From the NCBI GenBank assembly GCA_044870765.1, contig JBIOZG010000043.1, positions 32,001 to 96,000 on the forward strand: a DNA stretch of 64,000 nucleotides, in the 5' to 3' direction. The translations under genes were made by a program, and so were the position numbers. Source of the stretch: Nitrososphaeraceae archaeon. Its GTDB lineage: Archaea; Thermoproteota; Nitrososphaeria; Nitrososphaerales; Nitrososphaeraceae. Every line of letters starts with the position of its first letter. The stretch's first letter is position 1. This document shows, one piece after another, positions 1 to 64,000 of this stretch. The notes under the pieces were generated by a model. It had not been told where the DNA came from. It worked only from the letters and a program-made list of their open reading frames with translations, and did no database searches.

Positions 1-13
1 TACACAAAATCAT

Positions 14-781
14 TTGTTCTATGTTTATTACACTTATTCAAACAGCACGGGCTTGTTCAATAAAGTCTTGATGCTTACGGAAAGCAACAACAGAATAATC
101 GATTCAAAAACAATACTCGATGGAATTCCGGGTGATGAATATAGGGACGGGGGACGCATAAAGTTCGGTCCGGACGGTAAACTATACGTATCAACCGGGG
201 ATGCTTCAATTCCAGAACTATCGCAGGACTTGGATTCTCTGGCAGGAAAAATACTTCGTACTAACGAAGATGGAACTATCCCGCAAGACAACCCCTTTTC
301 CAATTCACCTGTTTATGCATATGGTTTTAGGAATGTCCAAGGATTAGCATGGGCTCCCAATAGCGGAGCTCTGTATAGTTCAGACCAAGGAGGGGCTGGT
401 AATGATGAATTAAATTTAATATCGCCGGGAAAAAATTATGGATGGCCTCATGAAGAATGCAACAGTAGTGATGATGATAATCGGTATACTCCACCGGTCC
501 TGTGCTTTAATCCATCATTAGAACCATCCGGAATTGCTTTTGCATTTTCAAACAAGTTGGGATATCAGAATCATTTAATCGTCGCCACCCTGAAGGGATC
601 CCATTTAAGAGATATAGACTTTGATTCTGGCAGTCAAAATACTATCCTAGTAGGTTATGGTCGCATAATAGACTTGGTAGAATCTGAAGATGGATCAATT
701 TTTGTTCTTACTAGCAATACTGATGGTAGAGCATTACCGCAGCAAGGCGACGACAAAATATTAAGGCTCACAGGATCATAA
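14..781 (+). CDS. PQQ-dependent glucose/sorbosone (Gdh-B/YliI-type) dehydrogenase, 5'-truncated by window edge
   Basis: GGRIKFGPDGKLYVSTGD, GKILR, YGFRNVQGLAW and NYGWP motifs of the GSDH beta-propeller. Confidence 0.85.
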   Translation: MFYVYYTYSNSTGLFNKVLMLTESNNRIIDSKTILDGIPGDEYRDGGRIKFGPDGKLYVSTGDASIPELSQDLDSLAGKILRTNEDGTIPQDNPFSNSPVYAYGFRNVQGLAWAPNSGALYSSDQGGAGNDELNLISPGKNYGWPHEECNSSDDDNRYTPPVLCFNPSLEPSGIAFAFSNKLGYQNHLIVATLKGSHLRDIDFDSGSQNTILVGYGRIIDLVESEDGSIFVLTSNTDGRALPQQGDDKILRLTGS

Positions 782-793
782 TAGTAGTGGTGG

Positions 794-2065
794 GTGGTCA
801 TGCCAATGAATACAGAAAAGAAATTCTACGAGATGGACATTGATGAAAGATTATCATTTATTTCATCAAAAAGCAATATTTCAAAAAATGAAATTTCGAC
901 AGCTGTAAATCAACCTCTACCATTTGATAAAGTTGACAGGATGGTAGAAAATGCAATAGGAAATTATTCACTACCTCTTGGTATAGCAACAAATTTTGTG
1001 ATAAATGAAAAAGAGTACCTGGTTCCCATGGCAATTGAAGAACCGTCTGTTATCGCAGCTGCCAGTCATGCAGCAAAACTAGCCAGGTCTTGTGGAGGAT
1101 TCAAGGCAACTGCTGATAGTTCCATCATGAGAGGCCAAATTCAAGTTACAAACATGTTAGATATCAAGAAAGCCATGCGTACTATCTCAAAGAACAAAGA
1201 ATCTTTACTCAAAATGGCTAATTCCTTGTCAAAAAATGTTAGAGCAATAGACCTCAAGACGCGTGTAATTACTAGTGATGTTGACAGGTCCAAAATGCTT
1301 GTTTCAGAATTATATGTAGATTGTAAGGATTCTATGGGCGCAAATACCGTAAATTCAATGTGTGAGCTTCTGGGTCCTGAAATAGAAAGAATGGCCAATG
1401 GTAATGGGAAAGTTAACCTCAAAATACTTTCCAATTATGCAACGGAGAGAATTGTAATTAGCAAGGCCACTTTTAAAAAGGAAGAGCTTGGTGGCACTGA
1501 GGTTGTTGACAGGATACTGTCTGCATTTGCATTTGCATTTTCTGATCCCCATAGAGCCGTAACTCATAACAAAGGGATAATGAATGGAATAGACGCAGTT
1601 TCAATTGCAACAGGCCAGGATTTTCGTGCCATTGAGGCAGCTGCTCATGCGTATGCCTCCAGAGATGGCAGATACCGATCACTTAGTATTTTTACAAAAT
1701 CATCCAAAGGTGATCTAACAGCTAGCATTGAAATTCCATTGTCAGTTGGAATCGTAGGTGGAATATCTACGGTACATCCCACAGCAAAGATGAGTTTGAA
1801 AATTTTGAGGGTAAAATCAGCATCAGAACTTGCTTGTGTTATTGCATCTGTTGGACTTGCGCAAAACTTTGCCGCAATTAGAGCATTATCCACAGAAGGA
1901 ATTCAAAAGGGCCATATGAGATTACATGCAAAGAATATAGCTGTTGCGGCAGGTGCCATGGGAAAACTAATTGATATCGTAGCTGAAACCATGTATTCAC
2001 AATCAAACATAACGATAGACAATGCCAGAGCGATTCTACATGAGCTGCAATTAAAGAGCAGTTGA
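794..2065 (+). CDS. hmgA: Hydroxymethylglutaryl-CoA reductase, class II
   Basis: ENAIG, PMAIEEPSVIAAAS, DSMGAN, THNKGIMNGIDAV and GIQKGHMRLH motifs. Confidence 0.93.
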   Translation: MVMPMNTEKKFYEMDIDERLSFISSKSNISKNEISTAVNQPLPFDKVDRMVENAIGNYSLPLGIATNFVINEKEYLVPMAIEEPSVIAAASHAAKLARSCGGFKATADSSIMRGQIQVTNMLDIKKAMRTISKNKESLLKMANSLSKNVRAIDLKTRVITSDVDRSKMLVSELYVDCKDSMGANTVNSMCELLGPEIERMANGNGKVNLKILSNYATERIVISKATFKKEELGGTEVVDRILSAFAFAFSDPHRAVTHNKGIMNGIDAVSIATGQDFRAIEAAAHAYASRDGRYRSLSIFTKSSKGDLTASIEIPLSVGIVGGISTVHPTAKMSLKILRVKSASELACVIASVGLAQNFAAIRALSTEGIQKGHMRLHAKNIAVAAGAMGKLIDIVAETMYSQSNITIDNARAILHELQLKSS

Positions 2066-2197
2066 GTTTACAATGTACTATAAATATCTTGAATAATTTT
2101 TCATACTAAATTTCAACATAATTATCAAATCAAATATTCTCTGCAAATAATTTTTCAATAGAAATATATCCCATTAAGAAGATACTTCGATTATCAG

Positions 2198-3175
2198 ATG
2201 GCAATAGTAAAATTCGCGATACCAAAAGGCAGTATCGAAGATGCAACCTTTAAAATCATTGAAGAAGCATGGCAGACAGTAAAAGGTCGTGGCAGGACGT
2301 ACAGAGTCAAGCTAAGCGACCCTGAAATAGAAGTAAAAATCTTGCGACCGCAGGAAATCCCCACATATGTGCAGGAAGGTTTTTACGATATCGGAATTAC
2401 TGGCAAAGATTGGATTGTTGAGGCTAGCGCGGATGTCAAGATTCTACTGGATCTAGAATACGGTCAGGTAAATCAGGTGATAGCAATTCCAGAAAATCTA
2501 GAATACAACAATTTAACTGAGTTGATAGAAGGTTTCGCAAAACAGAAACGGGCGCTCCGAATTTCATCAGAGTACCTTACTACCACTTCTAGTCTAATAC
2601 GTTCTAACAAAGCATATCAAAAATACTACGGTGATGCAAGACCAATGATAATTACACCATGGTTGAGAGTTGGGGAAAATAAGATGGTTGAAATCTTTCT
2701 TTCCTTTGGTGCTACTGAAGCAAAACCACCCGAAGATGTAGACGCTATTTGTGATATAACAGAAACGGGGACTACACTTGTTCAAAATAACCTAAAGCTC
2801 ATAGAAACCGTTGCTCAATCTAGTGCTCAATTAATCGCAAACAAGACCTCGTTGGAGGACAAGGCAAAGTCTGAAAAAATAGCAGACATACTTGCATTGA
2901 TAAAGGGAGTTGTAGAAGCAAGGAAGAAACTACATATTTTTGTAAACGTCAAACAAGAGAATCTGCAAAAATTATTGGAATGCTTACCTGCTCTGAAAAG
3001 ACCTACGATAAGCAAGTTGAGTGAAGAAGGTTGGTATGGTGTTAATACCGTTATTGACAAAACCGAATTCATAAAGATAGTTCCACATCTTAGAGAAATA
3101 GCCCAGGGACTGGTTGTAATGCAGCCAAAGCAAATACTGCCAATGGAGGAGCTAAAGCAGGTCATGGGTCAGTGA
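2198..3175 (+). CDS. hisG: ATP phosphoribosyltransferase (long form)
   Basis: AIPKG, RPQEIP, DIGITGKD, DITETGTTL and C-terminal regulatory domain; first gene of his operon. Confidence 0.95.
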   Translation: MAIVKFAIPKGSIEDATFKIIEEAWQTVKGRGRTYRVKLSDPEIEVKILRPQEIPTYVQEGFYDIGITGKDWIVEASADVKILLDLEYGQVNQVIAIPENLEYNNLTELIEGFAKQKRALRISSEYLTTTSSLIRSNKAYQKYYGDARPMIITPWLRVGENKMVEIFLSFGATEAKPPEDVDAICDITETGTTLVQNNLKLIETVAQSSAQLIANKTSLEDKAKSEKIADILALIKGVVEARKKLHIFVNVKQENLQKLLECLPALKRPTISKLSEEGWYGVNTVIDKTEFIKIVPHLREIAQGLVVMQPKQILPMEELKQVMGQ

Positions 3176-4455
3176 TAAAAAAGATAAGGGTAAACGACGC
3201 AAAACGGCAAGCATTTCTTATTCGCAGTTCAGGTCATATGCCGCAGAATAGTCTTTTTGTTCAAAAAATAATAAACGATGTTATCAAATTCGGAGATAAG
3301 GCGATAATAAAGTATACTAAAAAATTTGACAATGTAAAAATTGATTCTATTTTAGTGGAAAAAGTAGATTTTAGAAAGGCGTATCGACAGGTGACTACAA
3401 GTCAACTAAACGCCCTTAAAAAAACAAAAAAGCTACTTGAAAAAAATGAAAAAATGCTCCATGATAGATTGACTGGGATAATAACATCAGAACATGGAGT
3501 TAAAATTGAGAGAAAACTCAAACCCATTGAAAGTATTGGATGTTATGTGCCAGGAGGAAAAGCGCGATATCCAAGCACCCTAATAATGTGCGCTGTTCCC
3601 GCAATAGTTGCAAATGTAGGCAGGATAGCAATAGTAAGTCCGCCTATGAAAGACGGCAATATTGATCCTCTCACTCTTGTAGCTGCCGATATATGCGATA
3701 TAGACGAAGTTTATAGAATCGGTGGTGCCCAAGCAGTAGCAGCTCTCGCTTATGGGACCAAAACAATTAGCAAGGTTGATAAAATTGTAGGTCCTGGAGG
3801 TCTATTTGTTAATATTGCAAAATATCTTGTTAGCAACAAGACTGCCATTGATATGATAGCAGGTCCTACTGAGTTGTTAATATACGCAGATTCTAAATCC
3901 GATCCCAAATTTGTGGTCAAAGATTTAATTTCACAGGCAGAACACAGTCCTGATACAATTTGTGGTGTTGTTACTACTTCAAGTAATTTAATTGGAAAAT
4001 TAGAAAAGGAAGTCACCAAGTTACTGGATAGCTCTCTGCCTAGATTGGGCATAATCTCAGCAAGTTTCAAGAAAAATGCATTTATAGCATTGTGCAAAAA
4101 CGAAGCAGACGCCATTTTATTTGCTAACGAACTGGCACCCGAACATTTACAGATCTTATCGGAAAATCCAGAAAAAATAGCCTCAAAAATTAATACCGCA
4201 GGGGTCATTTTACTGGGCAAATACAGCCCTTCGTCTGCAAGTGATTACTGCCTGGGATCAAATCATGTGTTACCAACAATGGAATTTGGTAAATCAAAGG
4301 CGTCACTATCAGTACTTGATTTTGTAAAATTGGTTAACCATATCACAGTAACAAAAAACGGTCTTCAATCAGTTCAAGAGTACATAAGAGAACTAGCGTT
4401 TGCTGAAGGATTACCAAATCACTATTATGCTGTAGAGGAGAGATTGAAAAATTGA
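3172..4455 (+). CDS. hisD: Histidinol dehydrogenase
   Basis: GCYVPGG, GGAQAVAALAYGT, DMIAGPTE, SQAEH, APEHL, GSNHVLPT. Confidence 0.96.
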   Translation: MIKKIRVNDAKRQAFLIRSSGHMPQNSLFVQKIINDVIKFGDKAIIKYTKKFDNVKIDSILVEKVDFRKAYRQVTTSQLNALKKTKKLLEKNEKMLHDRLTGIITSEHGVKIERKLKPIESIGCYVPGGKARYPSTLIMCAVPAIVANVGRIAIVSPPMKDGNIDPLTLVAADICDIDEVYRIGGAQAVAALAYGTKTISKVDKIVGPGGLFVNIAKYLVSNKTAIDMIAGPTELLIYADSKSDPKFVVKDLISQAEHSPDTICGVVTTSSNLIGKLEKEVTKLLDSSLPRLGIISASFKKNAFIALCKNEADAILFANELAPEHLQILSENPEKIASKINTAGVILLGKYSPSSASDYCLGSNHVLPTMEFGKSKASLSVLDFVKLVNHITVTKNGLQSVQEYIRELAFAEGLPNHYYAVEERLKN

Positions 4456-5516
4456 CAGATTGGCTTATGGAAGAAATGAAGAAAATTTCATTGATTGAAA
4501 AATATACAGTACCTTCGGAAAGTAACTTTTTTAAATTGGATGCAAATGAAAACCTAGTCTTAGACAAGGATTTTCTTACCAAAATTTCGATAAATAGTTT
4601 GAAAAAAACGGACTTGAGAAAATATCCAATTGAGCTATATGAACGGTTATATAAAAAACTCTCAAATTATTTGGATGTTAGCGTTGACTCACTGGTGTTA
4701 GGAAGTGGTTCTGATCAGATTATAGATTTACTTTTGACACTAATAGGTAGAGGGAGAAGGTTAACCTCAATATATCCAACATTCTCCTATTTTAAAACAC
4801 GATGTCAACTGCACGGAATAGATGTTTCTGAATTAAAGTTATCTGCCATTGATAACAGTCTTGACTCTGAAAAATTTATTGAGGTTGCAAAAAAATCTCA
4901 TGCAGCATACCTGTGCTCTCCTAATAATCCAACTGGAAATCAATTTGAAAAATCAAAAATTCTGCGTATTGTCGGGTCCTTGAAAAGCACCCTAGTAATA
5001 GTAGACGAAGCGTACGTAGAATTTGCAAAATATTCACTGATAAAGCATATAAAAGAATATCCAAACCTTGTTGTGCTTCGTACTTTTTCAAAGGGCCTAG
5101 CTCTCGCTGGTGCAAGGATAGGTTATATGGTTGCAAATGAAAAACTTGCAGATTTGTTTAAGAATAGGATCCAGTTACCTTATGCAGTAAACAGTCTATC
5201 ACTTGCTATTGCGATCTCATTAATCTCTAATCCTAAAAAGGTGGAAAGGAGTATAGCACTGATAAAAGATGAAAGAGACAGAATGTATCAGAGGTTATCA
5301 AAAATCAAAAAAATAAATGTTTACAAGTCCGATGCAAATTTTCTATTCGTAAGAGGTAACAAAGAGTATAACAGAATTATTGAGGCTTTGGGAAATTCAA
5401 AAATATTGATAAAAGGTTTAGGCAATATCGATACCTATGGGAATTGCATTAGGATAACAATAGGTACAAAAAAGGTGAATAACAAGATATTGTCAGTATT
5501 TAGCAATATTCAATAG
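4452..5516 (+). CDS. hisC: Histidinol-phosphate aminotransferase
   Basis: LDANEN, SPNNPTG, DEAYVEF, RTFSKGLALAGARIGY (PLP lysine), RITIG. Confidence 0.94.
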   Translation: MTDWLMEEMKKISLIEKYTVPSESNFFKLDANENLVLDKDFLTKISINSLKKTDLRKYPIELYERLYKKLSNYLDVSVDSLVLGSGSDQIIDLLLTLIGRGRRLTSIYPTFSYFKTRCQLHGIDVSELKLSAIDNSLDSEKFIEVAKKSHAAYLCSPNNPTGNQFEKSKILRIVGSLKSTLVIVDEAYVEFAKYSLIKHIKEYPNLVVLRTFSKGLALAGARIGYMVANEKLADLFKNRIQLPYAVNSLSLAIAISLISNPKKVERSIALIKDERDRMYQRLSKIKKINVYKSDANFLFVRGNKEYNRIIEALGNSKILIKGLGNIDTYGNCIRITIGTKKVNNKILSVFSNIQ

Positions 5517-5528
5517 ATAAAAGTAGAT

Positions 5529-6491
5529 TTGATAAGAATGAATCAAGATGCGTGTATTATTTTTGATATAGACGGGGTGTTAATTGATACGAGAAAATCC
5601 TACAACGAATCAATAAGACAAACAGTTCAATATATGGTCAAACGTAACAATCCGACTATCGATAATGTAGAATCATTGGTAACAGATGACATGATATTTA
5701 ATTTCCGTAAATCAGGAATGTTTAACAATGATGCTGACACAAGTTATGCGTTTATTCTGAGCATCGTTTGTGGACCGTCAAAAATTTCCGATTTACATAT
5801 TTTTCTGGAAAAAATCACAGGAAATGCAACTGCAAATGGAATAAAGTCTGTAGAAAATTTTCTACTAGACTACTCCAAGGACAAAGAGAAGGTAATAAGG
5901 ACAATGAGAATGCTAAATTATCCAGGTGACATCGACAGCAGCATAGTAGCGCGGGTCTTTGATGAATATTTTTACGGCCCTAGTTTATTCAAAAAACAAC
6001 ACAGCGCCGATGCCCAGTATTATTTTGGCTCGCCGCTCATCGAGAACGACGTGCTATTGGTGAGGGATTCAACGATTAAAAAAATATCGGACTATTTTGA
6101 TATGAGGTTAGGAATTGTTTCGGGTAGAAGTAGGGTGGCTGCAGAATATTCCATGAAATGGTTGTTTGACTATTTTGATACTAATGCATCAATTTTTTTG
6201 GAGGATGAAAAAAGAGAGATGGGCAAACCCAACCCTTTGGCATTAATAAAATCGATCAGGAGTATGGGGGTCTGTAATGCTTTTTATGTTGGCGATTCAG
6301 CAGAGGATTTGTTGATGGTACTAAAGGCAAGAGAAGAATCTCATCTAGATATACAATTAATTGGAATATGTCCACCCAATTATAGGGCGAATCAAATAAG
6401 GAATCTATTCACGGAAAATGGAACTTCTTTAATAGCACAAGAAGTTAATGAATTACCGAACATATTAAATAAAGTTAAGACCCAATTTTAG
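5529..6491 (+). CDS. HAD-family hydrolase, probable histidinol-phosphate phosphatase
   Basis: FDIDGVLID motif I, KPNP, YVGDSAED; lies between hisC and a monofunctional hisB. Confidence 0.75.
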   Translation: MIRMNQDACIIFDIDGVLIDTRKSYNESIRQTVQYMVKRNNPTIDNVESLVTDDMIFNFRKSGMFNNDADTSYAFILSIVCGPSKISDLHIFLEKITGNATANGIKSVENFLLDYSKDKEKVIRTMRMLNYPGDIDSSIVARVFDEYFYGPSLFKKQHSADAQYYFGSPLIENDVLLVRDSTIKKISDYFDMRLGIVSGRSRVAAEYSMKWLFDYFDTNASIFLEDEKREMGKPNPLALIKSIRSMGVCNAFYVGDSAEDLLMVLKAREESHLDIQLIGICPPNYRANQIRNLFTENGTSLIAQEVNELPNILNKVKTQF

Positions 6492-6498
6492 ATACCAA

Positions 6499-7098
6499 TT
6501 GTCAGATAGTGATAAGCCTAGGACTGCATCGCTGAGCAGAAGTACATCTGAAACAACAATAACATTGAAAGTTAACCTGGATGGTGAGGGTAAGGCTCAA
6601 ATCTCAAGTGGCTTGAAATTTCTGGACCATCTAATAACTACATTCTGTAAATACAGTCTGGTTGACATAGAAGCTGAGGTAAAGTCTCATGACTCGATAT
6701 TACACCATTTGATAGAAGATATTGCTATATGCATTGGACAAGGATTGGATAAAGCGTTAGGTAATAGAGCCAGGATAATGAGGTTTGGCTATGCTATAGT
6801 TCCTATGGATGATTCGAGGAGCAATTCAGCAATTGATCTGGTTAAAAGACAGTTCTCTAAATTTGAATTAAAATTAGAAAGAAACGAAGTAGAAGGCATT
6901 GCAAAGGAGGATATAGAACACTTTTTTAGATCCTTACTGCAAAATCTCGTCGCCTGTACACACATATTGGTAGAATATGGAAAAGACGATCATCATAAAT
7001 TGGAATCTGCCATCAAGAGTTTTGCCATTGCATTTAGAAACGCTGCAGCTATTGACCCAAGAAGAAAAGGACTCCCAAGTACTAAAGACATGATGTAG
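6499..7098 (+). CDS. hisB: Imidazoleglycerol-phosphate dehydratase
   Basis: FLDHL, HHLIED, PMDD, DHHKLES, PSTK. Confidence 0.95.
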   Translation: MSDSDKPRTASLSRSTSETTITLKVNLDGEGKAQISSGLKFLDHLITTFCKYSLVDIEAEVKSHDSILHHLIEDIAICIGQGLDKALGNRARIMRFGYAIVPMDDSRSNSAIDLVKRQFSKFELKLERNEVEGIAKEDIEHFFRSLLQNLVACTHILVEYGKDDHHKLESAIKSFAIAFRNAAAIDPRRKGLPSTKDMM

Positions 7099-7719
7099 AT
7101 GACAAGGATAGCTATTTTTGATTTTGGTGCAGGCAATTTATTTAGTTTGCACCACTCACTCCATAGAAATGGTGCTCAATCCGTAGACATCATCCGGACT
7201 TTGGATGGTTTGGAAAAATATGATGGACTGGTTTTACCAGGTGTTGGTAATTTTGATAGTGCAATAAGTTCTATGCAAAAAGATGCAGTAATGCTAAATA
7301 CGGCTGTAAATGATGGGTTGCCGATACTTGGAATTTGTCTCGGTCTTGAGATGTTATTTAACAAAAGTGAAGAAGGAACCCTTGATGGACTAAAAGTGTT
7401 AGAAGGAGAAGTATTGTTGCTACCAAGGAAGAGGGTTAAGGTTCCCCACATGGGCTGGAACAACTTGAGGATTGTTATGACAGATAGCAATTTGCTAAAA
7501 GGAATCCCACAAGATTCTTGGGTATATTTTGTACACTCATATCATATAGAGCCCAAAGATGAAAAACTTGTCGCAGCAACAACTGATTACGGGTCAAAAT
7601 TGCCCGTGGTAGTGGAGCGATCTAATCTGTTTGGGACCCAGTTTCACCCTGAAAAATCAGGAAAAATTGGAGCCCAAATAATGAAAAATTTTGTCAATGT
7701 TTGTGAAAAAAACGAATGA
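7099..7719 (+). CDS. hisH: Imidazole glycerol phosphate synthase, glutaminase subunit
   Basis: LPGVG, GICLG, PHMGWN, YFVHSY, QFHPEKS. Confidence 0.96.
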   Translation: MTRIAIFDFGAGNLFSLHHSLHRNGAQSVDIIRTLDGLEKYDGLVLPGVGNFDSAISSMQKDAVMLNTAVNDGLPILGICLGLEMLFNKSEEGTLDGLKVLEGEVLLLPRKRVKVPHMGWNNLRIVMTDSNLLKGIPQDSWVYFVHSYHIEPKDEKLVAATTDYGSKLPVVVERSNLFGTQFHPEKSGKIGAQIMKNFVNVCEKNE

Positions 7720-8426
7720 AGGTATTAGCGGCCATAGATATAATGAAAGGCGACGTAGTAAGATTAACAAAAGGGGACCAATCGACCAAAAAAGTATACA
7801 GTAAAGATCCTGTCCAGGTAGCCAAAAAATGGGAAAAGGACGGTGCGGACATGTTGCACATTATTGACCTTGATGCTGCTTTTGGTAATGATTCTAACAA
7901 CCTTTCTATAATTTCGGAGATACTGCATTCGGTGAATATTCCGGTGCAAATAGGAGGTGGAATCCGCCATGTTGAAAAATTTGAAAATGTTGCTAACATG
8001 GGATTTTCAAAAATAGTGATTGGCACTATGGCCTACCGTAATATTGATGAGTTACGCATTCTGAGCAAAAATTACAGTGACAAAATAATCATTTCCCTTG
8101 ATGAGGTTAACGGAAAGGTAATGATAGATGGTTGGCAATCCTCTTCAGATTTTAAGATTGAAGACGCAATAATCAAGTTTAACAAGCTAGGAATAAACAT
8201 TTTCCTTCTGACTAGTATTGTAAAAGACGGGACTCTTTTGGGACCAGATATTGTTACTTTAAATAGCATTAATACAGATCGAAAATCAAAGATAATAGCT
8301 AGTGGTGGAATATCAAGTTTGATTGATGTGTTAAGGGTTAGAGCAATTGGTTGTGATAGTGTTATACTTGGTAAGGCATTGTATGAAGACAGGTTGGATA
8401 TCAAAAAGGTGAAAGCAATAGCATAA
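7716..8426 (+). CDS. hisA: ProFAR isomerase
   Basis: AIDIMKGDVVRL, HIIDLDAA, QIGGGIR, DGTLLGPD, ASGGI. Confidence 0.95.
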   Translation: MKVLAAIDIMKGDVVRLTKGDQSTKKVYSKDPVQVAKKWEKDGADMLHIIDLDAAFGNDSNNLSIISEILHSVNIPVQIGGGIRHVEKFENVANMGFSKIVIGTMAYRNIDELRILSKNYSDKIIISLDEVNGKVMIDGWQSSSDFKIEDAIIKFNKLGINIFLLTSIVKDGTLLGPDIVTLNSINTDRKSKIIASGGISSLIDVLRVRAIGCDSVILGKALYEDRLDIKKVKAIA

Positions 8427-9229
8427 TGCCGTTATCAAAGAGAATCATTCCATGCCTTGATGTTGATAATGGTAGAGTGGTTAAAGGAATAAAGTTTCGG
8501 GGAGTCAAGGATGCCGGCGACCCTGTTGAACTAGCTAAAAAATACAGTGATCAGGGAGCCGATGAACTTGTTTTCCTGGACATAACGGCGTCAAAACAGG
8601 ACAGGGAGATAATGAAGAGTATGGTAAAGAAAGTAGCCAGCGTTATAGACATACCTTTTACAGTGGGAGGCGGTATTAAGACGCTTGCAGATGCACGGGA
8701 AATTCTTCTTAATGGTGCAGATAAGGTTTCAATCAATACTGCTTCGGTCAAGAACCCTGAACTGGTAACAGAGCTAATGAAAATTTTTGGGAGACAATGT
8801 ATTGTTGTAGCAATAGATGTCAAGAGAAATTACGAAACTGATGATAAACACACCGCAACATCCGGACCTGATAAGGATTACTATTTTGAAGTCATGATAT
8901 ACGGAGGATCCAAAGGAACTGGTATTGATGCAATTCAGTGGGCAAAGAAGGTAGAAGAGCTGGGGGCTGGGGAAATACTGCTTACAAGCATAGATGCAGA
9001 TGGTACTAAAAATGGTTACGATATTGAATTGACAAATACAATTTGCAATAATGTGAGAATACCCGTCATTGCGTCAGGCGGTTGTGGCTCATCTGAACAC
9101 ATGGTCGAGGTATTTAACAAGACTGATGTTGATGCTGTACTTGCTGCTTCAATTTTTCATTATGATAAATTAACTCTAGAGAAAGTCAAGAAAAACTTAG
9201 TCCAAAAAGGAATTCAAACCAGATTATAA
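8426..9229 (+). CDS. hisF: Imidazole glycerol phosphate synthase, cyclase subunit
   Basis: RIIPCLDV, GADELVFLDITAS, GAGEILLTSIDADGT, ASIFH. Confidence 0.96.
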   Translation: MPLSKRIIPCLDVDNGRVVKGIKFRGVKDAGDPVELAKKYSDQGADELVFLDITASKQDREIMKSMVKKVASVIDIPFTVGGGIKTLADAREILLNGADKVSINTASVKNPELVTELMKIFGRQCIVVAIDVKRNYETDDKHTATSGPDKDYYFEVMIYGGSKGTGIDAIQWAKKVEELGAGEILLTSIDADGTKNGYDIELTNTICNNVRIPVIASGGCGSSEHMVEVFNKTDVDAVLAASIFHYDKLTLEKVKKNLVQKGIQTRL

Positions 9230-9295
9230 ACTTGATTTATTCTCAAATTTCTCTAGGAAGGTAACAAACGTAAAAAAAACGCTCTTAGTTTTATA

Positions 9296-10759
9296 CTAGT
9301 GCAAAGTAAGGGCAAAAATAAATATTCCTGCTATCATTTCGATGGTCAAGAAGTAGTCCTTGATTATCTTTATCTTACTTGCTTTTACCTTTCTAAAACC
9401 TCTGATTATATGTTGATCACGAATAGTAACAAGAGCATACAATCTGGTTAGCGCCATCAAGAAACTTATTCCCAAATACACAGGCAGTATGAAAAGGTCC
9501 ATGGGATTACGTCGCAAATGTGGGAAAATTTTGATTGTCCTTCCGACAAGCCACAAAATGATGATAGAGACGGCTAATCCCCATTGATTTTCAATGACGG
9601 CTATTGATAGAAAAATTGGACCAAGTAATAGCGTAAAGACGGAAATGAAACGATCTATCATAGAAAATGCAAGGTATGGACATTTCCACACCCATCCATT
9701 CCAAAGGCTCTGAAAGTCAGAATTATGACTGTTTCTTGCCCACCTAATTCTTTGCCTGATAAATTGGTCAAATCCTGGAGCAGCAGATGAATAAATTACC
9801 GCAGTGCTTTGATAATATGTCTTCCATCCTTCCTGTTGAATAAGTCTTGTGAAGCATTTATCTTCACCTGACTCTTTCTTCCTGCCAAGAATAATTTCTT
9901 TTAGGAAATATTTGATTTTAGGTTCCAGAATTTCCCTTCGATATAGTGCAGTTTTTCCACTTAGGCAAGAAAGGACCCTTCCTCCAGCCGTCTGCGCAGG
10001 CATGTCCAAATAGTTTCGCATATCCCAGAAAATATCTGTCATCTTCTGCCAGATTGTTCTTCTTTCAATAGGGTGAAATCGAGGGGTGACTCCGCCGATT
10101 TTTGGATCTACTTCGAATGGTCGCAGCGCATTTTCCAAGAAATTAGAGTCCCACATTGTGTCGCTGTCAGTTAAAGCAAGGATCTGACCTTTTGATTCTG
10201 AAATACCGTCAGCTAGTGCGGCTCTCTTGCCAGGTTTTGAAGTTATTATTAATTTAAGATTATTCTTGCCCTGTTGAAATTCTTTAAACTCGGTAATACA
10301 AGATGGATCTGATTTATCTATGACTGCAATTATTTCATACGGATTATTTTTCCACCATGATTCAAGGGATCGCTTAAAGATTTTCTGATCTTCATGATAT
10401 ACAGGTATAATTACCGATACACTAAGATCAGTTGCGCTTCTCAAAGTAGTCTTGGTTGATTCTGGTGTTATCGGAGAATATAGAGTAGCAACTACTTTTT
10501 TGATAAACCATACTGTCCATCTCCAGATACCTATAACACCCAGGGGTATTATTAGCCAATAATTGGACAGCCAACCTGGAAATAAATTCATAGCTATATA
10601 ATTTTGCAAGCCATTAATTTGATAAGTAATATCAGTAATGTCAAACCACAGGGGGGAGAAAATCAGTGAAACCGCAAATCCGATTAGAATTAGATCAAAA
10701 ATTATGTTGCCAAAAATCCCGGTATATTTATGATGGATTTGGCTGTTATGGGATTCCAC
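9296..10759 (-). CDS. Processive membrane GT2 glycosyltransferase (hyaluronan synthase/NodC-like)
   Basis: GKR, DSD, CLSG, GED and QRIRW (QxxRW) motifs with flanking TM helices. Confidence 0.85.
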   Translation of the reverse strand: MESHNSQIHHKYTGIFGNIIFDLILIGFAVSLIFSPLWFDITDITYQINGLQNYIAMNLFPGWLSNYWLIIPLGVIGIWRWTVWFIKKVVATLYSPITPESTKTTLRSATDLSVSVIIPVYHEDQKIFKRSLESWWKNNPYEIIAVIDKSDPSCITEFKEFQQGKNNLKLIITSKPGKRAALADGISESKGQILALTDSDTMWDSNFLENALRPFEVDPKIGGVTPRFHPIERRTIWQKMTDIFWDMRNYLDMPAQTAGGRVLSCLSGKTALYRREILEPKIKYFLKEIILGRKKESGEDKCFTRLIQQEGWKTYYQSTAVIYSSAAPGFDQFIRQRIRWARNSHNSDFQSLWNGWVWKCPYLAFSMIDRFISVFTLLLGPIFLSIAVIENQWGLAVSIIILWLVGRTIKIFPHLRRNPMDLFILPVYLGISFLMALTRLYALVTIRDQHIIRGFRKVKASKIKIIKDYFLTIEMIAGIFIFALTLH

Positions 10760-10928
10760 TATTTTAACTCGATTCCAATATTATTTATTAGTAACTTTTA
10801 TTATTATCTAGAAGTTAATGATGTAAGATGGTTACTGTCAAATTTTACTGTATTTCTTACTTGAAAATCAAAAGGAATTATATAAATATGATTAATTATA
10901 ACCCCCCTATAATAAAGAGGGATTTTGC

Positions 10929-11822
10929 ACGAGTAAGATAAGCATTGTTGGTTCCGGTGTGGTAGGAAGTGCAACGGGCCAGGGATTTCACAAGCTAGGT
11001 CACGAAGTAATTTTTTATGACATTTCAAAGGAAAAGCTGAGGACATTAAAGTCAAATGGTTTCAATGTCGCTGAAGATTTGGGGGATGCATTATCGCAAA
11101 CAGATATTGCATTTGTTTGTGTAAATACTCCCACTCATAATTCACAACAGGACCTTTCGCAGATACTATCGGCGCTGTACCAGCTAGCAAACTATCTAAA
11201 TTCATCTAATAAGCGTCATTTGCTGGTTTTCCGAAGCACTATGTTGCCTGGTACAATGCGCAGCGTAGTGTTAAACTACCTTGAAAAAAATTGCACAAAA
11301 AAGAGAGGGGTTGACTATGAAATTGCATATAATCCAGAATTTCTGAGACAAAATTCAGCGCTCGAAGACTTTTTCAAGCCAGATAGGGTAATAATCGGAG
11401 AAGAGAACGGTAATGATTTGACAAAATTATTGGTGGAAATATACCAACCACTGACAAAACACATAATCAACACATCATTTGAGGCAGCAGAGCTAATCAA
11501 GTATGCATCAAATTGCTTTTTGTCATTAAAGATTTCATTCTTTAATGAAGTAGGCTTAATATGCAAACACTTGGGAATAGATGACAAAGTTGTAAGTTTG
11601 GGCGTATCATTGGATAAGAGAATCGGCAAGTATGGCACTGAATTTGGTAGGCCCTTTGATGGAATGTGTCTTCCAAAAGACACTCAGGCACTAGCCTCAT
11701 TCATAAAGGAAAATAGGATTGAACCCGACTTGCTTGAAGTAGTATTAAACATAAACAAGAAAATAGAAGACCTAACTACCACAAAACAACTAGTTTCAAG
11801 TGCTAGAGAAACTCATTCTTAA
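10929..11822 (+). CDS. UDP-glucose/GDP-mannose dehydrogenase family protein (short form); start extended upstream of the GTG at 10959
   Basis: Rossmann KISIVGSGVVG lies upstream of the ORF-track start; CVNTP, RST, NPEFLR, AELIKY, catalytic GMCLPKD. Confidence 0.85.
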   Translation, partial: TSKISIVGSGVVGSATGQGFHKLGHEVIFYDISKEKLRTLKSNGFNVAEDLGDALSQTDIAFVCVNTPTHNSQQDLSQILSALYQLANYLNSSNKRHLLVFRSTMLPGTMRSVVLNYLEKNCTKKRGVDYEIAYNPEFLRQNSALEDFFKPDRVIIGEENGNDLTKLLVEIYQPLTKHIINTSFEAAELIKYASNCFLSLKISFFNEVGLICKHLGIDDKVVSLGVSLDKRIGKYGTEFGRPFDGMCLPKDTQALASFIKENRIEPDLLEVVLNINKKIEDLTTTKQLVSSARETHS

Positions 11823-11876
11823 TACCTCAAATTTTACTCTTAAATTTATATTGGGAGCAAAGTTTTTCATTTTTTA

Positions 11877-13121
11877 ATGAAATTGTCTCCTTATGGAATT
11901 TCATTTGTTTTTTTATTGATTCTAAATGTTGCATCAATATCCAGTCTAAATCCTAATCTAAATCTAAATTTAAATCTAAATCCAATCTATGCTCAAGGGA
12001 CAAACTCTCAACAACTGATTGGAGTAAACATGTTAGGATACTACACAAGTTTACCTCAAACACGTGATTTTAAGAATCCTTTCCCTGATAACTATTATGA
12101 TCAGAGTTTTAAGATAATAAAAGAAGGTGGAATGAACCATGTCAGGTATGTGTATTATTGGGAGTCTTATGTGAAGAATCCTACTGCGTTCATTAATGAA
12201 TTGAAATTTGCCGCGACTCTTGCTGATAAATATGGTTTGAAAATAATATATGATAATCACCAGTTCCATACGTCATCCTGGCTTAATCCTCAAAGAGGAA
12301 CAGGATTTCCAAATTTCTTGTTTCAAAATAATTCAGAATACGCCTATGGCAGCGGAGGAGGACCCAAATATCCATCAGCGGTATCGTGGTGGACACACTG
12401 GTGGAACAGAGAGATTACAGATGTAAATGGTACTGACGGATGGACTCTGCAATCTCAATTCTTAAAGAAAGTAGTCAGTACCGTTGATAGCCATCCGAGT
12501 ACTGTAGGATATGAAATATTAAGTGAACCACAGGTGCACAGTGTAGACCAGTGGGATAAAGTCGGAAAGTATAATACATTTTTAGCTGATGAATTGAGAA
12601 AGGTAACAAAAAAAGACATAGTATACAGCATGAGTATTCCTGTTGATCTTAAAAGTAACATAGGAGTTAACGCAACAAATCTTGCAAAAATGACGCCTGC
12701 AAATAAGACAAATACTATTTTCAAATTTAGTATATACGGGCTGCCATCACCGGGAAGCTACCAAGAAGAAAGGCTTAACACGTTCATTGCAGCCGGCAAC
12801 CTTTCCGGAGTTCCTGTTTACATTGGGGAGTGGAATAACGTGGACAGAGATAAAGTAATAAACGAAGAAGGAGACTTTGTCTATGAGATAAATCCAGAAG
12901 AAAGCGACATCACCCCAGCAGACACTAAGGCGATTTTAAAGAAATTCAACCAAATTGATCCATATGGATGGGCTTTTTGGTATTGGAATTTTAGGCCACA
13001 TCGAGTCGAGAACTTTAATCTAGTGACAAGTGATCCCAGCGGGAATTTAATTCCCACGAAATATTTTGATATTCTCAAAAATGCTGTCCAATCGGTCAAT
13101 TCTACCAAAGGTTCCAAATAA
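11877..13121 (+). CDS. Secreted clan GH-A (GH5-like) glycoside hydrolase
   Basis: Signal peptide, DNHQ, YEILSEP (acid/base Glu), YIGEW (nucleophile), GWAFW. Confidence 0.75.
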   Translation: MKLSPYGISFVFLLILNVASISSLNPNLNLNLNLNPIYAQGTNSQQLIGVNMLGYYTSLPQTRDFKNPFPDNYYDQSFKIIKEGGMNHVRYVYYWESYVKNPTAFINELKFAATLADKYGLKIIYDNHQFHTSSWLNPQRGTGFPNFLFQNNSEYAYGSGGGPKYPSAVSWWTHWWNREITDVNGTDGWTLQSQFLKKVVSTVDSHPSTVGYEILSEPQVHSVDQWDKVGKYNTFLADELRKVTKKDIVYSMSIPVDLKSNIGVNATNLAKMTPANKTNTIFKFSIYGLPSPGSYQEERLNTFIAAGNLSGVPVYIGEWNNVDRDKVINEEGDFVYEINPEESDITPADTKAILKKFNQIDPYGWAFWYWNFRPHRVENFNLVTSDPSGNLIPTKYFDILKNAVQSVNSTKGSK

Positions 13122-13316
13122 ACTAATTTGATTGTGAGAATCAAGCCTCTTCTTCATGGTAACATGAAGGCACAAACTGACAAAAAAATACCGGAGAAAG
13201 AAAAATAATTTTTTGAAATACTGACTAACTTTTGACCTAGTGGATTAGTCATGTAGAGCAATATCCATAAGGTTTAATTCATGCATAAACGCCATAGTTA
13301 ACGATAAAGAAGCAAT

Positions 13317-14984
13317 TTGAATTTGCAATTACAACTAAGAGAAGGAACCAAACTGCGATCATTGATATTTATCCTTATTCCTCTTGTTCTTTCTTTTTAC
13401 ACTCACCTTTGGAATCCTACAGGGTTTCCCTCTTTACATACGGATGAGGGTCATTATCTAAGAAAGGCAATTTCCACCGAAACAGGCCAGGGTTTGCAAC
13501 CTCAGGACAGATACCGTGCCCCATATTTTGGGCAGATGTTCCTTGCAGGCATCTTTAGCATTATTAATTACCCTAACCTAGAAGTGCTAGGCAATAGTAA
13601 TCCTGTTGAGCAACTGTACTTGGTTCCCCGTGTAATTATGGGGATTTTGGCTGTAATTGATACTTTTCTGCTGTATAGAATCACAGAATATAGATATGGC
13701 AGGAATGTTGCGATTATAGCCTCCATATTGTTTGCCGTCATGCCATTTACCTGGCTAACTCGGAGAATATTTCTCGAGTCAATTCAGCTGCCCTTTATTT
13801 TAACGTCAATACTGCTTATTCTGAATCTTGGAAGAGGACGCCAACAGGGAATGCAGCGGGATTACCAGCAAGAGAATCAACATCATCAGAGCCACCAGCA
13901 ACAACAATCTCAACAGCAGCAGCAGCAGCAGCAAGCCCACTTACTACAAGCGAAACCAGAAAAAATCAATCCTGACAATAACCGTCCAGGGCTCCAATAT
14001 GCCAAGTTTACTCTCATAATCTCTGGAATTTTTCTAGGACTGGCTATTTTTACAAAGATACCTGCGTTTACAATAATTCCACTGGGAATTATTATGATAT
14101 ATGTAATAACTAGAAAAAAGAGATACATTGTAGTTTGGTTAATTCCCGTGCTTTTGGTTCCAATGATGTGGCCGCTTCACGCCATGCTTAGTGGAGATTT
14201 GGATAATTGGATAAGCGGTGTGCGTTACCAAGTTAGTAGAGACAGGCCATTGATTAATACGATAAATACATTTTTCGAGATAGACCCTGTACTGTTTATT
14301 TTGGGAATGGGCGGTCTCGTCTACGCTGCCATAAAAAAGGACTACTTTGTTCTGATGTGGGCAATTCCTGTTTTTGTCTTCCTTCAAGCAATAGGATATG
14401 TTTCTTCATTTCACTTGATTCTCTTACTACCTCCGCTTTGCGTCGCCGGAGCAAATATGATTGAAAAAATAGGTAAGAATATTTCCAATATCACAATGAA
14501 AAACATGCTACCGTACATCAGAATAGCTGTTATCGGAGTATTTGGTATCTGCAGCATAACCATGCTGATTACTTTGAATATAAATACAACTTATTATCAG
14601 GCACTTGCTTTTGTTCTCTCCAATTTACCCGATAGCAATACCAATTCTTCTGCGATAAGCCCTGCAGACAAGGTAACAGTAATTGGCAATCCCCAGTATT
14701 TCTGGATACCAGAATTTGTTTACAATAAAACATTTGACGCCAAAAACTTCTACAGCAAGACTCCGTTTAAGACAGACAAATACATGATGATAGTTGATAA
14801 TGGGTTTGTCAGAATTTTGAACGGTGATAATACTTCAAGATTAAATTTGGCCTACAACTCCACCCATAATCTAGCAAGATTTGAGCAAAACTTTACGGGA
14901 GGAATTGACCTCAATAAATATCCGTTTACCAATTTAAAATTGAGCCCTGAAACACGCTTTATTGAACTTAGATCCAACTATTAG
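13317..14984 (+). CDS. GT-C fold (ArnT/PMT-like) membrane glycosyltransferase with polyglutamine loop
   Basis: DEGHY acidic loop after TM1, multiple TM helices, GLAIFTK. Confidence 0.8.
   Translation: MNLQLQLREGTKLRSLIFILIPLVLSFYTHLWNPTGFPSLHTDEGHYLRKAISTETGQGLQPQDRYRAPYFGQMFLAGIFSIINYPNLEVLGNSNPVEQLYLVPRVIMGILAVIDTFLLYRITEYRYGRNVAIIASILFAVMPFTWLTRRIFLESIQLPFILTSILLILNLGRGRQQGMQRDYQQENQHHQSHQQQQSQQQQQQQQAHLLQAKPEKINPDNNRPGLQYAKFTLIISGIFLGLAIFTKIPAFTIIPLGIIMIYVITRKKRYIVVWLIPVLLVPMMWPLHAMLSGDLDNWISGVRYQVSRDRPLINTINTFFEIDPVLFILGMGGLVYAAIKKDYFVLMWAIPVFVFLQAIGYVSSFHLILLLPPLCVAGANMIEKIGKNISNITMKNMLPYIRIAVIGVFGICSITMLITLNINTTYYQALAFVLSNLPDSNTNSSAISPADKVTVIGNPQYFWIPEFVYNKTFDAKNFYSKTPFKTDKYMMIVDNGFVRILNGDNTSRLNLAYNSTHNLARFEQNFTGGIDLNKYPFTNLKLSPETRFIELRSNY
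13863..13934 (+). repeat. Gln/His-rich CAG/CAA tract in coding sequence
   Basis: CAA(CAG)6CAA at 13911-13934 within YQQENQHHQSHQQQQSQQQQQQQQ. Confidence 0.9.
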
Positions 14985-15049
14985 TTCTTTATTCAGATTT
15001 TTTCCCAAACCATTTAATTTGAGCTTTTACGTTTAGTTCACGTCTCTAA

Positions 15050-16936
15050 ATGCGTATACTTTTGTTACACTCTGATTTTATAGAATACCAACCGATTTCG
15101 AAGGAAATAGAGTCAGCAGAAGAAATCCCTTCAACTTCAAGTAAAAAAATTAATGATGTCATAGTGGCATTAATTGCAGTTGAAAAAGACGATGATGAGT
15201 CGATAATTGATGGTGTTTGCAAGGAATTAAAAACGTACAGCGAGACGATAAAATGCGATAGCATTCTAGTATATCCATATGCTCACCTCAGCTCAGACTT
15301 GGCTAACCCTATAACGGCTCAAGCACTTTTAGTTTCCGTTGAAAAAAAGGCAAAAAGTCTATTTGGCATAGTAAATAGGGCTCCGTTTGGTTGGACAAAG
15401 TCATTTAATGTAAAAATAAAGGGTCATCCTCTAGCAGAACACGCAAAAACAATTCAAAAAAATGCTGACGGAGCCCAGAATAAGACGGGGGGTGCAGACA
15501 CTGAATCAATTGCATTAAAATCAGAAGATACTCTTAACTCGACATGGTATGTATTAGCAACTGAAGGAAACATGATCCCAATAGGTGAATATAGTTTTGA
15601 TAAGAAAACTGCCTTTAGCAAACTTGCCGATTATGAGTTATCAAAAAAGAGAACAGTATCTGAAATACCCCCTCACGTAAAACTAATGAAAAGACTGGCA
15701 TTAGTCGATTATGAACCTTCTTCAGACGGGGGAAATATGCGATACTATCCGAAAGGACGTTTAATGAAATCTTTGATAGAGACGTATGTTACTAAAATGA
15801 TACACGAATATGGTGGAATTGAAGTTGAAACTCCGGTAATGTATGATTCCAATCATCCTTCTATTCATAGTTATTTTAACAGATTTCCAGCCAGACAATA
15901 TAATATACAGTCAGACAACAAACAACTTTTTCTGAGGTTTGCGGCATGTTTTGGTCAGTTTCTAATGGCCAAAGATTTTCAAATTTCTTACAAGCAATTG
16001 CCATTAAAGCTCTATGAATTGACGAGATATTCATTTAGAAGAGAGAAGAGCGGAGAGCTAGTAGGTCTCAGAAGACTCAGGGCATTTAGCATGCCAGATT
16101 GCCATGCTTTTTGCAAAGATATTGATCAGGCAAAAGAAGAGTTTGTAAAGAGATTTGACTTGTCATTAAAAGTAATTGAAGGTCTTGGTATTTCACCAAA
16201 CGACGATGTGGATATGGTTATCCGCTTTACTTCAGAGTTTTATGAACAAAATAAAGAATTTATTAAAGAATTTGCGGCGAGAATGAAGAAACCAATTCTT
16301 GTAGAGATTTGGAAAGAAAGATTCTTTTATTTTATTGTAAAATGGGAGTTTAATTTCGTAGACAGTATGGGAAAAGCTGCTGCATTATCGACCGACCAAA
16401 TAGACGTTGAAAATGGCGAAAGATACCACATTGAATTTGTTGACAGTGACGGCGAGAAAAAATATCCAATTATTTTGCATAACTCTCCGAGTGGCGCTGT
16501 TGAGCGCGTAATATTTGCATTGTTAGAAAAATCGGACAGGGACGCTACCAGCGGCAAAGTCCCAGCTTTGCCATTATGGCTATCACACACACAGGTGAGA
16601 ATTATTCCGGTTGCGTCAAAACATTTAGAATTCGGCCAGAAAATTTTAAGTGAATTGGACAGAAATAATATCAGAGCAGACATTGACGATAGAGAGCTTT
16701 CTGTGGCAAAAAAAATCAGAGAAGCCGAATCAGAGTGGATTCATTTCATTATTGTGATTGGAGATAAAGAAGTAGAGGGCGGAGAATTGGTGGTTAGAGA
16801 AAGATTATCCAAGTCTCAGTATGGTATCAACCTGGAAAATCTGATAAAAAACATCAAGTTACAAGTTTCAGACAAGCCATATCTACCACTAAATTTGCCT
16901 AGCTATCTGTCTAAGCGACCAATAATCATGGCTTGA
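15050..16936 (+). CDS. thrS: Threonyl-tRNA synthetase, archaeal type
   Basis: Archaeal editing domain (LLLHSD, YPYAHLSS, RAPFGW), LRFAACFGQF, HNSPSGAVER, anticodon-binding domain. Confidence 0.96.
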   Translation: MRILLLHSDFIEYQPISKEIESAEEIPSTSSKKINDVIVALIAVEKDDDESIIDGVCKELKTYSETIKCDSILVYPYAHLSSDLANPITAQALLVSVEKKAKSLFGIVNRAPFGWTKSFNVKIKGHPLAEHAKTIQKNADGAQNKTGGADTESIALKSEDTLNSTWYVLATEGNMIPIGEYSFDKKTAFSKLADYELSKKRTVSEIPPHVKLMKRLALVDYEPSSDGGNMRYYPKGRLMKSLIETYVTKMIHEYGGIEVETPVMYDSNHPSIHSYFNRFPARQYNIQSDNKQLFLRFAACFGQFLMAKDFQISYKQLPLKLYELTRYSFRREKSGELVGLRRLRAFSMPDCHAFCKDIDQAKEEFVKRFDLSLKVIEGLGISPNDDVDMVIRFTSEFYEQNKEFIKEFAARMKKPILVEIWKERFFYFIVKWEFNFVDSMGKAAALSTDQIDVENGERYHIEFVDSDGEKKYPIILHNSPSGAVERVIFALLEKSDRDATSGKVPALPLWLSHTQVRIIPVASKHLEFGQKILSELDRNNIRADIDDRELSVAKKIREAESEWIHFIIVIGDKEVEGGELVVRERLSKSQYGINLENLIKNIKLQVSDKPYLPLNLPSYLSKRPIIMA

Positions 16937-17013
16937 TTCGACGCAATAATCACATGCTAAAACCGGGTTTTTAACTCTAATGTTTTTATATTTCGTAACT
17001 AGATCCCTTTCAA

Positions 17014-17223
17014 ATGGGAAGAGTGGACAAAGGAGTAAACTGCAGCGTAAGCGGTTGCGAAAATCCAGCGGAAAGATCCATAAGTGGAAGTAAGGCGAGC
17101 ATGGCTTCAGATTTGCAAGTTAATACGTCAAACAAAAGAGTCTATTTGTGCAGGCCGCATTACAAAGATTGGAAAAAGGCAACCAAGGAAGATAGAGAAA
17201 ACGAAAGAGCTAGATGGGGCTAA
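17014..17223 (+). CDS. Small conserved archaeal Cys/His zinc-binding protein
   Basis: CSVSGC...YLCRPHYK; upstream TATA-like TTTTATA. Confidence 0.75.
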   Translation: MGRVDKGVNCSVSGCENPAERSISGSKASMASDLQVNTSNKRVYLCRPHYKDWKKATKEDRENERARWG

Positions 17224-17304
17224 CCAATCAATAATGCAAAGACAAACAAATGGGAAATTGAAAATTTAAAAGCTCATCTGTTTAAAAACCCAAGATAAAC
17301 CAAA

Positions 17305-18252
17305 CTAGACGTATTTTCTAGGGATTATTCTCAGAAGTGTCTGTGTTGCAAGTGCTCCCTCTCTGTAATCACCATTTTTAAGTGAAACTTCCACAATGTC
17401 CATTCCCACCAAATTTGCTGAATCGTCAATACTTTTAATTATCTTTAGTATTTCAAAGGGATCCAATCCAAATGGTTCTGGGGTTCCTGTGCAGGGAACA
17501 TAAGGCAAGTCATAAACATCGATGTCAAATGATATGTAGACGTTTCTCTTAGAGGTGACCTTAGATATATATTCAGTTACATTATCTATATTATTTTTTA
17601 TTTCCCATGGATCAAATGTAACAATGCCATTTTTCTCTGCAAAGTTATTTTCCTCCTTGTCGGTCTGTCTGATGCCTATTTGTATTATGTTTTTACCCTT
17701 GATGTATCCTTCATCTATGAGTCTATAAAACGGAGTAGTATGACAGAGTTTCGAACCTTCATATTCAGGTTTTAAATCGCGATGCGCATCAAAGTGAATC
17801 AACAGTGGCTGACTTTCAGAAAGACCTTTGAAACAAAAATACGTGATGGTGTGTTCGCCTCCCAACATAAACGGCTTCTTTTTTGTCCTTTCAAGTTCTC
17901 TCACCAGGACTGGAATATTCTCATCTAAAAACGCAAAGACCGAATCTACTTTACCTTCATGATAGGGAATCTTAATATCCCCCAGATCAAAGATTTTTGC
18001 AACATCCCCTATATCTTTTTTTTCATCATAAACATATGTTTCAATTTGACGAGCAGAAGTAGTCCTAATGGCCTCAGGGCCTTGACTAGTTCCCTTTCCA
18101 AATGATGTTGTCATCTCTAGTGGAACACCAAAAAACACAATATTTGCATCATTAAATGTAATGTTCGCATCGATATCACCAAAGGAACATGCAGCTTCGG
18201 TCCTCTCCGGAGTAATAAAGAAAGAATCTAAAATATCGAAAATATTTGTCAA
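17305..18252 (-). CDS. speB: Agmatinase (ureohydrolase family)
   Basis: GGEHTIT, DAHRD, SFDIDVYD, GTPEPFG. Confidence 0.9.
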   Translation of the reverse strand: MTNIFDILDSFFITPERTEAACSFGDIDANITFNDANIVFFGVPLEMTTSFGKGTSQGPEAIRTTSARQIETYVYDEKKDIGDVAKIFDLGDIKIPYHEGKVDSVFAFLDENIPVLVRELERTKKKPFMLGGEHTITYFCFKGLSESQPLLIHFDAHRDLKPEYEGSKLCHTTPFYRLIDEGYIKGKNIIQIGIRQTDKEENNFAEKNGIVTFDPWEIKNNIDNVTEYISKVTSKRNVYISFDIDVYDLPYVPCTGTPEPFGLDPFEILKIIKSIDDSANLVGMDIVEVSLKNGDYREGALATQTLLRIIPRKYV

Positions 18253-18319
18253 TTTGCCTAAATGAATGATGGAATCTTATTATTATATTTATTTTTAAAG
18301 CAAACTGATGATAACAATT

Positions 18320-21043
18320 CTAATTTGACCAGAACAATTCATCCAAGTTGCTCTGTCTTGGTTTACCAATTATGGATTTGAAATTTACGTCCAGGGCAGT
18401 TAATAGCTGGTCAAAAGTTGTTTCCATTGCCTCCAAGTATTTTTCAGTATCTATTTCTTTATGGGTTGCTAATTCAACTGGCTTGACCCCTTCAGCAGTC
18501 TTTGTTTTTACATAAGAGATTATGTCACCTGCCTTAATTTCTCTACCATTATCGGAGAACTGCATTGCAGCCTTTATGTGCTGAGGAATTCCCTTGATTG
18601 AATTCGTATAGGAATCACGGCCATCTATTGATGTTATTCTAACAGTTTCATTTGTCTTTTTGCCATATTTTTCTGGAGACTTGTTTATCATGACATTAAA
18701 AGAAAGTTCCTCCAAAGGATATTTGTCTGTCTCTAATTTTTTTGCGCTGTCTTTAATAAGTTCTTTAATTTTCTCTCTAGCAGTATCAAAGTCCTTTTCT
18801 GTATTGACTTTACCCAATATTTCTAGCATATCATAAAATGTTTTTCTAATAAAAGCCGGAGTGTGAGACTTTTTGCCAGTCAGGCCTTTTACATCAACCG
18901 TTCCGTCCTTCAAGACGCCTAGGTAATTTTTCTTGAGGTTGTTAAATACGACATAGCGATACTCTTTGTCCAGTTCAAGATCTACTCCCTCATTGGCTTT
19001 TGCCCATTTTGAAATTTCATCTACCTTTCCTTCAGAAGGATTTCGTAAAAACAATGAATCGGTATCTCCGTACACAACTTCTATGCCAGATTCTTTGCAT
19101 TTCTGTATTGTACTGGTAATAATATTTCTTCCAATAGCTGCGGTGGCATCGGCAACTGGCAGACAGTACAGCGGAAATATTTCAGCTCCCATAACACCAT
19201 AGCTTGCATTTAGAATAACTTTAATTGCCTGACTAACAACTGTGTATAGTTGGCGTTCCTCTGGCGAGATTGTTTTATCTTTTGAAAGTTGTTTATAGTA
19301 GTTAACTCGAAGATCTCTCAGTGACCCTATTAGAAGGGAGGTTATTCCTTTCTTCTGATTGCATGTCCAGTAATCAGTATCAGGAATTTTTTGATTGGGA
19401 TCTTCCCTGCATGACTCATGTGGACAGTTTACTGTTTCATACGATAGATTATGGACCTTTATAATGCTAGGATACAGACTGGCAAAGTCAAGCACTGATA
19501 CGTTGAAGTGGATTCCTGGCGTCGGCTCTACCACAAGTCCTCCCCTATACTTTTTTTCTTTAATAATTGCTGACGAAGAAGCCTGTCCCTTGAACCGGAG
19601 CTCTTCACTCTGAGGAATCAGCGCGTTAATCTTTCTGTGCTCATAATACAACATTCCCCTTATCCATTGGTTGACACCCACTCTAGAGAGGTCTTCAACA
19701 GAAAGTCGAGATATTCTGGCAATTACAAACAGAAGTTTCAGCAAGAGACTGTCATTGAAGTTTGTAAGTCTAAAAGTTAATTCAGTGTCCTTAAGGCAGT
19801 ATTGAGCCAATTTCTGAATAGGCAGATCACTGATGTTTCCATCAAATTCGATTTTAGTATCATTAAGTAGTGCTTCTGATATTGCATTAAGCCTAAATTC
19901 CGAATATTTATGACTAAAGGCGTAAATTTGAATCGACCTATTTTGAAATGTTCTAAATAAATCAATATGAACTCCATGTTTTAGCTGAACTGGTTCTGTC
20001 TGGATTCCTTTCTTTACGAATGAATCCCTCTTTACCACTAGAGGGATTTCTTCTTTTGGTATAATGCTATGGTTAACAGGATCAATTTCAGGATCTTGAG
20101 ACCTCTCATAAAGGTATGGAAGATCAAAATCATCACCATTAAAGGTAACTAATACGCTATATGACCAGATTACATGGAATGTTTTTTCTAAAAGCTCTTT
20201 TTCAGTCTTGCACATTTCTGCTTCTGGTATTAACTCTGTTCCATCGTTGGGATTTTTGTCTTGATCAAGAAGAAATATTTTTCGTAATCCATCATTTGAT
20301 ACGATACCAACTGCAGTAATTTTTCTGTCGTGTTCTCGCGGAACAGGCATTCGCCCCTCTTCTGAATCTACTTCAATATCAAGGGCTATTCTTTTAATTT
20401 CGGGTATGGGTTGATTCAGTAAATCTGCCCATTCTCTCACGTATTCTCGATACTTGTCATTTCTTGCCTCTTTGCTTTCGAGGATTTTATCCCAGAGAAA
20501 ATTTTTAAGGGCATTGTGTACTATTTCGGACATTTTATACGGGTCTTCTACTATTTGGTCTCCTTTCCTCGTATAGTATGAACCTGGAATTAATCCGGTA
20601 TCATAAAGGTAGTTTTCATGATATTTGATGTTGGCTTCCCAAACATTGAGTTTTTCTCTAATGCCACCCTTTCCACCTATTGACAGAGGGTCAGGAGCTA
20701 TTATTTTTATTGCTTGAATTTCTTTGTCCAGCATTAGATCTAATTTTGGTATTATTTTTAACTGGAATTTCTTTTCAATTGCTGCGATTTCTTCCGCCCT
20801 TGCCTTGTTTTCCAATTTAGTATAACAATAAGGTTTATGGTCCGTTTTATCTTGCCAAAAGTAAATCACGTGCAAAGTAGGATCGTAAAATTTCAGTTGA
20901 ACTTTCTGGTTTTCACCAGAATAAATTGCTGATATTAACATGACACGAGTATTTTCTGGAAGCTCCTTCCAATAGCTCAGATTCTGTTTATCATTTTGAA
21001 GAAGGGGCGATTGATCCATATGACTCACTGGGATTAGTTTCAA
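18320..21043 (-). CDS. polB: Family B DNA polymerase
   Basis: Exo motifs DIE and FNGDDFD; polymerase DFASLYPS, KVILNASYG, YGDTDS, KKNY; no intein seen. Confidence 0.96.
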   Translation of the reverse strand: MKLIPVSHMDQSPLLQNDKQNLSYWKELPENTRVMLISAIYSGENQKVQLKFYDPTLHVIYFWQDKTDHKPYCYTKLENKARAEEIAAIEKKFQLKIIPKLDLMLDKEIQAIKIIAPDPLSIGGKGGIREKLNVWEANIKYHENYLYDTGLIPGSYYTRKGDQIVEDPYKMSEIVHNALKNFLWDKILESKEARNDKYREYVREWADLLNQPIPEIKRIALDIEVDSEEGRMPVPREHDRKITAVGIVSNDGLRKIFLLDQDKNPNDGTELIPEAEMCKTEKELLEKTFHVIWSYSVLVTFNGDDFDLPYLYERSQDPEIDPVNHSIIPKEEIPLVVKRDSFVKKGIQTEPVQLKHGVHIDLFRTFQNRSIQIYAFSHKYSEFRLNAISEALLNDTKIEFDGNISDLPIQKLAQYCLKDTELTFRLTNFNDSLLLKLLFVIARISRLSVEDLSRVGVNQWIRGMLYYEHRKINALIPQSEELRFKGQASSSAIIKEKKYRGGLVVEPTPGIHFNVSVLDFASLYPSIIKVHNLSYETVNCPHESCREDPNQKIPDTDYWTCNQKKGITSLLIGSLRDLRVNYYKQLSKDKTISPEERQLYTVVSQAIKVILNASYGVMGAEIFPLYCLPVADATAAIGRNIITSTIQKCKESGIEVVYGDTDSLFLRNPSEGKVDEISKWAKANEGVDLELDKEYRYVVFNNLKKNYLGVLKDGTVDVKGLTGKKSHTPAFIRKTFYDMLEILGKVNTEKDFDTAREKIKELIKDSAKKLETDKYPLEELSFNVMINKSPEKYGKKTNETVRITSIDGRDSYTNSIKGIPQHIKAAMQFSDNGREIKAGDIISYVKTKTAEGVKPVELATHKEIDTEKYLEAMETTFDQLLTALDVNFKSIIGKPRQSNLDELFWSN

Positions 21044-21116
21044 ATATGAAAAAAGGATAATTATCTTTTGCTACTGGAACATAATTTTGTAAGATAAATT
21101 GTGTTTTGCAGTAGGG

Positions 21117-22079
21117 CTAGATAGTTATCATGTTGCCATCTTTTTCTTTTCTTTTAATGGCAAAAATGCCCACAGCGTATAGCCCAATCATTGGTAGTGC
21201 AACAAACCACATTGTTACACCGCTTCCATCTGGTGTTATTACAGCACCAAAGATTGTAATGATTATTATTGCATATCTAAAGTTTTTTTGCCAGAACCTT
21301 GAATCTGTCAGACCACTCAAAGATAGTCCATACATTAATACTGGAAGCTGAAAGGCTATGCCAAAACTCAATATGAATTGAAGTACAAATGTTATAAAAT
21401 CATCGACCGTCAGAAATGTCTCGGCGCCAATTGATTCTCCATATTTGTAGAGAAAGTTGAGTGTAAATGGGATTACAAAAATGTAGCAGAATACTACACC
21501 GAATATGAATAAGACAAATATTGGCAGGATTATTTTGAGGATCTTTGATTTTGAAAATGGCAAGCTGATTTTTTTGCCTTGTTCTGCTATCGATTCCTCA
21601 TAGCTTTGTATAACATCATTAGAATCTTGTTCGCCTAATGCCGCTGCTCCTTTATCTTTAGTTTTTCTTTTGCTTAATACTTGATTAAATGCCGGGGAAA
21701 AGAACCCAAATATTTCCCTGATGACGACGGGAAGGGAACAAATCAAACCTATTAGCAAGGAAATGTGAACCTGTGCAAAGAACACTTGACCGGGGGCTGT
21801 TTGGATAAACTCTACCTCCGGCGGAAGTAACGTATCCTTCATAAAAACTGTCAACTGGAGGGCTATGTTGTCAAAGGGGGCTGGATATGGATAGTATATC
21901 GTTAAATTATTTTGCTGTCCTCCTGCATCCAGCGATGGAAGTTCAATTGGTATGACTGCCGACTTTATACCAAAACTCATTGAAAAGATAGTGATTATAG
22001 CGATGCAAATTACGATATGAATTATTCTAATTCGTAATTCATCGATATGTTCACCTATTGACATTCCAGATGAAGACAT
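21117..22079 (-). CDS. tatC: Twin-arginine translocase subunit TatC
   Basis: EHIDELRIR, FGIAFQLPV, GAVITPD. Confidence 0.93.
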   Translation of the reverse strand: MSSSGMSIGEHIDELRIRIIHIVICIAIITIFSMSFGIKSAVIPIELPSLDAGGQQNNLTIYYPYPAPFDNIALQLTVFMKDTLLPPEVEFIQTAPGQVFFAQVHISLLIGLICSLPVVIREIFGFFSPAFNQVLSKRKTKDKGAAALGEQDSNDVIQSYEESIAEQGKKISLPFSKSKILKIILPIFVLFIFGVVFCYIFVIPFTLNFLYKYGESIGAETFLTVDDFITFVLQFILSFGIAFQLPVLMYGLSLSGLTDSRFWQKNFRYAIIIITIFGAVITPDGSGVTMWFVALPMIGLYAVGIFAIKRKEKDGNMITI

Positions 22080-22237
22080 TAAGATGTTCGCAATTAGGCA
22101 ATCAGGATATAATAATTATATTGATGCGAGTTTGTGCTATTGTTTACAGAACGTATTGAATCAACTTGTGAGGAGATCAATTGGCTCGATAATTTCATAT
22201 CTAAATCCTTTTAGAAGGTGAAAACCAATAGCTGTTC

Positions 22238-22555
22238 ATGCAATATCACAAGGCTTCTATTCTTGGTCATGAACGATCTAAAAAGGCGCAGCTAAAGCTA
22301 TTTGATTACACTGGATATGCCATGTTAACGTACACCACAAAACAAGATGGCAATGGGTTTGCTCCTGTTGGTGAAGAAATGCTAGTAGCTAAAATGGAAA
22401 GGGAAGCTGGGGCCATGCTGTTTCTGTGTGATAATGATGGTTACGCCAAGGCCCAATCAAAACCGTTACCAAAAGATAAAGCCGAAGAAGCATATAAAAA
22501 AATGTTAAATGACGGCATTCCTGAATTTAAGGGTCAGATAAAGACAGTTTCATAA
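22238..22555 (+). CDS. Conserved hypothetical protein
   Basis: Clean 105-aa ORF with own intergenic space; resembles small conserved thaumarchaeal proteins. Confidence 0.7.
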   Translation: MQYHKASILGHERSKKAQLKLFDYTGYAMLTYTTKQDGNGFAPVGEEMLVAKMEREAGAMLFLCDNDGYAKAQSKPLPKDKAEEAYKKMLNDGIPEFKGQIKTVS

Positions 22556-22757
22556 TTTTGTAGCTCGGAATTGCTGACGCACATTATGAGGCAGTGGAAT
22601 ATTTAATGAACCACAATTCGAGTTTGTATATTATATTATACTCTAAATCTAAAACATGAGCGTTACTCTTTACAATAACTTTCAAAACAATGTATTGCGA
22701 TAATTGCGATAAGTTATGAACTCCACTAATAGCATACCTAGAGAATATCAAACGAAG

Positions 22758-23465
22758 CTAAGTAGTAATCTTTGTTCCACTTTGACTATTTTTCATTACA
22801 AGGTTCCTAATGACTCTGGGGTCTGATTTTATGACCCATGTAGGAATTTTGGATCTCTCTATTACCTTTAATGCAACTATATCCATAAGATCGTAACTTC
22901 CTGCCTGGGTGCTCTCAGTATTCAAGAGGTCCATGCATTTTTTTATCGTAATTTCTTTGAACATTTTTGCTTTAGGATTCTTGTTTGGATCAGAATCATA
23001 AATTCCGTTTACATCTGTTGCATTTAGGAATCTGTCAGCTTTAATTTTTTCGCAAATAAGCGCCGATGTGGCGTTTGTACTCTGACCTGGATGAAGACCG
23101 CCACTGACTATTATTTTTCCTGATTCACAGGCAATACTCATTTCTTCAAGGTTGGTAGGAATAACGGGATAAACAGAATCTCCTAGGGCTGCAGACAGTA
23201 ACTTTGCATTTAACCTCGATATTTCAATACCCATTATGTCAAGACTACTTTCATCAGAACCCAGTGACCTTGCCAGGTTAACATAATTCCTGGCAATTAT
23301 TCCACCTCCAGATACTACAATTGGTTGCACCCTGGTTTGCATTTCAAGTAAAAGTCGAGCGTATTGCCTCAGCGATTGAGATGTAGTCTTGAAATTAAAA
23401 ACGCTACCACTTAATTTTATGACTAGAATTTTCTTCTTTTGTTTTAATGTCTGGGAATTCTTCAT
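22758..23465 (-). CDS. pyrH: Uridylate kinase
   Basis: VIKLSGS, VSGGG, PGQST, TDVNGIYDSDP. Confidence 0.94.
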   Translation of the reverse strand: MKNSQTLKQKKKILVIKLSGSVFNFKTTSQSLRQYARLLLEMQTRVQPIVVSGGGIIARNYVNLARSLGSDESSLDIMGIEISRLNAKLLSAALGDSVYPVIPTNLEEMSIACESGKIIVSGGLHPGQSTNATSALICEKIKADRFLNATDVNGIYDSDPNKNPKAKMFKEITIKKCMDLLNTESTQAGSYDLMDIVALKVIERSKIPTWVIKSDPRVIRNLVMKNSQSGTKITT

Positions 23466-24703
23466 TGCTTTTCGGGTAGCTCCTTATCTAACACATCTTT
23501 TGATATTTTTGTAATTTTTTTTCGATCCTTATGGTTGGTATATACCCTTATCATATCAAGATAACCTGTTATTGAGTTTACCAAAGGCAGATTAGAAACT
23601 GGTTGTTTAAAGAATTCGTCCTCGCTAACAAGAAGTATTGATTTCATTTCTTGCTTGTTTGGCGCAAGTGGCACTAGTGAAATGCCATACGTATCAAGAA
23701 AAATTTTTTTCTCATCAATATTAGCCAATCTTGCAATTTCCAATCTCAATTCTTCAATTTTATCTCTATTTAACTTTGTATAATTGTCTCGTTTTCGAAT
23801 AAATCTTTCATAAACACATTTGAGTAACCTCCTATCCAAATAATTGGAAATCATTTCTTGTGCAACTTTGTTATTTTGTGATGATGAGATGCTGCAAATT
23901 ATGCTTTCATCTGTTAGGTTAAGATAATCAGTCAACGATAATCCTCTTAGGTTCAATATATCACTTGAGAGCAAGATAGAGTGCAATAGCATGACTTCAG
24001 CAGATCGAACTGTCTTGTGAAAATAGACTGCCCGGAACATCTCAAAACGGGAAATTATCATTGATTCAAAAGAGTAAAAGGATGAGATGTCCAAAGCTAG
24101 GCTTTTACTATCAGTTACCCTGAATGAATTAATAATCCTGTTATAATCGACTTTTCCGTACTCCACTCCCGTAAAGAATCCATCTCGAGGAAGATAATCC
24201 ATAAGGTCCGACGAAAGACTTCCTGAAATTATTTCATTTTTGAATTTCACTTTTGAATTACCAAAAGAAATCTCACTTATCGTTTGCGGAGAAAAGCCAT
24301 AATCAGAAAGAATATCACCTAATTCAGTCTTACATATTATTTTGGCCCCAAGAGTTTCATGATTACTGTTGCCTGTAACCTTTAGTGCTTCTTCAAAGAG
24401 ATGTGAAAAAGGTCCATGACCAATGTCGTGTAGTAGAGATGCTACTCGCAACTCCTGAATTGATTCTTTGTCTATTACCCCTATAGAAAATAGATGTTCT
24501 CCTGCCAAGCCTGCCACATGCATTGTTCCTAAAGAGTGTTCAAACCGTGAATGTTGGGCTGCCGGATAAACCAGATGAGCGCCCGCCAATTGTTTAATTC
24601 TTCTTAATCGTTGAAAAACGTTTGAATCAATTATCCTTTTTTCGAGCTCTGTAAACCTGATAAACTTGTGAATAGGATCGGTTATTTCTCCAACGAATTT
24701 CAT
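23462..24703 (-). CDS. HD-domain phosphohydrolase (dNTP triphosphohydrolase/SAMHD1-like)
   Basis: FQRLRRIKQL, HSRFEHSLG, LLHDIGHGPFSH, DLMDYL, VYFHKTVR. Confidence 0.9.
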   Translation of the reverse strand: MKFVGEITDPIHKFIRFTELEKRIIDSNVFQRLRRIKQLAGAHLVYPAAQHSRFEHSLGTMHVAGLAGEHLFSIGVIDKESIQELRVASLLHDIGHGPFSHLFEEALKVTGNSNHETLGAKIICKTELGDILSDYGFSPQTISEISFGNSKVKFKNEIISGSLSSDLMDYLPRDGFFTGVEYGKVDYNRIINSFRVTDSKSLALDISSFYSFESMIISRFEMFRAVYFHKTVRSAEVMLLHSILLSSDILNLRGLSLTDYLNLTDESIICSISSSQNNKVAQEMISNYLDRRLLKCVYERFIRKRDNYTKLNRDKIEELRLEIARLANIDEKKIFLDTYGISLVPLAPNKQEMKSILLVSEDEFFKQPVSNLPLVNSITGYLDMIRVYTNHKDRKKITKISKDVLDKELPEKQ

Positions 24704-24735
24704 ATCGTGTAAATAGAATTGAACACCACACTGAA

Positions 24736-25392
24736 TTAAATTTTCACGGTATTTCTTACTATTCTAAGTACCTGACTATGAACATCGTCGACTGATTTTT
24801 CTCCGTCAATAACATACCACTTGAATTTTTTTGCAAGAACTCTGTATGACTTTTTTACTTTGCGAATTAACTCGAGGTCTTTTTCAAAAGTATCAATGAC
24901 ACTATTTTTAGATCTAGTAACCAGTGTATCTGTCTTGATATCTATGACTATTACAAGATCTGCTTTTGGTAATCCTTCATCCAACGCAACAAGCCAGTCT
25001 AACTCCAATCCCTTTGAGACTCCATATACCAGATTGGATTGATAGTATCTGTTCATGATAATTGTGGTCCCTTTGGCAAGTACACTGTCTATTTCGGTCT
25101 TTTTCTCCCATCTGTTTGCAGAAAGAAGCATCATTTTCACCTGATCTGAATAAACTCTTTTACCATCAAGAAATTGCTTTATCTCTTTACCAATTGGAGT
25201 AGTATAATCGGGGAAATCAAATTTGACACACTTGCTTTTGAATTTCCTCATTAGTAAATTTGCCTGTGTTGTTTTGCCTGCCTTGTCAATTCCTTCTATT
25301 ACAATGATCTTACCCTTACGCAAACACTTTGTTTGAAATGAGTCATAAATAAAAAGTATGTTAAAATCAATTAAGAAACAATAGCAATCCAC
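24736..25392 (-). CDS. tmk: Thymidylate kinase (true start probably ~25322)
   Basis: IEGIDKAGKTTQ P-loop, ANRWE, RYYQSNLVYG. Confidence 0.92.
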   Translation of the reverse strand: MDCYCFLIDFNILFIYDSFQTKCLRKGKIIVIEGIDKAGKTTQANLLMRKFKSKCVKFDFPDYTTPIGKEIKQFLDGKRVYSDQVKMMLLSANRWEKKTEIDSVLAKGTTIIMNRYYQSNLVYGVSKGLELDWLVALDEGLPKADLVIVIDIKTDTLVTRSKNSVIDTFEKDLELIRKVKKSYRVLAKKFKWYVIDGEKSVDDVHSQVLRIVRNTVKI

Positions 25393-25540
25393 TCCTCTTG
25401 CCTACCAAGCTTGTACAAGTTAATCTATTTGCTTTGTAATCGTCCTGTACGTGAGTTCGTCAAATCTCAAAGTTTTTTCTTATTTCTGATTGCTTCATTC
25501 ACTCAAACTTGTAAAGTAAAGCAGTTCAGCTTGAGAGACT

Positions 25541-26071
25541 TTATCCACAGTCAATATTCCCTTCGAAACTTCCTTTCCAACCTGAGTCAGCTCGAACTTG
25601 GACTTTTCCGTTATTTCCGCAGTCGCCATGGATTGAAATGTTTGCCTTTTTATCTAATCCACAAATATTACTTGTCGTCTCTTTACCTTCTAAATCATAG
25701 TTTTTCTTGTCTATTTTTCCAGAATCAAGGTAGCCGCCATTGCTTGTCTTATCATCAGAAGAGTCATCAAGAACTACTTCCCAACTTCCATAGATAGGAG
25801 AATCTTTCAAAAATGCACTGAATGAAAGTTCGCCCTTTTCTGACTTGCCGCCAGGACAACTGATTGTGCCATCTCCATTTCCCGATGTCTCCAATCCATG
25901 AGCTACATGAGCTACATGAGCTACAGTAGCGGCAGAAAACAAGGTAACCATGAAAAGTAGTAATACTTTTACTTTAATTCCATCCACTAAATTCATCATT
26001 CTGTCTGGAATGCAAAATAATTTATATATTATGTAGAGTGGTTCCAGATCATAAATAGGAAAAAATGACAC
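25541..26071 (-). CDS. Secreted hypothetical protein with Cys pairs
   Basis: Hydrophobic N-terminus, beta-rich body with 4 Cys; 9-bp unit x3 at 25899-25925 encodes VAHVAHVAH. Confidence 0.6.
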   Translation of the reverse strand: MSFFPIYDLEPLYIIYKLFCIPDRMMNLVDGIKVKVLLLFMVTLFSAATVAHVAHVAHGLETSGNGDGTISCPGGKSEKGELSFSAFLKDSPIYGSWEVVLDDSSDDKTSNGGYLDSGKIDKKNYDLEGKETTSNICGLDKKANISIHGDCGNNGKVQVRADSGWKGSFEGNIDCG

Positions 26072-26288
26072 GAATCATTTAATACTTGACAATATCTTAA
26101 TAAAGTTTATCATTGATGATTATCATCGCCGACTATCTTTTGATCCGTCTAAATTTATTATGTATTCTGTGATTCTAGAAGAATAATTGGCAAAAGTATG
26201 CACCTATAATACAAATTTTATATTGGATCTTCCAGTTTTTATATCTTCAAGTTATTATAAAGGATCGATGAATTACGTGTGAACTAAA

Positions 26289-26852
26289 ATGGCACAGATG
26301 CCGACTCTAATTCCAAAAGAAGTAGAAATCCAGAGATTAAAGAAAATCTACATTATGGTCATTATGCTGGGTTCAATCGCAGCATCCGTAGAAGTAGATA
26401 ACTTTGTTGATGGATCTCTTCATCAAACCGCAATTAGAGACAGCGCATTTACACCAGCTCATTGGTGGTTATACAGTCACTTTATAGCCTTACCGTTAGG
26501 TTGGGGATTTGTGGCAATGTATGACAGAAGGGTACCCGTACTGAGGGGTCCTGGAAACTCAATGAACACTGGTCTAAAGATAACCATCATAGGCTATCTT
26601 GCAACCATGTTTACAATTGGTGTAAATGAATTGTGGCACTTTTGGTTTGTGGAAGAAATTTTCTCAGTTCCAAACCACTGGATGTTTAACATGGGAGTCG
26701 TAGTGGCTTTCATGGGTGCTCTCGCATACGTAGTAAGAGTATACGCACGTCTAGTAGAATTGGGCGCTGAAACTCCTGGAAAGAACCCATACGTGGCTGA
26801 AATGTACAAGCTTGCACTTGAAGGAAAGCTGTACAGCAGATCTATTCCATAA
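26289..26852 (+). CDS. amoC: Ammonia monooxygenase subunit C, solitary copy
   Basis: MAQMP start, VDGSLHQT.IRDSAFTPAH, NELWHFWFVEEIFSVPNHW metal-ligand motifs. Confidence 0.97.
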   Translation: MAQMPTLIPKEVEIQRLKKIYIMVIMLGSIAASVEVDNFVDGSLHQTAIRDSAFTPAHWWLYSHFIALPLGWGFVAMYDRRVPVLRGPGNSMNTGLKITIIGYLATMFTIGVNELWHFWFVEEIFSVPNHWMFNMGVVVAFMGALAYVVRVYARLVELGAETPGKNPYVAEMYKLALEGKLYSRSIP

Positions 26853-26894
26853 GCTAACTGTCACACTGTCGATAAAAGCAGGAAAAAGACGACC

Positions 26895-26909
26895 TTTTTT
26901 TTCTTTTTT
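26895..26909 (+). terminator. Oligo-T archaeal terminator after amoC
   Basis: T-run TTTTTTTTCTTTTTT about 45 nt after the stop codon. Confidence 0.5.
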
Positions 26910-27059
26910 AAAAATAACTCCTAGTGGACAGTATGGCCTCTACAAAGTTTCACATTTGATTTTTGTATCCATTAATGCACTGCACCATGTGAAATGCAAT
27001 TTATCAAGGCCGACTATATTTGATAATATTCTTATATAGAAATATGCATTAAACAGTAG

Positions 27060-27839
27060 ATGGCTGATAATTCTGGATTTCCTTTAAAAGTTCTTGAAAA
27101 CGAAATACAAGATAAAGATAGAGACATCGTAAGAATTGATCCGGAAATAATGCGTACGCTAAACATTGCTGAGGGCGCAGTTGTTAATATCGTTGGTCCT
27201 AAAAATAGCGCCAATATTATTTGTCTTTCATTGCACCCTACTGATGAGATCAAAGATAATAAGAATAAGAATTACAATAAAAAAATCAACAAAAATACAA
27301 ATGATAAAATAATTCGAATTGATGCCAAAACAAGAGATTCTATTGGTACCAATATAGGGGATTATGTCTATATCAAGAAAATTGTTCTGGCTGAAAATGA
27401 CAACAGACCTGGGAGGAAGAACACTGAGTTAACTGATAATACTGCAAATTCCATAATAATAAATGGATCTTGTATTAATTTTGATAAAGAACGTCCAAAG
27501 ATAATGGAATTCCTGGGATCTCTTCAAAAAGAAGTACATATGGACAGTATCTATTACAAGTGTTATGCTAATGGCAAAAAAACTCTAGGATGGGATTTTT
27601 TTCATGTTGCCCTGGACTTGAGACTGGTACAAAGATTGATTGAAATACACCCTGAAATTAACAAGCAGGAAGCAGCAAGTATTGAAGAACGATTCGTGCT
27701 CTGGTTATATGCAAAATTTAGAAAAAGAAAACTGGATTATCACATGAAAGTTAGCGAAATCCCTTACGAATCGGTAACCGGATTTCGACTAAACCCAAAT
27801 GATTTCAGGAATATTGAAGATATGGAAAGTATGCGTTAA
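27060..27839 (+). CDS. Protein with CDC48/VAT N-domain-like double-psi barrel and unknown C-terminal domain
   Basis: LKVLE...RDIVRIDPEIMRTLNIAEGAVVNIVG...IIRIDAKTRDSIGTNIGDYVYIKK; no Walker motifs. Confidence 0.6.
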   Translation: MADNSGFPLKVLENEIQDKDRDIVRIDPEIMRTLNIAEGAVVNIVGPKNSANIICLSLHPTDEIKDNKNKNYNKKINKNTNDKIIRIDAKTRDSIGTNIGDYVYIKKIVLAENDNRPGRKNTELTDNTANSIIINGSCINFDKERPKIMEFLGSLQKEVHMDSIYYKCYANGKKTLGWDFFHVALDLRLVQRLIEIHPEINKQEAASIEERFVLWLYAKFRKRKLDYHMKVSEIPYESVTGFRLNPNDFRNIEDMESMR

Positions 27840-27872
27840 CTTTTCCTAAACACAAAACATTACTTTTTCAAA

Positions 27873-28736
27873 ATGAAGATACCAGACGAAATTTTACATT
27901 ATCTAACCGAAACCCATAACTCGGAAATGGCATTAGTAGGTTGCCGGGCCGATGCTCCCGATGTATCTTATGACTGCTGTGAGTATGATATTGCCATATT
28001 TGGAAATAATGAGCCATACCCCCAAAATAAAATAGTAAAACTTGGAAAAGATACAATGGAATTTCAGGGGTTTCCGAAACAGAGTAATGACATTTCACAT
28101 TACAAAATGATACGAGTAATAACTGGCGATTTGTTGATTTCACCACCACGCTATTCGGAGACAGACATTAAAAGATCGTTTAAGGCGGCCGGGAAGAGGA
28201 GAATTGTTGATGCGCTGTTTAATGTATCTAAAAATAGTATCAATAAAGAAGCAGAATTAAATTCTCCATTAAACCTCAAGATAGCCGCTTACGGTCTGCT
28301 TGAAGGTATCCTACTGACATCTGAGGTAAGGCCAATGCCTATTCATGAATTAAACCAATTGCGACAGCTTGAAGTAAAAAAAGATATCATAAATGAAGCG
28401 ATTCAAACCTGTATTGAATGTCTGGGAGTAGAAAGGGCAACAAGGACAATACTAAACCGATCGTTTCGAGCTCTAAAAGAGATTCTCAAGGAAAGATATG
28501 ACGTCGAGTTATTATCATCAAAAATTGAATTTTTACTAAATCATAAACTTTTAGCTGATTGCTATTACTATATTGGAGGACTCGTATGCAGTCATCTTGA
28601 GCAAAAAGATAATTCATCTCAAATGAACTACTACAAGCTTAACAGCATAGCTTTGGACCTTACAAGTGATTATGAAAACATAAAGAAATTGTCTGCGCTG
28701 ATAAAACGCGACTGCAAAAATTTGCTGAAAAATTAA
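27873..28736 (+). CDS. Conserved nucleotidyltransferase-fold-like hypothetical protein
   Basis: N-terminal LVGCRA...EYDIAIF resembles the G-S..D-x-D NTase motif. Confidence 0.55.
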   Translation: MKIPDEILHYLTETHNSEMALVGCRADAPDVSYDCCEYDIAIFGNNEPYPQNKIVKLGKDTMEFQGFPKQSNDISHYKMIRVITGDLLISPPRYSETDIKRSFKAAGKRRIVDALFNVSKNSINKEAELNSPLNLKIAAYGLLEGILLTSEVRPMPIHELNQLRQLEVKKDIINEAIQTCIECLGVERATRTILNRSFRALKEILKERYDVELLSSKIEFLLNHKLLADCYYYIGGLVCSHLEQKDNSSQMNYYKLNSIALDLTSDYENIKKLSALIKRDCKNLLKN

Positions 28737-28972
28737 GTGACGGGAGCAACCAATATTGGTTCAATCTCCTTTACCCTTCGTGCCCTTAACTTCGCCTTAT
28801 ATTTCAGGTTTCTTGGCTTTGTTCTCAGTCTGTATCCACAGCATGGGCACCATAATCCATCCCACTTTATGAAAATTTCGCATATCTGGCATCTTTTTTG
28901 ACCGCTAACATACCTTCCTGAACCGACGGGCTTTTGGGCTTTGTGTCGTATACATATTCCTTTACAAGTCAT
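28733..28972 (-). CDS. Small Cys-rich zinc-finger protein
   Basis: MTCKGIC...RCQICE...WCPCCGYRLRTKPR, a family common in Thaumarchaeota. Confidence 0.8.
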   Translation of the reverse strand: MTCKGICIRHKAQKPVGSGRYVSGQKRCQICEIFIKWDGLWCPCCGYRLRTKPRNLKYKAKLRARRVKEIEPILVAPVT

Positions 28973-29108
28973 CTTCCTTCCATATATAAAAAACGCCTCA
29001 ACTATATAAATATGAACATTAATTTTACAATATTTTGAAAAATGGTAATTTATTTTACTGATTTTTTACATGTTTTAGAGAAAGAAAATAAAAAAAATAA
29101 GTCTTTTT

Positions 29109-29363
29109 TTAACTGACGTTTATAGATTTTGTCTGAAAGGCTTCATTCATTGTAAGATATTCATCTAATCTCATCTTGATGTCGTCTGGTTGAGTATCAT
29201 CCATACCTGAAAATCCAGCGTTAAATGAAATCTTGTTTCCAGACACCGACACATTATCAATTTCCATGTCTGCATAGATATTGGCCAACTCATCTACCCA
29301 TGCCTTTCCTTCATCTTGGTTTATTCCGCTAGCATCTATTGTTACTTTATACATCTTTGTCAT
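29109..29363 (-). CDS. Conserved small hypothetical protein
   Basis: 84-aa acidic ORF followed by a T-rich tract on the minus strand. Confidence 0.7.
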   Translation of the reverse strand: MTKMYKVTIDASGINQDEGKAWVDELANIYADMEIDNVSVSGNKISFNAGFSGMDDTQPDDIKMRLDEYLTMNEAFQTKSINVS

Positions 29364-29485
29364 TCAAATACACCTAAACAAAAGTTGGATTGGATATTAA
29401 TAAAGTTGACGCATTCTTTTTGGAAGCTTTGGATATGGATTTAAACCTTAATCGTCAATTAGTTATTCCAAACTGATTTTGTGGG

Positions 29486-29647
29486 CTAAGCTTCTTCAAT
29501 TCCCCAGTATTTTATCAATTCCTTTTCGAACTTTGAGAATTGCTCATTGTTTAAGGGGTCTCCGCAGTTTTTGTGAGATGGAACAACTTTCATTCCATAT
29601 AGCTTAAAATCAACTTCATAGAAATGAACGCCGGGACAATCACACAT
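29486..29647 (-). CDS. Small conserved protein, 53 aa (not in ORF track)
   Basis: Manual translation MCDCPGVHFYEVDFKLYGMKVVPSHKNCGDPLNNEQFSKFEKELIKYWGIEEA; CxC/H/HxxC ligands. Confidence 0.7.
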   Translation of the reverse strand: MCDCPGVHFYEVDFKLYGMKVVPSHKNCGDPLNNEQFSKFEKELIKYWGIEEA

Positions 29648-29732
29648 TTGCTATTTTTGATTTGCGCATCTCTTATTAGTTTATCTAAATTATTAGACGG
29701 CTACAAAGTTACCAGCTTGATGAGGATGCACG

Positions 29733-30836
29733 ATGCTAAAAGTTTATGAGTGCGAATCCCAATTTAACAAAACTATGGGCAACTTTCAATTGTCATTAGG
29801 CAAACCAATTATTGTGTTTGTGTTATTTTCAAGCCTTTTACTAATTTCGCAATCCAGTATGAACAAGGGATTTGCACAGGCAGGAAATTTATGGTACGTC
29901 GGTGATGGAGCAAAAAATGATATGTATGTAACATACAGAGTGCAAGAACAGGATACAAATGCTGGCCGTCCGTTTGATATGACGATTTACTTTAAGGAAT
30001 TTAATGAGACTGGTAAATATTGGGTGGCTCCAACGTTTATTGTGGACCAGGGACGCGTAATTAACGGAACTCTCCACCTAAGTGATCTTGATTTAACTGC
30101 ATTGGGAACTTCTCAAATCCCTCCAGAAATGGCAAAGTACAGGAGCGGTTATTCAAGTTCATTAAAATGGCTATCAGCATTTGTATCAAAGCCCGGTCAA
30201 TCACTAACTGCACAGAATTGGGGCAAAATAGCATCAATTGGTGGCTCACCAATTACTCCGGCAGGCAAAGCTACTATTACCACACCTGCAGGAACTTTTG
30301 ATACCACCACAATTGTATTTCACAAGGGAGTTGATAATACAATTTGGATTAAGGACGGATTTCCTTATCCCATAAAGGCTCAAACTTTTGCAGATACTAC
30401 CACGGGCAATCCTCCAACCCAGTATGCGTTTGAATTGCTCGCAACAGGACAAGGACAACCAAAGCAGCCTGAAAGCAAAGAAGAGATTCCAGTACCACCA
30501 CTTGAGCAGAGGACAGAGCGTGGGAGCTATGTTATTAAGCTAATATGGGAACCTGTTACGATAAAGGCCGGTAATAATACGAAATTTGGAATTATATTCA
30601 TGGATGACAAGAAAAACGTGATAACCGAAGTTGGATATAATTTTGCCGTTGTAGATGCTAAAGGACAACTAATTTACGGAAAAGATAACCAACTTGCACC
30701 CGATGGAACTGCGGTACAAAATGTCATCTTCCAGGCACCAGGAGAAGTTACTGTAAAGGTACTGATAACAACTGCCGGATCAGGTGCACCAAGCACTTTC
30801 GTTGAATCAGGTCAGTTTGGCTTGGTTGTCCAGTAA
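29733..30836 (+). CDS. Secreted/surface protein, conserved hypothetical
   Basis: Signal-like helix, TTPAGTFDT...IWI...PYPIKA domain, C-terminal Ig-like beta domain. Confidence 0.7.
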   Translation: MLKVYECESQFNKTMGNFQLSLGKPIIVFVLFSSLLLISQSSMNKGFAQAGNLWYVGDGAKNDMYVTYRVQEQDTNAGRPFDMTIYFKEFNETGKYWVAPTFIVDQGRVINGTLHLSDLDLTALGTSQIPPEMAKYRSGYSSSLKWLSAFVSKPGQSLTAQNWGKIASIGGSPITPAGKATITTPAGTFDTTTIVFHKGVDNTIWIKDGFPYPIKAQTFADTTTGNPPTQYAFELLATGQGQPKQPESKEEIPVPPLEQRTERGSYVIKLIWEPVTIKAGNNTKFGIIFMDDKKNVITEVGYNFAVVDAKGQLIYGKDNQLAPDGTAVQNVIFQAPGEVTVKVLITTAGSGAPSTFVESGQFGLVVQ

Positions 30837-30893
30837 TCTTTTTTTCATTTTTATTTTTATTTTCAAGTCTTTTTTACAGTAGCGATAAAAGAG

Positions 30894-31601
30894 ATGAGTC
30901 CGAAAAGAATAATCTTTGTAGCTACAGGAATCTTTGCAGGAATTGGAATTTTAGTAAGCATAGTCATAATTGCAATTAACGGAGGGTTTTCGGGTGAGGG
31001 TCCTTCTATACTCAATCCCCCAACATCAAAAGACCTGTGGACACTGGGTAGTAACATAGCAGATGGAATGAATTTGACATATTCGCTAACAAGCAATACT
31101 GGAGACGATAAGGCAAATCTCATAGATTCTATAGTGTCCATGAGATTTCATAACATGGGGGATAAATGGAACATTGATTTTAAAATACAAAACGGAAGTA
31201 ACAATAACAACAATGCCAGCGAAATTCACGCAAATATTTCCAAAAATCAACTCTTGATGACGGATCCTATTACTGAAAAAGATAACAAGTTTCTTCAACC
31301 TCTTGAAGCCTCAGTACTGGCAATTCGCGACATTGCCAGAGAGCCAAAGTATCTCGTAGTTGGAGCCGTTTGGGACAAGATATTTACAGGTTCCAATACA
31401 ATAGATGCAAAAATACAAAGTAAAGATACTATCTCTACTCCTGCTGGTATGTATGATGTTTTTTCACTGCAATACAAGGTGGGAAATTCATCGAGCACTA
31501 TTTACATCAATAAGGATTTGCCCCTTCCCATAAAGGCGCAAGTATATGGCGAAAATGGCAACCTTTTGTACGATTACGAATTGCAAAGCATATCAAGATG
31601 A
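30894..31601 (+). CDS. Membrane-anchored paralogue of the upstream protein's N-domain
   Basis: N-terminal TM; STPAGMYDV...IYI...PLPIKAQ matches the upstream gene. Confidence 0.7.
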   Translation: MSPKRIIFVATGIFAGIGILVSIVIIAINGGFSGEGPSILNPPTSKDLWTLGSNIADGMNLTYSLTSNTGDDKANLIDSIVSMRFHNMGDKWNIDFKIQNGSNNNNNASEIHANISKNQLLMTDPITEKDNKFLQPLEASVLAIRDIAREPKYLVVGAVWDKIFTGSNTIDAKIQSKDTISTPAGMYDVFSLQYKVGNSSSTIYINKDLPLPIKAQVYGENGNLLYDYELQSISR

Positions 31602-31667
31602 ATCTAAATTGAATTTCAATCAATGTCAGATAACAATTTATTATGCTAGCGTAGTGACCATTACCAA

Positions 31668-32471
31668 ATGATTGAAACGCTAAAAACTGCATGTCTGGAG
31701 GTTAGAAAAACTGTCAAAGGCCTAGTTGGAACACCTGAAGGTAACACTAAAATGGGTCAGGGAGCTGGAGGAGATATTTCAAGAAAAATAGACATAGTAG
31801 CTGAACAAAAAGTTATAGAGACTATAAGAAAGTCTGGTACAAATCCCACAATAATTGGTGAAGAATGTGGTACCATTCCAGGTAACGATCAGGGATACAT
31901 AATTATGGATGCAATTGATGGAACAACTAACGTTACCAGATCCATTCCATTTAATTGCTGCTCTCTAGCCTATGCCACTGATTTAAAGCTGAGCTCTGTA
32001 ATAGACGCAGCCATAATAGATATTACTACAGGAGATCTCTATTATGCGTCAAAAGGTAAGGGTGCGTTTTTGAATGGCAATAACATGACAGTTAGAAAAT
32101 CTGACAAAATAAAGCAAGATGAAATCATTGCTGGTATTAACATATCTGGAGTTTCCCAGGAATTATTACATTCAATTGGTCCATTTATTTCAAAACTAAA
32201 TCACATCAGGGTCTTTGGCGCAAATGCGCTGGAGCTATGTTTTCTTGCCAGGGGATACCTGGACCTGTTTATGGATTTTAGGGCTAAAATTAGACCTACT
32301 GATATGGCCGCTGCCTTTCTAATAGTTAAGGAAGCAGGCGGACTTGTACTTGATAAATCCGGTAATACACTTGATTCTGACATATCGTCAGGTAATAGAT
32401 TTTCGTTTATTGCACTGTCTGACCATAAAATTTACAATATGCTTGCGCAAGATCTCAGTCTGTTCAAATAA
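31668..32471 (+). CDS. suhB: Inositol monophosphatase / fructose-1,6-bisphosphatase
   Basis: GEE, DAIDGTTN, RVFGANALEL, DMAAAFLIVKEAGG. Confidence 0.88.
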   Translation: MIETLKTACLEVRKTVKGLVGTPEGNTKMGQGAGGDISRKIDIVAEQKVIETIRKSGTNPTIIGEECGTIPGNDQGYIIMDAIDGTTNVTRSIPFNCCSLAYATDLKLSSVIDAAIIDITTGDLYYASKGKGAFLNGNNMTVRKSDKIKQDEIIAGINISGVSQELLHSIGPFISKLNHIRVFGANALELCFLARGYLDLFMDFRAKIRPTDMAAAFLIVKEAGGLVLDKSGNTLDSDISSGNRFSFIALSDHKIYNMLAQDLSLFK

Positions 32472-32479
32472 AAAAGAGG

Positions 32480-32585
32480 CGCCCGGACCGGGATTCGAAC
32501 CCGGGTCGAAGGAGTGACAGTCCCCCATACTAGACCGGACTTTATGCTTCAATATTTTACTATTGAAACTCTATACTATCCGGGC
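32480..32585 (-). tRNA. tRNA-Asp(GTC) with a ~31-nt non-canonical intron in the D-loop
   Basis: Reverse complement gives GCCCGGA acceptor stem, GGGGA-CT-GTC-AC anticodon arm, CCGGG-TTCGAAT-CCCGG T arm; insertion ~32540-32570 contains hairpin TTCAATA/TATTGAA. Confidence 0.9.
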
Positions 32586-32720
32586 GCATTGAAAAATTTC
32601 CTACTCTACAATTAATATGTTTTCTTGAAGGGTTATCTATGTAATCATCATTTTCGAAAAGTTGACATCCCGATATGGCTAAACATTAAATATACTACGG
32701 TACACGCTATTCAGAAATAT

Positions 32721-32817
32721 GGGCCCGTAGCTCAGCCAGGTAGAGTACCGGACTTTTAGCATTTCGGAAGAAAAGGAAGAAATCCGGCTGTCTCGGGTTC
32801 GAATCCCGACGGGCCCG
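32721..32817 (+). tRNA. tRNA-Lys(TTT) with canonical 37/38 intron (32759-32781)
   Basis: GGGCCCG acceptor stem, CCGGA-CT-TTT-A[intron]A-TCCGG, TCGGG-TTCGAAT-CCCGA. Confidence 0.93.
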
Positions 32818-32832
32818 TACTTTAATGCCGCC

Positions 32833-33339
32833 CTAATGACCAACTAGTTGTTTTCTGTGGCAATACAGAACTAGGAGTCTTTCGCATTCCAGTTTATAAT
32901 ATTCAAGCATTCTATTTGATGCGATTACCTGATTTCTCAAATCTATCAATTGAGTATTTGATCTGATTCTTTTTGATTCAAGCTGATTTATTTCATCAAT
33001 AAGTTTGATCTGCCTATCTTCCAGTGGCATGCATTTCAGATCTTGGAACTTTTCATAGTATTCAATAGCTCTTTCTGCTGGAATATCCAATTCTATTGAT
33101 ACTTCTAGAGGTCGCTTATTCTTATCGTATAGAGCATACGCCCTAGACTCTTTACTCTTATTAACCAATTGGCTTTCAGAATCTTCTGTATCACCGGATT
33201 CTGACTTAATGATACTGCTCAGCGTTGAGGGTGAAAGGTGCACTTCTTTACAAATTTCTCTATATGTATGGCCGTTGTGGTACATGTGTAGAGCCAATTC
33301 TCTTTTCTCTGCCGGAGTTTCAGCAAATGGGTTTACCAT
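32833..33339 (-). CDS. Helix-turn-helix protein with coiled-coil tail
   Basis: HTYREICKEVHLSPSTLSSII HTH, second HTH-like segment (RPLEVSIELDI), heptad tail; abuts tRNA-Lys. Confidence 0.7.
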   Translation of the reverse strand: MVNPFAETPAEKRELALHMYHNGHTYREICKEVHLSPSTLSSIIKSESGDTEDSESQLVNKSKESRAYALYDKNKRPLEVSIELDIPAERAIEYYEKFQDLKCMPLEDRQIKLIDEINQLESKRIRSNTQLIDLRNQVIASNRMLEYYKLECERLLVLYCHRKQLVGH

Positions 33340-33505
33340 GACTTATTTATATCTAAACGCCGTATTATTTTTCTATTTATGTTACTGTTGCTACATAGCT
33401 ACATGTAGCTAAAGTCTGTTACTTAGTGCTATAAGTTGAGTTTGAAAATAGTTTAATTTGTAAGTCTAATTAATTTTGTTTTAAATCCAAAAATTTCCTG
33501 GAATA

Positions 33506-33835
33506 TTATGAACCTACGCATCCAGCAGCAAACTTACTGGTCAGGAATCTATCATCGTCGCAGTCAAATGTGATACTCCCGTCATTTGCAAGACATGGCA
33601 GTTTTACATTCACAACTGAAACATCGCATGGTGGATATTTTGCTTGTTCCTCTGGAGGCGGTAGTGGTAATGGTAATCCCTTTTTCACGCTTGGACTCTG
33701 TCTCAACTTGCCTTTTTCAAGACATCCGTATGGATACTTTTCAATATGGAATTCTGGATCGTCACATGTAAAATAGGGTCCCTGAGGGCCACTACATGAC
33801 GATTTGGATTGACATTGTCGATCATGCCAACTTAA
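33506..33835 (-). pseudogene. Start-less fragment of a Cys-rich repeat protein
   Basis: Frame stays open upstream of 33706 without a start; internal repeat FTCDDPEFHIEKYPYGC / FDCDDDRFLTSKFAAGC. Confidence 0.45.
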
Positions 33836-33866
33836 CTATGTAAATATTGTTTGAATTCAAAACCGA

Positions 33867-34412
33867 CTAGGAATATGACTTTATATCCAAAATTATTTTT
33901 GCCTTATCATTTAGTGGGATATTACGAAAGTCCGATACCGGCTTGCCATCCACTGAAGCTATAACATTTTCACCATCGATATTGAGGCCTTTCCAAATGG
34001 CCAAAAATTCACTCAAAGTGTAGTTTCTTACTGCGTTGGATTCTATGTGAATCGTCCCGCTATAATCATGTGTGTGCAATGGTGACATTCCTTGCATACC
34101 AAATTTATCTAAAGTATGGTCCGCAAACAACAATGGATCCGCAAATATTCCTGTCTGCGTTATTCCAATATTAGCAGGAACGATTATTGGTTTTCCATTA
34201 ATAGTGACATTTAGACTTACGTGATTATGAATCAACATGTTGTTGGGGGCAGCCGAACTTTCCACAACAGTTGAAAAGCCGAAAACGACTACAGCTATCA
34301 ACGCAATAGTTACCTGAATCAAACCCAAAATGACTTTTTTTCTTACTGTGCAGCTTGCGATTAAGTAATGATTGTCGCTGGTTCGATTATCACTCAGTAT
34401 TTTTGAATACAA
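33867..34412 (-). CDS. Membrane-anchored His-rich putative metal-binding protein
   Basis: TM helix, IHNH, VPANIGI, PLHTHDYSGTIHIES. Confidence 0.7.
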   Translation of the reverse strand: MYSKILSDNRTSDNHYLIASCTVRKKVILGLIQVTIALIAVVVFGFSTVVESSAAPNNMLIHNHVSLNVTINGKPIIVPANIGITQTGIFADPLLFADHTLDKFGMQGMSPLHTHDYSGTIHIESNAVRNYTLSEFLAIWKGLNIDGENVIASVDGKPVSDFRNIPLNDKAKIILDIKSYS

Positions 34413-34527
34413 TCTAATTTCTCATATTATAACCGCCGTTTTTAATCCTTATTGCATTTGGAAGTAGAGGCTATGAAGAATTAAATGTCAGATATCAATA
34501 ACATGGCTCGTCTTCGAGACGATTGAA

Positions 34528-35241
34528 ATGAAAATAATAACTCTTGCCGTATTGTGTCTGGTCTTAGTTTTAGGCTCAAGTCTCAGTGTTTCGAATTCAA
34601 ACTCGGTAGTATTTGCCTTTCATTTTGGAACTACCAGGATATATTCGGACGTTTATACAGGCGCAGGGAATAGCAGCGCACCGATAAATGAATTTGATCC
34701 TGAAAACAGGGAGATTTATACCGGTGAAACTGTTAAGTGGTCAAATCCAACGGCAGGGAAACCATATCCACATATTGTTACCTTCATAGGTAATCAAAGT
34801 ACTGAATTAAAATCAAAAATATCAAACATAACTATGACATTCCAGTCATCCAATTTGGAGTCTTTAATTAGCAATTTGAATAAATCAATATCCAAAGACG
34901 ATAAACAAACCGGTAATGCTAGTCAGACTTTCAATGGAGGGTCGATTATTTTTCCGTCCTTGGTAAATTCTTCGAACCTGTCTGTAACCTATCTGAATGC
35001 TAGTGGAAATCAGCTTTTTAAAGGTGCTGAATACAACTTTACGGGAAATGAAACCTATCTTAATTCAGGACTAATTTGGGCTGGCGGTGTGATACCGAAC
35101 GGGTTTCTGAAAATAAATTCGTTTATAGTCACTTTTATGAATCCCGGAACCTATCATTACCAATGCTTGATATACCCAGAGATGAAAGGCATGATAACAG
35201 TTAAACCGAATCCAGGAATGTTAGGTATTAATATAAAATAA
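34528..35241 (+). CDS. Secreted cupredoxin (plastocyanin-like) protein with altered Cu ligand
   Basis: Signal peptide, FDP...GETVKWSN...PHIVTF, PGTYHYQCLIYPEMKGMITV. Confidence 0.8.
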   Translation: MKIITLAVLCLVLVLGSSLSVSNSNSVVFAFHFGTTRIYSDVYTGAGNSSAPINEFDPENREIYTGETVKWSNPTAGKPYPHIVTFIGNQSTELKSKISNITMTFQSSNLESLISNLNKSISKDDKQTGNASQTFNGGSIIFPSLVNSSNLSVTYLNASGNQLFKGAEYNFTGNETYLNSGLIWAGGVIPNGFLKINSFIVTFMNPGTYHYQCLIYPEMKGMITVKPNPGMLGINIK

Positions 35242-35380
35242 TTTTCTTATTTTAATTCAGCGGACCAATATTAACTAAATTTTCGTCTTAGTAGTAATGC
35301 AACTATCGAAGTTCCAATAAATGGAGCAGGCCATAAAGTCCCAGTGATAACGCTATAACATTGAATACGAGGTCAAACAA

Positions 35381-35448
35381 AAAGCTAAATACAAACCAGT
35401 AGAACCCGGGTACATGCAAGGTTTGAATCCCGAGGCATTCCACCCGTA
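35381..35448 (+). repeat. att-like repeat copy 1
   Basis: AAAGCTAAATA-N6-AGTAGAACCCGGGTACATGCAAGGTTTGAATCCCGAGG...CCCGTA. Confidence 0.85.
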
Positions 35449-35673
35449 ACAGTTCATTAATATTTTATCTATAGTTACATAGTTAGAACCAACGATTAGA
35501 AAAGTATTATCCCATTTTAGGACATGCCTGTAGGCGATTTCCTATCTTGACTATGTTCAACGGACACGTGATAGCTCAACATCTCTGGAGTCTCAAAATT
35601 CTTGCACATCTTTCGCATCTGAGTTTCTTTGGCTTTACTTCTGCAGTTGACATCTTAAATCAATAATCCATTC

Positions 35674-37335
35674 CTAAACCGTCATTGTATGGTATCCTGT
35701 GGCACCATTGGGGAAAGGGGGGTTCATCTCAGTGGTTTGAATCTTTCCTGTTTTGTCGGTTGCTCGAACTACAATGGCATAATTTTCTTTATCCGGCGGT
35801 ACATATCCGGCTGTCCACAGTACCCAAGTATACTGCGAGAGAGGATCCTTTACTTTTGCTGTTTTCCAGGTAGTCCCTCCATCAGTGCTAACCTCAATCT
35901 TTGCTATTCCCCTGTCTCCTGCAAATGCTATCCCTGCAATTGGAACTCTACTCTCGTAGGAGGAAGCTGCAGTTTCATCTAGCTTTCTGAATCTTTGTCT
36001 TGCCGGCGCCTGACCGGGAATTAAAATGGATGAACCAGTTTTGTCCTCAGCGTTATTAGCCCATCCTAGCCGCTGCCAATAGCCCTCATAAACCTTATCT
36101 ACTAATTCAATTTCTGTTATCCACTTTGGATTCATCATTCCGTATAGGCCTGGTACTATTGCCCTAACGGGGAATCCATGTTTAGGCGTAAGTGGAGTAT
36201 AATTCATATCATATGCAAGTATAGTCCCTTCCATTTGGGATCTCTCTATAGGTATTCCTACATCATAACCGTCGGCGCATCTAAACACGACATATTTTAC
36301 GTTTGGCTTAATTGCAGCCTTATCAAGCAGATAGCTTAAACGTACACCCTTCCAAAGAGCGGTGCTTATTAGTTCGCCACCTACCTTGTTGCTTATGCAT
36401 TCTAATGTTACATATTCCTCTACTGAAGGCATTGCCTTGATCTGGTCATAGTTAATGCTCAATGGTTTTTCGACTAGCCCCTTTATCGTAAGATTCCAAG
36501 ACTTTGAATCGACTTGAGGAACTATTGGATTGATATCAATCCTGTAAAATAAATATGTTGGAGTAACTTCAGAAGCAAGAAGTGGTACTAGATTTGGATC
36601 TTCAAAGCCCTTAGGTCGAGGTCCGGTCTGTGGTAACAGTGGGGTAGTCGATTCTTGTTCTTGTTCCTCATTTTGTCTGGAAAGAAGTCTATCGACGCCA
36701 AGAAAAATTATCGGTAATGCTATTGCTGCGCCTGCTAATAGGCGAAGAAATGCTCTTCTACTATATTTTATGTCAATAGTGTCAATTGATTTATCTGGAC
36801 TAGCATTAGGCTCAGGCTCAGGTACCTCCATAGATTTTTCCTTTGTTCTACCATGAAAGAATGACGAAAACGTAAATCCAAAGGCAAGCTGGGATGGAAT
36901 AAGGGATAGCACTATAAGGGATATTGGCACGACCTGTATACCACTTCGTGATTGAATTAGCGTAACCAGCATTATTGCTATAATTATGAAAATTATATAT
37001 GACAAGGAAGAGGACAGTAAAGCCTCCAGCAGATATCCCCCACTTTTCAATCTAGAAAATAGCTTATCTAGTAAAATCGCTATAATTCCAAATGCTATTA
37101 TATTTGCAATAATTGAACCAATGAACGCCGAATATTTAGCAAGAGGTCCGAAATTTTCAACTGCCTGAGATTCAAATTCTCCAGGTGTTACTGAAAACAA
37201 TGCCTGAGACGCAACTTCTGGTAGAAACAATCCACCACTCGTTTCTTTTAGTATTATTGACACTGCAACAGCCACCGTTCCTGCCGCCAAGCCTGCAACA
37301 AAAGGAACAAGGAATCTGCGTGAATTTCTTGCCAC
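35674..37335 (-). CDS. Membrane-bound sulfite-oxidase-family molybdoenzyme
   Basis: FYRID, TLECISN (Mo-ligating Cys), LISTALWKGV, HGFPVRAIVPGLYG, GYWQRLGW, dimerisation domain; N-terminal TMs and internal SRRAFL. Confidence 0.88.
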   Translation of the reverse strand: MARNSRRFLVPFVAGLAAGTVAVAVSIILKETSGGLFLPEVASQALFSVTPGEFESQAVENFGPLAKYSAFIGSIIANIIAFGIIAILLDKLFSRLKSGGYLLEALLSSSLSYIIFIIIAIMLVTLIQSRSGIQVVPISLIVLSLIPSQLAFGFTFSSFFHGRTKEKSMEVPEPEPNASPDKSIDTIDIKYSRRAFLRLLAGAAIALPIIFLGVDRLLSRQNEEQEQESTTPLLPQTGPRPKGFEDPNLVPLLASEVTPTYLFYRIDINPIVPQVDSKSWNLTIKGLVEKPLSINYDQIKAMPSVEEYVTLECISNKVGGELISTALWKGVRLSYLLDKAAIKPNVKYVVFRCADGYDVGIPIERSQMEGTILAYDMNYTPLTPKHGFPVRAIVPGLYGMMNPKWITEIELVDKVYEGYWQRLGWANNAEDKTGSSILIPGQAPARQRFRKLDETAASSYESRVPIAGIAFAGDRGIAKIEVSTDGGTTWKTAKVKDPLSQYTWVLWTAGYVPPDKENYAIVVRATDKTGKIQTTEMNPPFPNGATGYHTMTV

Positions 37336-37474
37336 GTATTTTGATCGAATTTTAACGATTTAAGGTTTCTTTCGATTCAGTGTACTCTGAACTATTGCCT
37401 GATTAGTAGGAAGCTCCGCAGTTACAAGTGCCTATTTGGTTTATTGCTCTAGCTATCTAATCTACACTTCACAA

Positions 37475-37849
37475 TTATGATGAATCATTTTGAGCCTTCG
37501 ATATAGTAGTCGACATATTCGGTTCCATACTCTTCATCATGCCCATCATGTCTTTTTCGTGCATCTTAATTCCTAGATCCGTCATATTTAGCTGCATAAT
37601 TGCGCCCTTGACGTCTCCTTCATTTAGGTCCATGATCGCCTCCATTAAATGCATTTTAGCATTATCCAGTGACGATCCAAAAGTCATATTGCCACCTGGC
37701 ATCATCATTGTCTGATTATTGACAGCAGACATGTTTTCTTTTTCGTTTACAGATAGGTCTTGACTGAAGATGACTTTTGATGTTACTGCTATCAGAACAG
37801 TAACACCTATGGCAATCACCAATACGCTAATACTCATTTGGTTTGACAT
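37475..37849 (-). CDS. Met-rich secreted small protein
   Basis: Signal peptide; many Met residues (TMMMPGG, DMMGMMKSM). Confidence 0.65.
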   Translation of the reverse strand: MSNQMSISVLVIAIGVTVLIAVTSKVIFSQDLSVNEKENMSAVNNQTMMMPGGNMTFGSSLDNAKMHLMEAIMDLNEGDVKGAIMQLNMTDLGIKMHEKDMMGMMKSMEPNMSTTISKAQNDSS

Positions 37850-38134
37850 TGCTAAAAGTAGTAATTATGTCCAAAACATATTATATAAAGAGTATCCAAA
37901 TGCGTAACGAGACATTGAAATGTACCAGAAATACTTTTGCCGATATTAATGCCGATATTCCCTGCGTCAGGACATTCTCTTGCTCTACCATCCAAAAATT
38001 TTTTTATTAATAGTAAACCTATCTTGAATCCTACCGGAAAAAATCAAGCTATGGAATATAATATCTAATCTTGGAATAAATCGACAAATTGTTAGTGGTA
38101 CTCTCTTAAATACTAAATAAGTCATACAATAGGA

Positions 38135-39454
38135 ATGCATTGGACACCCTCAGATTATACATCAGTGAAGGCAAGCTATTCTAAACTAATGGATGCAATA
38201 ACTATCAGACCAAGGGCAGAATCAATCTTTGCTGAGCAGGCAATAGGACGGGTTCTATGGACTGATATAATATCGCATACCGATATCCCATCGAGTAACT
38301 GTTCTCACATGGATGGATTTGTTGTAAAATATAACGATATCAGTAGGATATCTCAACATAGACCAATAAAACTAAGGGTAGTGCCTAGAAGAAAAGATGA
38401 CATGAATGAAAACCAGGTCCTGTTTACAGGACAAACTATTAGAGTCTCAACTGGCGAAGTCTTACCACGTTTGGGAGATACAGTTATCCCTGTCGAATAT
38501 ACACAGTTAGATGCTAAAAATAATTCAATTATAATTCAAAGGGTGTCGGCTAAAGGATCGTTTGTATCTCATAAGGGTAGTGAGATCGCATGTAAGGATT
38601 TGTTACTAACCAAAGGTCACATTCTTAGGGCACAGGATTTAGCATTAATCGCAATGCTTGGGATTCGAAAGCTAAAAATTTTTAAAAAACCAAAAGTTGC
38701 AATAATTCCTACAGGCAATGAACTTACTGAGGACATTGCTGACATAAAGCGTGGAAAAATATTAAATACTAATAGTAAAGTCATATCTAATTTAATTGAA
38801 AAATTAGGAGGTACTCCTTTAGATCTGGGAATTACACCTGATAACATTCACAAGATAAAAAACAAAATTAGACTTGCGTTGTCTCAAAGTGATATCATAT
38901 TAACAACGGGCGGATCTTCCGTTGGATTGCTAGATCTTGTTGCTGAATCAATAAACTATATTGGAAAGCCAGGAATTCTGGTTCACGGAATAAAACTTGA
39001 TCGTGGAAGGGTAACGGGCCTCGCTGCACTCCACAACAGACCAGTAATTATTCTTCCCGGACCCATACAAGGAGCTGTGAACGCCTTTATTGTATTTGCT
39101 CAGCCACTAATTAGATTTATGTTGGGTCTGTATCCTTTTAATAAACCATTTATTTCAGCAAAGCTTACTGAAAATTGGAACGCCCGAAGAAAATTTCAAG
39201 ACTTTACAAAAATAATATATGTGAAGTTAACGTTATCAGAATCAGGTGAATTTCATGCAAAACCCATAACCGGGGAAACTACGGACATTACAGTGCTAAC
39301 AGGGAGCAATGGCTTTATTTTGGTACCCGAACGCTCGACTATGCTAAAAAGGGGGCAAAAAGTTAAAATAAACATTTTTCCTGGTCTGTCTTTTTCATCA
39401 GGTAACCCAGTAGAGTTTCCTTACCTGGCAGAAAGATCGTTCATTCCGTTTTAG
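38135..39454 (+). CDS. moeA: Molybdopterin molybdenumtransferase
   Basis: SHMDGF, PTGNEL, TTGGSSVG, LPGP. Confidence 0.9.
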   Translation: MHWTPSDYTSVKASYSKLMDAITIRPRAESIFAEQAIGRVLWTDIISHTDIPSSNCSHMDGFVVKYNDISRISQHRPIKLRVVPRRKDDMNENQVLFTGQTIRVSTGEVLPRLGDTVIPVEYTQLDAKNNSIIIQRVSAKGSFVSHKGSEIACKDLLLTKGHILRAQDLALIAMLGIRKLKIFKKPKVAIIPTGNELTEDIADIKRGKILNTNSKVISNLIEKLGGTPLDLGITPDNIHKIKNKIRLALSQSDIILTTGGSSVGLLDLVAESINYIGKPGILVHGIKLDRGRVTGLAALHNRPVIILPGPIQGAVNAFIVFAQPLIRFMLGLYPFNKPFISAKLTENWNARRKFQDFTKIIYVKLTLSESGEFHAKPITGETTDITVLTGSNGFILVPERSTMLKRGQKVKINIFPGLSFSSGNPVEFPYLAERSFIPF

Positions 39455-39461
39455 AAATACA

Positions 39462-40232
39462 TCATTTAAACAACCTAGTAGCCAGATTAATCCCTGCGAC
39501 AGCTACTATAATTCCTATGATAAAAATTAATTTTTCGTGACTCAATTTTAATGCCCCCAACCTGGAACCTAGAAATCCCCCAAGAAGGACTACAAAGGCC
39601 AATGGTAAAATCAGTACAAAATCAACTTCCTGTGTGATTGAATGGGCAACAAGTCCGCTAACCGAATTTGTGAGTATGAATAAACTAGCTGAGGCCGCAA
39701 CTGTCTTTGGATTTGCTAGACCGGTTAATATCAAGATTGGTGATAACCAGATGCCCCCACCAATTCCAACAAGGCCCGAAACAGTCCCTAAAATAGCACC
39801 TAATGGTAATGTGATTAATGAAAGCCTAGGTAGACTTAGGTTTAATTTTCTTATTTTCTCCCGCCTTATTTTTATCTGGTTACCACTTAATAGTAGCATG
39901 GCCGAAGCTGAAAAAAGAGCAATTACGAAGATTAGTATGAGAGTTTTTTCTGGTAGTATAGTAGAACCTCCAATAAAAGCAAATGGTACTGAAATAAGTA
40001 ACGGAATAGATATACGAAGTGATAGGTGACCTGCCCTTAAATAATTGAAGAGCGCTATTGAAGCAACAACTATATTCAGAGCTAATGACACAGGAGGGAT
40101 GGTGAATAGATTTACCCCAACAAGAACTAGTATGGCAATATAGCTGCTTCCTCCTGCAAATCCAACACTAGAATAAATAAAACTTATTGCAAAGAAAACT
40201 GGAACAAGTATTATCAGTAATTGCTCATTAAT
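39462..40232 (-). CDS. TauE/SafE (TSUP) family sulfite exporter/permease; frame extends upstream of the GTG at 40091
   Basis: YSSVGFAGGSSY upstream in frame, SGLVGIGGGIWLSP, ~8 TM helices. Confidence 0.82.
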   Translation of the reverse strand: MNEQLLIILVPVFFAISFIYSSVGFAGGSSYIAILVLVGVNLFTIPPVSLALNIVVASIALFNYLRAGHLSLRISIPLLISVPFAFIGGSTILPEKTLILIFVIALFSASAMLLLSGNQIKIRREKIRKLNLSLPRLSLITLPLGAILGTVSGLVGIGGGIWLSPILILTGLANPKTVAASASLFILTNSVSGLVAHSITQEVDFVLILPLAFVVLLGGFLGSRLGALKLSHEKLIFIIGIIVAVAGINLATRLFK

Positions 40233-41187
40233 GGCCGTGTCCCTCCATCATCTTAAATGCATGATCTAGCCCCGGAAATAAGAATTCTAAAGACTCTGAT
40301 ACTGCACTTAAACTTCCCGGAATATTTACTATTAAACTCTTTCCTCTTACTCCCGCAACACCTCTTGAGAGCATCGATAACGGTGTTCTTCTCTGCCCAT
40401 ATGCCCTACTTCCCTCTGCAATTCCCGTTATTTCCCTTTCTAAGACGTTTCTTGTAGCTTCAGGTGTCACGTCTCTTGGACCAAGTCCTGTTCCTCCAGT
40501 TGTCAATATCAAGTTTAAATGGAGATCATCTGAATATTTTATTAAGAGTTCCTCAATAACAGAACTATCGTCAGGCACTACTTGGGATTTGACCACATCA
40601 ATACCTCTATTTTTTAGAGTTTTAACGATTAATTTTCCGGATTTATCTCCCCGCTTGCCAGCTGCAACTGAATCGCTGACGACAATCACACCTGCTCTGA
40701 TCTTATTTCCCTGCTTAATTGCAAAATGGCCCATTCCTCCTGACTTTTCGACAAGCTTTACAGATGAGATAAATAATGTTTCGTCTATGGGTTTTAGCAT
40801 ATCATATATCGTCAATGCACCAATACAAGCTCCACTAAGGGCTTCCATTTCTACCCCCGTTTTCCAAATACTTTTAACTTCTACATCGACTTCAATTGCG
40901 TGGGATTTTACTGATACTTGAACCTTAATTTGATCTATAGGTATTGGATGACAGTATGGTATAATGTCTGATGTTTTTTTAGCGCCCGACGTAGCTGCTA
41001 TCTTCGCTGCCTCCACAATATCCCCCTTGGGAGACTTTCCTTGTCTAATCAATACTGCCGTTTTGGCGTCTATACTCAATACCGCCTTTGCTTGTGCGGT
41101 TCTGTGAGAATCTGGCTTAGCACCAACATCAAACATTCCCCTGCCCTTTTTATCGTGCATCTTTTCTCTACTCAAGTAATACTCCAT
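40228..41187 (-). CDS. moaC: Bifunctional MoaC/MoaB (cPMP synthase plus molybdopterin adenylyltransferase)
   Basis: MFDVGAK, IPYCHP, TGVEMEAL, YDMLK; C-domain VSDS, TTGGTGLGPRDVTPEA. Confidence 0.92.
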   Translation of the reverse strand: MEYYLSREKMHDKKGRGMFDVGAKPDSHRTAQAKAVLSIDAKTAVLIRQGKSPKGDIVEAAKIAATSGAKKTSDIIPYCHPIPIDQIKVQVSVKSHAIEVDVEVKSIWKTGVEMEALSGACIGALTIYDMLKPIDETLFISSVKLVEKSGGMGHFAIKQGNKIRAGVIVVSDSVAAGKRGDKSGKLIVKTLKNRGIDVVKSQVVPDDSSVIEELLIKYSDDLHLNLILTTGGTGLGPRDVTPEATRNVLEREITGIAEGSRAYGQRRTPLSMLSRGVAGVRGKSLIVNIPGSLSAVSESLEFLFPGLDHAFKMMEGHGH

Positions 41188-41584
41188 CAGCCCATTTCTG
41201 ACTTTCTTTAGATATTTCCTTTTTCCAAATAGGTACCCGAGTTTTCACATTATTTAGAACATATTTGCATGCCTCAAAAGCTTCATGCCTATGCTCTGAA
41301 GAGACCCCAATTATAATACTGGTCTCACCGGCTTTTATATTACCGATCCTATGAATTGCAACTAATTTTTTTATTCCCCATTTTGTTTGTGCTTCATTTT
41401 CAATTTCCCTCAATTTTTCTTGTGCCATCTCATTGTAAGTCTCATAATAGATTTCTGAAACGTTACCAAACCTTCCATGATTACGGACGTTGCCTATGAA
41501 AATTGATAATGCACCTGCAGAATTGTCCTCTAGTTCAAACATTATCTCTTGCAAATTTAGACGGTTATTGGTAATACTAATCAA
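41168..41584 (-). CDS. moaE: Molybdopterin synthase catalytic subunit
   Basis: FIGNVR, HRIG, HRHEAF, KTRVPIWKKE. Confidence 0.93.
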   Translation of the reverse strand: MISITNNRLNLQEIMFELEDNSAGALSIFIGNVRNHGRFGNVSEIYYETYNEMAQEKLREIENEAQTKWGIKKLVAIHRIGNIKAGETSIIIGVSSEHRHEAFEACKYVLNNVKTRVPIWKKEISKESQKWADGVLLE

Positions 41585-41587
41585 GAT

Positions 41588-41875
41588 TCAACCCCCGCTG
41601 ACTGGCGGCAAAAGCGCAATTTGATCCTTGGAAGAAATAATGGTATCTCCACTAGTAACCTTACAATTTACAGAAGTTACAAATTTGTTACTAAACGATT
41701 TTAGCTGCGGATACTTCTTTAATATTTCATCATTCAAGTGGTTTACTGTAATGCCAGTAGGTACAGTTATTGTTATTTCTCTTTCACCCACCAATTCTCT
41801 CAAAATTGCAAATAATTTGACTTTTATTTTGTCGTTACCTAAATTATCCGATCTCAATTTGAGCTTATCCACCAA
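41588..41875 (-). CDS. moaD: Molybdopterin synthase sulfur carrier
   Basis: VKLFAILRE, C-terminal LPPVSGG. Confidence 0.92.
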   Translation of the reverse strand: MVDKLKLRSDNLGNDKIKVKLFAILRELVGEREITITVPTGITVNHLNDEILKKYPQLKSFSNKFVTSVNCKVTSGDTIISSKDQIALLPPVSGG

Positions 41876-42875
41876 TTGTATGCATAAGGTTAAGTTTTGG
41901 CTTAAGGCCGTTAATTCTTATCAGACTCGCTATCCCTTCCTCTTTCATAGTCATACAGTGAATTAAGCAATGACCAAGCTCCTCATCTGATGCTCCTTTA
42001 CGCAGATAACTCTTGATATCGTAACCTGGGTTTTCAAATAGACAGGTAAGGAATCTTCCATCAGAAGTCAATCTTATCCTATCGCACTGGCTGCAGAAGG
42101 GCTCTGTTACAGAGGGAATAAATCCCACAGTCCCTATTCTATCTGAAAAAGAATAGAGTTTAGCAGGTGCTGACATCTCTCGTTCTGAGGCAGGAAAAAC
42201 TTTTCCAATATTGGATTCTAGTTTTTCGATCATTTCCATTTTACTAACAACGAGATCATTCCTCCATATCCCTGACCCATCTAGTGGCATAAACTCTATA
42301 AATCGGACAGTGATGCCTGTCCGTCTTGCAAAATTGGCAAATTCAACAACTTCATCATCATTCCAACCCCTGACGACAACTGTATTTATCTTTACATCAA
42401 ATCCAACATCTTTTGCCTTTTGGATAGATTTTACGACTTTGTCTAGCCCATTTACCCCCGTCATCATCTTAAATCTATCTTCTTTAAATGAATCTAGACT
42501 AATATTCACGCTGTCAAGGCCGCTGGATTTTAATGATTCTACTTTCTCTTGAAGTAGTAACCCATTGGTTGTTAGCCCGATGCTCTTAATGTTACCTATC
42601 TTTGCAATTGATTTGATTAGGTTTTCTATTGAAGGTCTGACCAGTGGTTCACCTCCTGTTATTCTTATTTTTTCAACCCCTAAATTAGCAAAAATAGATG
42701 AAAGTCTAGTCATCTCATCAAAAGAGAGAACTTCAGTAGTGTCAAGCCACTTTGTATTGTCCTTTGGCATGCAATAACCGCATTGCATATTGCACCTGTC
42801 TGTGACAGAGATTCTAAGCTTTTTTGCAATTCTACCATAATTATCTATTAATTTGCCTTTCATGGATCCTATCAT
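41865..42875 (-). CDS. moaA: GTP 3',8-cyclase (radical SAM)
   Basis: RISVTDRCNMQCGYC, TGGEPL, FIEFMP, CSQCDRIRLT...CL, IGG end. Confidence 0.95.
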   Translation of the reverse strand: MIGSMKGKLIDNYGRIAKKLRISVTDRCNMQCGYCMPKDNTKWLDTTEVLSFDEMTRLSSIFANLGVEKIRITGGEPLVRPSIENLIKSIAKIGNIKSIGLTTNGLLLQEKVESLKSSGLDSVNISLDSFKEDRFKMMTGVNGLDKVVKSIQKAKDVGFDVKINTVVVRGWNDDEVVEFANFARRTGITVRFIEFMPLDGSGIWRNDLVVSKMEMIEKLESNIGKVFPASEREMSAPAKLYSFSDRIGTVGFIPSVTEPFCSQCDRIRLTSDGRFLTCLFENPGYDIKSYLRKGASDEELGHCLIHCMTMKEEGIASLIRINGLKPKLNLMHTIGG

Positions 42876-42903
42876 TTGCTTGCATACCAGGTTATGATGG
42901 CCA

Positions 42904-43593
42904 TCAATTTTTCCTTGCCTGCTTTAACTGTTCGATGAAATGAAACTTCCAACCCTTTGGTAAATCTTTAACCTTGACGGCACGTTCCATTGTTTGAAGA
43001 TCATCCTTATTTACAGCGTATAATCTGACAATATCCTTTATCGTAACATTATTTTCATCTTTTTTGACAAGCTTGATTTCATCACCTTGTTCCAGCTCTC
43101 CTTCCTTCATTACCTTGAAGTAGACACCCGTAAGACCACTTGCCAGAAATTTTTTAATCATATCCATTCTTCCAAATTTTACTCCGAGTTTATAACATGG
43201 CATCCTAGGCTGAGTTGCGACAACTTTCGCTGTTCCAACCTGGAATTGATCTCCAATGTTAACCATTTCTTCAAACATTCCTTGTGTAGTAAAATTTTCA
43301 CCAAACATACCCCAAGGCAATGACATGCCAGGGAGTTCCTTATTCCAGTAACTATAATGTTCTGCTGCATACGCATAGATGGCCTTGTCAGCACCGCCAT
43401 GTACTGTTAAGTCGGCCTGCTTGTCTCCGTCGAGATTGAGTTTCCGTAATCTTACACGACCACTTACTGGTTCCTTAAAGATTCCAGTAGTTACAACTTC
43501 ACTCTGGAATTTCACTTGACGTGGAAGACCGACGTTTAGCGATAATAGCTTCAAAACACATAATTTATCCAGGCATCTTAAATAAACCTTCAA
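42904..43593 (-). CDS. MOSC-domain protein (YiiM-like)
   Basis: TGIFK, DKQADLTVHGGADKA, FGENF, QPRMPCYKL, 3-alpha tail. Confidence 0.9.
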   Translation of the reverse strand: MKVYLRCLDKLCVLKLLSLNVGLPRQVKFQSEVVTTGIFKEPVSGRVRLRKLNLDGDKQADLTVHGGADKAIYAYAAEHYSYWNKELPGMSLPWGMFGENFTTQGMFEEMVNIGDQFQVGTAKVVATQPRMPCYKLGVKFGRMDMIKKFLASGLTGVYFKVMKEGELEQGDEIKLVKKDENNVTIKDIVRLYAVNKDDLQTMERAVKVKDLPKGWKFHFIEQLKQARKN

Positions 43594-43658
43594 AGGCCAA
43601 ATTGCGACCCAGACTTTGGAGTTCTCAGACTTTTGAATGAGAAAACTTAATACTTTAT

Positions 43659-43877
43659 GTGGCGGATTGTCTATCTGTTGAATTGTTAACCCTAATTTGC
43701 CGTGAAACAGGATTGGATTGCGATTACGTGATTGAGGGTGAAACTGAAGAGGAGATATTGAGTAAAGGGGCAGACCATGCTATCATGGTACATGGTTTGA
43801 AAGCTGAAGAAATATTTCTTGAATACACTCCATGCAATTTCTTATGTCAGACTTTGAGCAAGTTAAGCAATCAATAG
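43659..43877 (+). CDS. DUF1059-like small metal-binding protein
   Basis: CRETGLDCDYVIEGETEEE...H...HG. Confidence 0.75.
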   Translation: MADCLSVELLTLICRETGLDCDYVIEGETEEEILSKGADHAIMVHGLKAEEIFLEYTPCNFLCQTLSKLSNQ

Positions 43878-43933
43878 ATCACATCGCAAAAAAAATTTAC
43901 ACTGAACTCATCTCTAAATTATCCATAAAGAAA

Positions 43934-43996
43934 AAAGCTAAATACTATGTAGTAGAACCCTAGTACATGCAGGGTTCTAATCCTGACGGTCAAATA
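43934..43996 (+). repeat. att-like repeat copy 2 (perfect inverted repeat)
   Basis: AAAGCTAAATA-N6-AG-TAGAACCCT-AGTACATGC-AGGGTTCTA-ATCCTGACGG. Confidence 0.9.
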
Positions 43997-44143
43997 TGTA
44001 AGACGATAAAAAACTTTTTGATGAATTAAGAATTAGCAATAATAGTATGACTGGAAGGTTACTGAGGTTATATCTAAAGACTAGCAGTGCGACAATTATT
44101 TAAAGTCTCTCAAATATGATTAGTTTCTATGTTGCTAATCTTC

Positions 44144-45316
44144 TCAATTAGAGAACAATGTTTTGGAAAAAGCAGCGAGCTTCTTTAAAGCATTAATTCT
44201 CTCCTGTCTTTGTATTTCTGCTCCTTCGATAGCGTCTAACAGATAACTAATCGACTTATCATACGTATTCCGAGCGACCGGATAAGGTACCCCATCTTTA
44301 CCACCGTGAGCGAAATTAAATTTCACAGGATCTTGCCATGAAGCTTTCATTCCAAAAATTATTTCACCTATGAGAGATAAAGCTCTAACGGAAGCAGGAC
44401 CGAAACCAGGTATGGAAATTAGTTGCTCATAGTTCCTAGGTTGAATATCATAAATTTTTCTAAATAAATTCCAATCTAATTTACGAGGCATTTCATAGTG
44501 TTCTTCACCATGGAAATCTTCAAAAAGGCTACCAGAAGTATCGCTTAAATTGCTCCTCGGCATCCAATGATCTAGCGTACTATTATTTTTCAACAAATGA
44601 TCTTTTTTTAGTACGAGCTTGTTAACAGAAGATTTTAGGTTCTCGGTATTGCCCGTTGCCAACTCAAGGGAAATTTTTTGATTTTCTTTTGAATTAATTG
44701 AAGACATGTTCAATGTCCTTAAATTCTTGTAATCGCTTATTATGCCTGCATGAGGCTCGCAAATGAAGCTTTTCACAAAATCCGACATCCAATGATACCT
44801 TCTTGCAGTCATGCTTTTGGGGTTCATGCCTTGTTGAACTACGGACCAATTGCCATTTTTATCAAAAAGAATCACATGGTGATATAATGAGTATCCGTCT
44901 TGTACTACCGCATTATCGACTTTTGCAGCCATCCTACTTGCGTACACTAAATTATCCATTTTGTCAGAAGATAGATTGTAATATTTTTCAGCCAATATTG
45001 GGATTTCATTTTTAGTTTGGTTAGATTTTTTGCCCTTGCCTCCTGCTATTGAAATACCGTGTTCTTCAATTGTAAGTGATTGTTTTAAAACGCCTGTTAC
45101 TACGGTTGTTACCCCTGAAGAATGCCAATCAAAACCCAGTACACAACCAAAAGCCTGAAACCACAATGGATCAGATAGTCTTCTTAAAAATTCATGGCCG
45201 CCGTATTCATTTACAATCACTTTTGCAATTGCGCCTGAAAGTTTGATCATCCTGTCGATAAGATAAGGAGGGACATGACCGCCATGCAGTGGTAGCTTAA
45301 TCGTTGCATGAGACAT
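44144..45316 (-). CDS. DUF763 family protein
   Basis: LPLHGG, RLSDPLWFQAFGCVLGFDWHSSG, AKVDNAVVQDGY, FAHGGKDGVPYPV. Confidence 0.88.
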   Translation of the reverse strand: MSHATIKLPLHGGHVPPYLIDRMIKLSGAIAKVIVNEYGGHEFLRRLSDPLWFQAFGCVLGFDWHSSGVTTVVTGVLKQSLTIEEHGISIAGGKGKKSNQTKNEIPILAEKYYNLSSDKMDNLVYASRMAAKVDNAVVQDGYSLYHHVILFDKNGNWSVVQQGMNPKSMTARRYHWMSDFVKSFICEPHAGIISDYKNLRTLNMSSINSKENQKISLELATGNTENLKSSVNKLVLKKDHLLKNNSTLDHWMPRSNLSDTSGSLFEDFHGEEHYEMPRKLDWNLFRKIYDIQPRNYEQLISIPGFGPASVRALSLIGEIIFGMKASWQDPVKFNFAHGGKDGVPYPVARNTYDKSISYLLDAIEGAEIQRQERINALKKLAAFSKTLFSN

Positions 45317-45592
45317 TAATTGTAATCATATAATTAAATCATAGATCACTTTATTAATTTACTCGAAAATTTAAGAAAAGGTATTGGCAAACATACAAAA
45401 TAAAGTTGACATTAAAAAATTGATATTAAAAAATTGCTTTACCTTATGAAAGTGCAAGAAAGGAATTGTAATCGTGGAAATAATCTTTTGATATCGTTTC
45501 TACAGGCTTTGGTTAATCATTTTATTTGTTCAATTACAAACTAAATCCATGTAATCTTTATAAAAAATATTGTCGTTTGTAAAGAAAGGAAA

Positions 45593-45868
45593 ATGGCTAG
45601 TAGCTTATTTAGGCTGGAATCAAACAAGTTCAGTACCGAGAATATTCAGGCTACTTTAGTATGTTCGAAATGTGACGAGGCATTCTCAAAGGAATTTCCA
45701 GTAGACCTAGAAGGACAGACAATTGAGTTTAAATGTCCTATATGTGGATCCCCCGGAGAGACTGACCTGCCCTATAAAAGTCCAGAAGAAAGAGAGAACC
45801 TTGACCTTGATTTTGATCAAGTAGAAGAGGAACAAGATAATAGTGAAGAATTCGAAGAAAGCTATTGA
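45593..45868 (+). CDS. Zinc-ribbon protein with acidic tail
   Basis: CSKC...CPICG; Glu/Asp-rich C-terminus. Confidence 0.7.
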   Translation: MASSLFRLESNKFSTENIQATLVCSKCDEAFSKEFPVDLEGQTIEFKCPICGSPGETDLPYKSPEERENLDLDFDQVEEEQDNSEEFEESY

Positions 45869-46056
45869 GGACTTAATTCTACATTCTCCGAATTCACATA
45901 AAGGAAAATTCATCATAATATTTTTAGGATTTTAATACAACCTACAACAAGCGTATCAGCTCTTTCTAGTCCCTAGAATCTAAGTTGTTACGATTGGAAA
46001 CGGTATAATGGCCAATAACAAACAACCGCTAGAACATGAAAGGTATATAGATTTTA

Positions 46057-46989
46057 TTGGCACATAGGAAAATGGATTTCAAATTGGGATACTTTTATTC
46101 ATTAATAGGTTTAGGATCTGGCCATATGTTTATCATTGTCATATCCACAGGATTACTAGCCCTGTCAATAACTTCAAATAATTATTTAATTAATTCAACC
46201 TGGGCTCAAACACAGATTTTTAGTAGTGCAGAATCCAATTCTGATCCTATTAGGAGCGATGTTAGTTTGGATAACGGCATATGTGATTTTAATTCCGAAA
46301 ATCCTTTTTCGTCCAACGCTCTTCTTGAAAAATTGAGGGATGATTTCTGCGATGAAGATATCAACTCAATTGAAAACGATGATGACGAAAACGATGATGA
46401 AATAAGAGATCGGATTAATGAAGCAGTAGATGACGAAGATGATCAAGGAAATGGAGAAAATGACAATTTATCAACACAAGACAGAATACAAAAGAGGTTG
46501 CAAGAACTAAAAGATAAATTAGAAAAGGTTTTGTCGGAAGAAGAAGAAGAGGATCAACCATTACCAGAAGAAGAACAGAAGCAAGTGGAAGAAGAAGATC
46601 AATTCGCTATTAAGGAACACAAAGCTGAAAACGATAATGACTGTAAAGGTGGAAATGTGCTTGAGGGTGCGTCAAATGAGGAAGATCTAAAAGTATTGTC
46701 GGAGTGTCAGGAAGCGGTAGGTGAAGTAGTTCACACGAAAAAAATGGACGATGGCGATTACAAATTTCTTTTAAACGTTGAGAATAAATACAAGTATCTT
46801 TTAAATGAAAAAAATGACGATAAAACCGACGGGTTCTTGGTGGTAGAAATCGTTCCACCAGATCAAGGTAAAAGCGGAATAATTCTTCCAAAGGAAGGTG
46901 ACCGGGTTCACATATGGGGAGCATGGGTTACAGACAAGCCAAAAGGATGGCATGAAATACATCCTACCTGGAAAGTAGTTAAACAGTAA
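46057..46989 (+). CDS. Exported acidic protein with C-terminal OB-fold-like domain
   Basis: TM/signal, Asp/Glu-rich linker, DGDY...VVEIVP...GAWVTD...WHEIHP. Confidence 0.65.
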   Translation: MAHRKMDFKLGYFYSLIGLGSGHMFIIVISTGLLALSITSNNYLINSTWAQTQIFSSAESNSDPIRSDVSLDNGICDFNSENPFSSNALLEKLRDDFCDEDINSIENDDDENDDEIRDRINEAVDDEDDQGNGENDNLSTQDRIQKRLQELKDKLEKVLSEEEEEDQPLPEEEQKQVEEEDQFAIKEHKAENDNDCKGGNVLEGASNEEDLKVLSECQEAVGEVVHTKKMDDGDYKFLLNVENKYKYLLNEKNDDKTDGFLVVEIVPPDQGKSGIILPKEGDRVHIWGAWVTDKPKGWHEIHPTWKVVKQ

Positions 46990-47066
46990 AATTTCATATT
47001 CTTTTCATTGAAAATTAAATTACGAATAAGATAGGAGCCAATTAGAAGGACATCTTGAGAAAGAAG

Positions 47067-47120
47067 AGCTAAATAGAAGTTAAGTAGAACCCTAGTATAT
47101 GCAGGATTCTAATCCCGAGG
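47067..47120 (+). repeat. att-like repeat copy 3
   Basis: AGCTAAATA-N7-AGTAGAACCCTAGTATATGCAGGATTCTAATCCCGAGG. Confidence 0.88.
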
Positions 47121-47344
47121 AATCGCAGAATTGTGGGAAACTTTAAAGCTTAGAAGTTTTATGCATCTAATCAGAATCCCTTTTTAGAACCGATAGCGTC
47201 GCGAGTACCGACGTCCGAAGACTTGACTTAAAGAGAAGTCAAATGTGGCATTGAAAAAATATTTATTTCCTTAATTGGAAACAAAGATGGACTAATCTTC
47301 TTGGCAGCCGATATCGTCGGAATTCCATTAGCGAGAACATAGGC

Positions 47345-47899
47345 TTGTCTATTCCTAACTTTAAATATTATGAATCAATACATTTTCTTATGACCATGAA
47401 AGTGAAAGTTGCAATTACTAGTACTGCAGTGGTAGTCTTAGTGGTATTAGCAACTGTAGTGATAACAGCATCAACATATGGGTTGACTGAACTGGTGTTC
47501 GCACAAGCAGTTCCAAAATTTGTGATAAACCTAACAGGCAGTGAAGAAGTACCGCCGGTTCAAACACAGGCATCAGGTGTAATCGAAATCAGCCTAATGC
47601 CCGATTCGGTGGGATATAGTATAAACGCTACTAATATTGACGGCGTTACAGCAGGACATGTACATCTTGGCAAAAAAGGCGAAAACGGACCTGTAGTGGT
47701 TACATTGTTCAAATATGATTCTCCTATGAATAAAGTATCGGAAAACGGTACAATTACGGCTGATAAACTTGAAGGACCTATGGCTGGCAAGCAATTATCT
47801 GACTATCTAGCTGCAGGTGCTAATGGTTCATTATATATCAATATTCATACAGAACGAAATCCCAATGGAGAAATTCGTGGACAAAGTGGAGCCAATTAG
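47345..47899 (+). CDS. Secreted CHRD-domain protein
   Basis: LTGSEEVPPV, AGHVHLG...NGPVV, YINIHT...PNGEIRGQ. Confidence 0.88.
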   Translation: MSIPNFKYYESIHFLMTMKVKVAITSTAVVVLVVLATVVITASTYGLTELVFAQAVPKFVINLTGSEEVPPVQTQASGVIEISLMPDSVGYSINATNIDGVTAGHVHLGKKGENGPVVVTLFKYDSPMNKVSENGTITADKLEGPMAGKQLSDYLAAGANGSLYINIHTERNPNGEIRGQSGAN

Positions 47900-48024
47900 C
47901 CCAAAAATAAAAACGATATTGACTGCCGCGGATTTAGGGAATAATTCAAAACCTCGTGGATTATAACGGTAATAAATACCAATTAATACCAACATATATA
48001 TGCCCTTATGCCTAGTATAATAAC

Positions 48025-48555
48025 ATGGCATCAAATAAAGAAGTAAAAAATACAGAAAAAATCAATATTGCTCTTGACGAAACAAAATCAAATGTTAAAA
48101 AGACAGCAGATGAAGCAGTAAAGGAAATTCCACGGTTTACTAAAGCCGTTAATGAATATCAAGAAGAGACCATTCAAGCAACAAAAGATATAGCAGATAA
48201 TTTTCTAGATTCACAAAAAGAGGTTATTCATTCAATGCAATCCTTATGGGTTCCGTACATTGAGAATGTGCAAAATTCATATTTGTCATATTGGGTTTCT
48301 CCACAAAGAGTCACTGAAAATTATGCAAGAGCAGTAAGCAATATTACAGACAGTACAATAGTCGCAACCAGATTAGCAAACAATTACATATTTGCATCTA
48401 TGGATGCATGGAAAAATTCAATACAGCACGCAAGAGACAACGCAAAAGAATTTTCACGGCTGAATGCTAATGTCGCAAATACATTCGAAAACGCTGCAAG
48501 AGACAATCTAAGAGACTTTTCAAGAGAAGTAGAAACACATTCAAGACGACAATAA
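48025..48555 (+). CDS. Alpha-helical hypothetical protein (phasin-like composition)
   Basis: Amphipathic helical pattern, no Gly or Cys. Confidence 0.6.
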   Translation: MASNKEVKNTEKINIALDETKSNVKKTADEAVKEIPRFTKAVNEYQEETIQATKDIADNFLDSQKEVIHSMQSLWVPYIENVQNSYLSYWVSPQRVTENYARAVSNITDSTIVATRLANNYIFASMDAWKNSIQHARDNAKEFSRLNANVANTFENAARDNLRDFSREVETHSRRQ

Positions 48556-48681
48556 GCGCAACATTGTGATAGATTATTAAAAATTAATCTATCCACTCTT
48601 AATTTTTTATAATAATAAAACCCAATATTCATCATTTTTCACAAACGTATATTTTTAAAGATATTCATAATACATGTATAA

Positions 48682-48840
48682 TTGCAACTTTACATTGGGT
48701 GTTCGGGCTGGAGTTATACTTCTTGGCAAGGTCCGTTCTATCCACCAAGTCTAGAAAATAGAGCCTGGTTGCCGATATCTTGGAAAAAAATCTGTTGCTT
48801 CAGCAAACTTATTTTTGAGAATCTTTACTGTACAATGTAA
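48682..48840 (+). pseudogene. Truncated DUF72 gene (N-terminal ~30 codons)
   Basis: Manual translation LQLYIGCSGWSYTSWQGPFYPPSLENRAWL matches the DUF72 N-terminal motif, then similarity stops. Confidence 0.75.
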
Positions 48841-49075
48841 ATGGGCGAGTCAAAGCCTAATAATACAAAAAACAGGACTAAGGAAGTAATTTATTGAGTT
48901 TTAGAAAATATGAAAAATTCAGCCACTGATATTTGTTCTGTTATTGAGACTAGAATGAATGAAATCATGGATAAGATAAGAGAAGCCGATTCTATTTTTG
49001 AAGTCGATCCATTAGATAGCGAATTAGACAAACTTTCCTTTAAGATATGATCTGCAAACTTTTCTATGGATTTTA

Positions 49076-49273
49076 TTAATCTTTCATCACTGAATGAGGA
49101 TAGGGAAATATCCTTATCTTGTCTGAAACGCCAACAGGCAGCCTATCATCGTCTATCTTCCCTATATTTTTGAATGGGTCATCTGCGAATACCCTTGCTG
49201 CAGAAGCACCAATCACAGCGCCAATAATCAGAACTATTGAAAGGACAAGTAACATCTTTGAATCTAAGTTCAT
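49076..49273 (-). CDS. Small secreted hypothetical peptide
   Basis: Signal-peptide-like N-terminus ending VFA; upstream TATAAA on the minus strand. Confidence 0.5.
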   Translation of the reverse strand: MNLDSKMLLVLSIVLIIGAVIGASAARVFADDPFKNIGKIDDDRLPVGVSDKIRIFPYPHSVMKD

Positions 49274-50341
49274 CTACTTCCTACAGAATGATTTGATTTA
49301 TATGAACTCGGATGGATAGATTCTAAATATTATTCAGAATAAAGTTTCTGCATTATTTTCAGTATGCCTGTGCTCAACAATATAGTAGAGACTACTTCAG
49401 ATTATTTACTATAAACGATCAAGCAGCTACTAAAATTATTTTTGCACGGATGCCAACCTAAGTTGTAGTAAGTTTAATTTATCAACTCTTATTTCTGGAA
49501 TTTCAACTTTGCCGATATACTCACCCGTAGTACACTTATAATATTCCAAAGTTAGAGGGTGACCACGTGGAGTTTTCATGTATATATTATATACATAAGG
49601 TTATTTATAAATTATGTATTAATTTTAAATCGAAGCCATACGGATTAGACTTCTATCTTATTTTCATTTAAAACTAATTTAATACCTACGGCCTCGCTCG
49701 GAGTCATTTTTAAGGTTTGATGTTCTCTAGAAAAGTTATAATGTATTTGTAAAAGCGGATACTAGACGAGAGAAATGAATTGACAGACGATTTACACTTG
49801 ATAAGACGTGCAGAGGATAATTACAGGCTTTATAACATTCATACTTTAACATAAAACTAAAGTAATTGTCCCGATATTCTAAATTCAGGATTAATAAAAT
49901 TGGTAAAAAACAAAAAACAAATAAAAATAATACACGAGTCCGCTGCAAATTATACGTTTTCGAACACTGGTTTTACAAATATTAAGAAAGAGGAAAATGC
50001 TGATACTGCAAATAAGACCACACCGAGTACAGAAAAGGAGATACCTAGGGCGCGGTCCATAGATTTGAGAAACTCAAAAATTCGACAGAAAAATAGGATA
50101 GGTGCCGAACAACTATAAACAAGGTCATTATTCAGTGTACGAATAATAAAGATTTATGACTCACAGTGATGTGAGAGGGTTTTTTCTATTGGACTTTTAT
50201 GACCATCTAAATTTCAAATATTTCATTATTTAGGTTAGCTCCAATACCGCTTGCTGCACCTTTCCAAACTACAAACCATCTGAATGATAACATACTAGTA
50301 CTCACTTTATTGGGAATATTCTGTTCTATTAATCATTGAGG

Positions 50342-50404
50342 AAAAGTAACTACCAACCAATAGAACCCTAACACATGCACGGTTCTAATCCCGACGAGCT
50401 CATA
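50342..50404 (+). repeat. att-like repeat copy 4
   Basis: TAGAACCCTAACACATGCACGGTTCTAATCCCGACGAGCTCATA; last 15 nt match tRNA-Lys CCCGACGGGCCCGTA at 12/15. Confidence 0.88.
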
Positions 50405-50466
50405 AAATCTGGATAATTGGATTATTAAAGGATAATTATAGTATCAGAGTCATTCTATTTGCATAT

Positions 50467-52572
50467 TCACACCATAGTAACTTTATCATGATATTCTGAA
50501 ATCTTATCATCTAACATTCCATAATCCTCCTCGCTTAATTTCCCCTTGTAATATAGCCCCGTTATGTTCCTTCTTATTTTACTTAAACGCTGCAATGATT
50601 CCTCTTTATTTTTATCCGACACTTCGTACGCAGCCAGAATCGTTTTGAGATACCTAGATAGATTGCTTCTACGTTTCCTAGCAATAAACCAGCCAAAAAA
50701 TGCTGGTAAAATTGTTCCCAACATCACTGGAATTATTAAGTTAGTAGTCAAATACTCAGATGGAATTACTTCCTTGAAATTAGCGACTAGTGTTCCATAA
50801 TGAGTAACTGGCAATGTTATCTCAGGATTATTTTTTGATGGGGTAGCCAGATCACCAGACCAACTATCAAATACAATCGGAGGGAAAATACCTAAAAAGC
50901 TGTTGGGCCTGGCTTGACAATTAAGCCGAGTGTTAATGTCATTCTTGATGTAAGAATTTGCAATTTGATTTTCGTTGCAATATATGTAACCGGAATCCGG
51001 AGGGTATATGTTAAAGCTTGTACCAACGATTATCCTGTTTGTAGTACCGTTGACCATAGTAACTGTATTTGAGCGAAAATTGACTACGTAAATTGTGTTT
51101 GTATCCGGGTCGATAGTCAGTCCCTGAGGTCCTTTCCCTACAGTTATATTCGTTAATACTTTATCGGTTGAGCCGTTTATTACCGAAACTGAATCGGAAT
51201 CCGAGTTTGCAACGTATATCATGTTTGTATATAGATTGTTGCCCATGCTATAGGGGTCTGAACCTACACTTATGTTGTGTACCACCCTATGTGTTGAGCC
51301 ATCTATTACCGAAACTGAATCGGAATCCGAGTTTGCAACGTATATCATGTTTGTATTCGGATTAACTGTTAATGCAGCAGGACTATCTCCCACGGTTATG
51401 TTGGCTTCAATCTTATTCGTGGTTCCGTCTATTACCGAAACTGAATCAGAATCTGTCTTAGCTACGTATACAATATTTCTAAATAAATCAACTGCCAAAC
51501 CAATGCCTGCAATATCGTTGTTGGGCATTCCACCTAGAGTGATATTGGCCTTTACGAGATTTGTAAGTCCATCTATTACAGAGACAGTATTAGAACGAAA
51601 ATTGGCTACGTAAATTGTGTTTGTATCTGGATTTACAGCTACTTCTATGGGATTTGTGCCTACCTTGATTGTATCAACTACTCTGTTTGTTGCACCATCA
51701 ATTACGGAGACAGTATTAGAACGAAAATTGGCTACGTAAATTGTATTTTCAAACTGATTGACGGCTATGCCGTATGGAAGATTATCTACGGTAATGTTGG
51801 CGACTAATCTATCATTCGTGGTATCAATTGAGGAGATTGTGTTAGAACGAGAGTTGCTTACATATAGTATCTTTGTATTAGGGTTAATTGCTACTGCAAC
51901 AGGTACGCCGCCAACCTTAATGCCTGCTATTCCCAAGATGTGTTGGCCAATCTGATCTACGTTACCTATTTCCTGAGGAATCTGTGAATTACTCTCTAAT
52001 GGTAAATTAATCTGAAGTGAGCCAATCATTTTTTCCACGGTAGGCAAATACTTGAAAAATTCTGCCATTTGTGCGTGATAGACTATAAAGTATCCTATAC
52101 CATTTTTTATTGTAATCCACTCCGTTCTTTCGATATTGTCCAGTCCATCTTGATAATCATATGTTATTTTGTACGCTAGATTATTTGCTAATGTTGTTTG
52201 GACTAAGTCGATAAGCTTGAAATCCTGAAAATTTTGTCTATAGTAATTTATTTCCCTGCTGATTAATTCATGCGTCCGCATATTTTCTGAACTTACTACA
52301 ATTATATCAAGGTAGTCTCGTATCTTATCTGAGTAACTAATTGAGTCCGGAATGAATGTGATTCTACCATGACTATGTGTTACTTCCCAATCAGAAGGGT
52401 AGTACATTGTTACCCCATAAGTATCACTTTTATATAATATGAAATCATTTGTCTGTAAATCTGTGCTCCTCTCATCTGCTGTTGCTGATAGATGAGGATT
52501 ACTCATAATAGTAACTATATTTAGGAACACTATTACTGATCCGAACGCCTTGAAGTATAGTGAAACAGTCAC
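50467..52572 (-). CDS. Surface protein: PsbP-like domain, YVTN/YncE beta-propeller, C-terminal TM
   Basis: Seven ~42-aa NPxTNxIYVANxxSNTVSVIDG repeats; YPSDW...YLPTVEKMIGS domain; TM near C-terminus. Confidence 0.85.
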   Translation of the reverse strand: MTVSLYFKAFGSVIVFLNIVTIMSNPHLSATADERSTDLQTNDFILYKSDTYGVTMYYPSDWEVTHSHGRITFIPDSISYSDKIRDYLDIIVVSSENMRTHELISREINYYRQNFQDFKLIDLVQTTLANNLAYKITYDYQDGLDNIERTEWITIKNGIGYFIVYHAQMAEFFKYLPTVEKMIGSLQINLPLESNSQIPQEIGNVDQIGQHILGIAGIKVGGVPVAVAINPNTKILYVSNSRSNTISSIDTTNDRLVANITVDNLPYGIAVNQFENTIYVANFRSNTVSVIDGATNRVVDTIKVGTNPIEVAVNPDTNTIYVANFRSNTVSVIDGLTNLVKANITLGGMPNNDIAGIGLAVDLFRNIVYVAKTDSDSVSVIDGTTNKIEANITVGDSPAALTVNPNTNMIYVANSDSDSVSVIDGSTHRVVHNISVGSDPYSMGNNLYTNMIYVANSDSDSVSVINGSTDKVLTNITVGKGPQGLTIDPDTNTIYVVNFRSNTVTMVNGTTNRIIVGTSFNIYPPDSGYIYCNENQIANSYIKNDINTRLNCQARPNSFLGIFPPIVFDSWSGDLATPSKNNPEITLPVTHYGTLVANFKEVIPSEYLTTNLIIPVMLGTILPAFFGWFIARKRRSNLSRYLKTILAAYEVSDKNKEESLQRLSKIRRNITGLYYKGKLSEEDYGMLDDKISEYHDKVTMV

Positions 52573-54119
52573 CCTATTTCTCCTCCGGTTGGCGCATCTT
52601 TGGGAAGGAAAGGTAGCAGGGAAGTTTCAGCTTTATTGTCGCCTATTTGAATCGAGTTTATCATTTTTTGTACGACTGGAAGATAGTAAGTATACTTGGG
52701 TGATTCTGCTGTATATCCAATAATGTAGGCTGAGTCATCTTTGATTGTAAGGATGACCATTTCTTGAAGGGTCCCAACTCTATCATCCGTATATATATAG
52801 ACAAGAGAATTGGCGGGAATTCCACCAAGAACAGTGTCACTTGAATTAATAATTTGGAAGCTCGGCAAATTCGCCTTAGCCTCTCCTACGATTTCGTCCG
52901 TTAATGCGGATAAGGAATTCTTATACGGGACTTTAAGAACTCGCAAAGCCTCTTCAAATTTATCCGAACTACTTTCAGATGGAGATTTGAAGGTAACATT
53001 ATTAGCATTTTCCGTTATTTGCCAGTCGTGAGGATAATTTACACTTACCGACTTTTCGTCACTTTTATAAGACGTAAAAGGTTGGGGCGTTAATGGCGGC
53101 TTCTGTATACCTTGGCCGGTATCAGGGCCTGGAGTAGTGCTTGCGCCTGTATCAGGGCCTGGAGTAGTGCTTGCGCCTGTATCAGGGGTAGAAATTGATC
53201 CTATTATTGTTACCGATTCGACATCTAAAACTGGTTCAGCTATCAAACACCAAGCTTTGCCACTTGAACATATGTCCTCTTGATCCTCATAAGTAATGGT
53301 GCAGGTGAAGATTTGATGAATTTGGCCGCTAGGACAATTGGAGCCCAGTGACTCAGTGTAATGATGAGGACGCTTTGTGATCACACTAAATTCACCCCCT
53401 CCAGAGAATTCAACTTTAGTACCAGGAGAGTCAGCACCGCTAAAGGAAGTAGGAGACGCTTTACCCTCGCTCACTTTAATTGTTAACTTAAAATCTTGTG
53501 GTTGTTTAGAACCTCCATTGTCATTTCTTACTTGTACTATAAATGTTCCTGTTGACTTAAATTCTGCCTTGCAATCAGAATCCTCATCGTCTATTTTACC
53601 ATCGTCATCATCGTCTTCGCCGTTACCACAGATCTCTTTTTTGTCTCCTTGTTGTTCCTTGCATTGTGAATCCTCGTTGTCTATTTTACCATCGCCATCA
53701 TCGTCTTCGCCGTTACCACATATCTCTTTTTTGTCTCCTTGTTGTTCCTTGCAGTGTGAATCCTCATCGTCTATTTTACCATCGTCATCATCGTCCTCGC
53801 CGTTACCACAGATCTCTTCCATTTCAACAGATTGTTCTTCTTCTCCATCAGAACTTTCTTCTTCTCCATCAGAACTTTCTTCTTCTCCATCAGAACTTTC
53901 TTCTTCTTCATCAGAACTTTCTTCTTCTTCATCAGAACTTTCTTCTTCTACTCCGTCCTCTATATCGGAGCTCGAATTGGAATAAACCACAGGAAGGTTA
54001 GTAATAGTTAATCCAATAAGCAAAAATCCTAGTGCCGCAAGTATTAATAACTTATTTTTTTGCAGGGTCTTGTGAATAGCATTTTTCTCTTTCGATGCCC
54101 GGAATCTTACGATTTCCAA
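52569..54119 (-). CDS. Secreted acidic repeat protein with Cys/Asp repeats and PsbP-like domain
   Basis: Signal, (EEESSD[EG])5, (EICGNGEDDDxDGKIDxED)3, Ig-like domain, Pro/Thr linker, YPHDW...YLPVVQKMINS. Confidence 0.8.
   Translation of the reverse strand: MEIVRFRASKEKNAIHKTLQKNKLLILAALGFLLIGLTITNLPVVYSNSSSDIEDGVEEESSDEEEESSDEEEESSDGEEESSDGEEESSDGEEEQSVEMEEICGNGEDDDDDGKIDDEDSHCKEQQGDKKEICGNGEDDDGDGKIDNEDSQCKEQQGDKKEICGNGEDDDDDGKIDDEDSDCKAEFKSTGTFIVQVRNDNGGSKQPQDFKLTIKVSEGKASPTSFSGADSPGTKVEFSGGGEFSVITKRPHHYTESLGSNCPSGQIHQIFTCTITYEDQEDICSSGKAWCLIAEPVLDVESVTIIGSISTPDTGASTTPGPDTGASTTPGPDTGQGIQKPPLTPQPFTSYKSDEKSVSVNYPHDWQITENANNVTFKSPSESSSDKFEEALRVLKVPYKNSLSALTDEIVGEAKANLPSFQIINSSDTVLGGIPANSLVYIYTDDRVGTLQEMVILTIKDDSAYIIGYTAESPKYTYYLPVVQKMINSIQIGDNKAETSLLPFLPKDAPTGGEIG
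53119..53187. repeat. 30-bp tandem repeat, ~2.3 copies (PDTGASTTPG)
   Basis: GTATCAGGGCCTGGAGTAGTGCTTGCGCCT repeated exactly. Confidence 0.9.
53578..53817. repeat. 90-bp tandem repeat, ~2.7 copies
   Basis: Units start TCCTC at 53581, 53671 and 53761 and are near-identical. Confidence 0.9.
53834..53949. repeat. 21-bp tandem repeat, ~5.5 copies
   Basis: TTCTTCT[CT]CATCAGAACT-type unit encoding EEESSD[EG]. Confidence 0.9.
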
Positions 54120-54472
54120 TTTTTATCACACATATGACTTTATATCCAGAGACGGAGATTAATGCAATTATTGCAAAGAGTATTTAAAAATAATAAATCT
54201 TTATGATAAATAAGCTCCTTTCCTCAAAGGAATTTCAAAATGGTCAACTAAAATATAAACCTGAAACCTATAATTATACTGTGTCAGCCAAAATGGCAGA
54301 ATCAACTCCTCAATCTGAGGAACTTAATAGTCAAATTCAATATATATTATTTATTTGAATTTACATGAGTAGAATCAGAATAGTACCATTCTGCAGTAAC
54401 TAGTAGAATGAATTGTAAAAAGTTGGATGATAGTTAAAATGTTACATGGGTTGGATAGTTAGATAAAATGCA

Positions 54473-55027
54473 ATGAGCACTGTGATTATGCCGAATATAG
54501 ATCTTGAGGGTAAATGGAAAATGCGGGTGATCCAGGTTCCCAACGGTTTGTTATTGCTTTTGCGAATGTCCATTAAGATTGATAGGCCTGCTTTTGGCCT
54601 TGATCCTGCCAATGGAATCATGATTAATGGGTCTAAAATTAATGTGTCATTTCAGGATTGTGGGAATATTACTGGGACTCTAGAACCAAATACAATTAGA
54701 TGATCCAACGGAATTGTTTGAACAAGGCCAATTGATGTTGCGACTAATCTAGTGGACCTTTGGGATTTTGGTGAACCTGGGCATGCAAATATTTCTGTGT
54801 CAGGAACATCCTCTACAATTGATATGTCCAATTTTGGCGTTGGAGATGGCCATGGCACAATAGAAAATGATTCTTTCAGAGTAAACTTTGCGGACGGATC
54901 GAATTTTGTTGGTACCATAGAAAGTCAACACAAAATAAAATGGTCCAACGGAACTGTTTGGACGAAGTTCATCCCGAAGGTTGAAGAGGATGAACACTAT
55001 TTTATAGGACACAACTATGATTTATGA
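54473..55027 (+). pseudogene. Two-repeat beta-domain gene interrupted by two in-frame TGA codons
   Basis: ORFs 54473-54703 and 54752-55027 share a frame; TGA at 54701 and 54719 align with the Trp residues of repeat 2 (IKWSNGTVWTK). Confidence 0.75.
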
Positions 55028-55062
55028 TGACTGATGTTTATGAGATCTTATATTATTAATTC

Positions 55063-55509
55063 GTGGTAATGATATCGAGATTAATGGCATCCTATGAAAT
55101 TGCTTTGGTCCTTGCGATTGGCGCGGTAATAGGTGCAACTATCTTTAGAACGTTAATTCCTATTACTACCAAGATAATGGCCGAAATACAACTATCAACA
55201 AAGGAAAACAGGGCCCCAGTCATTCCTAAAATGCACTGGATCTGGTGGCTTGGAGCGGGAATAAATATAATTTTTGTTGGATTTCCAGTGTTCGCAACGA
55301 TTGACCAACTTGTACAACCTATCTTAAATGTAACAAGTCCCTTAGTCGCCTTCTTTATTGTCTGGGGACTTGCGCAAAGCGCTCAAGAAGCTATATTTAG
55401 AATGATGGATTCCGGAGTAGATGGTAAAGACACCAAACCCGTTCCCGTTGTGATGAAGTCAACGTCTGTATCAACTCCAACGATTGCAGTAGAGTCAAAA
55501 AAACCATAA
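55063..55509 (+). CDS. Small three-TM membrane protein
   Basis: Three hydrophobic segments and a polar tail. Confidence 0.65.
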   Translation: MVMISRLMASYEIALVLAIGAVIGATIFRTLIPITTKIMAEIQLSTKENRAPVIPKMHWIWWLGAGINIIFVGFPVFATIDQLVQPILNVTSPLVAFFIVWGLAQSAQEAIFRMMDSGVDGKDTKPVPVVMKSTSVSTPTIAVESKKP

Positions 55510-56095
55510 ATAAAAAATTCCCTATATCTTTTTTTTCAGTTCAAGTGTAAGAGGAAATTATATTACTTTTATGCCATTTTTGCTTGGTTGTACACACGCT
55601 TGTTGACTCGATCATTACGACAACTACTGGGAACATTCCCTAATTTATTTAAAAAGTTTTTCCAAGTGAGAGAATGTCGTCAAATACCAAGGGTTATTCA
55701 GAATAAAAAACTCTTACTCCACCAAAACCAATATTAATTTCTCCATCTATATATTGTAATACAAGCTCTCTTTATAAAGAAACTAGATTTTTCTACCTTT
55801 CTCAAATTTTTCTAGCATTAAATTGTATCAAATGTAAATTCAGCTTCACCTCTAGTTCTAGGAAATTCACCTGCTTCTTGAGTGTGATATTTCTGAATTT
55901 TCCAAAGAAAACTGGTCGAGGAATTCATGTAACGTCGCATCAAGTTCTAATCAATAAGTTGTCCCCAAATGATCTCTGTAAATAGAATCTGAAATTTCCC
56001 ATATAAATTAAAACAGCTGGTATCAGTCCGTAGCCAATAACGAAACCCCCTACCTACTAATAATACTTATTTGGGCCATATCAAATTAATCCCCG

Positions 56096-56893
56096 TTGAC
56101 CGAGCTATTACAGGAAATACGTAGTGAATATCAGGATTATGCACTATTTCCAGTGGAATATAAAAAAAAGGTAGATTCAATATCAAATCTGTTTGGATTA
56201 ACAAATAAAAATAGACTTAAAACAGACTATTGTCCCCTATTCGTAATTGGAAAATATCAAACTGCTCCAATTATCTTCTTTGGAGTAAATCCTGGCTATT
56301 CTTCAAAGAATAGTCCTATAGAAGAAAACGAAGCAAGTAAATCATGGGAACACTACCAAAGCCTCTATCTCAATTTTTTTCAATACTTTTCCCGTCATAA
56401 ATTTGAATCACCCTTCTATACTGCTTTATGGTATCTGATTTCCGGACTGACTGGAACCAACTATCCCATAAAAAGGAAATGGGCATTATTTGATAAGTAT
56501 CTCTGCAATTTGGAACTAATACCCTACCATTCAGAGCGGATTACATTTCCAACCATACTCAAAGAGAAACAACTAGAATATCTGAAGAATCGTTTTACTA
56601 TTAACATTGAATTCATTAAAGATTTCAATCCTAAATTGCTAATTTTTAATGGCAAGATTTGGAAGACTCTCTTGATCAACTATGATCTAACTGAACATTC
56701 TGTTAGGTCTCCAATCACGAATCAATTCACCATGTATTCTTTTGAGCTAGATGGCATTCCATCAGTGCTTTTTGATCGGTTTTTCCAAAGACACTTCCGG
56801 GGAATCACGAATGATGATAGGATGTTTACTATTCCAAAACTTATTCATGATAGATTTAATAACCTAAGGGAAAATCTCTGCCGTCTAAACTAA
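56096..56893 (+). CDS. Uracil-DNA-glycosylase-fold-like protein
   Basis: IIFFGVNPG motif-A-like, NLELIPYHS, NPKLLIFNGK. Confidence 0.55.
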   Translation: MTELLQEIRSEYQDYALFPVEYKKKVDSISNLFGLTNKNRLKTDYCPLFVIGKYQTAPIIFFGVNPGYSSKNSPIEENEASKSWEHYQSLYLNFFQYFSRHKFESPFYTALWYLISGLTGTNYPIKRKWALFDKYLCNLELIPYHSERITFPTILKEKQLEYLKNRFTINIEFIKDFNPKLLIFNGKIWKTLLINYDLTEHSVRSPITNQFTMYSFELDGIPSVLFDRFFQRHFRGITNDDRMFTIPKLIHDRFNNLRENLCRLN

Positions 56894-57377
56894 TACCTCA
56901 TAAATAGTCATTAACTCGAATCTAAATCATCATAGTTTTTGCTTGCGTTCATACTGAAATCTCAATCATATCCATCAATAATTCCGGACTCATCTCTTAC
57001 GGCCCAGACCATCGAACTTAAGGAGTGAAAATCCTTAAAACTTAAAACTTAATTAATCAATATCGTATTGGGATAACGTTCTTCATAAAAATACTAGATA
57101 TTCTTAATCCGACTAATATGAAAAATCAAATTCGCCTCGACGCACTAACTCAATCCACTGGACTAGGTAACAAATCCGATCCAAGAAAATTAACTGATTC
57201 GCAAGAAGATGAAAAGACTTAAAGAACAAATAGAAAAAGAAAAAGATCCCGAAGTTAAAGCAGAAGTAAAAAAAAGGAAATATTGTTACTGTAATAGAAG
57301 ATTCTATGGATTATTAGGAAATTTACATGTTGAGAGGATCAAAAATTGTGCTCAAAATATTATAGAGGTTGGGATTA

Positions 57378-57836
57378 CTATTGTTCGAGACGATTAAACA
57401 TACCTGTGATAAGGTTTCCACCGTGGCTAATTAGGCTCATAAACTCCTTACCAAGAGGTTCTAGGCTTTTGTCTGACATCATCTTTGCGTAAACTTCTTT
57501 ACTGTGATTTTGATCTCTAAAGTATTGTAGCTCCATCCAAATATCTTCATCTTCGGCAGCAAGGGTTTTAGTAATATTTTCCATAATATACATTCCAGAT
57601 GCATTTGCAGATTCTATTGTTTCTTGGGTATCTTTTCCAGCAAGATGATAGTATTCAAGTCTTACTCCATTACTTACAAACCATGGAATAAACTTCTTAA
57701 GGTTCTGTGAGATAGCGTTGTGGTTCTTTTTTGGAACTCTGTAAAAGTAAGCTGCAAGGTAACCTCCAGCATCGAGTTCTTTTGAAGAATTTGTATCTGA
57801 CATGATTATTACTATTGATACGTTACATATAAACAC
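57378..57836 (-). CDS. DUF1428-like protein
   Basis: YRVPKKNHNA...ELQYFRDQNHSKEVYAKMMSD ferredoxin-like pattern. Confidence 0.55.
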   Translation of the reverse strand: MFICNVSIVIIMSDTNSSKELDAGGYLAAYFYRVPKKNHNAISQNLKKFIPWFVSNGVRLEYYHLAGKDTQETIESANASGMYIMENITKTLAAEDEDIWMELQYFRDQNHSKEVYAKMMSDKSLEPLGKEFMSLISHGGNLITGMFNRLEQ

Positions 57837-57851
57837 AAATTTTAAGCAATA

Positions 57852-58007
57852 TTAATCTTCATGCCTAGGCATTGGGTAGACTTCGCCATTTTTTCCGTAT
57901 TCTTGCCAGCATGTATCATGAAAGAGATATAACATATCAAGGTGCCCAATGTCCATGTTAATATCGCAGTACTTGCAAATTCTAGAGCCCTGGAAATAAT
58001 TTTCCAT
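57852..58007 (-). CDS. Small zinc-finger protein, 51 aa (not in ORF track)
   Basis: Manual translation MENYFQGSRICKYCDINMDIGHLDMLYLFHDTCWQEYGKNGEVYPMPRHED; CxxC...HxxC. Confidence 0.5.
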   Translation of the reverse strand: MENYFQGSRICKYCDINMDIGHLDMLYLFHDTCWQEYGKNGEVYPMPRHED

Positions 58008-58136
58008 TATTAAATTTCGTCATCTACTGTAACCTTACAAACTGAGTCTAAATGCGTCTAGTAAATCATCATAACTAGTTTGATCTCTGTCAAGGGAATT
58101 TCGACTATCGATGATTTATCTATCAATATCTTGATA

Positions 58137-58640
58137 CTACTTCCAGTGCCATTGTTTAAGAGCATAATTTCCATTCTCATCATATCCTCCCTTAAATATT
58201 ACTACTACATTATTCAAAAAGGATAGTTTCCCTGTGGAATTTGTGCTGTATACTGAAGCGCCCTGATAGTCTGTACCATTTCCCACTTCTATGAATGTAT
58301 AGTTTGCCGATTCACTGCCGTCCTTGGTCGATATTACTCCTTTACCTTGATCAAATGTCACATTGTTACCTTTGGAGACGCTGATATATTCCCCTTTTTT
58401 ATTGTATTCTATGTTACCATTCAGTATGCCACTAGAAGTAAAGGTGTATTCAGTCCTGTTAGGTCCCAGTTCTCTCTTAATGGTATCCCCACCCTTTTCT
58501 ACAAAAATAGGATCTCCTAATGTTTCTCTCTGAGCAGATCCAATATTGAATAGGTAAGTATAAGATCCTGTTCCTCCAATAAGTAATAATATGAGCGCAA
58601 TTCCTGCTGTAACACTGATAGTGAATCCCTTTTTATTCAT
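58137..58640 (-). CDS. Secreted beta-rich hypothetical protein
   Basis: N-terminal TM/signal; STNSTGKLSFLNN...WHWK. Confidence 0.7.
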   Translation of the reverse strand: MNKKGFTISVTAGIALILLLIGGTGSYTYLFNIGSAQRETLGDPIFVEKGGDTIKRELGPNRTEYTFTSSGILNGNIEYNKKGEYISVSKGNNVTFDQGKGVISTKDGSESANYTFIEVGNGTDYQGASVYSTNSTGKLSFLNNVVVIFKGGYDENGNYALKQWHWK

Positions 58641-58967
58641 TTATGATATTGAATAGGTTAAGAACTATTTAAGATGAGCTGGAAAGTCTCTAAAATAACG
58701 ATGGGATCATCACATATGTCTATAACGGCGTCTTCAACACTGCTTTCTGCAATGGTTATACTGGTCACGCCAACCCAATACAAGCAGACACTAGCCTAAC
58801 CTCGCTTAGTAGTGCCACCCTTCTCTCAATGCATGCTTTGTAAGCGCACGTGATTGTAATAAATCTATGTAGTGTATGGGTGGCGATAGGAAACGCGTTA
58901 AATCCCCCTTTTTTGAGCAGATAAATTTGCAACAAACCAAGGCTAACCATAAATACTTTAGAGTAAT

Positions 58968-60176
58968 ATGGATTACATGGGTAGAAAATCTCTAGAGATC
59001 ATATCTTCTCTAATTTTAGTAACGGGAATCATATCGTTAAATTTTGATTCAGTTCAAGCAGAAAGTGAGGATGAGAAAGCGAAGCAAGATATCACAAAAT
59101 CCATCGGAAGTGCTGTAGAAGGCAGCTGGTCATCGATTGAGATGATAAATATATCAAAGCTCTTTGCCAATGACCCAATTACAGTTTATAATAAGACTTT
59201 AGGGATTGAAGGTTCTCAGGAATGCCAGGAAAATGAAAATTTGGAGAATGGAGTATGTGTACCTGACGCATCGCGACCTAAAGAAATTTGCGATGACGGA
59301 AGCGATAACGATAGGGATGGTAATATTGATGAAAATTGTAAAGAATTACCTTCGGCTCGAGATCACACGAGTGTAATACTGGCTGGTGATCTTAAACGTG
59401 ATTCAGGTGATTCAATTGCAAACGCAATTAATAAGATAGTACCAAATCTATTTGTGGGGTTAGGAGATTTAGGTTATGATAAAACTTTAGATTGGTTTAG
59501 GGAATCCTTCACAAAAGATACGCCTGACGGTCTGGGAAATCGTGCCACATGTATAATAGGTAATCATGATGAGAAAGAGAAATTCCCTAATGAGGATCCA
59601 CCAATAATTGAACAAGCAATTGAAACTTGTGGAACCGGTTGGTATGCCAAAATTGCAAATGGGACTACATTGATCCTTGGATTTAATACAATCGATGATG
59701 CTCTTGCTATTCCAGAAGGCAGTCAGATAAAAATGGCAGGCAGTGTTTTATCTAATTCCACATTCACGGAAGGTGTTAAAAATATCTTTATCTTAACTCA
59801 TAAACCATGTTTTACTCATCCGAATAGTGATCATGACGTAAACGAAAGTCCAGCAACAAAGAGGTTCTGTGGAGAACTTCGCAATAACCTTTCTGCCGAA
59901 GTATCAGAAGGTGTTAAAATATTATACATATCAGGACACAACCATGAAATAGCAAGCAGCAAAGATGAGACGAAGTTTGTTTCAGGTGGAGGCGGACAAG
60001 ATTCACATCAAGAGTGTGGTACTGACAATGACTGGAATTTCTGCAGTATGAAATTTGGATTTCTGGAATTCAGAATTGATAACAAAGATGGGTCATATGA
60101 CTGGGACTTCCTGGACGAAAATGGTGAAGTCATACATGGTAGCGCAATATCGGGGAATGATAACAACAATGGTTGA
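58968..60176 (+). CDS. Secreted calcineurin-like metallophosphoesterase with a Cys/Asp motif
   Basis: AGD, LGDLGY, GNHD, THKP, SGHNH, VSGGGG; EICDDGSDNDRDGNIDENC. Confidence 0.85.
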   Translation: MDYMGRKSLEIISSLILVTGIISLNFDSVQAESEDEKAKQDITKSIGSAVEGSWSSIEMINISKLFANDPITVYNKTLGIEGSQECQENENLENGVCVPDASRPKEICDDGSDNDRDGNIDENCKELPSARDHTSVILAGDLKRDSGDSIANAINKIVPNLFVGLGDLGYDKTLDWFRESFTKDTPDGLGNRATCIIGNHDEKEKFPNEDPPIIEQAIETCGTGWYAKIANGTTLILGFNTIDDALAIPEGSQIKMAGSVLSNSTFTEGVKNIFILTHKPCFTHPNSDHDVNESPATKRFCGELRNNLSAEVSEGVKILYISGHNHEIASSKDETKFVSGGGGQDSHQECGTDNDWNFCSMKFGFLEFRIDNKDGSYDWDFLDENGEVIHGSAISGNDNNNG

Positions 60177-60447
60177 TCATTCGTAATTACAAATGGGTAA
60201 CTATTCACCCATCAAATTGGCGAATTTAATCAAAGCATTTTGTCGATGGTCCTTTATACTTTATACTAAACGTGAAGGAACAAATGGTCTCCCGTAGAAA
60301 AAGTTCACAAGGTGATAAGACGGTAACGTTAGATTTAACAAAAATTTATATTTCTTAGTAAAATCATTTTTTTTTCAGAATTTCTATTTTCTAATCTGTG
60401 ATTAAATTGACACTAATTCGAATTGCTCATTTGACGAGGAAAAACTT

Positions 60448-60523
60448 AAAGCTAAGTTGTTTCTAATATGTAGTAGAATCCAGTAACAGGACTAATTTTG
60501 TTGCTCATATCGACGGGCCCGTA
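60448..60523 (+). repeat. att-like repeat copy 5 with intact tRNA-Lys 3' end
   Basis: AAAGCTAAG...ATGTAGTAGAATCCAGTAACAGG, then exact CGACGGGCCCGTA. Confidence 0.75.
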
Positions 60524-60564
60524 ATAAAATTAGTTCTCAAAAAGGATTCTAGGATAATAGAAAA

Positions 60565-60675
60565 ATGAGTAAAGAACTAACAGAATTTGATTCAGATCCT
60601 CATTCCCTCTTCCTATTTGCATTAAATTCACCATCAACGAAGGAAAATATGCTTAAGAAAACAAATTCTTAGACG
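60565..60675 (+). pseudogene. Probable N-terminal remnant of a tyrosine integrase
   Basis: MSKELTEFDSDPHSLFLFALNSPSTKE, then frameshifted KY...NKFLD; from memory this resembles thaumarchaeal integrase N-termini; starts ~40 bp after the att-like site. Confidence 0.5.
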
Positions 60676-60848
60676 TAAAATAAAGGTTCTTGAGTTTTGA
60701 GAATACAGGTAATATTTTACTTGAATTCTGTTCTATCAATTAAAGTCAGACATTCAGAATTAGGTTTCAGGAATTAGTTTGAAATAAGTAGTTTCCTGTC
60801 CCCGAAGGCCCAAGGTCATTAATGAAATGATTTATCACAATCGCCTAA

Positions 60849-62153
60849 TTATTTAATTTTCGCTCTAATAACCTTAGCCAAATCAATTGGATAACCTTCA
60901 ATTTGTTTGTCCTCTTTTCCTACTTTATTTTTGAATTGCTTAAATATATGTTCATAAATTTCATTTCTAAATTTATTTTTGTCTGCGCTATTTATCCCCT
61001 TCAATATGTTTATGATTTCATTAGTTTCTTCGTTGTGACTATATTTGGAAGTTTGAGTGTCGTATGTGCCGTACTTTAATTTTAGCAAACGCGCAAATTC
61101 GAGGGTGGTTGATAAGGCATGTGCTGCACCAAGAGATCTTGCATTCTGTCTGGCCATTATCCATTGAGAGCTTTGAGGACCCAAATCCCGATAAGCAGAT
61201 TTTAATACTTTGCTCAATGCCTTAAGCCGGAGCTTGTTGTCTTTTGCAAGGGCTTCTATTTTTGGCCAAGCTTCTTGTCCTGACCAGGACTGAATGCTGT
61301 TCTTAAATTTACCTGTGGTGTTAATAGTGAAGTCGTTAATCCCAAATTCAGACTCTTTTGAAAATGTCAATTTGTAGGCTAAAGTTCTCGAATATCCACT
61401 AGCATAGTTATCCCCCAGCACTTCCATTTTTCCTTCCGCCTCTGCCGTCATTCCTTTGATAAACATGTATAGAGGAACAGCTATAACGAGGGCGACAAAA
61501 CCTACTGTCGAAACTACCACATTTAATGCTGTCGCGGTACCCGCGGATGTAGTCCATATAGCCGAAATCATGGATGGAATTACTCTTTGTATAGCAGTCC
61601 AACCCCTCTTTATGGCAATATCCCAGGCGATATTTTTCCAATTGGGGCCGATAATAGCGGATAGAACCAATTTTCCTCCTCCTTCGAGCACCCAATTCCC
61701 TATCGTAACCGACTTTGTAAAAGGTATCTCGTATTTTGCCTCAAATAGAGCTGTCCAATTTAATTTCGCATCAAACTTAAAGACTCCATTTCCGAAGTAC
61801 TTTGTCTCCACTCCAAGCCCGACACTTTCTCCAGGTGTGATAGTACCTCTTAATGCAAGATTGTCTGAAATCTCATGCTTTGCAATAATCGAAAATTCCT
61901 TACCAGCTTTGTCAGGGTCATATTCAATTCTTACATCAGCAGCGTTCTTATTCTTAATCTTTCCATTTACTTCCAATTTAATCCGCATTCGAATAGAAAC
62001 ATACTTAAAATCAAATGATCTCTCGCCAAGATCTACTAATGTCGCTTTTGCTGAAAACGAAGGAACAAAAGACTCTAAATCTTCTCTAAGAATTTCTGTT
62101 TCTCTATTATAGTAACCCTCTGTCTCTTTGAATAAGATTTCTCGTTCTTGCAT
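60849..62153 (-). CDS. Hypothetical protein with beta-rich N-half and a central hydrophobic helix
   Basis: 434-aa ORF; hydrophobic VVVSTVGFVALVIAVPLYMFI; 12 bp downstream of partner gene. Confidence 0.7.
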   Translation of the reverse strand: MQEREILFKETEGYYNRETEILREDLESFVPSFSAKATLVDLGERSFDFKYVSIRMRIKLEVNGKIKNKNAADVRIEYDPDKAGKEFSIIAKHEISDNLALRGTITPGESVGLGVETKYFGNGVFKFDAKLNWTALFEAKYEIPFTKSVTIGNWVLEGGGKLVLSAIIGPNWKNIAWDIAIKRGWTAIQRVIPSMISAIWTTSAGTATALNVVVSTVGFVALVIAVPLYMFIKGMTAEAEGKMEVLGDNYASGYSRTLAYKLTFSKESEFGINDFTINTTGKFKNSIQSWSGQEAWPKIEALAKDNKLRLKALSKVLKSAYRDLGPQSSQWIMARQNARSLGAAHALSTTLEFARLLKLKYGTYDTQTSKYSHNEETNEIINILKGINSADKNKFRNEIYEHIFKQFKNKVGKEDKQIEGYPIDLAKVIRAKIK

Positions 62154-62165
62154 TTATCTTTACCC

Positions 62166-63473
62166 TCACAATCTATTTGGAAGATCATGTGATACTACTG
62201 GATCAACTGATATCCAGTTTTTATCAGTGAGGTCGATCCCAGTCGCCTCTTTGAATGAAGCTATGAAATGTTCCACCAATGGTTCTACAATGTCTAGAAA
62301 GATCTTTAAGTTATCTATTGGACTTTGCGTATTCCAATAAGTTTCGTCTTTAGAAAGAATGCATAGAATAAAGTCTGTCAAATCATTAGCACAGTCAATA
62401 TAAATTTTGGTTTTACTTATTTCCGATGGTGCACCTATTTTATTGAAGAGAATCGTGTTTCTTGCAGAGTCTACAATATCCTCGAATCTTGTCTGTTGAC
62501 TAACGCCTGTTTCCTTGGATGTTAGCAAGACCAACCAAAAGCCAGCCAACTTCCAAACAGTAGAAGAGACTGTATTGTGTGCATTCGTACCGCTTCTGAA
62601 TCTTTCAGAAGATCTCCTTAAAAGTTCTATGGATGTGCGTATTGAGGCCAACGTTTGTTGAGATTCTTTTTTATTTGCAATTGCCTCAATCGTTTGTACA
62701 ACCCTTCTGTAGTTGTAAAAATTTTCTATTTTTGCTACAAGCTGGAGTGCAATAGACATTCCAGGCGAAATCTGCATATCCGATAACTTAAGTCCAGAAT
62801 AGGAGCCGTCTATTCGCATACCCAACATTTTCAAAGATACAGCCGTGCGTTGTCGCCTTCTTGAGCTGACTCCCTTATTGACTTCATTTATCATAATCTG
62901 GGAAATTCCTCCTGCCCAGTCGTCATAAAGAATAGGAAACTTACCACCAAATTCTTGATCACTCAAAATTCCTCCTGAAATTTTGTCAATGTCTGTTCTC
63001 TCAATAAACCAGTTCCAAAATGCATCCGCGTATAATATGTTCTTGATTTTTTCGGTCGAAGTTCCGTCCAGCATCTTTATGGCTCTGTCTCCCTCCAAGG
63101 AAAGATCAGAGCAGGGTAAGCAGCAATCGTATTGATAAGATGATATAGCCCCCGTTGCCTTGGACTCTGACTTTTTTGAGGGTTGCGTACCGGAACTCGA
63201 TGATTTGGGATCTATAGAATCTTTCAACATATTACGAACACTGTCGGTAGCGGTTAACCCTCGTCTAGTACGCGGGAAAAAGCGCAGATAAAGCGCGATT
63301 AAAGTCTGAAACGCTTCTTCTAGCCCTTGTCGAGGACTATCAGTGATTCCGGAAAGTATTCTGTCCCAGCAGGCTTCGATCAAGGGAGGGTATGGTGGTA
63401 TTTGATTATTTGACAACGCATCTATAATTTCCCCTTTGACAGTCTCTATTTGTTGATCAGTATTGTTAGACAT
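62166..63473 (-). CDS. Hypothetical mostly alpha-helical protein
   Basis: 435-aa ORF with upstream AGGAAG; no motif recognised. Confidence 0.7.
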   Translation of the reverse strand: MSNNTDQQIETVKGEIIDALSNNQIPPYPPLIEACWDRILSGITDSPRQGLEEAFQTLIALYLRFFPRTRRGLTATDSVRNMLKDSIDPKSSSSGTQPSKKSESKATGAISSYQYDCCLPCSDLSLEGDRAIKMLDGTSTEKIKNILYADAFWNWFIERTDIDKISGGILSDQEFGGKFPILYDDWAGGISQIMINEVNKGVSSRRRQRTAVSLKMLGMRIDGSYSGLKLSDMQISPGMSIALQLVAKIENFYNYRRVVQTIEAIANKKESQQTLASIRTSIELLRRSSERFRSGTNAHNTVSSTVWKLAGFWLVLLTSKETGVSQQTRFEDIVDSARNTILFNKIGAPSEISKTKIYIDCANDLTDFILCILSKDETYWNTQSPIDNLKIFLDIVEPLVEHFIASFKEATGIDLTDKNWISVDPVVSHDLPNRL

Positions 63474-64000
63474 ATACTTCCTATTTTATGCGAGTAATTA
63501 AGCATTTTTATTAATCATTTTCTTACGCGATGAGGATTTCATTTTCGTAGTAAAGATATTTTAGAATTAGAAGTAAAATAGGGGATCAAATTTGTACAAC
63601 CTATATTCTAAACAAAAATAAATCAAATAAGGAACAAGCTCAATTTCCTAAAATAATTAGGCTTGATGAGAATTTCTCTGGGTCATAACAAATCAGCAAT
63701 ATAATAAATATGCCATAGTTTTATGACTCTCAATTTTTGTATTGTTCAATTTGGAAGTTTGATAAGAAGCAGTGATATCTAGATATGTAGTTTTGACGTT
63801 CTGGATATTTTTGAGCGTGTGTTGAATACTTTGTTACTACTCATAAAGATAAACGAAAAAGAAATAATCAGTATCTGTTTTGCAAAATGGCTTTCTGAAT
63901 TTGAGACGATTGCCCTAATTTTAATAGCCATTCTGTCATCATTTTATCTAATATATCTTCACTTAGGTCACCCTTTTCTCTTACTAACCGAAAGACTCCA

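What the first reader, a model, noticed from the sequence alone, without database searches (positions are those of the whole stretch)
32797..60523. tRNA-Lys-anchored cassette array: five co-oriented att-like sites divide the island into cargo modules with no intact integrase
Seen: intergenic copies at ~35381, 43934, 47067, 50342 and 60448 share the consensus AAAGCTAAATA-N6/7-AGTAGAACCCTAGTACATGCAGGGTTCTAATCCCGACGG. The right half matches the tRNA-Lys 3' end (GGGTTCGAATCCCGACGGGCCCGTA, ending at 32819); the left half is conserved but not tRNA-derived. All point the same way as the tRNA. They delimit blocks of ~2.6, 8.5, 3.1, 3.2 and 10 kb, one of which is a coherent Moco module. Established: tyrosine integrases that target tRNA 3' ends leave the displaced tRNA fragment at the far junction, and repeated use gives tandem arrays. 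Inference: one integrase family has repeatedly loaded units sharing the same end sequence. The blocks are small and lack integrase, replication and transfer genes, so they may be non-autonomous cassettes moved in trans, an integron-like gene-capture platform in an archaeon. The alternative is decayed conventional elements.
Basis: partly seen in the sequence, partly recalled or inferred. Interest (0 to 1): 0.88.

Follow-up and report, generated by a model that had tools for sequence, protein, structure and literature searches.

The report
Integrase scar array behind tRNA-Lys
Downstream of a lysine tRNA gene in a soil ammonia-oxidising archaeon lies a chain of gene blocks separated by repeated 58-base attachment scars of a tRNA-targeting integrase family, a known kind of island that here is unusually dense and almost free of integrase genes.

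Summary
Four copies of a ~58-nt motif (35376-35440, 43930-43992, 47060-47124, 50339-50401) and one degenerate copy (60448-60523, ending in the exact last 13 nt of the tRNA) lie co-oriented and intergenic downstream of an intron-bearing tRNA-Lys(UUU). No integrase or remnant is in the window.

The motif is not confined there. G000 has about 15 copies on 7 contigs, and 21 of 24 sampled genomes of this Nitrososphaeraceae genus carry up to 40. Copies sit in co-oriented clusters (59 of 60 adjacent pairs).

Relatives show what it is. An integrase gene starts 67 nt after a tRNA, and the element ends in the same conserved left half followed by 15-17 nt identical to that tRNA's T arm (3 of 5 cases examined). 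So the motif is the element-side arm plus core of an attR-type junction.

Synteny with relatives stops exactly at the tRNA's 3' end. No motif copy is bridged by conserved synteny (0 of 33), and blocks reassort between genomes.

Best reading: tandem accretion of integrative elements, a known kind. The integron-like reading (integrase-less cassettes moved in trans) stays open at about 0.3. Supporting it, many blocks are 1-3 kb with one or two genes, and only 2 of 59 hold an integrase fragment.

The parts
32720..32818 (+). tRNA-Lys(UUU) gene with an intron. It is the anchor (attL side) of the array. Synteny with every relative examined ends at its 3' end.
   Evidence: ARAGORN; Rfam RF00005 58.1 bits. 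blastn alignments to G010:C22, G016:C1, L057, L058 and L061 end at window 32817-32825.
32819..35375 (.). Block 1 (2.6 kb). It holds an HTH DNA-binding protein (32833-33339, -), a 181-aa ORF (-), and a 237-aa ORF with a weak cupredoxin match (+).
   Evidence: ORFs; Pfam; PHROG DNA-binding protein. Not homologous to the tRNA-Lys downstream region of G010 or G016.
35376..35440 (+). Motif copy s1: element arm (AAAAAGCTAAATA box plus TAGAACCC..) followed by a T-arm-like core, GGTTTGAATCCCGAGG.
   Evidence: Sequence; nhmmer E 5.8e-16; covariance model 62.3 bits.
35441..35644 (.). A 204-nt spacer between s1 and the Moco block. It is unrelated to the equivalent spacer in G016, and metagenome contigs show it in other contexts.
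   Evidence: Global alignment. Loose ends behind 35653 in runs X1, X5 and X11, and an X1 contig joining 47213 to 35441 (weak, since contigs of repeats).
35645..43929 (.). Block 2, the molybdenum module:
- sulfite-oxidase-like Mo enzyme (35674-37335, -)
- MoeA (38135-39454, +)
- TauE (39462-40091, -)
- MoaC-MoaB fusion (40228-41187, -)
- MoaE (41168-41584, -)
- MoaD/ThiS (41588-41875, -)
- MoaA (41865-42875, -)
- MOSC (42904-43593, -)
- DUF1059 (43659-43877, +)
   Evidence: Pfam. The left edge of homology is sharp at window 35645-35649 in at least 8 genomes. The right edge runs into the s2 core in G010:C5, G010:C6, G008:C110 and G044:C30.
43930..43992 (+). Motif copy s2, the best copy in the window. 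Core: GGGTTCTAATCCTGACGG.
   Evidence: Sequence; nhmmer E 1.4e-17; covariance model 68.1 bits. Metagenome contigs diverge behind 43988 in X5 (2) and X11 (3).
43993..47059 (.). Block 3: DUF763 protein (44144-45316, -), a zinc-ribbon ORF (45593-45868, +), and a 310-aa ORF (46057-46989, +). It is a mosaic with an inner break at about 45367-45382.
   Evidence: Pfam. G012:C28:14750-16518 matches window 45382-47118 and ends in the s3 core. Five genomes match only 44003-45367.
47060..47124 (+). Motif copy s3.
   Evidence: Sequence; nhmmer E 2.2e-15; covariance model 62.2 bits.
47125..47225 (+). Companion unit after s3. It holds a second A/T box (GAAACTTTAAAGCTT), a short core-like ATGCATCTAATC, and a core-right remnant CCGACGTCCGAAGAC. 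It recurs after other copies.
   Evidence: Sequence. blastn finds window 47060-47216 similar to G010:C22 84267-84424 and to C43:100744-100895. The same unit flanks a 300-nt block on both sides in G014:C243.
47226..50338 (.). Block 4: a CHRD-domain gene (47345-47899, +), a multi-copy ~720-bp unit (47920-48640, with a 176-aa ORF at 48025-48555), and small pieces at 49747-50259 shared at 94-97% with distant species (99% in unpublished G020).
   Evidence: Pfam (identities and copy numbers).
50339..50401 (+). Motif copy s4.
   Evidence: Sequence; nhmmer E 2.4e-14; covariance model 59.3 bits.
50402..60447 (.). Block 5 (10 kb): two PsbP-like/beta-propeller proteins (50467-52572 and 52569-54119, -), then unknown ORFs. 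It contains a nested 1-kb block.
   Evidence: Pfam; ORFs.
55904..55952 (+). Degenerate motif copy (diverged arm plus CAAGTTCTAATC) at the left edge of the nested 1-kb block.
   Evidence: Sequence comparison with G016. In G016 the same block abuts a canonical motif copy at the same core position.
55953..56994 (+). Nested integrase-less 1-kb block with a 265-aa ORF (56096-56893) of unknown function. It is 97% identical in G016:C1 and G012:C64 but sits in different surroundings there.
   Evidence: blastn. Boundary sequences: left ..GTTCTAATC|, right ..GGACTCATC| followed in G016 by CCGACGG. No Pfam or PHROG match.
60448..60523 (+). Degenerate copy s5: arm-like AAAGCTAA..ATGTAGTAGAATCC.., then the displaced tRNA 3' end CGACGGGCCCGTA (60511-60523).
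   Evidence: Sequence. The exact 13-mer occurs twice in the window, with 0 expected. Not detected by nhmmer or the covariance model.

Best explanation
The repeats are attR-type junction scars of one family of integrative elements native to this genus of Nitrososphaeraceae (soil ammonia-oxidising archaea).

What the element looks like. It encodes a roughly 440-aa tyrosine integrase with a SAM-like N domain, a catalytic domain and a C-terminal zinc ribbon. It integrates into the T-arm region of a tRNA gene. After integration the integrase gene lies directly behind the restored tRNA (attL). The far end of the element (attR) is a conserved ~40-nt arm, AAAAAGCTAAATA-N7-AGTAGAACCCTAGTACATGCA, followed by a 15-17-nt copy of the target tRNA's T arm.

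Where strands probably exchange (inferred). Exchange most likely occurs in or beside the 7-nt T-loop (TTCNAAT), with the T-stem halves acting as core binding sites.

How the window's island formed. Repeated integration at tRNA-Lys(UUU), and into the cores of scars already present, stacked blocks head to tail. The integrase genes have since been lost, or many units never carried one. Blocks have been reshuffled between arrays and species at the scars.

What the blocks are now. They are ordinary chromosomal cargo, including a complete Mo-enzyme plus molybdenum-cofactor module that is old and shared across the genus.

Shown versus inferred. Shown here: the site anatomy, its link to the integrase and to tRNAs, the co-orientation, and the synteny breaks. 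Inferred: the crossover position, activity today, and how integrase-less blocks move.
For: Complete elements in relatives:
- G010:C35 has tRNA-Lys(CUU) at 3031-3119, then 67 nt, then the integrase at 3186-4520, then a motif at 4885-4938. The motif's right half, GTCCGAATCCCACCG, is identical to that tRNA's T arm.
- G016:C89 shows the same layout with a 17-nt repeat and a truncated integrase.
- G048:C40 shows it at tRNA-Ala(CGC): a 15-nt repeat GGTTCAAATCCCACC lies 15 kb away behind the same conserved arm.

The protein is an integrase:
- PHROG_1 integrase, E 9.7e-12.
- PF00589 at 20.9 bits, below the cut-off.
- R181, K209, R300, H301, W322 and Y332 are conserved in 9-10 of 10 family members.

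Family members sit directly behind tRNAs: Lys(CUU) in two genomes (one of them the unpublished G020), Pro, Val and Ala.

Integrase fragments follow motif copies in G010:C9 (motif at 200526, fragment at 199876-200211) and in G013:C172.

Arrays lie behind the same tRNA-Lys(UUU) in G010:C22 (4 copies) and G016:C1 (5 copies), with entirely different content. Synteny ends at the tRNA 3' end in 7 of 7 relatives compared.

Orientation: 59 of 60 adjacent copy pairs on one contig share orientation. I counted this by hand for G000, G010, G012 and G016.

Synteny breaks at the sites:
- 0 of 33 motif copies from other genomes are spanned by one alignment to G000.
- In the large G010/G016 loci, 0 of 9 motif sites with homology on both sides are spanned, against 22 of 66 motif-free intergenic gaps.
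- Homology of the Moco block and of block 3b ends inside the cores of s2 and s3.

The 1-kb block sits inside a motif core in G016.

The middle base of the T-loop is the least conserved core column in 71 copies, as expected of an overlap region.

Literature: thaumarchaeal integrated elements mostly target tRNA 3' parts with short att sites (median 17 bp), and tandem arrays of tyrosine-recombinase elements are known (PMC6563490, section 6 read; PMC8371274, passages read).
Against: - G000 has no close integrase of this family. Its only member is a 33%-identical paralogue on C29 that is not beside a tRNA or a motif. Nothing shows activity in this genome.
- For 2 of 5 integrase-bearing elements examined (tRNA-Pro in G016:C21, tRNA-Val in G055:C2) I found no attR or arm within 18-20 kb. 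The G016:C21 integrase also lacks both catalytic arginines.
- Most copies carry Lys(UUU)-type cores yet lie on contigs without that tRNA. Examples are G000:C54, G000:C4 and G010:C9 at 20-66 kb, where no tRNA occurs in 80 kb. One such copy sits 130 nt behind tRNA-Arg(CCU), whose T arm it does not match. Simple one-site accretion does not explain this.
- The left edges of shared blocks lie 15-260 nt past the core, not at it.
- No integrase remnant is detectable in the window, and only 2 of 59 inter-motif intervals in four genomes hold a fragment (hand count). For decayed autonomous elements that is a lot of clean loss.
- All genomes are fragmented metagenome assemblies, so array continuity is uncertain.
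Confidence: 0.7

Rival explanations
1. Integron-like or cis-mobilisable cassette system. Most blocks are non-autonomous units (one or a few genes plus one 58-nt site). A family integrase supplied in trans inserts and excises them at any existing site or tRNA T-loop, so the arrays work as gene-capture platforms.
For: - Many blocks are too small to be autonomous. By hand count, 25 of 59 intervals are under 3 kb (median about 3.9 kb).
- G010:C6 has five sites in 6 kb with 1-2 ORFs per block.
- Intact integrases are rare, and only 2 of 59 intervals hold a fragment.
- Integrase-less blocks are shared at 94-97% between species whose housekeeping-like Moco genes are 67-92% identical (99% in unpublished G020). 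Examples are the 1-kb block and window 49747-50259 in G042.
- The 1-kb block is inserted in a site core.
- A 300-nt block in G014 is flanked by the same scar unit on both sides.
- Blocks keep their orientation relative to the sites across genomes in 11 of 12 cases.
Against: - No integrase gene holds a fixed position beside an array, as intI does beside attI.
- Integrases occur as the first gene of ordinary tRNA-integrated elements.
- Blocks hold genes on either strand and up to 10 genes.
- Left block boundaries are not at the core.
- Homologous recombination between repeated sites could reshuffle blocks without any integrase.
- No circular junction was shown. The one back-joint in metagenome contigs is ambiguous.
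Confidence: 0.2
2. The unit is a stand-alone functional element, unrelated to recombination, that happens to lie between convergent genes. It could be a promoter driving a small tRNA-like RNA or short peptide, or (read on the other strand) a hairpin-plus-T-tract terminator. It would have spread like a MITE.
For: - The left box resembles the A/T boxes 28-38 nt upstream of this genome's tRNA genes.
- It sits about 26 nt before a conserved ATG.
- The reverse strand ends in TATTTAGCTTTTT.
- Most window copies lie between convergent genes.
Against: - The reading frame from the conserved ATG never exceeds 55 codons in 53 copies. That count includes two copies from the unpublished G020.
- The 9-bp hairpin shows no real covariation: 74.4% of cells paired against 73.8% in shuffles.
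- No Rfam family matches.
- There are no terminal inverted repeats or target duplications.
- The core changes to match the adjacent tRNA in integrase-bearing elements.
- RNA contigs of one soil metatranscriptome cover island genes but no motif copy. This is only a weak point, since contigs cannot show short RNAs.
Confidence: 0.06
3. The repeats are chance similarity, or plain pseudo-tRNA fragments with no common origin.
For: The right half alone (GGTTCNAATCC) is common to all tRNA genes.
Against: The non-tRNA left half is conserved over 40 nt in 71 aligned copies from many genomes. E-values go down to 1e-19. There were 0 matches in shuffles.
Confidence: 0.01

Closest known systems
Cryptic integrated elements of Thaumarchaeota that target tRNA genes through tyrosine recombinases (Krupovic et al. 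2019, PMC6563490; section 6 and passages read)
   Same: Same phylum. Integration is into the 3' part of tRNA genes, intron-bearing ones included. The att identity is short (15-17 nt here, median 17 bp there). Cargo is metabolic genes. Tandem reuse of a site is mentioned as known for such recombinases.
   Different: In what I read, that survey describes single elements of 20 genomes and no family-wide conserved arm sequence. Here one 58-nt signature marks 15-40 scars per genome, mostly around integrase-less blocks of 1-10 kb.
Tandem accretion of ICEs and cis-mobilisable elements (CIMEs) in Streptococcus thermophilus (ICESt1 family)
   Same: Arrays of units are bounded by att sites of one integrase. 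Inner units lack recombination genes and can in principle be moved by an integrase supplied from a neighbour.
   Different: Those are bacterial, with conjugation modules and few units per array. This comparison rests on my recall. I only saw the term in search listings and did not read the primary paper.
ssrA-targeted genomic islands in tandem in Dehalococcoides (McMurdie et al. 2011, PMC3146451; abstract seen)
   Same: Metabolic cargo islands are stacked at a single small-RNA gene. Direct repeats of its 3' end mark the boundaries, and a dedicated integrase family is involved.
   Different: That system is bacterial, targets tmRNA and has larger islands. That many of its islands retain their integrase is my recall and was not checked.
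Integrons (IntI, attI, attC cassettes), including those reported in archaeal metagenome genomes
   Same: Co-oriented arrays of short gene blocks each end in a conserved imperfect-palindrome site. Blocks are reshuffled and exchanged between species.
   Different: There is no platform integrase or attI beside the array and no common promoter reading into the cassettes. Genes lie on either strand. The site is tRNA-derived rather than a folded attC. The integrase is not an IntI-type protein; that it lacks the IntI-specific insertion was not tested. The archaeal integron report is recalled and was not read here.
SSV-type 'suicidal' integrases and gene capture in Sulfolobales (She et al. 2001-2004, cited in PMC8371274)
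   Same: Archaeal elements become trapped at tRNA genes and turn into chromosomal cargo.
   Different: The SSV-type attP lies inside the int gene, which splits on integration. Here the frame from the conserved ATG is at most 55 codons in 53 copies, and the integrase gene is whole beside attL. PF16795 finds nothing in G000.

Membership tests
Tyrosine-recombinase integrative element integrated in a tRNA gene | Direct repeat of part of the tRNA gene at the far end of the element (attL/attR pair) | tested here: met
   15-17-nt exact repeats of the T arm occur in G010:C35, G016:C89 and G048:C40. In the window, the 13-nt tRNA 3' end is repeated at 60511-60523 and 18-nt T-arm-like cores lie in s1-s4. 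No repeat was found for 2 of 5 elements.
Tyrosine-recombinase integrative element integrated in a tRNA gene | An integrase gene of the tyrosine recombinase superfamily inside the element | tested here: not met
   Not met for the window: no Pfam, PHROG or family-HMM match between 32819 and 64000. Met in relatives: G010:C35 444 aa, PHROG_1 E 9.7e-12, catalytic R-K-R-H-W-Y present.
Tyrosine-recombinase integrative element integrated in a tRNA gene | Presence/absence polymorphism with breakpoints at the att sites | tested here: met
   Synteny ends at the tRNA 3' end in 7 of 7 relatives. 0 of 33 sites are spanned by synteny. Homology ends inside the cores of s2 and s3. An empty tRNA-Lys site was not found. 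In the motif-free G001, a region colinear with G000:C36 starts about 10 kb after the tRNA.
Tyrosine-recombinase integrative element integrated in a tRNA gene | Excision to a circle and integration catalysed by the integrase | not testable with these tools
   Only ambiguous joints appear in metagenome contigs: 43983->47173 in X5 and X11 with 26-34-nt sides, and 47213->35441 in X1.
Integron | IntI-type integrase with an adjacent attI and promoter at the head of the array | tested here: not met
   The first gene after the tRNA is an HTH protein on the opposite strand. No integrase is in the window. In relatives the integrase belongs to individual elements behind various tRNAs.
Integron | Cassettes of usually one promoterless ORF co-oriented with an attC at its 3' end | tested here: not met
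   Blocks hold 1-10 genes on either strand. The site does lie at the right end of the conserved unit.
Integron | attC recombines as a folded single strand (structure conserved, sequence free) | tested here: not met
   Here the sequence is conserved and pairing is not selected: 74.4% paired against 73.8% in shuffles.
SSV-type (partitioning) integrase element | attP inside the int gene; int(N) and int(C) halves at the two junctions | tested here: not met
   The ORF from the conserved ATG is at most 55 aa in 53 copies. PF16795 has 0 matches in G000. int is whole next to attL in G010:C35.
MITE / insertion sequence derivative | Terminal inverted repeats and target-site duplication; random orientation | tested here: not met
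   There are no TIR or TSD around copies. Orientation is uniform within clusters, 59 of 60 adjacent pairs.

The most novel reading that the evidence does not exclude
In this genus of soil ammonia oxidisers, tRNA genes serve as heads of integron-like capture arrays. Small integrase-less gene cassettes, each ending in a 58-nt site (conserved arm plus T-arm core), would be inserted, excised and reshuffled at any existing site by a T-loop-specific tyrosine integrase supplied in trans from a rare autonomous element. The arm's BRE/TATA-like box would fire across the core, switching on whatever lies behind it. In the free circle that would be the integrase itself. This would be a cassette system that arose independently of bacterial integrons, in an archaeon.
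Probability: 0.25. Interest if true: 0.8.

Novelty: new variant of a known kind. Interest (0 to 1): 0.5.

Why it matters
Soil Nitrososphaeraceae are major nitrifiers that are hard to grow, and how they gain and exchange accessory metabolism is poorly known.

A single 58-nt signature that marks every junction gives a simple computational handle. With it one can map the flexible genome of a whole genus, including a complete Mo-enzyme and cofactor module.

It also names a candidate integrase and its target site, the tRNA T-loop, which could be tested in vitro and perhaps used as an integration tool for archaea that lack genetics.

If the small integrase-less blocks prove to be moved in trans, this would be an archaeal counterpart of integron or CIME cassette systems. 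If not, it is a well-resolved but ordinary integration hotspot.

Tried and rejected
Split (SSV-type) integrase start or leaderless gene. I translated from the conserved ATG in 53 copies, two of them from the unpublished G020. The longest frame was 55 aa. Rejected.

Known RNA family. Rfam at gathering thresholds on the window and on 240 kb of other loci found only tRNAs and a fluoride riboswitch. A permissive scan around s2 gave only chance-level hits.

Structured RNA. The hairpin shows no meaningful covariation.

Integrase remnants in the window. tblastn with the G010:C35 integrase and a 10-sequence family HMM against six-frame G000 found only C29.

An att repeat of tRNA-Cys near the C29 integrase. 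None found.

attR of the tRNA-Pro and tRNA-Val elements. None found within 18-20 kb.

Composition. Island GC is 0.369 against 0.370 for the flank, so there is no foreign signature.

Metagenome reads. Only Logan contigs were available.
- Joints 43983->47173 (X5, X11; sides 34 and 26 nt) and 47213->35441 (X1) may be other motif copies or other strains. I do not count them as evidence of excision.
- RNA contigs of X16 lay only within genes. The absence of cover at the motif proves nothing.
- The small word shares of RNA runs X16-X20 are no evidence of habitat or expression.

Sub-block boundaries at 45367, 47346, 47919, 48640, 49067 and 49747 show no recognisable scar.

PDB sequence search with the integrase gave no hit at E<=1.

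Phage collection. The best matches were archaeal virus integrases at 22-27% identity.

Literature searches found no description of this motif or of such arrays in Nitrososphaeraceae. Supplementary tables of PMC6563490 were closed and may list att sites that bear on this.

I did not run structure prediction, complex prediction, the search for homologous proteins or the search of protein representatives.

Genomes G020 and G045 are flagged unpublished.
- They are included in the genome tallies.
- G020 supplied loci L023, L039 and L092, used and left out.
- The 99% identity quoted for window 49848-50139 is from G020.
- No conclusion depends on either genome.

Full report
**Observation**

The window is G000:C43:32001-96000, from a 2.0-Mb, 59-contig genome. 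Record titles of its relatives name Nitrososphaeraceae metagenome genomes.

An intron-bearing tRNA-Lys(UUU) lies at 32720-32818. Four copies of a ~58-nt unit follow on the same strand, all intergenic, at 35376-35440, 43930-43992, 47060-47124 and 50339-50401. They are far beyond chance. nhmmer gives E 1e-14 to 1e-17, and a 21-nt core pattern found 3 matches against 0 in 100 shuffles.

The fifth site (60448-60523) is degenerate and missed by the profiles. It shares ATGTAGTAGAA with copy 2 and ends in CGACGGGCCCGTA. That 13-mer occurs only there and at the tRNA 3' end.

No ORF of the island matches an integrase. Cargo includes a Mo-enzyme plus a complete molybdenum-cofactor module: MoeA, MoaC/B, MoaE, MoaD, MoaA, MOSC and TauE.

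**The motif is a genus-wide repeat in co-oriented clusters**

A profile built from the four copies finds 15 copies in G000 at E<=0.001, on C43, C52, C10, C54, C49, C4 and C24. No tRNA lies in 104 kb around the non-C43 copies.

A sequence-only covariance model finds the motif in 21 of 24 other sampled genomes of the genus, with up to 40 copies each. It finds the motif in 0 of 16 genomes from other families of the order.

I counted orientation by hand for G000, G010, G012 and G016. Of 60 adjacent pairs on one contig, 59 share orientation. The single switch separates two clusters 80 kb apart on G010:C9. Intervals between copies have a median of about 3.9 kb, and 25 of 59 are under 3 kb.

**What the motif is**

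Weak PF00589 matches led to G010:C35. There, tRNA-Lys(CUU) is followed after 67 nt by a 444-aa ORF on the same strand. About 365 nt past its stop lies a motif copy whose left half is the conserved arm. Its right half, GTCCGAATCCCACCG, is identical to that tRNA's own T arm, unusual TCC included.

Two more cases show the same anatomy:
- G016:C89 has a 17-nt repeat and an integrase reduced to its N-terminal third.
- G048:C40 is at tRNA-Ala(CGC), with a 15-nt repeat GGTTCAAATCCCACC lying 15 kb downstream behind the same arm.

For two further integrase-bearing loci (tRNA-Pro in G016:C21, tRNA-Val in G055:C2) I found no far junction within 18-20 kb.

The protein is a tyrosine integrase. It matches PHROG_1 at E 9.7e-12 and PF00589 below the cut-off. 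It has a SAM-like N domain, R181-K209-R300-H301-W322-Y332, and a CPxC...CxxC zinc ribbon, conserved in 9-10 of 10 members. Its nearest matches in the phage collection are archaeal virus integrases at 22-27% identity.

Members or fragments occur in 30 of 39 other genus genomes. Several sit directly behind tRNAs: Lys-CUU, Pro, Val and Ala. Some fragments lie just downstream of motif copies (G010:C9, G013:C172).

So the motif is the element-side arm plus core of an attR-type junction. Short att identity and tRNA 3'-part targeting agree with what is described for thaumarchaeal integrated elements (PMC6563490, section 6).

**The window's island**

In all seven relatives compared, homology upstream of the tRNA runs to its last bases (window 32817-32825) and then stops. 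G010:C22 and G016:C1 also have motif arrays behind this tRNA, with 4 and 5 copies, but different content.

The Moco block is shared widely at 82-92% identity. Its left edge is sharp at 35645-35649, about 210 nt past s1. Its right edge runs into the s2 core in four contigs. In G016 it is at least the fifth block rather than the second.

A 1-kb integrase-less block (55953-56994) is 97% identical in G016 and G012 but has different neighbours. In G016 it interrupts a canonical motif at ..GTTCTAATC|..|CCGACGG, which places the junction at the T-loop. In 71 aligned copies the middle T-loop base is the least conserved core position, as expected for an overlap region.

**Sites are synteny breaks**

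Of 33 motif copies from other genomes with 700-nt flanks, none is spanned by a single alignment to G000. Left and right flanks often map to different G000 contigs.

In the large G010/G016 loci, 0 of 9 motif sites with homology on both sides are spanned, against 22 of 66 motif-free intergenic gaps. This contrast is modest, because these regions are mosaic everywhere.

Flank homologues lie mostly on G000's own motif contigs and keep their orientation in 11 of 12 cases. Degenerate core remnants sit at those places.

**Against the simple picture**

- G000 has no close integrase, and the window holds no remnant.
- Lys(UUU)-type cores occur far from that tRNA. tRNA-Lys(UUU) is the only G000 tRNA with AATCCCGA.
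- One such core sits behind tRNA-Arg(CCU).
- Only 2 of 59 intervals hold an integrase fragment.
- Blocks as small as 1 kb with one ORF are common.
- The island does not end at 60523. Another copy lies at C43:100746. In the motif-free G001, a region colinear with G000:C36 starts about 10 kb after tRNA-Lys.

**Rejected readings**

- A split integrase or leaderless gene: frames are at most 55 aa.
- A structured RNA: no covariation and no Rfam family.
- A MITE: no TIR or TSD, and uniform orientation.

The promoter-like look of the arm is real but untested. The integrase of G010:C35 also has A/T boxes of its own in the 67-nt spacer.

**Verdict**

This is a tandem-accretion island of a tRNA T-arm-targeting integrase family, which is a known kind. 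It is an unusually dense and integrase-poor variant, marked by one conserved 58-nt signature across a genus. Whether the small blocks are decayed elements or cassettes moved in trans is open. I put the latter at about 0.2-0.3.

**Unpublished genomes**

G020 and G045 enter only the genome tallies, a few loci, and the 99% identity quoted for window 49848-50139. No conclusion rests on them.

Noticed in passing
window 47920-48640 (ORF 48025-48555, 176 aa): A ~720-bp unit is present in many copies per genome across the genus, including G000:C20 at 93% and C54 at 80%. It has far higher contig depth than its neighbours in two soil DNA runs and in one soil metatranscriptome (50 against 0-3). It has no Pfam or PHROG family.
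   Followed up: partly
window 32478-32585 (-): A second, divergently oriented tRNA-like gene lies 135 nt upstream of tRNA-Lys. ARAGORN in intron mode calls it tRNA-Arg(CCG) with an intron. Rfam scores it 28.6 bits, just under the cut-off. G001 has a counterpart at the same place.
   Followed up: partly
L119 (G016:C89), reverse-strand positions 3572, 4157, 5486: A second kind of scar. Three copies of the last 12 nt of tRNA-Lys(CUU) (CCACCGAACCCG) are each followed by AATAWTATTGATAC and preceded by related sequence. This suggests another element family that crosses over in the acceptor 3' end. Window site s5 may belong to that kind.
   Followed up: no
window 56096-56893 (+): The 265-aa protein of the recently exchanged 1-kb block has no family match. 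It is present in 9 of 39 other genus genomes, at 80-97% identity in eight of them and 65% in G001.
   Followed up: partly
L085 / L114 (G016:C21:16744-17958, -): This full-length integrase sits next to tRNA-Pro(GGG), but both catalytic arginines are replaced (C and S). It is probably inactive yet keeps an open frame of 413 aa.
   Followed up: no
L080 (G000:C29:1699-3135, -): The only family integrase in G000 is 478 aa and 33% identical. It lies 4.8 kb from tRNA-Cys with no att repeat, in the same gene order as G012:C42, where it carries a stop codon. It may be a resident or domesticated recombinase.
   Followed up: partly
L008 1770-1844 (G000:C4, -): A fluoride riboswitch (Rfam 43.2 bits) lies 5.6 kb from the motif copy on contig C4.
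   Followed up: no
G010:C9, 20-66 kb (+ copies) and 147-200.6 kb (- copies): Two motif clusters face each other on one 200-kb contig. The minus cluster starts at tRNA-Arg(CCU) at the contig end. The plus cluster has no tRNA within 80 kb and may continue the tRNA-Lys(UUU) array of contig C22.
   Followed up: partly
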